Shown piece by piece: positions 1 to 62,908 of a stretch of 62,908 nucleotides of DNA. Source of the DNA: Haliotis rubra (Eukaryota); NCBI RefSeq assembly GCF_003918875.1, contig NW_025767689.1, positions 310,001 to 372,908 on the forward strand, in the 5' to 3' direction. Each line of letters opens with the position of its first letter. The stretch's first letter is position 1. A program made the position numbers and the translations under genes. The notes under the pieces were generated by a model. It was not told where the DNA came from, searched no databases, and saw only the letters and a program-made list of their open reading frames with translations.

Positions 1-199
1 AACATGGAAGAAACAGCAGCACTAGTGATGATCTCAGACATTAACCACTCTGGTAAAACACATGGTGCCAAGAAACATTGAAACATAATCGTAATGATTC
101 AGGATTCAAACCCACAATCACATACTAGTATTTCTGGTATACCCAAGGGACACAACTCTGCACAGCAAATTGTGGTCACCTCATACTTTCCACCACTGT

Positions 200-460
200 G
201 AACACTTCTAATATGTATCAGTGTAAAACTGAACATTAAAAGTTAAACATAAATGATCATAAGCTTGACATCACTTGTACTGTATAAATAGTTCAATAAC
301 GTAAGAGTTCTAAAGTTATCTGCAGATATCTCAGTGAAAATAGCTAGCATACTAAAACATTCACTGTCACTTTGATCTTATAAGACGGTCACTCAGGACC
401 ACTTTTAATCTTGGCCCTACCCTAAGAAAGTCATGCACCAAGTGTCAATTATTTTTATGA
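200..460. repeat. Degenerate ~150-bp 'tgaccttga' repeat units, same family as 1711-5334
   Basis: Shares the motifs gatatctcagtgaa, tgtcactttgatctt and ggccctac-cc-taagaaag with the units at 1750-1890 and 4800-5200. Confidence 0.5.
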
Positions 461-477
461 ACAATGCAGTAAATAAC

Positions 478-620
478 CTTCAAAATGTTGGCACGTCTTC
501 CAAGGCTGCTGTGAAATTTCTGTTGAACATCTGTGTACTCCTGAGCTGTATTGTTAAGTGGTACCATTTCACTTTCCGTTGTCATTTGTGTCCATTTGGA
601 AGGAGGCTCAAACGATGCTC
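478..620 (-). CDS. Exon of a PARP14/PARP15-like mono-ADP-ribosyltransferase (linker and start of catalytic domain)
   Basis: The exon has a ttttcag acceptor and a gttatt donor. It translates to (G)ASFEPPSKWTQMTTESEMVPLNNTAQEYTDVQQKFHSSLGRRANILK, matching the P..W..M...V.L.....EY..V...F motif that precedes PARP catalytic domains. Its phase-1 start matches the phase-1 end of the upstream exon. Confidence 0.8.
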
Positions 621-1103
621 CTGAAAACCATTGATACATGTCAGCATGCACACATACTTTCACAATTACGCTGAATGTGTTCAGGCTATACAGCTTTTGT
701 TAGTTGAAGCATCTTTTCGGATAATGTCTGATTAAGATTTACAACCTTACATTTATGTAATCACAACATACTTCATATAAACATGTAACCTGTCCTTAAA
801 CTTAATTTGTCTGATTCTCAAGCTATTAGCATCAGGAAACTTCATAGCAGATGATATATTCAGACTAATTTACAACTCAACAATTCAGTCAACTATAAAA
901 TTCATCTTTTCAAATAAAATTTGTTTCACATCAGCCCATACTGGATGTATTTTTGGGCAGTGACGTCTGAAACCCTAACATTACAGTTATTGATGTGTCA
1001 CGTTTGACTTTGTCAATATTGAGTCAATATTCCCAGATTTATTCAGTAGGATTAGACCAGTTGTTGACCAGGTGCAGTCAATGAGGCTGGGAAACTAACA
1101 AAC

Positions 1104-1524
1104 CTTTGATTAGATCTTTTCTGATCACAGAGACTTTATCACTGTGATTATGTGAATCATATTCTTCCATGTTGTTTAAATCAACAACATAAATGTTCCC
1201 AACAGTGTCAGGAGGCAGACGTATCAGAGACTTCTTGTTTTGATAAGCTTCTTCAATTAGTTGATTAATGATCTTATCATATTCTACTGATTGTGATGAG
1301 CCTGTACTATCTACTTCAATGTATGACCACTGAACGTAAGATGACAACATCTCGGCCTTCTCAGATTGCTGTTCCTGACGAAGAGCCTCGTGTACAATCT
1401 TGTGTACTGCCTCCATGGCTGTGATGACATCATTTGTAAGACCGTGAAGTTTAACCCTTCCTGTTGAACGGTTATAGTCAACAGATATGCTGAACTTTGA
1501 CCCCAGATCTCGAATTTTTGCTTC
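1104..1524 (-). CDS. WWE-domain exon of the same PARP14/15-like gene
   Basis: The exon has a ttttgttttag acceptor and a gtttgt donor, and is 421 nt with an open frame. It translates to EAKIRDLGSKF...VQWSYIEV...EYDKIINQLIEEAYQNKK...YVVDLNNMEEY...VIRKDLIK, a WWE-like pattern. It splices in frame to 478-620. Confidence 0.82.
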
Positions 1525-1899
1525 CTAAAACAAAACATAGAACAAACAGTTGTCACTAAGGTGACATAATTCCTCACTGCAAATTATCAAATCACAATTA
1601 AAATAGTAATGATATCTTGCTCTGTAGTTGTTCAAACACACAAATATTTGCAAGACTCACTTTGACCTTGACATGAATGTAATGGTGTATGAAATATGCA
1701 AAAAAATAGTAACAAAGAATTTGCTTATCAAAAAACATTCACGAGAAGTCTCAGTGAACAACTTAACATGCTAAAATCTTCAATGTGTCACTGTGACCTT
1801 GAAAATTAAATGAAGGTCACCAATATCAACTAGGCCCTGCACCTTCCCTAGATGAAGCTTAGTGTCAAATATGAAGAAAATACAGAAAATAGTCCTTAA

Positions 1900-4795
1900 C
1901 TCATTAAGCCCGAGAGCCACCTCACTACTCAACACCTGGAACCCCTCGCTGATTGCCCACTCGTTGTGCCGAGACTAATTAGTGCTAATCACACCTGATT
2001 TCCCTGGCAGGTTTCGGGGATGACAGGAAACTGTCTAGTCGTACAAACAAGTCCTGATTGTTTAATTGTGTCATAAAGGTATATATTGAAAGAAAGTGTG
2101 AATACATATCGTGTATTGCAAAGTTTTATGTAATTTTATTGCAAGTTTCTGTTGTAGACCTTTGGCGGCTTGTACATTTATATTTTATCACAATATGCAT
2201 GTATTCTTTGTATGTAAGAGATGAGACACACATAAACAAATTCTCTCTCTCATATCATTGTGTGAGGTTTAATTTTACAAAACATCTATGACAATGACCT
2301 ACTGTAAAGAAGAATGTACTTACATACTTTATAATCTTCGACGAAAATAGCATTTTTGCCGATTCATTTCTAGTGTATAAGAATTAGTTTACTGAAAGTA
2401 CTATTACGCTAGTCTGTGACTAACATAGAACACATTCATAGCTTGGCGCTTTGTTTCATCTAGATTTAATGCAGAAAACATACGTGACCATACAAACATA
2501 CGTATAAAAAATGTATACTACATATTCCTTGCATAGACATAAAACAAAGAGTCACGTGATAGGGCATTATCAAATTTCCCAAATAGAACGTTCTGTATCT
2601 CAACTGTTCAATATAGTGGCTGGTCATATGTTATCTGTGACCAATCGTATCATGAGATACCTGTCACACAGGAAAGGACAGGTGATGGGGCGTGGGCGAA
2701 ATTTCTGAAGAGCACGTTTGGTCACTCAACAGCTTGGATAGAGATTGATTATTGACTATATCGTTGACCAGTCGATATGCTGGGTTTCGGCTTTGTCAAC
2801 TCAAGCTATCATGTAACAGTTTGTGTATTGTAAACATACACACTGGTAACGATTATGAAATATACACATAAGACAAATAGGAGTAGATAGACACTTTGGC
2901 AAGTTTATTATGCCCTCATTTTAGTGTTTCGATAATTAAAACAAAGCGATTGAAATCCAACCATTGAGTAGAGATAGCATTTATTTTCACATACATTTTA
3001 CGCACACAACTAGTACATAAAACATAATGGTTTGCTGTACATGTAAAGATAATCTTCACCTTGATAGGAATGAATATCCAAACTAAAGTACACGCATTAC
3101 GGAATTCACGAAGTTACACTATATTGAATTATTATAGTGTATAAACTTGCAGTTGAAACACACACACACACATCAATATTTATGAAGGTGGGTGTACCTA
3201 TATTTATACTGATTGCAAACGAGGTTCATAAGATAACAGATGTACATGCATGCATTAACATTACAGAGAGGGGCGTGACTCCATAAAGCAAGTTGTCCAA
3301 TGATATAACAGCACATCTGTTTATTTTACGCTTGTCACGGGACAAACCTTTCAACAAAGACGTAACTACATATGCATTCTACCGGAGGCTGTTATTTCAA
3401 GGTCGAAAGAGGTGTTCAATTATCTCATTACTATACTCATTATTGAATGATTACACGCATGTGTATCGTTACTGTTATACTATCCAGCTTTTATTGACGA
3501 TGGATCAATAGAGACTGAGTTCATTGATACACGTGATAATTACACCGGATTTGACTGACTGACTGACTGACTGAGTTTGGTTTTACGCCGCTTTTAGCAA
3601 TATTCCAGCAACATCACGGCGGAGGTCACCAGAAATGGGCTTCACACATTGTGCCCATGTGGGGATTCGAACCCGGGTCTTCGGCGTGACGAGCCAACGC
3701 CTTAACCATTAGGCTACCCCACCCCCCACACCGGATTTGATAATTACAGAGATCAAATACAAATGTTTTACACAATGCTCATGTTAACTGCATAGAAAAC
3801 TGACAATTCAAATCAACATGAAACTTCAACAGGTTAAACAAAAATGCCTGAAATACCTTTGTATGGTTTACATGTAATAACTTATGATATTACTTCTGTC
3901 TATGTGTGAGATTTCTTTGAATTACCAACATACTGTGTTTTGTAACAAATCGAGTAAAATATTTCATTGTTGTAATAACACTGACATGAATAAAAGCACC
4001 AAGCTGTTGATTTGAATTTGTCGATGCAAAGGCACGATGTATCACTTTATATTCCATTAGGTAACATTATCAACTTTAGATTATGGAAAATAACTAGTTA
4101 CAATTCAGTAAGCTTCAAATTAGTAAGTTAAATTATGTCTAATCTATTCGAGCTTGGATGTATAATTATTTGTGTTTATACATTATGTTTTTCATTATAT
4201 GAAACATGACAACGTAATAATGCCTAAAAAGTAAATTCAAACTATTCTATTGTGTTTGAATTCTTTGTATGTCCTTGAAATTTTGTATATTGTTTCCTAT
4301 TTATTAGGAAGTTGAAGAAAATATAATCTTCAGTAACCTCTAAACCATTACATCTAATTCAATCAATAAGCATACGAAGTATTTTAGTATCCATTCCCAA
4401 TGGAGAGTACCAGACACTTACCTCTGTAAAAACATCATAATCCCCTTTCTCGCCGACATGTGTTCATTTGCCAAACGCTGTACAAGCCTATGATAATGAT
4501 TAGCAATCACTTTAAATACTTCTTCTGATTGACACTAAAGGTAGCATCTCTCGTAAGAAAAGCTAATATTTGCTCAGTACTACTTAATTGGTTAAAATAA
4601 TAGGTACAGTGCGATTTTAAAAAGTACAACACACGTGCGTCTCTCGCTGAATAAGAGGTGCTTTCTGTTGACTAATATATGTGGCTCTCACTGAGAGAAA
4701 CTGCCAATTACCTGCCCCATAAACATGTCACGAGCTGTGAGGAGCTGATTAATTTGCCTTATAGCAGGGAGACTCTAGAGTGTCCCTGCTTATAG
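1900..4795. mobile_element. Non-coding 2.9-kb insertion flanked by a TTAA duplication (piggyBac/Kolobok-like, unclassified)
   Basis: TTAA occurs at 1896-1899 and 4796-4799. Removing the insertion rejoins a host repeat unit (agtccttaa|ggtatctctctaacaagctg, compare ttcttgagatatctcgctgacaagctg at ~4962). No transposase ORF is present. Confidence 0.6.
3555..3727 (-). mobile_element. tRNA-derived SINE with (TCAG)n tail
   Basis: The minus-strand head ggggtggggtagcctaatggttaaggcgttggctcgtcacgccgaagacccgggttcgaatcccc carries A and B boxes. A 13-bp TSD acaccggatttga lies at 3542-3554 and 3728-3740. Confidence 0.9.
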
Positions 4796-5894
4796 TTAAG
4801 GTATCTCTCTAACAAGCTGAACATCCAGATTTTTAAATGCTGAAATCTTGAAACTGTCGCTGTGACCTTGAAAATTAAGAGAAAGTCACCAAAATCGACT
4901 TGGCCCTGTGCCTTCCCTACATAAAGCTTGGTGTCACATATGAAGAAGATCCATTGAATTGTTCTTGAGATATCTCGCTGACAAGCTGAACATGCAAGTT
5001 AACATGCTGAAATCTTCAAAGTGTCACTGTGACCTTGAAAATTATGTGAAGGTCACCAAGATATATTGGTCCATGCGCCTCCCCTAGATGAAGCTTGGTG
5101 TCAAATATAAAGAAAATCCAGTGAATGGTTCTTGAGATATCTTGCTGACAAGGATAAAACGTTAAACTCCCCTTATGACCTTGAAATGAAGGTCAAGGTC
5201 ACCAAACCTGACTGGGACCTTTCGCTTACTTTGAAGAGCTTAGGTACCAATTATGAAAAAAATCTAATCAACGGTTCAAATTCGTACGTATGTACGGAGC
5301 CTAATATAATACCCCGAAGCAAAGCGAGGGATAACAGTGACATAATGTAAACTATCCCTGAGCTGCATCAGACTACATGGTGACTTACTGTTTCCTTTAT
5401 TTATTCCTTTTTTCACAAGACATTGAACGCATTAATGTAAGTATCTTAAGAACTATTACCAAAAACATTGAACTGTCTACTCAAATATTGTTGTGGCCTA
5501 CCTGCTTCCATGGCGCTGAAGCATAAATGAGGTTCAATCACTAGTGTCATCCACATGGTCGTGTACTATACTGTACATGATTTAACCCTAAACATCATAA
5601 CATATTTGCTCCATTCTTCTGTCCATGTGGCATATGTTACCATCTTTATATTAACACAGTTTTCTAGCTACCAAGCTTGCTATATTTCAGTGAGTAACTA
5701 TTTAAGTTTTACATTGCATCTTTGTACAAAATTCCATCAAGCAATCTTTTTCGACTTCAGTGAAAAGTTGTGGGCATGGGACGTCATGAGTATGCATGTG
5801 TTTAGTTCCTCCAACATATGATCAATTTATCTTTCAAAAACGACTCTTTAAGTAACATGAGTTTCATCATATCCAGCAACAAATGAATTATGTT

Positions 5895-6064
5895 TGACAG
5901 ACAACACAATTCTGGTGGTTAAATTTCTTCTTTTTAATCTTCCAATCTCGAACGTGGTTTCCCACACTTCCACGGCGCACTGACCACCGAAACAAATATG
6001 GCTTCCTCCTGCATACTCTCACTCACTTCTTGTGATAGTTGAGATAGTCTCGAAACGATTTACA
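5895..6064 (-). repeat. 3' LTR of the GalEa-type Copia
   Basis: Direct repeat of 10302-10471 with TG...CA ends. Confidence 0.92.
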
Positions 6065-6333
6065 ATCTCAACTATTTTTTTTTCAAATTTGAAATATATT
6101 AAAACTGCTTAAAACACATTTTGTTTTTTGTTTTGTTTTAAAATACACATGATAAAAGTCCTCATCTTGGTATAGACATCCAAAGTCACTGTTCTAATTA
6201 CATCTGTCTCATACCATGACAACATTTTCTCTTCAGTGATTTATATATACTGTTATTTTACAGTCACTATATCACAATACTGTAGTCTCTTCACTTACTG
6301 TTTCACAGTTTCTTCACAGCCTCTTCACAAGAA

Positions 6334-6789
6334 ATCCTATTCGTCGAACGAGGGACCAAATTGTGTAGAATTGCAAGCCTGACACTGAGAAATATGGACA
6401 TAGGTTTGAAGCTTACTGCAATAGGGGGTTTATGCACTGCATCCCGATATCAAATTTTCAAGATTAGACTCCTAGTGACGAAAAACAATTATGTACCAAA
6501 GCCTATTCCTCTCACCTCGCCGCCATCTTTGACGATTTGTATGCCGTTTCGGGATGCTATGACTGCCGTGTTGGGATGCTATGAATGCCGTTTGGTACGC
6601 TCGGTGACCGTTCTTGCGCGCTCTTGTAGCTGATACGCGAGTTTTGTTTTCAAACGATTTGTCTTCCTTTACAGATGTATTGTTTCGGTTTTAGAGGACC
6701 TTGTTGCAGTTTTAGTGGTTTTTGTTCTGTTTTGGTGTATATGAGATCAGTTTTGATGATTTGTTCACCGTTTGTATGGTAGGCCTGAT
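6334..6789. mobile_element. Unclassified ~456-bp insertion near the 3' end of Copia pol
   Basis: Flanked by caagaa at 6328-6333 and 6790-6795. It is CpG-richer than the surrounding element and has internal tgccgt..gggatgctatga repeats. Confidence 0.45.
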
Positions 6790-9700
6790 CAAGAAGATCA
6801 CATATGATCCCTGACTCCCTCCATTTTGTCAGCAGTTTCAGTTTTCCATCCAGCTTCCTATATCTCAAAACAACATTCTCACTTTTAATCTGTTTTATGA
6901 CCTTGTTCACTTCAAGGAGATTGGCCACAACTGCAGATTGTATACAACTTGATAACCGACTTGTTTCAAACAAACCCAACCAGAGCCAACCAGAGTATTT
7001 GCCCTAACCAAGACCTCATTAACTTTCTTTCTTCTTCTGAGACTGGTTGTTGCTTGTCAGTTGCTTTAGCCTTGTCAATATTGCTAAAGGCAAGTTTGTC
7101 ACTGTATCCACTCTGTTGTTGCAAGACTTGATCCTCATCTGACTCAAGATGCATACCTAGATCTCTGAAAACTTTTATCTCCTCCTTCCCAACATCAAGA
7201 ATTGTTCTCATTTGATGTATGCAAGCACACCTTCAATTCCACCATTGCACCATATGAACACTGCTGGGTCAACCTTTGACACGACTGCAAGTTCCTTCAT
7301 CACTTCCCTCACACTGAAATACCACTGCAGTGAAGCATCATTCAATCCATATACACACTTGTTGATTTTCCAGACCTTTCCTCTCATGCCTAACAAACAC
7401 GTCCCTGTCTATGATTGCCCCCTGTAGGAAGGCAGTCTTGATATCCATAGCATGATGTGTCCATTGCTTGTTGACCATCACAGCAAGTATCATTATCAAG
7501 GCTTCTCCTGCACATGTTGGTGAATCTCACTACTTTTGAAGCTCCATCTTCAAAATCCCTTGCTACCAGTCTAGCTTTTCAGTTTGATTCCATCCTCACT
7601 TTCTTTAACTGTCAATACCCATCTCGTTGACACACATTTCTGTCCAGTATCTTCAACTGTTTCATATACTTGATTTCTTTTCCAACGGTCTAACTCTGCC
7701 TCTTTTGCTTCCATCCACGAAACATGACAGAATCATCAATTTCGTCTTCTGATCTCTGTTCTAGTATTTCATCATTCACCTTCAAGTCTGTGAACTGCTA
7801 AATATTATTTTGGATCAGTATACTCAACATTAAACCAAAATCTATTCTTTCGTGGCTTTCCCAGCCTTGCTGGTAATTTTAGCTGTCATGACTTCCCTTG
7901 TTTCATCATTCTTGTAGCTGATGGACTTTACCACACTAAAGTTCAGTTTGGTCTTATTTACACCCTGTTTAGTCTCTCTCTGATCTTTCATTGTCTCTAG
8001 ATCACCAAGGTCAATTTCTTTCCAACTTGACTGTTTCTTATCATCACATCTTTCTGGTACATTTTCTCGTCCTCCCCATTTTTAATGTCAAGAGTCTCAA
8101 CTTCATTGGTTTTTCCCATTCTATTCCTGTGTACTCTGATCACCATCCCACCTTGTCGGAGAAAACTCTGTCTTGACCAATAACTCTGGCTGGTCCCCTC
8201 CATTCTTCTTTACCTGGGAACTTGTAGTATACTTTCTCTCCCATACTGTATGTTCCCTCCATAGGCCTCACTTTTACTTTCAGAGCTTTGCGTATCCTAT
8301 TGTCACACTCTGCTTCAGTGAAAGCTTTCTTAGCAGAATGCAATACTCGGATATGATTCCAAACAGTTGTACTGGATGCTAGTCCTTCCAATGCTGGGGG
8401 ATTATTGGTCAAGTTTGATGGAAGGTTTGGATTCCTACCATAGACAAGTTGATATGCACTGAAGCCATGAATGTTGCTGACAATGCCCAGCTCAATGCTA
8501 TTTCCCACTTACAATTTTCTTGCTTTTTTATTTTGTTTAGTGTAAGTGTCAATGTTTGGTTGTGCCTCTCAACTGTTCCATTAAGTAAGCAGGTGTTGTA
8601 ATCACTTCCACATTGAAGTTTTGACATATATCATGCATCTGTTGATTGTTGAACTCTCGTTCATTATCTGTGAGTATCTTCATAGGTGCTCCATGAATGG
8701 CAATCCAGTGTTATAGAAATTTATCCACAGTTATTTCTGCAGTCTTATTCTTGATTACTGCTGCTGCACTGAATCTTGTAAACATGTCTATCATGTGAAT
8801 ATACCACATGTTTTGGTCAAGTTGATGAAGGACCATTGCAACCACTTCATTAAAGTCTGACGCCATGGGAAGTCCAGCAACTGGCTTTGCCGGTGTCTTT
8901 TTATGTTTGTTACATACATCACAACTGGCCACAATCTTCTCAATAATTTCAGCTTTCACTTCAGTACTGTTTCCTGAACGCTGCATTGACCATTGTAGAT
9001 TTTTTACCGAAGCATGACCAAATTGTTTATGCAACTTGTGTACAATTGTGAAAATCTCCTTTTCAGAAGCACCATCCTTCAACCACATCACCTCATCAGA
9101 CCCATGCTCTATATCCCCTGTCAAGGCAACACAGTAATGTCCACTTGATGGCATTTCTACATTGACTGCTTCTCCAAACATCATAGGTTTATCATTGTCT
9201 ATGTCAATAATGGCTTTAGTTTTCTTAAGGGCTGGCTTTCCAAAAAATAATGGAATGTTGGCATCCACAATCTGTTTCAATCTGACACTAAGTTGTCCCA
9301 ATCACTGCTGGCATTACAGCTGTGCATGACGATATATGCCTCTGTCCATCTCCAAACTTGAAGCTTTTAGTAGATTCTTTCTCTTGAGCCACAGTTTTCT
9401 TATCCTCATTCAAGGAGTTAACGTAATGTTCATACCATTTCTTACCACAAACTGATCTTGTACATGCAGTGTCAATAACTGCACAACCCTGCGCTTCAAC
9501 CATCAAGACACTATAATCTCTTGTGATCAGTGCTATGTTTTCCTCTGATTCAGTGTAGTTCACATTCTCTTTATCTTTATCTGGACAATCTTTTTACCCC
9601 AATGGAATGTAGAGAAACAGTGTGCACATCTGGTCCTCCAGGATAGAACTTTTGCTCAGACCCTGGTTTCTGTTGCTTGTTGAAAAATCTGGGACGTCTA

Positions 9701-10301
9701 TTTATCATTTCTGTCATGATTTGTCCAAAATATCCTGTCTTGTTTTATTTCTGTGGAGTCCACAGTTTCAGTTCCAAAAATTCGTCTCAAGGATGATTTC
9801 ATTGTTTGAAATCGTTTATCCACTGTGGCCGTCAAAACTAGCTGTTTTTCCTTTTGATTCAGATTGACACTATCCAAAAGTTTGAAAGTGCATCTGGTAG
9901 CTGCATGTCGTATTTGACACACTTTTTGTACTTTCTTTCATAGCTAATATTGATGAAATCACTCATAGACTCAGTTTTTCTTGTGAGACTAAAAAAATTC
10001 TGAGAAAGCTATATACGCTGCATATACACTGTCTATTAGGTCCAACTTATCCAACTCTTTTAGACATTAGTCCAATCCATCCTTCTTATTTAATTCATCG
10101 ACTGGGATTTGTAAGATAGTCTCTTTTGCCTTACCTTTCAGCACTTGAACTAGCGCCAGACCCTTCTTTTCATCCGGTAGCTCCGTGAACAGTCGCCAAA
10201 CCTCTATTTCATTTTTCCATGTATCATAGATACTATCCTGGTCCAGCGATGGCGGTTACAACAATTTCTGTGCCATATTTACCCACACACTCTGCTACCA
10301 T

Positions 10302-10471
10302 TGACACACAACACAATTCTGGTGGTTAAACTTCTTCTTTTTAATCTTCCAATCTCGAACGTGGTTTCCCACACTTCCACGGCGCACTGACCCCCGAAAC
10401 AAATATGGCTTCCTCTCGCATACTCTCACTCACTTCTTGTGATAGTTGAGACAGTCTCAAAACGATTTACA
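10302..10471 (-). repeat. 5' LTR of the GalEa-type Copia
   Basis: Direct repeat of 5895-6064, followed on the minus strand by the PBS and the gag ATG. Confidence 0.92.
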
Positions 10472-10687
10472 TTGTTCACCATAAAGACCCATCAGTCTTG
10501 ATCAAATTCAGTTCTTCTGTGTTGGGTACACAGCCATGTTCATCACTGATTTGTCAAGACTTTTGCCACTCACTACTTTTCTATTTGTACTGTGGTAAAC
10601 AACAGTTATCTCATATAATCTCGGACAAACCTGTAGAAGTTGCAGATTCTTTGAAGAGAGTCCTGCTTGGGGCACATATAAGCATTT

Positions 10688-11119
10688 GACTGCTTCTGTG
10701 GTGTAGTGGTTAGGGTGTCCGCCCGGAGAGCGGAAGGTCGCGGGTTTATCCCCGATCGCGTCATACTAAGAGACGTTAAAATATTGTACTTGTTGGTCCC
10801 TGCCTGGCGCTCGACATTAATTGGTACAACAAGGACTGGTCGGTTCCGAGTCAGTATAATGTGTCTGAGTGAGGTATTCAAGCTTCACTGCAGCATGGTA
10901 TCTCAGTGGGCTAGCACTATAAAACCAGCTTAAGTCTGGGCTAGTACAAGCAGCCGCACATACGCACGCATGCGCATGTGCGGCTGCTTGTACTAGCCCA
11001 GACTTAAGCTGGTTTTATAGTGCTAGCCCACTGAGATACCATGCTGCAGTGAAGCTTGAAGGAAGTCTTATGAGCGAAATATCCTCAAGCACGACGCAAA
11101 ACCCAATTTCGCATCACAT
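10688..11119 (+). mobile_element. tRNA-derived SINE (second family) with an internal perfect inverted duplication
   Basis: The head is tgtggtgtagtggttagggtgtccgcc...ggtcgcgggtttatcccc and the tail is (catca)n. A 15-bp TSD cacatataagcattt lies at 10673-10687 and 11120-11134. The 85-bp perfect inverted arms are at 10877-10961 and 10976-11060. Confidence 0.88.
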
Positions 11120-11179
11120 CACATATAAGCATTTAAATGTCCATTTTAAATTCCTATGACAGTTGTAACTATATTTTGA

Positions 11180-13270
11180 ATAAAAGTTTTACAAAACAAA
11201 AAATACACTTTTTGGTCTTGTTCGACCACCCCTGCAGGTACCAGTAAATGGAGGTCTCCAAGAGAAATTCAACGAGTGCAGATATGTCAAACGTAATACC
11301 AATGCGGGAAACCAAACCACCACCAAGAACACAAGTCCAGGGGGAGGAAAGTATTAATACACATCACCAGTATACTGAAGCATTTAAAAGTATTCTCAAA
11401 AGCTCAATCAGCTAGAGAGTTAACGACTCTGCCCAGTGTTGAGAACTGACTCGCATGCTCGCAGGAGTGTCTGTCAAGTTGGTAATGACGGATGAACGTG
11501 CACAGCTGGCTCCAAATAGTCACAGAGCAGATCTCCTTAATGGACAGGGCCACAGCATATGCCTTGGAGGTGGCTAGCCCAATGATCTTTCAAACCCTTT
11601 TTCAAGCCTTCAGATTCTTAGGACGGTAAGAATCTGGCAGCTGAATGCTGACTCTGTCCTTATGAAAAACAGTTAGCTCATTGCCTGAATGTTACCTACC
11701 CATCTACCAGACATTACCACAAAAAGAAATGCCAACTTCCACATCAACAACTGGAGGATAAGAGGCAACAGATTGTGAAACAGAGGACCTGACAGCCAAT
11801 CAGGAATGACTGAGAAGTCCCATGTGGGACTAATCCGGCGGACAGCCAGACGGATCCTATCCACGCCTGCTAGAAAGCGCTGTACAAGAGGGTGCTGCCC
11901 CAAAAGGACAACATCGAGATTTATATGAAACACTAAGATAGCCATGGAGTAACCTTGAACAGTAGAAGCGGTGAGATCAGCTTCTTATCTGACTGAAGGA
12001 CCTCCAAAACTACGACTAAATCCCCAGAAAAGGGATGAAGAATCCCCCTGTCGAGACACCAGCACGCATATCCCATCTATTCTCATACTGAAGTTTGTTG
12101 AATACCTCAATGAAGCCGAAATTTTGACATGTCTCCATCCTAAAAGACAACACCTTTATCATGTTATTCAGTCCTTCAGATTTAAAATGGGTCTGAACCC
12201 TCTGCCCTTTTTGGTCACTAGGAGTAAGTGGAATGAAATCCCTTGTTTTCCTGACCGTTTGGAACCACCTTGATGGCTCCCTTGTCCAGCAATGACTGCG
12301 CCTCGGCACTGAAAATGTCTGCCTTTTCTTGAGAGGCTGGCACTGGTGTGCGGCACACTCCGAAAATGGACGTTGGACTCGCCTCCATGTGGCCATCCCT
12401 GAGTGAGGAAAGGATACACAATTTTGAGGTGGCTTTCTCCCATTCCCAAAGGAATATGGACAGACAGCCGCCGACAGGGACATCTGGCAAGAAGCAGTGA
12501 ACACACACTGCTCCTGCTTGAGCTGGAGTCACCAAGGGTCCTTGGTGCCTTTCTTAGTCTGTAATGGAGCAGTCCATTTAGCCGACGCCAAAGGATAAGA
12601 AGCAGCAAGAACCAAGGGCTGCTGGCGAGATGTGGTGGGTCTTAGAGTCCTAAAGGTGCTAACTGCCTCTAATTCTACCTTCTAAGCCCCAGGGAGGAGG
12701 GTAGAACCCAAATTCTAGGGCAAGACAGCCACAACTAATGCAGGCCCTCAACGGCGCACATCAACTGGATGGGACAGCTAGGAATGCTGTCCAGAGCCAA
12801 GTGTGAATGCACATCTGTCAGCTGCCACGCGAGCGTAGGTGATGATTCGTCATCACCGCTCTGACGTTGGTCCACCAGCTCTCCCTGCAAGGCAGAGAGA
12901 TACGCTAAGAGGACCACCACCTTTAGCTGCTGTACCGCTTTATGGTACTGCTCCTCAATTCCTTTATTCAAAATATTGTCGTAAGAAATTTAAAAAGGGC
13001 ATTTAAATGCTAAAAGGTACCCCAAGAAGGACCTCTTCTGAAAAAGAATACCTCACCTGTTGTTTAGTCATAGTCTTGAGTGCTTCATCGAATATGGGCC
13101 TGGTCATTGTACTATTCTGGTACTCATCTTCCAACATGGATTTTGCTTGGTCAAGATGATCCATGCTATCCGAGAAGAAGTAGAGGGTCATATAATTCAC
13201 TGGCTGTTCTTTTGGCAGTGCAAAATGTTTAGTCTTCTCAGGAGATCCTCCCCAAACATACTCTGTAAAT
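11180..13270 (-). mobile_element. DIRS1-like tyrosine-recombinase retrotransposon remnant
   Basis: RT fragments are QSLLDKGAIKVV and LVTKKGRGFRPILNLK. YR fragments are HPLVQRFLAGVDRIR..PTWDFSVI..WKLAFLFVVMSGRWVGNIQAMS. The element is heavily deleted and frameshifted, and its boundaries are approximate. Confidence 0.78.
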
Positions 13271-13349
13271 CAAAAGTGAAATACCAACATTGCCAGCTTC
13301 AACAATTTAATCATACATTCATGATAAGACAATCATGCATTTATGATCA

Positions 13350-13515
13350 GAGTGAGTACATGAGTTGGGCTCTACACCGCTTTTAGCAATATTCTGGCAA
13401 TATCACGGCAGGGGATACAAGACATGGGCTTCACACATTTACCCATGTGGGGAATTTAACCTGTGTCTTTGACATGAAGAACTAAAGCTTGAGCCACTTG
13501 GCTACCCAATCACCT
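13350..13515 (-). mobile_element. Old, diverged copy of the 3555-3727 SINE family
   Basis: Aligns to the young copies through cgcttttagcaatattc...tgggcttcacacatt..cccatgtgggga...ggctaccc. Confidence 0.8.
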
Positions 13516-13523
13516 CGATTAGA

Positions 13524-13692
13524 CTGACTGACTGACTGAGTTTAGTTTTACGCCGCTTTTAGCAATATTCCAGCAATATCACGGCGGGGAACACCAGAAA
13601 TGGGCTTAACACATTGTGCCCATGTGGGGAATCGAACCCGGGTCTTCGGCGTGACGAGCCAACGCTTGAACCACTAGGCTACCCCACCGCCC
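13524..13692 (-). mobile_element. Young tRNA-derived SINE, same family as 3555-3727
   Basis: Near-identical to 3555-3727, with a (TCAG)n tail. A 13-bp TSD cacctcgattaga lies at 13511-13523 and 13693-13705. Confidence 0.9.
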
Positions 13693-15013
13693 CACCTCGA
13701 TTAGAAGAACATAACCTCACACAACAGCCATACCATGATCACCCTAGGAACTTGCAAGGTTTCATTAAGTAATCTCTAGCCCAATTAAAAGACTCTATTC
13801 TTAAAGAGTCTAAGTCAGTCCTGTATGTTTCAATGGAAATGAGAAAATGGAAATCCTGAATAGTAAAAGGTTTGTACATGTTTGTTTTAGAATCCAATAC
13901 TCAACAATATTCCTGACATATGATAATGACTGAGTGTATAATCCTGTCACTGATATTATTAACAATGTCCAACATACAACATCAAACCATGTTGACATGC
14001 AATCAACAAAGTGACAGGTCCTAACAAACCAATCAGTTTAGTCTTACAACCAGGGTGCCATTGTACAAAGTGATGTTAGAGCTAAGACTGCTCTGTACAC
14101 AGCATACCAATATCACCGATGACTGTACACCTGGAATATGCAGATGAGCCACAACAAAAGAGAGGGTTCACAAGCAAGTTCACACAGTCAGAAGCGAGTG
14201 TGTCCAACTTCTGTACTGATCCACATCTGGCACCTTTCACCTCATTGGGCTACTAAACATTGATGAAAACCTTGGGGGAGATCATTACATATACAAGAAA
14301 GGATTTAGCAGAGTCCCTGCCTCATTGTTGGAGGGTTCCGATGACGCCATAAATGTTGTTCCACTCTATGCCAGACATCCTGCTGTCAGCTCTGTGAAGA
14401 CAGTAACGTGCCTCATCAGTAAAGAGGACTCCACTCCACTCATGTGCTCCCCACTGGAAGTCCTGACCACTAGACTGGAAATTGGCCATTGAGCTGGGCA
14501 TCCTCCAACGATGCCATAGATATCAACAAATTGTTCCTGCAAACACATCTCTGTAGCCAGGTATAATTGCTAGGTGGAACCTGTGTCTGAGTTGTGTGGT
14601 TTGAATCCATCAGTCTTGACATGGGGCTGTAACTGGTGGGCGGTCATTATTGGGACTGTCTATATGGCTTGATTGGTTTGCTGAAAATGTTGCTATGAGT
14701 GCCAAATGGTGGATGTTGAATCGATGAAATAGGTTGTGTTGCTATGTACCAGACTAAAGTATACGCATAGTTCTCATCTGTGATTTACGCCCCGGAGGCA
14801 TGCAATGTTGAACTTGTTCCAGAATAATGGATGTTTTTCTTACTTTTGCACTTGCTAAATGGAAATGATAAGTGTCTGGTTTTGCCTGGCCTGTTAAATT
14901 GGAAATTTTAACTATAAATTGTATATTTATCTCAAAATATCTCAAGATTGTTAACTATTATGTCAGAAAGGAAAAAATTCACATTTCAGAGTTGTGGCCC
15001 TTTTTTTTGCTAA

Positions 15014-15347
15014 GGCCAGACCAATTTTATTTCTTGTTTAACGGATCTGTCGGTCGTATTTTTTCAAGAATAAAAAAACCCAAAAAAACAAATTTCCCCG
15101 CTCAAAAAATAAAATCCTAATGTTTTTATCGGTCAAAAATGTAAACTTACAAGAATTTTTTTTTATTTTATTGTTTTTTGCCCCATATATACTTCACAAA
15201 TTACCAAAAGTAAAATACTTTTAATATTTAGAAGGAATATTACTTTGACTGGTGATCTTATTTTATTTTTCTTCCCCTCAATGCTTCTGCCTTTAGGTTA
15301 TCTGAGGACAAAATCAGCCCAAAACAAGAAATACAATTGGTCTGGCC
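15014..15347. mobile_element. PIF/Harbinger-type MITE
   Basis: The ~26-bp TIRs are ggccagaccaattttatttcttgttt and aaacaagaaatacaattggtctggcc. A TAA TSD is present on both sides. Confidence 0.85.
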
Positions 15348-16058
15348 TAAAACAGAATGTTTATATGTTTTACCATTAGATGACACAAAGACCTATAGGT
15401 ATAATGATAAGGCTTAGATATGTCCAAAAGCCCTTGAAGTGTGTTGTTCAATGTCTTTTTCACCACAAACCACCAAATATAACTTAATAAAATCATATTT
15501 TCACATTTTGACCGAAACTGAAAATTTGCAATTTTTTGGCAGTTTTAGAAGTCAATGAAAACTCAATAAATGGCCCAACAATTGCAATAATTTGATTTTT
15601 TACACCCCAAAATAAAGCAAGTGTAATTTCATAATTTTTTCTAAGATGCCTAGCGGTTAGAACAATCGAAAAAAAAAACCAAAACATTATCAGACAATAA
15701 AGGTATAGTTTTTTGATGACGTAACAATTGAATGACGTTATCCCGCTGCCCCCTCGTAGTCACGTGTGTCCATGGTAACATTTGATCCATCTGGTCCCGG
15801 TTGTATCAAACTTTAATAAAGCTTTAATCGTTAATTAAACTATGATTAGTTAATCACTGATTATCTTCAGTTGCATGAAGTCCTTTATAAAGGAATCCCT
15901 TCATTAATCCATCATTAAGCTAATGATGGTTTGGGGGTATCATTAACTCATCATTAGCTGTATCAACATGGCAGACGACATAATGTACCATCAACTTCGA
16001 CGTCGGAGAAAAGAAAAACATTTTCGTGAACGGATTAATTAAACCCCACCGGGTGCCA

Positions 16059-17099
16059 CAGGGACATATATGTCCTTCCTCTTTAACCCTCACTTTGAAG
16101 TTCAATAAAATTCTAAATATATCACATATATATATATACAAATATACTTCACAGTTTTGAATTCTGCGGGAAATTCACTGTTTCTTGATACCATCCACTA
16201 TTAAATCAGACAAAACTAAAGTGCTTAAAATAACCTTTCAAAATGGACTTCGTCATGTTGCCATTTTTGACACAATATGTAATCGCGATTCACAGAGTTA
16301 TTTGCTGTAAGTTTTGAAATGTGAAAATTTGACAATTACTGGGAATATAGAATTTCAAAAATAGCATAGTAATGATCACTGATATCAGTTTTTCATAAAA
16401 TCACTAATGATAATTCTGAAACGTTGCCGATGAACCAAGAATCGGTTGGGATGTTTTCGAAAATACACTTACACAAACGCCGAAGTGCGTTTTCCGCCAT
16501 ATTGGATACCGTTTACAAAATCACGTTTCGCGAAGGCCGGTATTGAAACACCAATTACATCACGTATATTTCATATTCAGCTGCGAGAAATACACCAGTG
16601 AATTCCCTATACATTTTGGAATCAAATGGTCTTTGTCACCAATTCCAACTGTCTAGATGAAATGAATGGAAAGATATTGGGGTGAAAACGAACATTGTAC
16701 TCGAAAGATTGCACTTGTTTGAAATGTAAACAAAGAAAACATCCGATTTTACACTGCGTAGCATTTTCTGGAATTGTCCGACATCCAGCCGTCCATTTTA
16801 GGCTTGCAATGGCTCAATATCTTTAGAATATGCATGGAAAGAGTATCGTGCCAAGAAACAGGAAATTAAAAACAGATACAATGCAATGATTTGATAATTC
16901 ATAAGAATTTATCAAGGTTTCCATGCAGCGTGACGCCATGACTGATGCAAAATAACACAGAACGACAACGGTAATTATCAGCATTTCTGGCTTCTTCTCT
17001 TATTTATCCAATGAAAACTATAAAAACATATAACAATACACAGAGAGTCAGAATAATTCTGATAACTTACATCACATATTTATGTACAAATGATCCCTG
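16059..17099. mobile_element. Possible TIR element nested in the Harbinger
   Basis: The imperfect TIRs are cagggacatatatgtcc and gtacaaatgatccctg. No matching TSD is visible. Confidence 0.35.
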
Positions 17100-17460
17100 A
17101 ATCAAGGGAAGAGTCCTCGCCAAATCCTGTGTACCCTTGTCAGCGAAGTCGCCATTTTGTAAGAAATCGGTCAGCAATAGTGATGTCATACGTCAACCTT
17201 GTTGCACATATTAGGCAATTTCTTTGAGGTGAAGGTCGGCTGAACAAGAGTAAACACAATCGCCCTATCCTTCCGATTACACTGTCAGTATTATGATGTG
17301 TATTTTGCGTATAGTTCAGATACTTTTTCATGAAACTAACTTCAGTATCTACATTTAGTTTTGTTTAATATCATATCATACGTGGATATAGGGTATACAT
17401 TCTATATTTTTTTAACGTTTTTGATTGTTTGAATAATATTTACATAAGAAATTGACACAT

Positions 17461-17726
17461 TTAGTGTAGTAGACCATATTCTGTCTGAAAACACTTTATA
17501 TTTGCATTTTGAAACATGTTGTTCCATTTTGTATTGATTTCTTTGGACGTTCTATTGCTTACCCCAATGCTATTGAGCTCAGACGTTATTTTGTCCCATA
17601 TGTGGTTCTTTTTGTCATTAGTAATGGAGTTAGTCAGTTTGCTGTTTAACACACTGACATGATCTTCAACTAGACCTGTATTTCACAACTTTCAAAGTTT
17701 TTACTGCGATTTCTGACGGCAGTCAT
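17461..17726 (-). pseudogene. Myb/SANT-like DNA-binding (MSANTD-type) accessory gene fragment of the Harbinger element
   Basis: Translates to MTAVRNRSKNFESCEIQV...VLNSKLTNSITNDKKNHIWDKITSELNSIGVSNRTSKEINTKWNNM across a frameshift, matching the Myb_DNA-bind_5 pattern (R..NF...E, W..I...LN, R...E...KW.N). Confidence 0.78.
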
Positions 17727-18159
17727 TATGCAGACTATAGATGAGTGTTTACCTGCAATGCATCATGGATAATAATTAGGATTCCCCCTAAGTTAATCAT
17801 GGTTTAATGACGGGACCTTTGTTAGAGGCATACTTAGTTAATGGGTGTTTAAATAAGGGTTTATACAACCGTATTTAAACACTTCATTAACTAATCAAAC
17901 ATTAAGAATTTAATCAATGATTAGTGTTTAATTGATGATTACATAATTACGCGTTGATACAACTGGGTCCTGTTCTGTAAATCAACATGGCGCATCCATA
18001 TCACCTATCTCTTGGCGATGATGTTTCTTTCAACGGAGAACTATGTCGAGTTGTTCAAATTCAAATTCAAATTCTTTTATTCTGTATAAAGGCCATAGGC
18101 CCAAGTACAAAAAACTCACAAAATAATAATGCAAGTGACAAAATGGTTAGATACACATT

Positions 18160-21100
18160 TTAAGCACTTCTTAACCTTAAAGCTTCTTTTACAAATTTTG
18201 CTAAGTTAATTAGGATATTCACTTTGTCACAACTTAATAACATGTTAAACTTATAAATAGAGGGATATTTCCAGACATTTTCAGGAATATACTTTTGTCT
18301 TAAAATGGAATAAACTTTACATATTAACAGAAAATGGTATTCATCTTCTATACATCCATTCATACATAAATTACAAAATCGTTCATTGCGACCAATACCA
18401 CAACGCGTCTACCAACATTTATCATTAAAGGCAATTCCCAGATCTTAGCAAAATAAAAGCCTTCTATATTCGCGATTCTTTAGAGTGGATAAATAATATT
18501 CAACTGTCACTAGAGATTTATATTCTTGATAGAAACATAACTTATTTGATTCACAAACTTTAGAGAACCAATCTTGTTGGTGGCAATCTTTAACCCTTTG
18601 CACAAACTTACTAAGAAATAAAGAGCAATTACCAACTTCCTGAGAGATCCAAACAAATCCAAAACCATAAGAGAACAGTAATATTTTAACCTTTGAAGCC
18701 CATGTAACACGATTGCAGTCGTCTGTAAGGATTTACACAGAAGATAGCATTGCTTAGGATATCTATGATTAGGCATTGATAGCAACTTTAACCAATACTG
18801 AATACATCTTTTATGACAATCGACAACATGGCCATATCTACCCCATTCACCAAGTGCAGCAACATTAGAGACATAACTACCTACACCAATAACATATTTA
18901 CAAAACTTAACATGAAAACGCTCGATGCATTCACACTTTGAATGACCCCACACTTCACTAGAATAGAGAGTAAAGATTGGCTTAATCTAGGCATCAAATA
19001 TCTTGAATAAAACTAAAGAAGAAATATTCTGAAACTTACGCTCTAATTGTTTAACGGATACTAGGGCTTTTGATGCTTTTGAACAAGAACTTCAATACCT
19101 TTTGACCAACATAACCTGTTAGAAAACGTTAACCCAAGATAATTATAATAGGTCGATGTCTTAATAGTTTTATTGCCAAACATCCATTTTCAGAAAACCG
19201 TAACTTGCCACCATTTCTTTAAAAACTAAAATTTCAGTCTTATCTAAATTGACATCCAAACCCATTTGATACTAAACTGCTCCAATACATCTATTTTTCT
19301 CTTTAGACCAATCACACTATCATCAAACAAACACAGATCATCAGCATAAAATAAAGATAAAATATCACAAACTGCTTGACCAACAAATGTACCTCGGACA
19401 TTCGATTCCTGTAACATAGTTTCCAACTCAACAACAAAGAGAGAACAACAAAGGACTTAAAATACATAATTCCTGTTTTACGCCACTTAAAGTATCAAAA
19501 TAATGAGAAATGGAACTATTTGATAGTTTAACAGCAGATTTAACTTTGGAGTACATGTCCAATAATACTGTAAATATTCTACCATGAATACCTTTATTTA
19601 AAACTGAGAACCACAATAATTTACGATTAATGGAATCAAATGCCTTTCTGAAATCAACGAATAAACAATAAAACGACCATTAGTTTTCAGAGATATACTT
19701 TTGGACCAGACACTGTAAACTGAAAATATTATCAACAGTGCTATATCCAGCACGGAACCCAGCCTGAGACTCAGGAATCTTGTCATACTGATGACAAAAA
19801 CTTGTCAACCTCTTGTTTAATATAAACGTAAATAATTTCCCCATGACATCACTAAGCGTTATCCTCTATAATTATTAACCTCTGTCTTCTTGCCTTTCTT
19901 GTGAAGCGGTATAACCAGTCCTTTAGCCCATTCTATGGGGAAATTACCACTGTTCAAAATATTATTAAACAATGCATGAAAAAATGGCAATAGTTCAGTT
20001 TACAACATTTTATCATTTCTGGAGTTACTGCATCAGGACCAGGAGCTACCGTCCTTCAGATTGTCACCAATGGCATCAACAATTTCATTATGCTTGATTT
20101 CACAGTTCAGAGTATTATTAATGGTATCACTATTGCAGGCACAGCAATTATGTTCATCGTGATTTTCAAGAAATGTACTGGCTTCTCTGACATGGTCTTG
20201 ATCCGTATTCTCATCACTTATATTCATAATTTTTCAGTAATCGACCCACTGTGTTGCCGATATAGAGTTGATATCAGTTGATTTATCCGTTGTTAGGCGT
20301 TTAACTTGGCTCCAAAACGACTTTGAGTTCTTAGAATTAGACGATAATAGGTTCACCATATTTTCCTCATAATTTTCCTTTTTGGTGCGACATAGCTGAT
20401 ATGAGTTTCGTAGACGTCAAAATTCTGACCAGAAATGTAGCTCCCCAGTTGATCTAAAACAATCTAAGTTAGTATATTTCAGCTGCTTCAGGTTTCTACA
20501 TTCTTCGTCATACCAGCTGGCGTTGTAGGGCTTGTTTGGTGAAAAGTTTCCAAAGCATCGCATGTTACATCTATCTGCGCACGATGTTATACATGCTGTT
20601 AACTTATGTGCCGCGTCATTCACATCCTCAATGACGTCATTTGTAAAGTTCTCGAGTCCACATATGATGCCAGGGCAGTATTTTAAGTGTTCAACAAAGA
20701 ATGGTTTCCTGTTCTTCTTTCCACCTATATCTTAACAAGCGTTGCACACTTCTGTCACTGTCCCGTCACATCTGTGGGGAGTAGGTGGTATACACAAGGT
20801 AAGTACGATGGGTAGGTGGTCAGATTCACAACGAGTTTCTACAATGAAGTCATGATCCATGTCAAATATAGCAGTTGAACATAAGCAATATTCCACCATA
20901 CTGGAGCCATTGTGAGAAAAACAAGTCATGTCACCCCGAGGGTCAGATCTACTTCGCCCATTTATCATGTGTATGTTGTGAGCGCAACACAAATCTATCA
21001 GATCTCGTCCATATGAATTTATAATATTGTCGACATTATTCCTGGGATGGTGAAAATTGTCAGCATTATATTCCATATCTTCCAAACTAGGTATATGTTG

Positions 21101-21599
21101 GTTGTCATCGTGAATGATGAAATCTCTAAGGTCTCCCGTCCTTGAATTAAAATCCCCCATCAAAATGAAACGAATATCTGAAACGTCTATATCTGATATA
21201 CATGACAACAAACATTGCTCTAAATAGTCAATTCCTTTTAGTGGTCTTGGATCACTTTTGATTGAGGAGTTAACCGGGTTGATATAAACAACGTGATGCG
21301 ATGTTCCATATAAAGATTTATAAAATAATACAAAGATGCAATCAATGAAACTATTCCAAACCTTCTTTATATGTTCACTTGCGGTTTGCTTGACACATAT
21401 AGCTACACCACCTGTTGTTGAATGTCCTTTGATTGATATATACAACATGATTTCTATATGTTGATGTGATATTTTTAAGAGTGACATTATTCCAAATTTC
21501 CACAAATCCAATTACATCAAAGTTTAAACAATAGCTGAGAAAATCACCATCTTGCAGTTTATGCACAAGTCCATGCACATTCCAAGATGTAAATCTCAT
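18160..21599 (-). pseudogene. LINE ORF2 (AP endonuclease plus reverse transcriptase), multiple frameshifts
   Basis: Collinear ORF fragments from 21375-21599 down to 18160-18363 carry APE and RT motifs. Confidence 0.88.
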
Positions 21600-21650
21600 A
21601 CACGAACCAGAGTTGTCGTCAGCTGGTGACTGTTGGGCCGGGCCACCCTG

Positions 21651-22330
21651 CTAGGCGTGCGTGTTGTCGATTTCAAGTGCATGCGTTTCACTCTCAATGC
21701 CTGCCTTTCTCCCCCGTTTTACCGTGATGACAACATCTGACGTCACATCGTAAGTGTAAACATTGTCCTCAATATATAATTTATCAAAACGCAATTGTGC
21801 CTTACGATCATTTTCCCTGGCCTTGATCATAAACGGAATCAGTTTCTTACGTTTTTGACGGACAAGTTGTGAGAAATCTCCAGTAATAAACACATCTCTG
21901 TTTGACTCTTTCAACACTTTAGATGCTTTCAGTATAGAGTGTTTATCCTTATCGTCGCCGACTTTGACTATAATAGCCTTTCCTTTCATGATGCGGTATG
22001 TGCTCTGTGGCATGTTAATGTCAGTAAGTTTAAGATCATCAGGTAAGATTGTATTCACAATATTTTCACAATCTGTCCACGATTCACCGGGTTTGGATTT
22101 TGAACACCATGAAATATTAGGTTATGGATCTTCTGCTCTGGTTCTCAAGAATAATCTATTCTTTCATCCATCGATTTGGATTATCCCTTTAAGTTCCGTG
22201 TTTTTCTTCCTCCAACGCAAAACAACGTTGATTTGTTTCATTAACTTGATCAGACACGTTTTTCAAGGTATCTTCAATGACAGTTAATTTATCCACAACG
22301 CCATCATTGGAGCGTTGAACTGTGCCTGAA
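21651..22330 (-). pseudogene. LINE ORF1 (coiled-coil plus RRM-like), frameshifted
   Basis: Comprises ORF 21651-22058 and its upstream frames. The mirror copy at 50516-50842 reads MDERIDYLENQSRRSNLIFHGVQKSKPGESWTDCE...IQRAHR. Confidence 0.8.
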
Positions 22331-22485
22331 TTTTGCGAGATATCAAACGGACTTCGTCAATCAACGACGGTTGTAACACTTTATCACTTGCAATGTTGTT
22401 GTTAATTTCGCTTGCATTTATCTTTTGCTCCGGTTGATGAGGATCTTGTGGCAACGCCGTCAGTTCTTGGTGTCTGGCCCGGGAT

Positions 22486-22693
22486 TGTTTAAATAAGGGT
22501 TTATACCACACCGTATTTAAACACTTCAGCTAATCAAACATTGGAACTTAATCAATGATTAGTGTTTAATTGATGATTACATAATTACGCGTTGATACAA
22601 CTGGGTCCTGTTCTGTAAATCAACATGGCGCATCCATATCACCTATCTCTTGGCGATGATGTTTCTTTCAACGGAGAACTATGTCGAGTTGTT
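22486..22693 (+). repeat. ~208-bp direct duplication of 17846-18055 flanking the LINE
   Basis: The stretch tgtttaaataagggtttata...gttgatacaactgggtcctgttctgtaaatcaacatggcgcatcc...gagttgtt occurs on both sides of the LINE. Confidence 0.9.
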
Positions 22694-25600
22694 GAGTTCC
22701 ATTTACCAGGAAGAAATATGGCGAGGAAGTTCATTATTGAAAACCTGAGAACTGGGTGTCGTAGGAGTATTTATAAACACGAACTTGACTTCGATGACAG
22801 TGACGATGATATGTTACTTAGCATTCCTGAAATGACACCTGCGTTTGATGAACCAGAGCCAAATATACCTGCCTAGGATATAACAAGGTTTGTAAGTGCA
22901 GACGAGAGCAGGCTACAACAACTGGCTAAAAGTAGGAATGAAACAGAGAACAGCACTAAACGGTGTTAAAGATATTTAGAGTTACGGACAAATGTGAATA
23001 TTTCAGCAGCCTATGATTTATATAAACAGTCAGTAAATGAACACCTAAATCATTTTATCATCATGAAAACAACAATTTGTGTAATTTAATGAAACAATAT
23101 AGAAATAGATTAGAAACCTATATTTTGACCACTAAAGAGTTTAAAGAGGAAACTTACCTGTAGCTAAGATTTATATTCTGACTTCCCAACCAGTAATATC
23201 CAATCATAGAAATGACACAAACACAATATATTTTCCAGATTGGCTTCAGAGCAACAGCCCTTGGAATTTGAGATGTGACCCGTTGTTGAACTCAATGATG
23301 TAACCTGTTGATGAGGACAGCCAAGATGTCACCAGTTTCACGGTTCCGTCAGGTAAAAGTTATAAATGGCTCATTATGCCCATGGGCTTGGTTTCTGCAA
23401 CTAGCTCGTTTGCATATCTTATGTCAAACCTGTTCTCTTCTATGGCATTCAAATTCACCTTGGTATACTTGGATGACATATTGGTGTATAGTAAGACATT
23501 TGAAGAACATTTAGAACATCTGAAGGCAGTATTTGATAAGCTGAGGGAGGCTAACTTGAAGCTGAAGCCCTCAAAATGCAAATTTGCTTTAAGGTAGGTT
23601 GCCTTTCTGGGACATGTGATAACTAAGGAGGGTATCAAGACCGATCCCAATAAGATTGAAGCTGTGAAATCCTTTCCCAAACCTAAGAATGTAGGAGAGT
23701 TGAGAAGCTTTTTGGGTTTGTGTGAATTTTACAGAAAGTTTGTTAAGGACTATGCCCACATAGTGTCTCCCCTGAATACACTACTTGGTAAAGACATACC
23801 ATTTGTTTGGTCAGAGGAGGTTGACAAGGCGTTTCAGACCTTACGAGAAGCAGTGATATCTTCTCCCATCCTGGCTTTCCCAGATTTTAACAAACCCTTC
23901 ATACTGTACACTGAGAGTAGTGCTTTTTGCAATTGAGTTTGTACTTGGCCAACACGACTCTGAAGGCCGAGAGTAATAGCATATGGTGGAAAGAGCCTGA
24001 ACAAGACACAACGCCAATACCACATCACAATGAAGGAATGCTTGGCATTGGCGACTGGTGTCAAACATTTCCACTTATATCTTGCTCCAAATAAGCTTCA
24101 GGTTATCACTGATCATGCTGCCTTGAAATACCTGAAGGATATTAAGGACCCTACAGGTAAAAAAGCCAGGTGGTCATTGCTGCTTACTCAGTATGACTAT
24201 GAGGTGATCTACCGTCATGGTGAAAAGCATGGCAATGCAGATGCCTTGAGTAGAAGGGAGTATGATCCCTCTCCTGCAAATGACTATGACGACATTGAAG
24301 ATGAGGACTGGATATTGTCATTGTCAGATAATGACAATCGACAAGAGAAAGCAGTCACAACAGTGTCATCGGTCTCTCCTATGACTCACATGGAGAAGAC
24401 TGGTCTGACAACAACTAAGTTGCGTAGTCTACAGTTGGCTGATGAGAAGTTCAGACGCATTATTGATTATCTCGTATCAGATGTGTTGCCAGATGATGAT
24501 GAGACCGCTGATGACTTTCTCATGAAGGATGGTATTCTTTATCATCTCTATGCTCCAAGGGGGAAAGTTTCTAGGGAACTTCGCTATGTGAAACAACTTG
24601 CCATGCCTCAGGAATTGTATGAAACAATTTTGCATGCTTATCATGATAACTTACTAGCATCTCATATGGGTGTGGAAAGATGCTATGCCTTTATCAGACA
24701 GAGATATTTTGGGTATGGCATGTATGTGAGGATACGTGCTTGGGTGGCTTCTTGTGTGGATTGCCAGTCAGCAAAGAGATATATCCACGCCAAGCCAGCA
24801 CCTTTACAACCTCTACCAGTGGTAGATGTTTTTCAGAGGTGGCATGTCGACCTGATAGGTCCATTGAAGGAATCTTCTGAGGGATTCAAATACATCATGC
24901 TTTGCATTGATGCAGCTACTAAATGGCCTGAATGCTTTCCATTGAAAAGCAAGGAGTCATTTGAAGTGGCCAGAGTGATATATGATCAAGTCATTAGCAG
25001 ATACTCATGTCCACAGAGTATACTCACTGACAGAGGGAAGGAGTTTACCTCCAAACTGTTGAATGAGCGAGGTGTGCCGATTGTTGGATATAGGCAGATT
25101 GAAAACTAGCCCCTTCCATCCTGAAACAAAAAGTCCATGCTGAACTCATGAATAGTGTTATTGGTCAAACACTCAGGATTTATGGTGATAAGAAACAAGA
25201 AAAATGTCCAAAGCTGTTGCCTAGAATTCTAGCTGGTTACAGAATGAGCCCTGCGGTTAGCTCAACAGGTTTCTCTCCATATTTTATGGTGTTTGGGATG
25301 GAAACAAGGTTACCAATTGACAATGTGTTGGAACCTCACAAGACTGGTTTTCCTGTTCAAACTCATACTGATTTAAGACAGTTACTGAGCAATATTGAGA
25401 TTACCAGAGAGATTGCTCAGGAGAATGTGAAGGTTGCTCAAGAGGTATACAAACAACAATTTGACAAGAAGTCAGCAGAGCCTCCATATCGTGTTGGAGT
25501 CACAGTTTGGCTCTACTGTTCAAAAGTGCCAAAAGGGTTTAGCAGAAAACTCTATAAATCTTGGCAGGGACCTTTCTATGTGGTATGGAAATATCCATCT

Positions 25601-25793
25601 CACACATTTCAGTTACGCAGATGTGGTGATGATAAGCCTATCAGATCACCCATTCATGCAAACAGACTGAAACCATACTTCAGTCCAGATGCTCGGCCTT
25701 TGGCAACTCCGATGGATTTATCTGATGATGAGGAGCTAGACCCTGAGATGATTCCTGATGAAGAGGTCATCATGTGGAAACAGGATACAGGTA

Positions 25794-28047
25794 ACTTGTT
25801 TGAGTGGCATTTTAGAAGTTGAGACGTACAATATATAACAAGTTTTATGGATAACAACTTCTTTATTTTCGTGAGTGCGACGTTTCGATACAGATTCTTG
25901 TACCGTTGTCAAGCAAGAGTGATACATGAAGTGTAGGAGCTGCATATATATACTGTATATAACAATGAAACAACATAATAGACAAAGGAAACAACATAAT
26001 TGCCATGATTGGCTAAGCAGTAAGCTGATGAAGCCAGTAAGTACATAAAGGATAGTGAATGGAAGCCAGAGATGTAGTTACAATGAGATGTTTATACAAT
26101 GGATGCGATGTTTATACAATAGACTGGGCTTGGTGGAGGAGTGGATCATAAGCAGATGGAATGGAGTATCCTTGAATGCGGTTGATGGTAGGCTTGTGGC
26201 GTTTGATGTGAATGGCTTCTGTGAGCTTGCGTTTAGTGAAGTCCGTTTTGGTTGTTGGCGAGAATGGTGATGTCGGACCACTCTATTTGATGATTGGGGT
26301 TGGCTTTGACGCGTGGTCAGAGATAGCTGATTTGGTGTCGGAATTAGCAACAGAGGTGCGATGTTCTTTTGACTCGGGTGTTGATGGGTCGGGATGGCTG
26401 CACCTATGTAGCATTGTCCACAATCACAGTCTATTTTGTAAATAACACATTTCGGGTTGTTGTTGTTGACGGTGGGTTGTTTTTTCTTCCGTTGGCATGG
26501 AGGAGGGTTGTTGAGGCTGGAGGACGCTGAGAAAGGTAGTGTCTATTCCTGCCTGTTGTTTCAGGAGTCGGCTGATTTGGTGTGATGGTTTACCAATGTA
26601 GGGAATGGATATCTTGATGGGGGCTGATTCTGGTTTAGATCTTTTGGCAGGAGGTGAAAACGTTGCTTCGATGGTTCTGTTGACTATTTCCAGGTGGGTA
26701 GTGGTTGCGTTCTACAAAGACTTTCCTCAGGTGTTCAATTTCTTCCTGTAGGTTTGTTGAGCAGATGTTTTTGGCTCTTCTGGTCAATGTAGAGATGACG
26801 CCGGTCTTGAGCTTTAGGGGGTGGTTGGGTTATAGTGGATGTATTGATCCGTATGAGTTGGTTTTCTGTACACGGAGGTCTGGAGTTGGTTGCAGGAGGT
26901 GCGGGACACAAGGACATCAAGGAAAGGTAGTTGGTTGTTCTGCTCTGTTTCAATGGTGAATTTGATGCGGGGATGTTGGCTGTTGAGATGGGCGAGGAGC
27001 TGCTTTGGATCTTGCTGAGGTTGGAGGACGACAAAGGTGTCATCCACTTTGCTGTACCAGCAGGACGGTTTGAAGGGTGCAGTTTCTAGGGCCTTCTCAT
27101 AACCAACTCATACGGATCAATACATCCACTACAACTCCAACCACCCCCCTAAAGTCAAGACCGGCGTCATCTCTACATTGACCAGAAGAGCCAAAAACAT
27201 CTGCTCAACAAACCTACAGGGAAGAAATTGAACACCTGAGGAAAGTCTTTGTAGAACGCAGCCACTACACCTAGTCAACCTGCTCGAAGCAACGCTTTCA
27301 CCTCCTGCCAAAGAATCTAAGCGAATAAATTTATCCAAGATATCAAATTCCCTACATTGCTAAACCATCACCAAATCGGCATACTCCTGAGCGACAGGAG
27401 ACCAGGCACTTACGCCTCTCAGCGTCCTCCAGCCTTTGCCTCCTCCATGCCAACGGAAGAAAAGCAACCCACCGTCAACAACTGGCAACCCAGCTGTATT
27501 CATTTACAAAATGCTACTGTGATTGTGGAACAATGCTACATAGGTGAAACATCACGACCCGTAACACCCGAGTCAAGAGCATCGCACCTCTGTTGCCCAG
27601 TCCGACACCAAATCGGCTATCTCTGATACATCAAAAGCCAACCCCGTCATCAGAGAGAGGTCCGGTCACCATTCTCATCTTCATACTCAAGCTCACAAGG
27701 TTTTCACGGCAAACGGCATCCGGCGCCGACCAAGCTTCAAATCGGCTGTGGTCATATACTCCCATTCAGTCTTATGATCAAACATCGCAAGCGAGCATGC
27801 ATCCATCTGGTACTAATTACATCTCTGGCTCCGACTCACTATCCTACTATTGCTGGCAATAAACTCGCTGGCAGCCAATCATGTGATATGTTGTTCCTTT
27901 CTCTATATGTTGTTTCGTGATTATATGATATATATATGCAGCTCTACTTCGTAATATCACTCTTAACATGACAACGGTACGGAAGTCTGCTAATCAACGT
28001 CACTCACGAAGATAAAGTTGTTATCCATAAAACTTGTTATATATTGT
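25794..28047. mobile_element. Penelope-like element: two 5'-truncated copies in inverted orientation
   Basis: The minus arm 25827-~27097 carries RT (VDDTFVV, LPFLDVLV, VYRKPTHTDQYIHY) and GIY-YIG (CVIYKIDCDCGQCYIG). The plus arm ~27100-28048 is its degraded inverted copy. A 12-bp TSD aggatacaggta lies at 25782-25793 and 28048-28059. Confidence 0.88.
25876..25915 (-). ncRNA. Minimal type I hammerhead ribozyme variant in the Penelope pLTR
   Basis: The minus strand reads tgc-TTGACAA-c-ggtaca-agaatc-tgtatc-GAAA-c-GTC-gca. This gives a U3-A8 core variant, a 6-bp stem II, a palindromic minimal stem III, a GUC cleavage triplet and a 3-bp stem I. Confidence 0.6.
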
Positions 28048-28049
28048 AG

Positions 28050-28364
28050 GATACAGGTACTCCTTCAGATGAAGAGAATTATGGAGATGAAAGTGGTACA
28101 GACACACACGAAGCAACAGATGTGTCAGACGATGATATTGCTGATGAAACATCATCTAGTCCTGCAACTGAGGACAGACAAATTGAAGCCATCGAGAAAT
28201 GCATGTCGGATCGTAAAGGAAAATGGTACAAGGTGCGATATGCAGGTGTCTCAAAATGTGAATGGGTTCTATGGGAGTTTCTCTCTGCAGAAATAGTGGA
28301 AGACTTCCACATCAGAAAAACAATGAAAGGAAAAGCGAAACGGAAGCACAAGAACAAACGATAG
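28050..28364 (+). pseudogene. C-terminal acidic linker plus chromodomain-like end of the Gypsy integrase
   Basis: In frame with ORF 25148-25793 once the Penelope and one TSD copy are removed. It reads IEAIEKCMSDRKGKWYKVRYAGVSKCEWVLWEFLSAEIVEDF. Confidence 0.65.
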
Positions 28365-30143
28365 GATTCCTGATCAAAATGTTCCTGAAACTCTGAGTAT
28401 AAGATAGTAGATATATTTTTAAGTCCTACTTTATCATGACATGTGTCAATTCATATGGGTACCCAAAAGTTATCAGTATTGAATAGTCAAAGATAAAGAA
28501 AGAGACCTCGCCTATGGCCATTGATGAATTTGTAGCGGTGGGAGACCGCACCAATGAAACTTGATGAATTTGTAGCAGAGAGAGACCGCCTTTATACAAA
28601 GCAGAGGGACTGCATTCGTGAACATAAAAGCTCAAAAGAGTCTAGAGATGACTGACACTCTCTAGTGTGGGGTAGATAGGCATCTACCTCAGGTTGCTGA
28701 AATACTGAGGACAGTCGAAAGACTAACGATGAATTCATTCGGGACGAAGGACGGAGTGTCGATCTGTCTCATAGCCTGGGTGAAGACCTATTGATATATT
28801 TGTATGTATGTTGGAGCTTAAGCCATTAATCAGTCGCACTGGACATGCTCTACAAAAGGAGGAGCATGTATAACCAGGATATTTAGAATTGAAAATATTA
28901 TATACATTTGATAAATATTTGAGGAAAATTTGAAGTCAAGTTAAGAAGGGTTAATGTACAGGGAAAGTACATTGACCAAACTAACCGAATTCTTATTGAT
29001 TAACTTTTTTCTCTACACAAATTAGGTGGATAAACATTCGGGACATTCTGAATCAAGATGGTCAGTTTGTCGGTAAAAGGGCACACAGAGGATCTGAAAT
29101 GATTGGATTTAGTATCTTCTGGCGCCGACCAGTCTGAAATATTAGTTAGATATTTGTTAGATATGTCAATGGTTGGTTGATGGATGGCTTAAAGCTAACT
29201 AGCAATGCAATGTTATAACTGGAAGAATTTGATGGTACCAAATAAAGTCTCGGAAAGGTACTAATGAAAGTAACTAATTATTAAGATGGGACATGAGTAA
29301 TTTTTGTATGACGTAGGACATTATTTCGGGGGCGAGGAGCCAAAATTGTCAGATGTTCTATTTTGTCACAAGTCGAGGGAGCAGAGAGCGATTCTTGGCC
29401 CCACCGTTGACTGGAGTGATTCTCTTTGTATAATTTTAGAGAATTAACTTATAGTATTGAGAGTTATACAAGAAACCAACAAGTTCTTCCAGGAAGTTTG
29501 TGAACCAATGTTGTGTGTAATCCAGGAGAACTAGGTAATTTCTGAGGACCATTGTCTGAGATTTCCTACCAACAATAAACAGGACTTAAACACCATATTG
29601 GACTTATCTTTGACTATTCATCTCAGCTACATCATCCCCGGGACAAGAGTAGATAGACAGATTGCCTAGGGAGAAGGGTATAACACCCCGACACCCTCAG
29701 GTAACAGAACACGCAGACGATTTTACACAGAAGTTCGAACAAGGAATGGGAAGGAATATTCAAAATCGGCTCTGTCAACTGTGCGGCAATCAATAGACAT
29801 CTGACATCACCTCCATCTCATCGGCAAATAAACATTATGCAGGACAAAGAGTTCATGTCGTCGAACCATGTGTTTGTAGGTCTGGTTAAAGATATGAAGC
29901 AGGCTGGCAAGGATGTAACCAACATCATGATCCTATTTCATCTGGCGATATGGAGTGTTTATACTCCAGTGGTACGCTGTCCCATAAGACCCCTCTCTCA
30001 CTTGTCAGGAAAGTGTGGTTTGAGGTGACCCTTCATTTTGGGAGGCGTGGCATTGAGGGTCTTAAGGGTCTACGCGGTGACTCGCTTGTTATGTTACAGA
30101 ATGACACTAGGTGAGAGTATTTCCAAATGTCCTATAATGAGGC

Positions 30144-30601
30144 ATTCGTAACTACTCGTGTCGTTCCGGCAAGCCGGATGGCGTCTCGTACCCCTCTCGT
30201 GGCCATGTTTACGACTGGGCCGTGTCTAAGCGCAAACGGGCATGGAGATGAAAATAGTCTAGTACTATTGCCAAGGAAAGATAACTCTGAATTTCCAAAC
30301 ATGGCTCCTAGAATATCCCATATCGCGTGGGCAAAACAGTGATACAGTCATTCCCTTTGTAAATATATTTCAGTGTTTAAAGTTTCTGATCCTTTAGCTC
30401 AAAGTTTCTGTTTAAATTATTGCTGCATAGTTTAGCGAGAAGTTTCAAACTTCAGCGGTGCGCCATTTTTCGTGCTTGAAATCGTTTTACTACCTGTGAT
30501 TTGATTGGATTTGTTTGCGATTCTTGGCAATAATGGCGATGCGATAGAGTGCGAAGTCTTCTTGTAGGTCACGGAAAGAAGCTGTCACCGAATTCACAAT
30601 A
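30144..30601 (+). mobile_element. Short retroposed insertion with (AAT)n tail inside the Crypton gene
   Basis: A 10-bp TSD ataatgaggc lies at 30134-30143 and 30602-30611. Removing the insertion restores MSYNEA|DKTHHG. Confidence 0.75.
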
Positions 30602-31571
30602 ATAATGAGGCTGATAAAACTCATCATGGGGTAGACGGTAAAGAACAATCAAAAGCCTGGTATGTATCAAACTAGGGGTATAAACTGCCCTGTAAGAAAG
30701 TTTGAAATTGTACCTTTCTAAAGCGAAACAATTCCGTCAGTGCTTTTCAGCGTCCACTTGTCATTCAAAATCCCTATTGCTGGTTTTGCACAATCGGCAA
30801 TGGGTGAACACACCCTGAATAAAACTATAATGGAGCCATATATAGGGTGGATGGTTTGTATAAACTTACACTAACCACTGTGTATGTGCAACCATGATGA
30901 TTAAGCTGTCTGAAGAAGCGGGGTAGGGGCACTTGGAGTCATGTCAGTAACAAACCACAGGAATGAGCAATCACTTAAAAGCTATATTACCACGACATCG
31001 GTAGCTCAACGAAGGGCACACAGTAACATATTGCAAGGCAACAACAGCGCAATCAATGCTCTTCCGCCATGTTTGTCAAGTGACAAGGTTGTTTCATGTC
31101 AGGTCATGGAGCCCCAGAGCATTTGTGACGTCTGTTCGAGTAAAATGTCTCTGCCTGGTGCTGTGTCATACAGTGCAACCAGTTCAGAAAGTACCCCTTT
31201 TCATGGTGTAAAGCTCCTGCGAATATTAGCAGGGGTACTACCATCCTCGTGCTTTAATTATAATTTACTGGACAGCAAAAGAAACGCAAGTTTCGAAAAA
31301 CTGAAATCCCATGAAGGTAAGCATTCATGTTTATAGAACGTTCATGGTAAAGTGACGTAATGATCCCAGATGAGATGATGTCATGCAGTTTGACGTCCAT
31401 ACGAACCATTCACACAAACACACCAACAGTGCAGGCAAAGCATAATTTTACCACGTGCATCGACGGTTATGGATGAAAAGCATGCATTTCACTCTGAGGT
31501 ATCCTTTATAAAGGTTTGTGTCAAAAAACAGTTCAGTATTGACACTAGGAGATGTACACGCCACACAAACG

Positions 31572-32200
31572 ATGCCTAGACTAACGACTGAGCAGAGGGG
31601 AATGGCCATTGGAAAGTTACGGAGGTAGCTCTGCAACGCTGTAGCTGACAATTGGGTTGTCATCTTACCACCATTACACAACTTGCTCCAGCGTCATCAG
31701 CAAAGCGGGTTGCTGCTGATAGAGTAAGCTGTACCGGACGGCAGCAGTGGCAACTCATGCGCCAAAATCGGTTCATCGGTCACTCATCTAAGGAACCGAA
31801 CTCAAGCAGCAACAGTAACAACTGCCTTAGTTCTTGGGTGAAGGGGAGCAGTGCCAAGCGATACGATTAGGCGTCGTCTTTGGGCTGCTGGAATCCACTG
31901 CCGAAGGCCATATGTGGGGCCAATTTTGGCACGTCAACAACGCCAGCAATGTTTGCAGCCCTCACACAGCAAGGGTGTCGATGGATTATCTGGCTCAGAA
32001 CAACATTAGCGTCTCTTTCCCCGGATATGGCTCCCATTGAACATCCTTGGACGAAATTGGACGGAGGATAGCTGCAGGTAGATGAACACTCACAACTTGC
32101 ACAATTGGAATAGAGATTGGTGTTTGAGCGGAACCAGTTGCCTAAGGCATTCTTTCAGACTCTAGTGAACTCAATGAGCCCACGTTGCACGGCTTGTTCA
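31572..32200 (+). pseudogene. Tc1/mariner transposase remnant
   Basis: The N-terminus reads MPRLTTEQRGMAIGKL. The C-terminal motifs SPHTARVSMDYLAQNNI and SPDMAPIEHPW correspond to the SPDLNPIE motif. The remnant is internally deleted and frameshifted. Confidence 0.8.
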
Positions 32201-33442
32201 GTAAAGTTCAGGGCAAATCTATACTTTATTACAAAACACATTGGGGTAGAGCGAACTTTATTTCCTAAATAAAAACACATTTAAGTAGCCATTTCCATGC
32301 TTTAAAGAGAATTATCGCCCTTGCATACTCGCAATTTCAAGAAAATATCATAACTATATAGTGTTATTCTGTGTAGAAGTAAAATGAGACTAAAAATATT
32401 ACATAAAAGGTCATAAAAAGATCACTAAAAATATTGAAGGTTGGTGGTAGTATTCTTAAGTTTGTGGTTTTATGCATCTGTCAGTCTTGTTGACATTTGG
32501 TTGCATTTGTCCAGTATTTCAGATGAATTTTATTCATCTAAACATTCTTATTATGTTTAGGATTAAAAAAAATATGCTGGATCAAGAGTACAGTCTCCTT
32601 CTGGATTGTTGTTTATCACCTGATCCTAATTCATAGCTCTCAATTGGCTAATTTCAAATTCCCATAATTCGCATGCAGCAGTATGGGCACCTCTGTAATA
32701 ACACTTCAGTATAGCACAGTACAGCACTCAGGCAACAAGGCATCAAGGTTCAACTGGCAGATAAAACATTTAACAGGTCAGCTAAATACTTCAACACTAA
32801 ATTATGCTTAATTGCTTAAGCTTCATTAACTTAATTGCAGTCTAAATGTTATTTGGTAATTTGTAATATATGGTCATGTTGTAAATGAACTAAAGTTGGT
32901 AAATTACAGTAAAGCCAAAGTTCATGTTGTATTGTAGTGTAACTCATGTACAACCAAATAGCATTGTAAGTATGTTGCAGAGTCAACTTTGTGTTGTATA
33001 TAGTTTATAGACATAAATACAAATGTAGCAGCATAGGCAAAGCTTCTTCCAAATTCCAACTACAGGAAGTACCAGAGATTGCAAAAGACAGAGAAGTATA
33101 TTCTAGATCTGCTGGGGATCGAGGAAAACGATTGCAAGAAATACAAGAAGCAGCACACGTGGAAGAATGGAGAAGAGAAGCATGGGCTATCCTAGAAGGC
33201 AAAAAGACCGCACGGCAGATAGGACAAAAGCAGCATAGAGAAAAAGAACTGGAGTGACTAGGAGAAATAGTACGGGAGAAAAAGCAATACACAAAGAGAA
33301 CGGAAAAAGCTCACAAAGAGGTAGAAACAGCTTTACGAAACACTGACAAAAAACAAGAAAAAATTGTGTCCAGGGACAGGGACACGGATGCGGCCGCTGA
33401 CATTCATAAGACATATAAAGATCAATAATTGAACAAAATTCA

Positions 33443-34790
33443 CGAACAAGTTCAATAAACATCTATGCAACTATGACATGCACACCTTTCGAGTCTCAGT
33501 GAAACACATGTATAAGCTTAATCAATTCTGTTGAGCAGTTTTTGTGGAGAAGTGGATAGACTTAATCCCCTATTTCACTATCATCACAGAGAAATTCAGG
33601 AAAATTTATCTAAGTTAAAAATTCTCTAAACATACAAAAAAATTATAAAATACGAAAACAAAATATGAGATGGACACCTTTAGAGTCTCTATAAAATACA
33701 TATGTAAGCTAAATGAGTTTTGTGCAGTGGTTTTTGAGGAGAAGTGGATAAAGTACACCCCCTGGTGTATGGGACGAACTGGATAAATAGAGCCAATTCA
33801 AGTTCAAACATGGGTAGAAGTGACAAAATTAAGAAATTGGATGAACAAGGTATGAGACGCACACCTTTAGAGTCCCAATGAAACACACATAGAAGGCCAA
33901 TTCTGTTGAGCAGCTTTTGTGGAGAAGTTGATAGACTTCATCCCCCATAACACTATTTTCAGAGAGAAATTCAACAAAATTTATGCAAGTTTAAAGGCAT
34001 TAAAATTGGAAAAATAAATGAAATACAAAATCAAAATATGAGATGCACTCCTTTAGATTCCCTATAAAGCACATGTGTAATCTAAATGAATTCCAGAAAG
34101 TAGTTTTTGAGGAGAAGTGGATAACGTACACCCCCCGTTGGATGGAACGAACAGACTTAATAGAACAAAATTCAACTAAGTTAAAACATCTGTAAAAGTG
34201 ACAAAATTATGAAATTGGATGAACAAGGTATGACATGCACACCTTTAGAGTTCCAATGAAACACATGTAGAAGCTCAATCAATTCTGATGAGCAGCTTTT
34301 GTGGAGAAGTGGATAGACTTCACCCCCTACAACACTATATTCAGAGAGAAATTCAACAAAATGTATCTAAGTTCAAACGGATGGAACGAACACTGGCTGA
34401 ATAGAACGAGATTCAACTAAGTTCAAACATCTGTAAAAGTGACAAAACTAAGAAATTGCATAAAATATTATGAAATGCACACCTTTAGAGTCCCTACAAA
34501 AGACATCTAGAAGTTTTTATGGAGAAGTGGATAGACTTCATCCCCTATTACACTATCATCATAGAGAAATTCAGCAAAATGTACCTAAGTTCAAATGTCT
34601 CTAAACTTACCCAAAAAACCCAATAAAATAACAAAACAAAATATGAGATGCACACCATTAGAGTCCCAAGAAAGCCTATGTATAAATTCATTGAATTCCA
34701 CAGAGCGGTTATGGTGGAGAAGTGGATAGAATACATTCCCTGTTTCGTACAGACGGACAGACACCGAGGGTAACCCTATAAAAATAGCAG
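33443..34790 (+). repeat. Degenerate tandem array (~190-bp subunits), probably inside a Helentron/DINE-like element
   Basis: The unit cacacctttagagtccc...tttgtggagaagtggatagac...cagagagaaattca recurs about 7 times. The array ends in a cagacggacagac microsatellite. Confidence 0.7.
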
Positions 34791-34796
34791 ACGTTG

Positions 34797-35137
34797 CAAA
34801 TACTACATGCTCTATTCTAGCATACCGCAAACAACTAGAAGGACAAACAGCCATCATACAGACACTGAACAATTCGTGTTACGCACTTAAATACCCAGTA
34901 GCTGCCATACTTCTTACATAACAACCAAGCACGATACCACTCTGCTGGCTGTTTGTCCTTCTAGTTGTTTGCAGTATACTAGAATGGAGCATGTAGTATT
35001 TGAAACCTATGGTATGAGCATTTCTCATTGGTGGTGGGCAGATTGGCTGGCCTATCGTGTCCTGGTTGTTATGTAAGACGTAGGGCAGCTACTGGGTATT
35101 TTAGCGAGTAACACAAATTGTTCAGTGTCTGTATGAT
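34797..35137. repeat. Interleaved inverted repeats A-B-A'-B'
   Basis: A (34797-34853) pairs with A' (34946-35002). B (34853-34936) pairs with B' (35053-35137). Confidence 0.8.
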
Positions 35138-35320
35138 TGGCGACTGATCAGAGGTGAGGTGATCCACCGTAATATGTCCCGTGATGGGGCCATAAGATGT
35201 TCCGTGACGCAACAGTGAGCCCCTAATCCATTCCCCATTAGGTTTTAGTTTATTTGCGGCCAATATGAGAAAATGAGTGGAAAGACTGTGCATTTTGCGG
35301 TAAATTTGTTAGTGGGGATG

Positions 35321-35996
35321 TGTAACATAGTTGATGTTCGCCTCCCTCGGTCAGTCCCGGGTCAATCCCTGGTCAGCCCCTGATGGTGTCAACAAATCAA
35401 TATGCAGGAAGAAACTGCTGTGAAGTAAACCACCATGACGGCGATGGCACATTAATGTCTGCGTACTAAGTGTGACCTGCGATAAATCCGTGGTCAGTCC
35501 CCTGAATGTGTCAACAGGCAGCAAGGAACTGCTGTGAAGTAGTCCACCACAATGGCAATGACACTTTAATGTTTGGACACTACCTGTGACCGGTGATAAA
35601 CATAGGATAAACATGATAAACATGAGGAATTAACACTGACGTTTCTGTCATATGTCCAGCTGGTTACACATCCTGTGGGATACAGATGGCTGAACCATTC
35701 ATCTTGACCAAGGGGGTATATAAGGGAAGGTGGCCAGACAAAGAGACAGAAGAGAGAAAGAGAGAGAGAGGAGAGAGAGGAGACAGAGAGAGAGAGAGGG
35801 AGAGAGGAGACAGAGAGATCTGGACGGCAGCAGCAGAGGGAACAAGACGGCAGCAGAGACAGCAACAACACCAGCTGATCTCAGCAAACAGGCCAGGACT
35901 GCCCCAGGCTGCCCGACTGCCAAGCCGCTGCTGATGTGACGAAATAAACAAGAATTTATCCATTTCTACCTCTTTGTCGTTCCTTACTTTGTTACA
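35321..35996 (+). mobile_element. LTR of a second Gypsy-type element
   Basis: The ends are TGTAAC...GTTACA. It contains an internal ~120-bp duplication, a TATA (gtatataag, ~35716), a GA microsatellite and AATAAA at 35943. A tRNA-His-type PBS tggtgctgtgaccaggat lies at 36023-36040. Confidence 0.8.
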
Positions 35997-36151
35997 AGTA
36001 AGGATGGGATGGGTTCTTGATTTGGTGCTGTGACCAGGATCCTCCTTGATGGTGAAGACTGTGTAAAGGAAGAAAACTCCAACGAACGTTAGCCGTGCCA
36101 CCCGGAAAAGGGGTAAGTAACTTGTGGTGATTTTCGAGTTGCTTGAACACA

Positions 36152-37370
36152 ATGGCTGGTCAGGAGTTAGGGGAGTTTCTACAAGAGTTAGCTAACCAAA
36201 TTACGGGGCAATTAGCAAATTTAGCTACGACAGTAGGTGCCACCGGATTATCAACGATAGTTAACACGTTTGAGGAGGATCCGAAGAGGTATAGGGAGTG
36301 GATAAAAGGTATTGAAAAATATGCAATTTTAACCAATGCAAACGATCAACAGAAAAAACGAATAGCATATCAAAGTTGTACAGGCACAGTTAGTGACTAA
36401 ATCCAAAGAGATCTGAATAGCAACCAGGATGCCACATGGGACAAAGGATATACATGTAATAGGAATGAGGGCAACTCTGAAATGGGAGAATATGGTACAG
36501 ATTAATATGGAAACCTATGAACACAACAGGCAACGTATGAAGGTTAAGACACTGGTGTGGCCCAAGTCCGGCCAGAAGTATTGTATGACTGAAGCGAGAG
36601 AACTTATAATTAAGAATTGGTGATACCTACTGAAGATGAGTGTTGTATCTGTTGCCAATATTAAGGAGATAATTTAGTTACATAATGTGCAATACGCAAG
36701 TAAACCACAATTTATAACTAGAAGGAAGGTACAAAGAAAATGGAAACAAGCTATTATCTCGAAAGAGAAGAAAGAGACGGTTTAAGTAATACTTGAAAAT
36801 GACATATATCCTTCATCTGAATATGATTAAGGATCTAGTTATCACTGATCAGTATTTGGTCGCGGATAGCGATAAGTGCATACTGACATGGTAACAAAAT
36901 CCTTTATGACCATTTGTTGAAGGGTAGCAGTTTAAACAATACTTTGAAAATGACATATAACCTAGATACCTGAATGCCATTAAGGATCTAGTTATCACTG
37001 ATCAGTATTTGGTTGCGGATAGCGATAGGTGCGTACTGACATGGTAACAAAATCCTCTATGACCATTAATGTTGAAGGGAAGCAGTTTAAACAATACTTT
37101 GAAAATGACATATAACCTAGATACCTGAATGCCATTAAGGATCTAGTTATCAATGATCAGTATTTGGTCGCGGATAGCGATAGGTGCGTACTGACATGGT
37201 AGCGAAAATACTTTTTCACCACTGGCTGAACTAGCAAGGCGGTTACGCATGAGAAATCATAAGGCTAGCGATCATTCCTCCAACGACAGCGAATCTAACG
37301 AAACCGACAGACGATCGGACACACAATCCAATGACCATGTGATTGGCATGATTGACTGCAAACAGGAAAC
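36152..37370 (+). pseudogene. Gypsy gag (and deleted downstream region) following the LTR
   Basis: MAGQELGEFLQELANQ...IVNTFEEDPKRYREWIKGIEKYA.. has the gag F.G....F.EW...IE pattern. It lies directly after the PBS and has a premature stop at 36400. Confidence 0.65.
36788..37200 (+). repeat. ~153-bp tandem triplication
   Basis: The unit aatactttgaaaatgacatata...attaaggatctagttatcactgatcagtatttggtcgcggatagcgata...tactgacatggta occurs three times, nearly identical. Confidence 0.9.
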
Positions 37371-40300
37371 CCCTAAGGGCAAAGCAGAGGTCAGACGACT
37401 ACTAGAGGCAGTGGCGGGACTATTATCAGGCTTCATAATAGTTAGCCACATGTTTAAAAAGAAAAAAAAAAAGAAAGAAAAGAAAAACCCACCAAAGTTG
37501 TAAATATCATGTTACTAAAAGGGCTTACATTAGTAATGGAGGGAGATACATATCCATTGGAAATAATGTTAGTCCGAAGCGTATATATATATATGTCATT
37601 CTGATGTTTCAGAATTGAGCATGGGTGTTCTTGCCGTTGTTTTGATAATTGGTCTAGCCAGTGGTAGAAACGTAATGGCCCAACATTAATGAAACTGACT
37701 TTACTCGAATAGAGCATGAAGGTTCTGTTTGCAGTCAATCATGTAATCTTATGATCTGAACGATATCGTCTGTCGGTTTCGTTAGATTCGCTGATAGACC
37801 GGAGAATGATCGTAACACCTAGTTCAACCGATGATATTATTTTCACTTCTGTCGTACGCGCCTTTACATCGCGACAACTTTGATAGATAACTGGACGCCA
37901 ATGACTGACGTCAGCCCTTATGATAAGCGCAAAGTATTGTTTAACTTCTTCCTTCAACATGGTCGTAAGAATTTTGCTGCATCGTCGTACGCACTATCTT
38001 ATCGCAACAACTACTGATCGTGATAACTAGATCGCCAATGGCATTCAGCATTGAACTTCTTTACCCTTCAACTTAAATGATCTTGAATTTTGTTACCGTA
38101 ATCGGTATGCTTATCTTCCGCGTTGATCGTAACCAATGTATTCGGAGATATATGTCGTGCACAGTATGGCAAATGCTCTTTCTATGGCACTGAGATAATA
38201 ACTTTCCATACCGCTTCTGGTTATAGGCCAGCCAGTTTACGCATGACGCACGACCCTTCAATGGCTGAAGTATCTCCTTAATATTGACGGCGAAATACTG
38301 GCGCTGTCTTTCGTGGTATCACCAATTCTTTAATTATAAGTTTACTTCGCTTTCAATCGCTTACGTACTTTTTCAATGATCTTCATGCGACGCGTTAATG
38401 TTCATAGATTTCATGACAATGCGGCGCCATATTCTTCCATTTCGCTTTCATTCCCCGTAACTAATCGCACGATCCCCATCAATCTGGTATAATGCTCTTT
38501 GATTTGGTCGCCCAATATTTCTTTTCAATACAACTTTGATGTGCTATTCAGACGCCAATTGCGTATTTTCAATGCCTTATCCGCTCCTATTTTATATTTC
38601 AGTTCAAACGTGTTAACCGTAATCCGTTGACTTTTCACCGTCGTATTTAAACATGAACTGACGGCAACTTTCTTCGAAAAACCACAACTTACGGCCGACG
38701 TGTTCAACGGCTCGAAAATCACCTGCTTACTTTTCCGGGTGTGACTAACGTTAGTCGAGGTTTTCGCACGGTCATCGGGAGGATCACGAATGCGGCATAG
38801 TGAACGCAACCTCGCTTTACAGCGACGAAACGGGGCTGTTTTAGTGAAATAAATTGTTTATTTCGTCGCATCGGCGCCGGCTGACGCGATCGGCGGCGAT
38901 CCTGGCCTGACTGCTGACCGTTGCTGATATAACATCTCCCTCGCTTACTTCGAATCTCTCTGTCTTCTTCTCATATATATATGATGTCCTCTCTGCTCTT
39001 CTTTCTTCTCTTCTGATAATAACGATCGGCCGCCGCTACGCTTGGTCGAATGAATGACCATCTGTATCACGGGACTGGACTATGACGGCGTCGTGTTAGT
39101 CCTCCGTATTTATCGTGTTTATCTATGTTCGCGGGTCACGGTGGTATGATCCAGGCGATAGCTCGATAGGTACCGACCGATGGACTGCACTTCACGGCGA
39201 TCGCCTGTTGTTCCATTCAGTTTTATCGCGGGTCATAATCGCGTTTATAATAGTATGCCGTCATGATTTACTTCGACGGCGGACTAATCACCATCGTGAT
39301 TTGACGACTTCGAGGGCTGATGAGGATTCCGACCGGACTGATGGGGCCGGAAGACATCGGCATCATTACCCTTGTCACTATTCAAATTGCCGCCAAAATG
39401 CGCGGTCTTTCCGCTTTCATTTTCTCCATGTTGACGTAAATAAACTAAAACCTGTGGGGAGGAAATGAACCGGGGAAACCGCTGATCGCGAGCGAGGACT
39501 TCAACCGATTGGATCACTACTCGATCGATGTCAATCATGCGAACGCTAATGAACGCCAAAGCTAAAGCTGACCATTGCTAAATCTTACGCCGGCCGGGAT
39601 CGCGATTGACGGCAATCTGCCCGCACCAATGAAGATAACTTTCATACCATGGGTTCAGTACTTTACGTATGCGTTCTGGTATTGCTTGCCGAAGCAACTG
39701 GAGGGACAGGCGGCCGGCGGGGTGGTGTAGATAACTGGTGACAGCTGACAAAATGGCGGCTACTGAATTGTTGAATAATGCGAATTGTTCATTATTCATA
39801 TGATGACTTGTTTGTCCTTCACGGTGTTGGCGATAGAACAGGCATTAACCATTTGCGGCGTCTGCAGGGTTGCCTAATAAAGATGCGGCTGAGGTAATAT
39901 TCGCTTCTCCACCATGGCGCAGTAATTCAATGAATTTATCGCATGAACTTTCAACTGAGGATCTGGCGTGTATCTCGCTTCATTTTGTTTTGTTATTTTG
40001 ACGGGTTTTTGAATTGAAGTTAGAGACATTTGGTACCGGAAACTGGGCTACTATGATGGAAAAGAAAACCAGTGTAAATAGTATCCACTTCTCCTAACAG
40101 ATGAGGGATAAAGGTGTTGCATTTCATAATATTTTATGCAGTTTTGTCACTTTGAATCGTTGACAGTTGAATCTGGACGGCAGATATTAAGTTCCCTCGT
40201 TTGAGCTGGAATCACATTCTCTCTGATAGGTGTTGTGGGGTAATCATCACTTCCTGCTAACAAGTGATTGACTTCTACGCCGACGGAACTCCGAAGGTAT

Positions 40301-43300
40301 AAATCTTTCCTTCGTTCATCAATTTCATTTTGTCTTTACGAATGTTTTAACTTAGTTGATTTTGTTCGCCAATTCTGTTGGATTCATCCAGCGGTGTCGT
40401 TATCGAAAACTGCTTCTATTCGACTGTATTGCTTTATGAAATTTCAGGTAAATCTCTGTTTGATTTTGTGTTTTCATTTATTTTTCCATTTAATGGCGGC
40501 ACAAACTGCGTAAATTTGTTGATTATATACGAAATAGTGTTATGGTGATCAATCTATCCCCAAAGCCTCGGCAAACCGGCCTTCGATGATGTTTCGTGAG
40601 GACTTTCCTAGATGATAATATATACCAATTTTGTCATTTCATCTTTGTTGGGAATTGACTCTATTTATCAGTTGGTCCCCTACGCCGAGAGTTATCTGCT
40701 GCCCTTTAGGCTCATTTAACACGTAATGTGAACTTTCAAAGACGATAAATCTCGCTATTTTCAAATGCACTGAATTTTTGTGTTCAGAATTTTGCAACTT
40801 AGATCAGGGTACTGAATATACTATTGATGTTCAATTGAAATAAGAGTTGAAGTCTATCACTTCTCCACGAAGCTTTAACCGGCAGAAGTGTCCAACATAC
40901 GTGTGTTTCACTGAACGAAGACTGTTATGTCGCGGGCTTTATTGAACTTGTTAGGTAATTTTGTTCGGTGGTAGATAACATGTCGCTATGTCGGCGACGC
41001 ATCATGATCTGATCTGGTTTTCAACGTATGACTTTCGTTTCATATTTTGATGATATTGCTTTTCTCCGTGCTGATATACAGTCGCTCGGTTCTTTCTTCG
41101 TAATCGTAGATAGATAACGCTGCAAATGACGTAATATATTTCTCCGTTCTTTCCGTTATTCTTCTTCGATTTCTTTGCGATATTTCACTAACAGAATACT
41201 TCTGTTCTTTGTCTGTTGCTTTTGCTATATTATTCCTGTATTTATGTCTTATAAACTAACATACTGACTTTGCAAAGTTGACTTTCTGCGGTACTGATAA
41301 CTGACTGGACGCATGAGTTGCTGATACGACATGAACTTTGACTTGCTGTGATTTACCGACTTGGTTCGTTTAACATGATATTATTCCTGAAGTGCCAAAT
41401 GGCCCCATTTGAACTGCAATTAAATGAAGCTTAAACGGTAAACGTAATTTGGTGTTGGTAATGTTTTTATCTGCCGGTTGATTTTCCGATCTTGCTGATG
41501 CTATGCTGTCGGTCGACCATTACCGAGATTGTATACTGCTTTGCGTAATTGGTATTGGCGACTATGGTGGGATCGATCGATAGTAACGATGACTACTGGA
41601 CAAATGCAACCAAACAGATTTGTTTGATGCGCTGTTCTGAAAATGACTTTCTTCAACCGATTCTTTTATGACGTACCGCTACCGGAAATAACTATATTCA
41701 GTTGTGATTTCTTTGAGTTAACATCAATTGAATCGACTGCTAAATATTCGTTTTGTAGGAAAACAAGGATTATTCAATGATTTTTGTAATGAAATATGAA
41801 TTTGTACGAATTTTACTGGTTAAGCGAACAACGTGGTGTCGTGGAAGTCTGAAAAGAATAACGAACGCTGGTCGTATTCAATCCTGAAGATTTCATATCG
41901 TTCTGACCAGCTTCGTTTTATATGACTTACTGAAACGTTATTTCGGTTATGATGACATGGACGATGGTGGCGGCCAGTAGATAAACTTATGTTATGTAGA
42001 TGATGACCGGATGAACACCGTTTCGCGATCGATACTGGCGATCGACCGGCAACTTCCGGCATTGACGGATTGATATTCGATGTTGGGCAATTGATCTGGC
42101 TGGCGACTTCCGTCGTGACCGTTCTATCGTCAGACCAATCTGGGCATCGTTTGATGATGATATCTGGTCGATAAATCTTCGAATGTTTTGACCTGGAATA
42201 TCGGAAGTCGATGCGTCATGACGATCGTTATCATGATGAAGTGTTGATGATGGATATTGATCGTTATCGATCGACTGCGTATCGTCATCAATCTCAAGGA
42301 TCGTCCGTCCGCTTCACCATCGACGTTCAAGCCGTGGTCAACACGTGAGTTCGGACCTAGAAAACTGCGGAACTCGCTGTCAGTAAATGCAGGTGAAAGC
42401 TGCTGGATAATTAATGCCTACTGGCAATGGCGGGAAAACACACCGTAATTGTAACTGTTGCTGTTTGCAACCGAGCAGGCATTTTACCGGTTGAGCGTCT
42501 GCTTTCTGAGCTCCATGACGTAGTAACGCTTATCGCAGGCAAACATGGCGGAAAAATTGATGGCTGGCAATATTTCAGTAGCCGCGGGCCATTTCACCGT
42601 GGGTATTAATATCAGCACTGAAATGATTATGACTTCGTGCTGACATTATCCGGAGCAGCTTGTCATGGTTGCGCATACACGGTGAACGAATAATAGTTCG
42701 GGCAAACTATCCGCCTATATGAGTAGACGCCTAATTTTGACTGGTGTCGACCACCATTGCCGGTATTGCAAACCAGCGGCGGAGGAAATGACAGTGAACG
42801 TGGCACATGCTGGTATTTAAAATAGAAAAGGCACGGTAGCACGGAGTTACTGGTTTGATACATACCGAACTTTTGGGTGATTACGTCTACCCCATGATAG
42901 TTTTATCGGCCTCGTGTCGTAAACTATAACCGTGACCTACGAAGACCGTACCCCTGTCGTCGCCATTATTGCCGAGAATATTCAAACAATCAGCTCGGCG
43001 ATAATGGCATTTGGCGCTGAAAATAGTCACCGACGGTGACAAATATGCCAACACAATGAGGCTGACTGAAAGATCGGCTTTAAACTGCTGATATTGCAAG
43101 GGACCGACTATTGTCACTGTTGCTTAGCGGCGATAATGTTCTGAGCCATGTTTGATTCAGGCCCATCTTTCGCGGCAATAGTACTTTTCATCTCCATCGC
43201 CGTTCGCAAACTGCGACCCAGTCTGTAAACATGAGCATCAGCTTTGCTGACTGACTGCGATAACGATACTTCGTCAGAACGTTGCGATACTCGTCATTCT

Positions 43301-44911
43301 GTACGCTGGCGGTCACGACAAAGACCCGCAATGCCAGCGCCCCAAATGGTCTCAAACACGCACGCTGAAATGAGAAGAAGTGCTTGTGGGACAGCATGCC
43401 ACTAAACAGATAAGGATCTGATGTTGATTACGCTTGCCTTTCTTATCTTGAACCTGTTCAAACTTACGTAATCTGCATAATATTTGTTGCCGATGAAATG
43501 AAGTGATGTCGGGTGATACTGACCCGGTTGCCGCTTTGATTGACGAGAGCCGTTTACTGAGCTATTCCCATTCTGTTGAAACCGTGGCGCGTCTGCGTTC
43601 GATACCGCAATAAGTGATGCCATTATAACCAGGCAATCTATCTACTCTTGTCCCCGTGGCGTGATAACTGTGAATAGTCAGATAAGTCCAATATGGTGTT
43701 TAGAATCTGTTTGTGTTGACGGAAGCTCTCGAACAATGGTCATCGAAAACCACAGTTCTCACGGATTACGCACAACATTGTTCTGGCTACCATTCAGCGG
43801 TTTGTATATCTCCCAATACTATGGACCAGTGCTCCTGAACCGAAAGTCGCTCCAGTCGATGAATACCCTGGGCTTGTGGTAAAATAGAACGTCATTGAGT
43901 CTGTCTCCTGCGCCCGAGAAATAATGTCCTAAAATCATGCTATAATAACTTTCTTTCGAACTTAAAATTCTTCCGGTTCATAACGTGCGTTATCCATCAG
44001 CAACCATTGATATCTGAAATCACAACTATGTTGGTCCGACGCCGAACCTTTCGTCAATCATTCGAATCTCTGACAGCACTTTACTGCTGGAAATTGTTTC
44101 ATCTTATTCAGAATGTCCCGTGTTATCCACCTGATTGAAAAGGATGATCAATAATTAGGACCCGGTCGGCCCGCTTTCACAACGCTTCTTAACTTGACTT
44201 CAATTCCTCGAAATATCAGGTATGTATATAATATTTTCGGTTACAAATATCCTGATTCAATGTCTCATTTGAGCATGTCAGTGCGACTGATTAATGGCTA
44301 ATTGTATACAACGAATATATCAATAGTCTTCACCCGAGCTTTATTTTACTCGTCTTAGATCCCGAATAATTAATCGTTGATCTTCGACTGTCCTCGGCGG
44401 CTTGAAGATGAATGCTTATCTACCCACTGAAGTCGTCGATCTCTAGACTCTTGGCTTTATATTCACCCGATCTGCGCCGTATGAGCGATCTCTACAGAAG
44501 TCATCCAGGGATTTCATTGATCGCGATCTCCCCGCTACAAACTAATCGGCAGACGGTATCTTTGACTGTCAATACTGATAGCTTTAATTGCCTTATGTCA
44601 TCGATAAAGTAGGACAAAATGCTATCTTGCTATCTTATACTCGAGTTTCAGGTGACACGATCGAGGAATCCTATCGTTCGTTCTTACGACAACTCACCTA
44701 ATTGTTTTTTTCTGATGATAGTATTTCTTGAGGAAAAACTCCAGCGACCATTCTGACCACCGGACACCATATCTTGCGCATTTTCACTACGATCCGACTG
44801 TCGCGACTACTCGATGGCTTCGGCTACTGAGACTGGGTGTTTCATCAACAACATATCATCGTCTATAATTCTCATCTCCATGGTCCTCTTCATCTGAAGA
44901 ATGCTAATAAT

Positions 44912-47200
44912 CTAATATATAACAAGTTTATGGATAACTGGCTTCTTTATTTTCGTGGTGCGACGTTTAGGTACGGATTCTTTGCCGTTGTCAAAGCAAG
45001 GTGATGCATGAAAGTGTAGGGCTGCGTATGTATACTGTATGTAACAATGGAAACAAGCATAATGAACCAGAGAGCAACATAATTGCCATGATTGGCTGAA
45101 GCGGTAAGCTGATGAAAGCCGGTAAGTGCATAAAGGGATGGTGAATGGAAGCCGGGGATGTGGTTGCAATGAGGATGTTTTTATGCAATGGATGCGATGT
45201 TTATGCAATGGGCTGGGCGATGGTGGAGGTGGATCATAAGCAGATGGAATGAAGTATCCTTGGTCACGGTTGATGGTAGGCTTGTGGCGTTTGATGTGAA
45301 TGGAAGCTGCGAGCGGAGCTTTGCGTTTAGTGAGAGTCCGTTTGGTTGTTGGCGAGAATGGTGATGTCGGACCACTCTATTTGATGATTGGGGTTGGCTT
45401 TGATGTGGTCAGAGATGATAGCTGATTTGGTGTCGGAATTAGCAGCAGAGAGTCGCGGTGTTCTTTTGACTCGGGTGTTGATGGGTAGGGATGTTTCACC
45501 TATGTAGCATTGTCCACAATCACAGTCTATTTTGTAAATAACACATTTTGGGTTGTTGTTGTTGTGATTAGGTTGTTTTCTTCCGTGGCATGGAGGAGGT
45601 TGTTGAGGGCTGGAGGGCGCTGAGAAGGTAGTGTCTATTCCTGCCTGTTGTTTCAAGAAGTCGGCTGATTTGGTGTGATGGTTTACCAATGCAGGAATGG
45701 ATATCTTGATGGGGGCTGATTCTGGTTTAGATCTTTTGGCAGGAGGGTGGCGCGTTGCCCCGATGGTTCTGTTGACTATTTCCAGGTGGGTGTGGTTGCG
45801 TTCTGCAAGACTTCCTCAGGTGTTTCGAATTTCTTCCTCTGTAGGTTTGTTGAGCGATGTTTTTGGCTCTTCTGGTCAATGTAGAGATGGCAGCGGTCGT
45901 GACTTTTGTTGGAGTTGTAGTGGATGTATTGATGTTTGAAGAGGCCTAGAAACTGCACCCTTCAAACCGTCCTGCTGGTACCAGCAAAGTGGATGACTTT
46001 CCTTGATGGAGTCACTCCAACCTCAACAAAGATCCAAAGCAGCTCCTGGCCCATCTCCAGCAGCCAGCATCCCGTAAATCAAATTCACCATTGAGAGCAG
46101 AGCAGAACCAACTACCTTTCCTTGATGTCCTTGTGTCGCTCCTTGCAACCAACCAGACCTCCGTGTGCAGAAAACCAACTCATACGGATCAATACATCAC
46201 TACAACTCCAACCACCCCCTAAAAGTCAAGAGCCGGCGTCATCTCTACATTGACCAGAAGAGCCAAAAACATCTACTCAACAAACCTACAGGAAGAAATT
46301 GAACACCTGAGGAAAGTCTTTGTAGAGACGCAACCTACCCACCTGAAATAGTCAACAGAACCATGGAAACTTAGCAGCTTTCACCTCCTGCCAAAGATCT
46401 AAACCAGAATCAGCCCCCATCAAGATATCCATTCCCTACATTGGTAAACCATCACACCAAATCAGCCGACTCCTGAAACAACAGGCAGGAATAGACACTA
46501 CCTTCTCGAAAGCGTCCTCAGCCTCAACAACCTCCTCCATGCCAGCGGAAGAAAACAACCCACCGTCAACAACAACAACCCGAAATGTGTTATTTACAAA
46601 ATAGACTGTGATTGTGGACAATGCTACATAGGTGAAACATCCCGACCATCAACACCGAGTCAAGAACATCGCACCTCTGTTGCTAATTCGACACCAAATC
46701 AGCTATCTCCTGACCACATCAAAGCCAACCCCAATCATCAAATAGAGAGTGGTCGACATCACCATTTCTCGCCAACAACCAAACCGGACTTCACTAAACG
46801 CAAGCTCACAGAAGCCATTCATCAAACGCATACAAGCCTACCATCAACCGTGACCAAGGATACTTCATTCCATCTGCTTATGATCCACTCCTCCACCAAG
46901 CCCAGTCTATTGTATAAACATCGCATCCATTGTATAAACATCTCATTGTGGCATCTCTGGCTTCCATTCACTATCCTTTATGTACTTACTGGCTTCATCA
47001 GCACTTGGCTGCCTGGCCAATCATGGCAATTATGTTGTTTCCTTTGTCTATTATGTTGTTTCATTGTTATATACGGTATATATATGCGGCTCCTACGCTT
47101 CATGTATCACTCTTGCTTGACAACGGTACAAGAATCTGTATCGAAACGTCGCTCACGAAAATAAAGAAGTTGTTATCCATAAAACTTGTTATATATTGCA
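44912..47200. mobile_element. Mirror copy of the inverted Penelope element
   Basis: Reverse complement of 25827-28048. GIY-YIG (CVIYKIDCDCGQCYIGETS) is readable in ORF 45327-45689. Confidence 0.85.
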
Positions 47201-47229
47201 CGTCTCCCGGCTTCTAAAATGCTGCCCAA

Positions 47230-49770
47230 ACAAGTTCACCTGTATCCTTGTTTCCGCATGACGACCTCCTCATCGGGAATCATCTCAAGGTCCTGGCTCC
47301 TCATCATCAGATAAATCCATCAGAGTTGCTACAAAGGCCGAACATCTGGACTGAAGTATGGTTTCAGTCTGTTCTAAAATGAATGGGTGATCTGATAGCT
47401 TCTATCATCACTACATCGTCGCTTCAGAGTAATGATGAGATGGATGTTTCCATACCACAGAGAAGGTCCCTGCCAGGATTTATAGAGTTTTCTGCTAAAC
47501 CCTTTTGGCACTTTTGAACAGTAGAGCCAAACTGTGACTCCAACACGATATGGAGGCTCTGCTGACTTCCTTTGTCAAAATCAAGGTGATTTGTTTATAT
47601 GCTCTCGAGCAACCTTCACATCTCCCTCCTGAGCACCCTCTCACCCAGGTAATCTCCTGGTCATTGCTCAGTAACTTTAATCTTAAATCAGTATGAGTTT
47701 GAACAGGGAAAACCAGTCTTGTGAGGTTCCAACACATTGTCAATTGCAAACGCTGATTCCATCCCAAACACCATAAAATATGGAGAGAAACCTACTGAGC
47801 TAACCGCTTGGGAGCTCAATTTGCAACCAGCTAGAATTCTAGGCAACAGCTTTGGACATTTTTCTTGTTTCTTATCGCCATAAACCTGAGTGTTTGACCA
47901 AGCGCACCATTCATGAGTTCAGCATGGACTTTTGTTTTCTGTGATGGAAGGGCCAGTTTTCAATCTGCCTATATTCAACAATCGGTACACCTCGCTTCCA
48001 TTCAACAGTTTGGAGGTAAGCTCCTTCCCTCTCTGTCAGTGAGTATACTCTGTGGACATGAGTATCTGCTAAATGACTCTTGATCATATATCCACTTCAC
48101 ACTTCAAATGACTCCTTGCTTTTCAAATGAAGCATTCAGGCCATTTAGAATAGCTGCATCAATGCAAAGCATGATGCATTTTGAATCCCTCTGAAGATTC
48201 CTTCAATGGACCCATTGTGGTCGACATGCCACCACCTCTGAAAAACATCTACCACTGAGTAGAGGTTGTAAGAGTGCTATTAGCGATGAGATATATCTCT
48301 TTAGCGACTGGCAATCCACACAAAATACACCCAAGCACGTATCCTCACATACATTACCATACCCAATATCTCATCTGTCCTGATAAAATTTTAAGCATCT
48401 CCACCCATATGAGATGCTAAGTAAAGTTATCATGATAAGCATGCAAATTATTTCATACAATTCCTGAGGCATGGCAAGTTGTTTCACATGAGGATTCCTA
48501 AAACTTTCCCCTTGGAGCATAGAGATGATAAAGGCCATCCTTCATGAAAGTCTCAGCGGTCTCATCATCATCTGGCAACATCTGATACGAGATAATCAAT
48601 AATGCTCTGAACTTCTCATCAGCCAACTGTAGACTCTGCCAACAGTTGTTGTCAGACCAGTCTTCTCCATGTGAGTCATGGGAGAAATACGATGACACTG
48701 TTGTGACTCTTTCTCTTGTCGATTGTCATTGTCTGACAATGACAATATCAGTCATCTTCAATGTCGTCATAGTCATTTTGCAGGAGAGGATCATACTCCC
48801 CTTCTACATCAAGGCATCTGCATTGCCCATGCTTTTCACCATGACGGTAGATCACCTCATATAGTCATACTGAGTAAGCAGCAACAATGACCACCCTGGC
48901 TTTTTACCTGTAGGGTCCTTAATATCCTTCAGGTGATTTCAAGGCAGCTTGGCATCATTGATAACCTGAAGCTATTTGGAGCAAGATATAGAGTGGAAAT
49001 GTTTGACACCAGTCGCCAATGCCATGGCATTCCTTCATTGTGATGTGGTATTGGCGTTGTGTCTTATGTTCAGGCTCTTTCCACCATATGCTATTACTCT
49101 CGGCCTTCAGAGTCGTGTTGGCCAGTACAAAATCAATTGCAACAGCACTACTCTCAGTGTACAGTATGAAGGGGTTTGTTAAAATCTGGGAAAGCCAGGA
49201 TGGGAGAAGATATCACTGCTTCTCGTAACGTAACTGAAACGCCTTGTCAACCTCCTCTGATGACAAATGGAATGTCTTTACCAAGTAGTGTATTCAGGGA
49301 GACACTATGTGGGCATAGTCCTTAACAAACTCTGTAAAATTCACACAAACCCAAAAGCTTCTCAACTCTCTACATTCTTAGGGTTTGGGAAAGTTTCACA
49401 GCTTCAATCTTATTGGGATCGGTCTTGATGCCCTCCTTGGTTATCACATGTCCCAGAAGGCAACCTACCTTAAAGAGCAGAATTTGCATTTTGAGGGCTT
49501 CAGCTTCAAGTTAGCCTCCCTCAGCTTATCAAATACTGCCTTCAGATGTTCTAAATGTTCTTCAAATGCCTTACTACCTACACCAATATGTCATCATCAA
49601 GTATACCAAGGTGAATTTGAATGCCATAGAGAACAGGTTTGACATAAGATATGCAAACGAGCTAGTTGCAGAAACCAAGCCCATGGGCATACAATGAGCC
49701 ATCGATTCAACTTTTTACCTGACGGAACCGTGAAACTGGTGACATCTTGGCTGTCCTCATCAACAGATTT
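47230..49770 (-). mobile_element. Mirror copy of the Gypsy pol
   Basis: Reverse complement of 23300-25793 with many small indels. Confidence 0.85.
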
Positions 49771-50219
49771 ACATCATTGAGTTTAACAACGGTCACATCT
49801 CAAATTCCAAGGGCTGTTGCTCTAGTTAATCTGGAAAATATATTGTGTTTGTGTCATTTCTATGATTGGATGTTATTACTGGTTGGGAAGTCAGAATATA
49901 AATCTTAGCTACAGGTAAGTTTCCTCCTTTTAAACTCTTAGTGGTCAAAATATAGGTTTTCATCTATTTCTATATTGTTTCATTAAATTACACAAATTGT
50001 TGTTTTCATGATGATGCACAAAATGATTTAGGTGTTCATTTACTGACTGTTTATATAAATCATAGGCTGCTGAAATATTCACATTTGTCCGTAACTCTAA
50101 ATATCTTAAAGCACCGTTTAGTGCTGTTCTCTGTTTCATTCCTACTTTTAGCCAGTTGTTTACATATAGCCTGCTCGTCTGAGCACTTACACAAACCTTG
50201 TTATATCCCTAGGCAGGTG

Positions 50220-53200
50220 AACACCAATGACGGCGTTGCCACAAGATCATCATCAACCGGAGCAAAAGATAAACAAAGCGAAATTGCTAACAACCCAGGC
50301 AAGTGATAAAGTGTTACAATCGTTGATTGGCGAAGTCCGTTTGATATCTCGCAAAAAGTGAGACAGTTCAACGCTCCAATGATAACGTTGTGGATAAATT
50401 AACTGTCATTGAAGATACCTTGAAAAACGTGTCTGATCAAGTTAATGGGGAAACAAATCAACGTTGTTTTGCGTTGTAGGAAGAAAACACGGAACTTAAA
50501 GGGATAATCAAATCGATGGATGAAAGAATAGATTATCTTGAGAACCAGAGCAGAAGATCCAACCTAATATTTCATGGTGTTCAAAAATCCAAACCCGGTG
50601 AATCGTGGACAGATTGTGAAAATATTGTGAATACAATCTTAATTGATGATCTTAAACTTACTGACATTAACATACAGAGAGCACACCGTATCATGAAAGG
50701 AAAGGCTATTATAGTCAAAGTCGGCGACGACAAGGATAAACACTCTATACTGAAAGCATCTAAAGTGTTGAAAGAGTCAAACAGCGATGTGTTTATTACT
50801 GAAGATTTCCCACAACTTGTCCGTCAAAACGTAAGAAACTGATTCCGTTTATGATCAAGGCCAGGGAAAATGATCGTATGGCACAATTGCGCTTCGATAA
50901 ATTATGTATTGAGGGACAATGTTTACACTTACGATGTGACGTCAGATGTTGTCATCACGGTAAAACGGGGGAGAAAGGCAGGCATTGAGAGTGAAACGCA
51001 TGCACTTGAAATCGACAACACGCACGCCTAGCAGGGCCCGGCCCAACAGACACCAGCTGACGACAGCTCTGGTTCGTGGTTGAGATTTACATCTTGGAAT
51101 GTGCATGGACTCGTGCATAAACTGCAAGATGGTGATTTTTCTCGGTTATTGTTTAAACTTTGATGTAATTGGATTTGTGGAAATTTGGAATAATGTCACT
51201 CTTAAAAATATCACATCAACATTTAGAAATCATGTTGTAAATATCAATCAAAGGACATTCAACAACAGAATTGGTGTAGCTATATGTGTTAAACAAACCG
51301 CAAGTGAACATATAAAGAAGGTTTGGAATAGTTTCATTGATTGCATCTTTGTTTTATTTGATAAATCTTTATATGGAACATCGCATCACGTTCTGTGCGG
51401 ATAATGTTTATATCAACCCAGTTAACTCCTCAATCAAAAAGTGATCCAAGACCGCTAAAAGGAATTGGCTATTTAGAGCAATGTTTGTTGTCATGTATAT
51501 CAGATGTAGACGTTTCAGATATTCGTTTCATTTTGATGGGGATTTTAATTCAAGGACGGGAGACCTTAGAGATTTCATCATTCACGATGACAACCAACAT
51601 ATACCTAGTTTGGAAGATATGGAATATAATGCTGACAACTTTCACCATCCAGGAATAATGTCGACAATATTACAAATTCGTATGGACGAGATCTGATAGA
51701 TTTGTGTTGCGCTCACAACATACACATGATGAATGGGCGAAGTAGATCTGACCCTCGAGGGTGACATGACTTGTTTTCTCACAATGGCTCCAGTATGGTG
51801 GACTATTGCATATGTTCAACTGATATATTTGACATGGACCATGACTTCATTGTAGAAACTCGTTGTGAATCTGACCACCTACCCATCGTACTTACCTTGT
51901 GTATACCACATACTCCCCACAGATGTGATGGGGACAGTGGCAGTGTGCAACGTTTGTTAGATATAGGTGGAAAGAAGAACAGAAACCATTCTTTGTTGAA
52001 CTTAAATACTGGACTCGAGAACTTTACAAATGACGCCATTGAGGATGTGAATGACGCGGCACATAAGTTAACAGCATGTATAACATCGTGCGCAGATAGA
52101 TGTAACATGCGATTTTTGGAAACCTTTCACCATATAAGCCCTACAACGCCAGCTGGCATGACGAAGAATGTAGAAACCTGGAAGCAGCTGAAATATACTA
52201 ACTTAGATTGTTTTAGATCAGCTGGGGAGCTACATTTCTGGTCAGAATTTCGAAGTCTACGAAACTCATATCGACAGCTATGTCGCATCAAAAGGGAAAA
52301 TTATGAGGAAAATAAGGTTAACCTGTTATCGTCTAATTCTAAGAACTCAAAGTCGTTTTGGAGCCAAGTTAAACGCCTAACAACGGATAAAATCAACTGA
52401 TATCAACTCTATATCGGCAACACAGTGGGTCGATTACTTCGAAGAAGTAATGAATATAAGTGATGAGAATACGGATCAAGACCATGTCAGAGAAGCCAGT
52501 ACATTTCTTGAAAATCACGATGAACATAATTGCTATGCATGCAATAGTGATACCATTAATAATACTCTGAACTGTGAAATCAAGCATAATGAAATTGTTG
52601 ATGCCATTGACAATCTGAAGGACGGTAAAGCTCCTGGTCCTGATGCAGTAACTCCAGAAATGATAAAATGTTGTAAAACTGAATTATTGCCATTATTTCA
52701 TGCATTGTTTAATAATATTTTGAACAGTGGTAATTTCCCTATAGAATCGGCTAAAAGGACTGGTTATACCGCTTCACAAGAAGGCAAGAAGACAGAGGTT
52801 AATAATTATAGAGGGATAACGCTTAGTGATGTCATGGGGAAATTATTTACGTTTATATTAAACAAGAGGGTTGACAAGTTTTTGTCATCAAGTATGACAA
52901 GATTCCTGAGTCTCAGGCTGGGTTCCGTGCTGGATATAGCACTGTTGATAATATTTTCAGTTTACAGTGTCTATTCCAAAGTATATCTTGAAAACTAATG
53001 GTCGTTTTTATTGTTTATTCGTTGATTTCAGAAAGGCATTTGATTCCATTAATCGTAAATTATTGTGGTTCTCAGTTTTTTAAATAAAGGTATTCATGGT
53101 AGAATATTTACAGTATTATTGGACCTGTACTCCCAAAGTTAAATCTGCTGTTAAACTGTGAAATAGTTCCATTTCTCATTATTTTGATACTTTAAGTGGC

Positions 53201-54152
53201 GTAAAACAAGGGTCTATTTTAAGTCCTTTGTTGTTCTCTCTTTTGTTGTTGAGTTGGAAACTATGTTACAGGAATCGAATGTCCGAGGTACATTTGTTGG
53301 TCAAGAGTTTCGTGATATTTTATCTTTATTTTATGCTGATGATCTGTGTGTTTGTTTGATGATAGTGTGATTGGTCTAAAAAGAGAAAAATAGATATATT
53401 GGAGCAGTTTAGTATGAAATGGGGTTTGGATGTCAATTTAGATAAGACTGAAATTCTAGTTTTTAGAAATGGTGGCAAGTTACGGTTTTCTGAAAAATTG
53501 ATGTTTGGCAATAAAACTATTAAGACATCGACCTATTATAATTATCTTGGGTTAACGTTTTCTAACAGGTTATGTTGGTCAAAAGGTATTGAAGTTCTTG
53601 TTCAAAAAGCATCAAAAGCCCTAGTATCCGTTAAACAATTAGAGCGTAAGTTTCAGAATATTTCTTCTTTAGTCTTATTCAAGATATTTGATGCTCAGAT
53701 TAAGCCAATCTTACTCTATTCTAATGAAGTGTGGGGCCATTCAAAGTTTGAAGGCATCGAGCGTTTTCATGTTCAAGGTGGGAATTGCCTTTAATGATAA
53801 ATGTTAGTGGAGCGTTGTGGTTATTGGTCGCAATGAACGATTTTATGGTATGTATGAATGGATGTATAGAAGATGAATACCATTTTCTGTTAATATGTAA
53901 AAGTTTATTTCATTTAAGACAAAAGTATATTCCTGAAAATGTCTGGAAATATCCCTCTATTTATAAGTTTAACATGTTATTAAGTTGTGACAAAGTAGAT
54001 ATCTAATTAACCTTAAAATTTGTAAAAGAAGCTTTAAGGTTAAGAAGTGCTTAAAATGTATCTAACCATTTTGTCCTTGCATTATTATTTGTGAGAGTTT
54101 TGTGCTTGAGCTATGGCTATACAGAATAAAAAGAATTTGAATTTGAATTTGA
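50220..54152 (+). mobile_element. Mirror copy of the LINE
   Basis: Reverse complement of 18054-22475. It shows GKAPGPD and SDHLPI, with the (GAATTT)n tail at ~54132-54152. Confidence 0.88.
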
Positions 54153-54237
54153 ACAACTCGACATAGTTCTCCGTTGGAAAAACATCGTCCTTAAGAGAGA
54201 TAGGTGATATGGATGCGCCATGTTGATTTACAGAACA

Positions 54238-56437
54238 GGACCCAGGATTGTGTCAGCTTGTGATTAATGTAATCATCAGTTAAACACTAAATCATTGATT
54301 AAAATTCTTAATGTTTGTTTTCAGTTAAATGGAAGTAATTTTAAATACGGATGTATAAACCCACTTCTATTTAAACACCCATTAACTTTAAAAGTATACT
54401 ATCTAATAGAAAAGGTCCCATTATTAAACCATGATTAACTTGGGGAATCCTAATTATCCATGATGCAGGTGCAACACTCATCTATAGTCTGCATAATGAC
54501 TGCCGTCAAATCGCAGTAAAACTTTGAAAGTTGAAATACAGGTCCTAGTTGAAGATCATGTCCGGTGTGTTAAACAGCAAACTGACTAACTCCATTACTA
54601 ATGACAAAAGAACCACATATAGGGACCAAAATAACGTCTGAGCTCCAATAGCATTGGGGTAAGCAATAGAGCATCCAAAGAAATCAATACAAAATGGAAC
54701 AACATGTTTCCAAAATGCAAATATAAAAGTGTTTTCAGACAGAATATGGTCTACTACACATAAATGTGTCAATTTCTTATATGTAAATATTATTCAAACA
54801 ATCAAAAACGTTAAAAATATAGTGAGATGTTATACCCTATATCCACGTATGATATGATATTAAACAAAACTAAATGTAGATACTGAAGTTGGTTTCATGA
54901 AAAAATATCTGAACTATACGCAAAATACACATCATAATACTGACGAATTGAAATCGGAAGGATGAGGGCGATTGTGTTTACACTCTTGTTCAGCCGACTA
55001 TGCCTCAAAGAAGTGCCTAATATGTGCAACAAAGGTTGATGACATCACTATTGCTGACCGATTTCTTACAAAATGGCGACTTCGCTGACAAGGGTACACA
55101 GGATGGCCGAGGACTCTTCCTGATTCAGGGATCATTTGTACATAAATATGTGATGTAAAGTTATCAGAATTATTCTGACTCTCAATGTGTATTGTTATAT
55201 GTTTTATAGTTTTCATTGGATAAATAAGAAGAAGCCAGAAATGCTGATAATTACCGTTGTCGTTCTGTGTTTATTTTGCATCGATCGTGGCGTCGCTGCA
55301 TAGGAAATGATAAATTCTTATGATTATCAAATCAATGCAGTGTATCAGTTTTAGTTTCCTGTTTCTTGGCACGTGCTCGTACCATGCATATTTCCTAAAG
55401 ATAGTGAGCCATTTACCAGAAGCCCTAAAATGGACGGCTGGATGTCGGACAGAATTTCCAGAAAATGCTACGCAGTGTAAAATCGGATGTTTTCTTTGTT
55501 TACATTTCCAAAACCAAGTGCAATCTTTCGAGTACAATGTTCGTTTTCACCCCAATATCTTTCCATTCATTTCATCTAGACCAGTTGGAATTGGTGACAA
55601 AGACCATTTGATTCCAAAATGTAGGGAATTCACTGGTGTATTTCTCGCAATGAATATGAAATATACGTGATGTGGTGGTGTTTCAATACCGGCCTTCGCG
55701 AAACGTGATTTTGTAAAGCAGTGCATCCAATATGGCGGAAAAGAAACGCACTTCGGCGTTTGTGTAAAGTGTATTTTCGAAAACATCCCAACCGATTCTT
55801 GGTTCATCGGCAACGTTTCAAGAATTATCATTAGTGATTTTATGAAAGAGCGATCAGTGATCATTACTATGCTATTTTGAAATTCTATGTTCCCAGTAAT
55901 TGTCAAGTACTACATTTCAAAACTTACAACAAATAACTCTGTGAATCGCGATTACATATTGTGTCAAAAAGCAACATGACGAAGTCCATTTGAAAAGTTA
56001 TTTTAAGCACTTTAGTTTTGTCTGATTTGTAAGTGGATGGTATCGAAACAGTGAATTTCCGCAGAATTCAAAACTGAGAGTATATTTGTATATATATATG
56101 TGATATATTTAGGAATTTTATTGAACTTCAAAGTGAGGGTTAAGAGGAAGGACATATATGTCCCTGTGGCACCAATTGGGATAATCCGTTCACGAAAATG
56201 TTTTTCTTTTCTCCGACGTCGAGATTGATGGTACATTATGTCGTCTGCCATGTTGATACAGCTAATGATGAGTTAATGAAACACAAACCATCATTGAAGC
56301 AGTAATTATATGGATTAATGAGAAGGATTCCTTTATTAAAGGACTTCATGCAACTGAAGATAATCAATGATTGATTAACTAATCATAGTTTAATTAACGA
56401 TTAAAGCTTTATTAAGGAGTTTGATACAAGCCGGGAC
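54238..56437. mobile_element. Mirror copy of the Harbinger element
   Basis: Reverse complement of 15794-17968, including both TIRs and MADDIMYHQ (ORF 56012-56251). Confidence 0.8.
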
Positions 56438-59400
56438 CAGATGGATCAAATGTTACCATGGACACACGTGATCTACGAGGGCAGCGGGATAACGTCATTC
56501 AATTGTTACGTCATCAAAAACTATACCTTTATTGTCTGATAATGTTTTTGGTTTTCGATTGTTCCTATTTCGCTAGGCATCTTAGAAAAATTGTGAAATT
56601 ACACTAACATTTTGGGGTGTAAATCAATTATTGCAATTGTTGAGCCATTTATTGATTTTCATTGACTTCAAACTGCAATGCAAATTTCAGTTCGTCAAAA
56701 TGAAAATATAATTTATTAAGTTATATTTAATTGATTTTATTGAAAAAGACGATGAACAGAGCTTTTAACATAACTAAGCATATCATATACCTATAGTCTT
56801 TATTATCTGCTATAAACATTCTGTTTTAAACCAGACCAATTGTATTTCTTGTTTTAAAGAGTTTTGAAATCACTCAGGTAACGAAGAAAAACAAATAGAT
56901 CACCGATCAAAGTAATATTCATAAATAATGAAAGTATTTTATTGAGCTAATGAGGGCAAGCAAAATAAAAAGAATAACTAACAATTTGACCAGAGACTGA
57001 CACTGGCCGGCGTATTCTTGAAATACGACCGTGAATCAATTAAACTGAAAACAGTCTGTTCTTTAAAAAGAACCTAACTGAAATAACGGTACAACTTTCT
57101 GATATAATGGTGTAATCTTGAATATTTTGAATAAATAACCACAATTATGGACTTCCAGTGGGCAGGCTTTCAGACACTGGCATTCCATTGTAGTGCGAAA
57201 ACATCCGTGATGCGGAACAAGGGTCAGCATTGCATGCCCCTCCGGAGCGTAAATAAGATGAAACTATCGTGCTGCTGGTCTGGTGCATAACGGCGCAACC
57301 TATTTCATCGATTCAACGTCCGCCGTTTTGGCACTCTGCTGGCTGTTGCAAATATCGAGATTATCGAACGGTCCCCAATAACTGAACCGCCCGCCATTTA
57401 ACCCATCTCAATGAACGACAATTCAACCGCACGACTCGGTTCTGGTATGCCTGACTGCAGCTGCGAAGATTGTTGACCGACTGTCTATGGCGTCGTTGGG
57501 CTCGCCAGCTCAATATTGACCGGTCTGAAAGTGGTCGGGGCGCGGAACGATGAGAACACGTTACTACCGGGGAAGCGACGGCTGGAACAACGACTATGTC
57601 TCGAACCCTCAGCACAATGGTGCGAGTTCTATGACTGTATGTCGATGATCTTCCCCGGGACGCTTCGTCAGTGTTCGAAATATTGTGGTTAAGGTGCCGG
57701 ATGTGGTTGGTTGGCGCACTCGCTTTCTGACTTTATTATTGGTGCCGAACCTGCTCTTTGTTGGCTCATCTGCATATTCCAGTGCAGTCATCGACGATCC
57801 TGACGTAACATTGGCCACTGAAGCAGTCTTAGCTCTAACATCGCTTTGAAGCGCAATGGCACCCGCAATTGTGAACTAAACTGTTGATTTCGTTGAGACT
57901 GATAACGTTGATCGGCCTTGGTTGGCGGACGACGTTAATAACCAGCCGGTGACGGTACTGCACTCGGTCGACCATCATATGTCATATTGACCCGGTGAAC
58001 TAAAGTGAAACGTAATACGCTATTCGAGATTTCCATTTTCATTATTTATGCAGGGGTGACTTGAGCTTTCTTTTAGGTAGGTCTTTTGAACGGGCTGAAA
58101 ATTGTAATGGCTGCAATGGGGTAAACCATTGCTTGACTGTTGCTGTTCTTCTGATGGCAACCTAGTGTTCAGCGTTGACTAAAACAAAGACCCGGTGATT
58201 CACAGGCTTTATTATTGTTCTGGTCGGCTGCTGGAGATATTATGGCGGCGACAAACTCGGTCGATCGATCGATCTAATCTCGAGGTAGTCAGCTTTAACT
58301 CATCGAACTTGCGGTTAAATGTGGCATTATGTCTTATCCCCTGCCGTGATATTATGAAGATATTGTAAAAGCGTGTTGAAGCCCAACAAACAACTCTGAT
58401 CATCAAATGCGTGTCTTATCGTAGTGTATGTTCTGTTGAGAAGCAACATCGACCATTTCGCGACACAGCTGAGGAGATCTCTGAAGAACTAGGCATTTTG
58501 CGCCTTAACGACGATGAATGCGCGATACTAACTATAAGTTGTTTAGCAAATCATGTTGAAGATGATGCCAGAAATGATATACGTGACCGAACCTTCGATG
58601 AACACTCAGATGACTAACGGCTGGTGGTGCCGAAGTGCGAACTGCTGGCTGTCTTGTACCAAATTTCTTCGCGACAATGAGATAATGAGCCTGTGGGTGG
58701 TGGTCTGGTATCTCTCTGCCTTGCGAGAAACCGGACTTCCGTCGGAAAGCGATGATGACAGTCATCACCTAAGCCGTGTTCAGCGCGATGAATATTGCAT
58801 TCGCATGACTCTGAACGGCATTCTATCCGGTGATAACCGTTGAGCCTGCGTGTTGTGTCTTGCCCGGTAGGTTCTACCCTCCTGAGAACAGAATTGAAGG
58901 CGATTCTAATTACCGCATCTCGCCGGCATTACTGATTCTTTAACGCTCTATCGGCGTCGACTATCGAGACAACCATTACGAACAGAAAGCACCCGGAACA
59001 TGGTGACTTGTCCAACGAGGAGCAGTATTATTGGTCTGCTTCGCCGAATATTCCTGTCGAACGATGTAATCCCGCTATTCGCTTTGAGATGAGGCGCCAC
59101 CTCCAAGTATTATTATCTCGCTCGAGGATGACCGTAGTCCAACGTCATTTTCGGGTGTGCTACGTACCTCGCAAAGACGAACATTTCGATAACGAAGACA
59201 CTCCGGTCGTCAACGAGAACTCAGGCGATTCAAACGATAAAGCTGAGTTTTATATTGACGAAGGAACCGGTGAACTTTGGTATGATAAGGTATTCTTTAG
59301 GATGAACGCTCGTCCATTCGGCTTCGTGGTATTCAACAGGCACTCGGTAACAATCGAATGGACTATGCGTGCTGTTATTCTCGTTGAGATTTCTTCAAAT

Positions 59401-62400
59401 GCTGCTGGGGATTTGAATAAACAGTTTTGAGTCCTTTCGATCGGTCAAGCTGATCTCACCGCTTCTACTGTTCGGAGTTTTCATATTTATCTTGTTTCAT
59501 ATAGTCGTGTTGTCGCTGGCGGCTTTGGCACGGGCGTGGACGGAAGTCGATGCTGACTTGTCGCGGTTACGTGGAACTATCGGTCGTCTGATTGACTTTG
59601 TCGGTCTCTGTTTCACAGTCTGTTGCTCTTATCTGATTGACCGATATTGAAGTTGGCATTTCTTTGTGTGTCTGACGAATGAACGGCATTCGAATAACTG
59701 TTTTCATAGGTCGGCTTTAGATCTAAATCTGGTACAGTATCATTGAGCTAACTAAGACATAGTGACTGTCGTGAGATGCCGCAACATTTATTGATAACTG
59801 CTGATTCTCCGTCGTACCAACGACGGTGCGCTCTAGCATAACGTCTGTTTTGTTAATGATGACTTTGATACTTTAAAGCTCTTCATTATACTGATGATGT
59901 CTATTAACTTTCCTCCTGAACGTTGGATACCGCGTGTATTACGTTTGACATATACGCATTTCTCTTGAAGACCTCCGTTACTGTGCCGCGAGATGATGGT
60001 ATTGTTGTTTTGTAAACTTTACATTCAAAATATATGGTCACAACTTTGTCATGGTAAATGAACATTTAAATATCTTGTATGTGTTAATGATGCAGTGAGT
60101 TTTGCGTCATTAACTGACTTCTCATAAAATTCCTTCAAGCTTCGCTGCGGCATGGTGTCTCGGTGGGCTGGCGCTATGAGCCATTCAGGGGTCTGGTGGT
60201 ACGGCGGCGTGCGGCGTAGGTATTGTTGGAAACGGCACGGCGCTGGCGGACTTAAGCTGTTTTATAGTGCTGGCTTACTGGTATAACTGCGATAACTTGA
60301 ATACCTCGGGCATTATCGACCGGAACCGACGGTCTTTGTTGTTGCCGAATGTCGGCATGGCGGAGACCAACGTAATATTTTAACGTCTTAGATCGCTTCC
60401 GCGACGCTAAACTCTCGACTGATTCCATAACCACCACAGAAGCGCGATCAATAACGCTGTTCTTTAAACGGCTTCTCTTCAGAATCTGCGGCTTCTACGA
60501 GTTTGTCAGCGCATCGGACAACGTTGTTTACCACGTACAATTGATGACGAAATAACGACTTAGTCGGTGATGATCGGCGCAATGAACATGGAACGGCTGT
60601 AAATCGTTTTGAACTGTCTCGGCTTATCGCAGAAGTGAGGCGTGGTATGCGAGGCTGTATTTGTTTCGAAGTCGGTCGCCGAAACCGGGTGAATTAGAAG
60701 AAGTTTAACCACCAGTGTGTTGTGTCGTGGTGGCGGGAAGGTATTGATGGTGAAATATGAAAATTGACGTGACATGCATCGCTGGACTTATGTATCTTTA
60801 TGACCCGTGGAAAAATGAGAATAAGGTACGGCGACTGTTGTACCGTGAAAAGAAGGTCTGGCTTCAATTCAATTCTACGAACAGGTTTATCTTACAAATC
60901 CCCGATCGATAATTAAGAGGATGGACAGTTAATAATCTGAAAGTTGAATGAGCCGGACACAATAGTTCGGTGTATACGGCGTGCTGTCGAAGGTACAGAA
61001 AACTGAGTCATGATCGGAATTTCATCGAAATATTAACTATGAAAAGATGCAAAAGAGATGTCAAATACGACGTACATACCGAATGCGCTTTCAATTTTTG
61101 GATAATTCAATCCTCAAGAGGAAACGGCTGTTTGTTCAAACAATGTCATCGCTTGAACAATTTTGCGGAACTGAACGCTCCACAAATAAACAGGCAAAAC
61201 TGGACAAATACGACAACTGTCCGGGAATGCAAACAAAGGATCTGGAGGACACTGTTTCTCTACGTTCCATTGTTGTCGAATAAAAGATAATGTTTACTGA
61301 ATCGAAGGAAAACTGTAACGCCGATCTGAAATTATATTGATGTTGGCTTTGAGATTGTGCGGTCATGATGCTGCATCTGCAGATCGGTTTGTCGATATGT
61401 TGTAATTTCCATTGCGTTAACTTTCGGTTGATTAAAGAAAACTTTGTGACTTTCGAAAACCGAGTTTGAGATGGACGAAGGTATATATATCGAATAAATG
61501 CACGGCTGTATTATAAACGTGTTTAGTTTAATGAACAACGGGTGGCATTCAATTCCATTTTTGAACAAAACTAAAAAGCCGATGATGACATGAACGATAA
61601 ACCTATGATGTTGGAGAAACGATCAATAATGAAATGCATCGAGTGGTTCTGTCGTTAGCGCTGACGAGAGGATATGAAGCATGGATCTGATGATGATGAT
61701 TTGAAGATGAACGAAAAGGGACACTACGGTGTACGCAAGTTGCATAAACAATGGTCGTACTCATTATCCGCAATGATCGTGCGGCGTTCAGAAAACATTA
61801 CTGAAGATGGCTAATTATTGAAGATTATTGACCCGGTAACGATGTAACAATGAACGCGACGAAAACCGGTACTGAACTTCCAGCATGACATTTAATGAAG
61901 TGGTTGCAATGATCGCTTCATCGGCGAACCAAACATATTGATATATTCCTTGTTGGGCTGTGTTTACAGATTCGGTAAACGTGATATCGGAATGAACTGC
62001 CTTAACTGTGGATAGGCTACTGCTGGCACTGGTTATTCATCGAACTTATGAAGATTTTCACAATGAACGAGGAGTTCGGCAATCATTTGAATGCGTAATG
62101 TCCGAAAGGCAAATATTGAGTATTACAACGCCTAACACTGAACAGTTGAGACAAACGGCGACTTCGAACGCAAATTGGTGGAGCTGAACGTCAATGACTC
62201 GCTTTTGATACCTTCGTCGGCATTAACGGGCGACAATTGCATTATTTTGTAAGCTCGTAAAGTGAACAGCGGTAAAATGGTAACCGGTGAACAGTGGCGA
62301 ATAACAATGACTGGGGTGAAATATTGATGAATAGTAGTTCTTAGAAGATGTAATGAAGATCGAGAGAACTGAAACAGCCAGTGTTAAAGTCCGTACAGAA

Positions 62401-62908
62401 TGATGAAACAAGGAAATGGAGCATTAGGTACCGGCAGACTGGAAAGCCGCGAAGAATGAATTTTGGTTTAATGTTGATTATGCTGATCAAAGTAATATTT
62501 GGCAGTTCACGAACTGAAGATGATGAAGGCTCTTGCCGAGATCGAAGACGAATTGACTGATTCTGTCATGTTTAGGTGGATAATGCGAGACGGAAAATCG
62601 AAACGAAAACAGTTGAAGATACTGAACAATATTCAACGATGATAAGGATGAATTGGCAATGAACTGTTAACGGATTTTGAATTGGGCTTCAAAACAGTGA
62701 ATTCAGCTGCGGGGCTTGCGCGATAATGATACTGCTGTCGGCGCAATGAACATCATGCTATGGATAATGGCTCTACGGTAATCATGGTTGAGGTTGTTCG
62801 ACCGGAAGATCGGAAAATCAACAATGTGTGCTATGGAGCGAATGATGCTTCACTACGATATTCAATGTGAAAGGAAACCGATGAAGAACGGTCGTGATCC
62901 ATACTGTC

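What the first reader, a model, noticed from the sequence alone, without database searches (positions are those of the whole stretch)
7270..62908. A >25-kb fold-back centred at ~37,545 makes up 40% of the window and is probably not real DNA
Seen: every element from ~37.4 kb back to ~7.3 kb reappears in reverse complement and in order after 37.7 kb. The right arm is ~25 kb against ~30 kb on the left, so its differences are deletion-biased. Established: nanopore reads in which the complementary strand follows the template give this kind of fold-back with a lower-quality second arm. Inference: an unsplit template+complement read entered the assembly. A real palindrome of this size would be remarkable, so the test matters either way.
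Basis: partly seen in the sequence, partly recalled or inferred. Interest (0 to 1): 0.7.

Follow-up and report, generated by a model that had tools for sequence, protein, structure and literature searches.

The report
Fold-back read artefact at contig end
The last 25 kb of this abalone contig is an error-filled, back-to-front copy of the 30 kb before it, almost certainly added by one faulty nanopore read, so it should be trimmed and not read as biology.

Summary
Window 37,725-62,886 is a collinear reverse-complement copy of 7,295-37,365 (25.2 kb against 30.1 kb), and it runs to the last bases of contig C2799.

The right arm is not a diverged paralogue. Against outgroup copies, nearly all differences arose on the right arm: substitutions 363 vs 6, 209 vs 3 and 183 vs 4 in low-copy segments. 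Runs of six or more identical bases fall from 1.10 to 0.12 per kb. Small indels are almost as frequent as substitutions, and deletions dominate in the worst stretches. A high-copy LINE segment looks drawn towards its family's other copies, which fits patchy polishing.

That project used 1D and 2D libraries, Albacore 2.3.3, Porechop, and wtdbg plus DBG2OLC.

The best reading is that a single fold-back read of a ~30-kb fragment formed the contig tail (confidence 0.87). The switch lies at 37,668-37,724, not at 37,545.

So "one molecule" is inferred, not counted.

The scan has noted other fold-backs in this genome, on other DNA. I re-tested none.

The parts
7295..37365 (+). Left arm: the genuine, polished copy of the locus (transposon-rich, non-coding)
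   Evidence: Homopolymers of 6 or more occur at 1.10 per kb, the same as upstream. It carries almost none of the derived differences. It is collinear with the paralogue on C2818.
37366..37667 (+). Genuine sequence with no counterpart on the right arm: the far 302 nt of a 449-nt dispersed repeat (37,219-37,667)
   Evidence: Three other loci match 37,219-37,667 end to end. 37,497-37,667 is 92% identical to L005 with one gap, so it is not raw-like.
37668..37724 (.). 57 nt of unknown origin that hold the switch from forward to reverse-complement sequence
   Evidence: It is not a recognisable reverse complement of 37,497-37,667: alignment score 22 against a shuffle mean of 24. No ONT ligation-adapter match rises above the window's background.
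37725..62886 (-). Right arm: degraded reverse-complement copy of 7,295-37,365, probably the second half of one fold-back nanopore read
   Evidence: It is collinear with the left arm. Derived substitutions, right vs left: 363/6, 262/31, 209/3, 183/4. It holds only 3 homopolymers of 6 or more in 25 kb. It has 726 indel events against 1,172 substitutions.
50221..53773 (-). LINE segment of the right arm, drawn towards the family's other copies (probably polished by reads or contigs from other copies)
   Evidence: Left-right identity is 94.0%, yet each is 96.3% identical to another copy, L012. Derived changes are symmetric here, 56 vs 55 substitutions.
18441..18908 (+). Left-arm piece missing from the right arm (discrete loss of about 465 nt on the right)
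   Evidence: It is present in the left arm and in the outgroup copy L012, and absent between right 53,777 and 53,780.
22474..22866 (+). Left-arm piece missing from the right arm (discrete loss of about 390 nt)
   Evidence: The flanking blocks end at right 50,221 and 50,218. The outgroup L024 matches the left arm from 22,608 but the right arm only from 50,218.
62887..62908 (.). Last 22 nt of contig C2799; the window end is the contig end
   Evidence: The contig length is 372,908 and the window is C2799:310,001-372,908.

Best explanation
The right arm (37,725-62,886) is not part of the abalone germline genome. One double-stranded fragment of about 30.4 kb, spanning window 7.3-37.7 kb, gave a single nanopore read of about 55 kb that ran along one strand and then back along the complementary strand. 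The first half of that read overlapped normal reads and merged into the polished consensus, which is the left arm. The second half had no partner reads, so the overlap-based assembler left it hanging as a 25-kb contig tail.

The second arm of such a read passes the pore too fast, so bases are miscalled and skipped. That explains why the arm is about 16% shorter and only 62-89% identical. Later polishing could not repair it, because true reads map better to the clean left arm. Only the high-copy LINE segment was drawn towards its family's other copies, by cross-mapping reads or short-read contigs.

Shown here: the structure, the position at the contig end, the one-sided and indel-rich errors, and the homopolymer loss. 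Inferred: that a single molecule is responsible, which assembler step kept it, and which of three routes made the read. I put unsplit template plus complement, or a fold-back molecule made in a 1D library, at about three quarters together. A 2D hairpin read called as 1D is less likely, because those libraries had a read N50 of at most 9.5 kb.
For: Structure: the arms are collinear inverted copies, 30.1 vs 25.2 kb. The right arm ends 22 nt before the end of contig C2799.

Polarisation with outgroup copies, substitutions derived on right vs left: 28,050-29,664, 363 vs 6 (plus 303 deleted columns on the right); 22,608-25,793, 209 vs 3; 22,867-25,792, 183 vs 4; 14,471-15,793, 262 vs 31; 25,793-27,098, 66 vs 13.

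Error profile: all 12 substitution classes occur and Ts/Tv is 1.24, so this is not editing-type hypermutation. There are 726 indel events against 1,172 substitutions. Deletions outnumber insertions by 3-7 to 1 in the worst blocks.

Homopolymers of 6 or more: 42 in 1-37,500 and 3 in 37,501-62,908, that is 1.10 vs 0.12 per kb between the arms.

Source: the right arm carries the two insertions that the paralogue C2818 lacks, so it was copied from the left arm itself.

Assembly identity: 1,378,282,171 bp in 2,855 contigs here against 1,378,265,264 bp in 2,854 scaffolds published for H. rubra. The difference is 16,907 bp and one contig.

Pipeline: R9.4 MinION reads, 14 LSK108 and 5 LSK208 libraries, Albacore 2.3.3, Porechop, wtdbg and DBG2OLC, Racon, Pilon and QuickMerge. 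Read N50 in the long libraries was 17-32 kb.

Literature: fold-back artefacts make up 0.55-0.6% of ONT genomic reads, are missed by Porechop and can tangle assembly graphs (PMC12870357). The arm read after an inversion junction is low quality and consistently shorter (PMC7229812). The 2D caller is absent from later Albacore versions, so 2D reads are called straight through the hairpin (PMC5600009).
Against: No reads could be laid, so the number of molecules across 37,668-37,724 is unknown.

The centre is asymmetric: 302 nt of genuine sequence plus 57 nt have no counterpart on the right. A simple template-then-complement read should be symmetric about the fragment end.

No ligation adapter is recognisable at the centre.

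Identity of 62-70% over long stretches is worse than ordinary raw R9.4 reads.

A noisy second arm does not by itself exclude a real, very young palindrome. Reads of a true second arm would also map to the clean left arm and leave a noisy backbone unpolished.
Confidence: 0.87

Rival explanations
1. A real, very young germline inverted duplication (arms of at least 30 kb, spacer of about 360 nt). Its second arm is represented only by a noisy read because good reads of both arms collapsed onto the left arm during assembly and polishing.
For: An asymmetric spacer of a few hundred nt is typical of true fold-back inversions (my own knowledge). The centre has such a spacer and no adapter. Nanopore reads across true inverted duplications also give a poor, shorter second arm. 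Very few changes are derived on the left arm (3-6 per 1.6-3.2 kb), which would fit a very recent copy.
Against: The arm ends with the contig, so no sequence leaves its outer end. With about 30x reads from both strands, reads entering from the far side would give the right arm normal quality and carry the contig onward. The prior is also unfavourable: about 0.6% of roughly 9.5 million reads are expected to be fold-backs, whereas 30-kb perfect palindromes are rare.
Confidence: 0.07
2. A joining error in the meta-assembly: QuickMerge or scaffolding attached a redundant copy of the same locus, from the other assembly or a haplotig, in the wrong orientation.
For: The published pipeline merged two assemblies and then purged haplotigs. 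Other redundant or error-ridden stretches have been noted in this assembly.
Against: Each input assembly was polished (two rounds of Racon and one of Pilon) before merging. A redundant contig would therefore be of consensus quality, not 62-89% identical with homopolymer loss. The raw state implies that the tail competed with the left arm for reads within one assembly. This step is inference.
Confidence: 0.04
3. An old palindromic segmental duplication whose arms diverged by mutation, with patches of gene conversion explaining the 94% block.
For: Identity along the arms is patchy, and the LINE block shows symmetric differences.
Against: Outside that block the differences are one-sided by 8- to 70-fold. 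Indels are nearly as common as substitutions, and long homopolymers are selectively lost on one arm. The symmetric block is a high-copy element in which the right arm is as close to other copies as to its own partner.
Confidence: 0.01

Closest known systems
Fold-back (palindromic) artefact reads in Oxford Nanopore genomic libraries (Heinz, Meyerson and Li 2026, PMC12870357)
   Same: Two halves map to one locus on opposite strands. There is no recognisable adapter between them. Porechop misses such reads, and they can corrupt assembly graphs.
   Different: Here the artefact is seen only through an assembled contig, not as a read. The gap between the two halves is about 300-360 nt, whereas that paper's criterion is within 200 bp. 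Read symmetry cannot be measured.
Sequencing failure after inverted-duplicate junctions (Spealman, Burrell and Gresham 2020, PMC7229812)
   Same: The second arm has many wrong and missed bases and is consistently shorter than the first. Here the ratio is 0.84 overall and about 0.75-0.78 in the worst stretches.
   Different: That paper describes true inverted duplications confirmed by short reads. Here no independent support for the junction exists.
2D (hairpin) nanopore reads base-called as one 1D read (White et al. 2017, PMC5600009)
   Same: Five LSK208 2D libraries were used, and the basecaller version (Albacore 2.3.3) no longer contained the 2D caller. Such reads come out as template, hairpin and complement in one piece.
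   Different: Those libraries had a read N50 of at most 9.5 kb, while this case needs a read of about 55 kb. I had no referenced hairpin-adapter sequence to search for.
Real palindromic segmental duplications or fold-back inversions
   Same: Inverted arms of tens of kb with a short spacer.
   Different: Real ones have both arms at consensus quality, symmetric divergence, and unique sequence beyond both outer ends. None of these holds here.

Membership tests
Long-read fold-back artefact carried into an assembly | Two collinear segments of one locus on opposite strands, joined head to head | tested here: met
   7,295-37,365 against 62,886-37,725.
Long-read fold-back artefact carried into an assembly | The two halves meet at nearly the same reference position (within about 200 bp in PMC12870357) | tested here: inconclusive
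   The forward part ends at 37,667-37,724 and the first detectable reverse match is to 37,365, an offset of 302-359 nt. The poor start of the second arm, and other losses of 390-470 nt in it, could hide the rest.
Long-read fold-back artefact carried into an assembly | Second arm of single-read nanopore quality: indel-rich, homopolymers compressed, shorter than the first arm | tested here: met
   compared with PMC7229812.
Long-read fold-back artefact carried into an assembly | Errors confined to the second arm (polarised with outgroups) | tested here: met
   substitutions 363/6, 209/3, 183/4, 262/31.
Long-read fold-back artefact carried into an assembly | Junction supported by one molecule only, while other reads pass the site without a break | not testable with these tools
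Long-read fold-back artefact carried into an assembly | The tail ends where the molecule ends (contig end) | tested here: met
   the contig is 372,908 nt long, which is the window end. The right arm stops 22 nt before it.
Unsplit 1D template plus complement read | End adapter followed by start adapter at the centre | tested here: not met
   the best adapter-pair score near the centre (44, at 37,792, inside the genomic right arm) equals a background hit at 2,337. The adapters are as printed in bioRxiv 10.1101/2022.07.07.499093. Absence is common in such reads.
2D hairpin read called as 1D | Hairpin adapter at the centre | not tested
Real inverted segmental duplication | Both arms accumulate differences at similar rates | tested here: not met
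   The only symmetric block is a high-copy LINE.
Real inverted segmental duplication | Unique sequence continues beyond the outer end of each arm | tested here: not met
   The right arm runs into the contig end. No other contig overlaps 36,000-37,445 at near-identity.

The most novel reading that the evidence does not exclude
The abalone germline, or a sizeable share of this animal's cells, really carries a palindrome with arms of at least 30 kb and a spacer of about 360 nt at this transposon-rich locus. It would be so young that its arms are still identical, and it would be visible only through one noisy read because the assembler collapsed the rest.
Probability: 0.06. Interest if true: 0.5.

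Novelty: not a real feature. Interest (0 to 1): 0.1.

Why it matters
It matters for quality control, not for biology. About 25 kb at the end of this contig (C2799:347,668-372,908) should be trimmed or masked. Otherwise it adds false transposon copies and a false giant palindrome, and it may produce false gene fragments.

The published read set, about 9.5 million reads from 1D and 2D libraries, is expected to hold tens of thousands of fold-back reads. Other contig ends in this assembly may therefore carry the same kind of tail.

Other fold-backs and inverted duplications reported by this scan in the same genome should be put through two cheap sequence-only tests used here. One is to polarise the arm differences with an outgroup copy. 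The other is to count long homopolymers per arm.

Tried and rejected
**Read pile-up.** Later adapter and alignment scripts masked or skipped them. One local script used the whole window file as BLAST subject, and a local homopolymer census read it whole.

**Run search.** It found three small runs of one study, sharing 0.20, 0.05 and 0.05 of the words. At about 1 Gb each they are too shallow to say anything about either arm.

**Adapter at the centre.** No match rose above background.

**The 57-nt junction piece.** I tested it as a collapsed reverse complement of the unmatched 37,497-37,667. It scored no better than shuffles.

**Editing-type hypermutation of one arm.** Rejected, because all 12 substitution classes are present and indels abound.

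**The right arm as a copy of the paralogue on C2818.** Rejected, because the right arm carries both insertions that C2818 lacks.

**Patchy polishing explained by copy number alone.** Only partly supported. The low-copy segment 22.9-25.8 kb is 88% identical yet shows no pull towards other copies, and low-identity stretches also contain repeats.

Outgroup majority states were only counted.
Full report
**1. What is in the sequence**

The repeat finder found 114 inverted pairs, all on one anti-diagonal. Self-BLAST of the window against its own reverse complement gave about 30 collinear blocks. These pair left 7,295-37,365 with right 62,886-37,725. The arms measure 30.1 and 25.2 kb.

The sum of paired coordinates falls steadily from 75,080 at the centre to 70,181 at the outer end. 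The right arm's shortfall is therefore spread along its whole length. Two discrete losses add to it: 18,441-18,908 and 22,474-22,866 have no counterpart on the right.

Identity is very uneven:
- 94% at 18.9-22.5 kb
- 88-89% at 15.2-18.4 and 22.9-27.7 kb
- 62-80% elsewhere

**2. Where it sits**

The genome search places the window at G000:C2799:310,001-372,908, in a genome of 1,378,282,171 bp and 2,855 contigs. A request for sequence beyond the window showed that the contig is 372,908 nt long. The right arm therefore stops 22 nt before a contig end, and nothing is assembled beyond it.

**3. Which assembly this is**

Earlier notes of the scan call the genome an abalone. The Haliotis rubra paper (PMC6774278) reports a final assembly of 1,378,265,264 bp in 2,854 scaffolds. 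The difference from G000 is one contig of 16,907 bp, which is mitogenome-sized. I take G000 to be that assembly.

The paper and its supplement describe the pipeline:
- 14 LSK108 (1D) and 5 LSK208 (2D hairpin) MinION libraries, with R9.4 flow cells named for the three DU_PF1 runs
- Albacore 2.3.3 for base-calling and Porechop 0.2.4 for adapter trimming
- a wtdbg assembly and a DBG2OLC hybrid assembly, each polished with two rounds of Racon and one of Pilon
- QuickMerge to combine them, then Purge Haplotigs

The supplement lists about 9.5 million reads (my sum of its read counts). The salting-out 1D libraries had an N50 of 17-32 kb. The 2D libraries had an N50 of at most 9.5 kb.

**4. Is the right arm a diverged paralogue or a noisy copy?**

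*Polarisation.* I polarised the differences between the arms with outgroup copies from the same genome. A same-strand collinear paralogue on contig C2818 (89-98% identical) lacks two insertions that the left arm has, at 15,794-22,607 and 25,794-28,049. The right arm has the counterparts of both. So the right arm derives from the left arm itself, and C2818 is a true outgroup.

Substitutions derived on the right vs the left:

| Left-arm segment | Right | Left |
|---|---|---|
| 28,050-29,664 | 363 | 6 |
| 22,608-25,793 | 209 | 3 |
| 22,867-25,792 (two outgroups) | 183 | 4 |
| 14,471-15,793 | 262 | 31 |
| 25,793-27,098 (nine outgroups) | 66 | 13 |

In 28,050-29,664 the right arm also has 303 deleted and 23 inserted columns. 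Two copies that evolved side by side cannot differ in rate by 8- to 70-fold.

*Error profile.* All 12 substitution classes are present and Ts/Tv is 1.24, so this is not editing-like hypermutation of one arm. Indel events number 726 against 1,172 substitutions. In the worst blocks, deletions on the right outnumber insertions by 3-7 to 1.

*Homopolymers.* Runs of six or more identical bases occur 42 times in 1-37,500 and 3 times in 37,501-62,908. Per kb that is 1.10 on the left arm, 1.10 upstream and 0.12 on the right arm. From my own knowledge, this is the compression typical of R9.4 base-calling.

*Reading frames.* The long frames of the Gypsy-type pol fragment on the left are 24,030-25,109 (RNase H and integrase domains) and 25,148-25,822. 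No frame of 150 aa or more lies in the matching right-arm stretch.

**5. The one block that behaves differently**

In the LINE copy at 18,909-22,473, derived changes are symmetric, 56 vs 55 substitutions. Left-right identity is 94.0%, while each arm is 96.3% identical to another copy, L012. The right arm is as close to seven other copies as the left arm is.

A plain noisy copy of the left arm would be further from everything else. So this part of the right arm has been drawn towards the family's common sequence. The likely cause is cross-mapping reads, or collapsed short-read contigs, used during consensus and polishing. The LINE family gave 214 first-look candidates in the genome. This explanation is inference.

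The 465-nt piece at 18,441-18,908 is present in both the left arm and L012. Its absence is therefore a loss on the right arm.

**6. The centre**

Three other loci match 37,219-37,667 end to end, so this is a complete 449-nt dispersed repeat. Its far part, 37,497-37,667, is 92% identical to L005 with a single gap, which is consensus quality. From 37,725 onward the match to the same repeat, now reversed, drops to 75% with four gaps in 77 nt.

The change of direction and of quality therefore lies in the 57 nt at 37,668-37,724, not at 37,545. About 300 nt of genuine sequence (37,366-37,667) has no counterpart on the right arm.

The 57 nt are not a recognisable reverse complement of the neighbouring sequence. 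ONT ligation adapters, as printed in bioRxiv 10.1101/2022.07.07.499093, score no better at the centre than elsewhere in the window.

This asymmetry is the main loose end. It could be another skip of the kind seen at 18.4 and 22.5 kb. It could be a loop in a fold-back molecule made during library preparation. In the rival reading, it would be the spacer of a true fold-back inversion.

**7. How it most likely arose**

PMC12870357 reports several relevant points:
- Fold-back artefact reads make up about 0.55-0.6% of ONT genomic reads.
- Porechop and similar tools miss them.
- Fewer than half keep more than 11 bp of non-mapping sequence between the two halves.
- They can tangle assembly graphs.

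Applied to 9.5 million reads, that rate predicts tens of thousands of such reads in this project.

PMC7229812 shows what happens after a nanopore has read one arm of an inverted duplicate. The second arm passes faster and gives wrong and missed bases. It comes out consistently shorter, over a length that tracks the first arm. That is the pattern here, with a ratio of 0.84.

PMC5600009 states that the 2D caller was dropped from Albacore after version 1.2.4. Hairpin reads not recognised as 2D are then called straight through as 1D.

The outer end of the right arm corresponds to left coordinate 7,295. This implies a fragment of about 30.4 kb and a read of about 55 kb. That size fits the long 1D libraries better than the 2D ones.

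Each input assembly was polished before merging. A raw-quality tail therefore implies that it competed with the clean left arm for reads inside one assembly. This speaks against a merging error (inference). An overlap assembler that keeps the overhang of its last read, such as DBG2OLC, is the likely source (inference).

**8. What could not be done**

No molecules were counted across the junction and no k-mer support was measured.
- The three runs found are about 1 Gb each, which is too shallow to inform.

**9. Verdict**

A real, very young palindrome stays at about 0.06-0.07, because a noisy second arm alone cannot exclude it. An old diverged palindrome is refuted.

This is a known kind of assembly artefact. 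It is of low scientific interest but has practical value for anyone using this assembly.

Noticed in passing
window 7,295-33,400 and G000:C2818:31,511-44,333 (part held as L024): Contig C2818 carries a same-strand, collinear paralogue of the left arm at 89-98% identity. It lacks 15,794-22,607 and 25,794-28,049. So the locus belongs to a segmental duplication or giant composite element of at least 26 kb, into which a LINE and a 1.3-kb repeat pair inserted later.
   Followed up: partly
window 25,827-26,863 and 27,101-28,048: An inner inverted pair (76% identical) of a very abundant repeat of about 1.3 kb. Many other loci show plus and minus copies side by side.
   Followed up: no
window 37,219-37,667: A complete 449-nt dispersed repeat with copies on C1449, C2376 and C1046 at 82-89% identity. 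It lies exactly where the contig leaves genuine sequence, so repeats may have broken the true assembly path here.
   Followed up: partly
window 36,780-37,209; 33,472-34,327; 4,802-5,152: Three short satellite arrays: 155 nt x 2.8 copies, 192 nt x 4.5 and 167 nt x 2.1. The 155-nt array is compressed on the right arm: three left-arm stretches of it all match one right-arm stretch, 37,930-38,048.
   Followed up: no
window 3,659-3,717 (-): An Rfam tRNA match of 33.6 bits, just above the gathering score of 29, that ARAGORN does not call. It may be a tRNA-derived SINE head.
   Followed up: no
window 51,771-52,400 and 52,450-52,998 (+): The right-arm LINE segment holds two open frames (209 and 182 aa, no Pfam hit) where the left-arm copy has none of 150 aa or more. 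This fits that segment having been drawn towards less decayed family members.
   Followed up: partly
Patchy identity arises here from an artefact, so that case deserves the polarisation and homopolymer tests.
   Followed up: no
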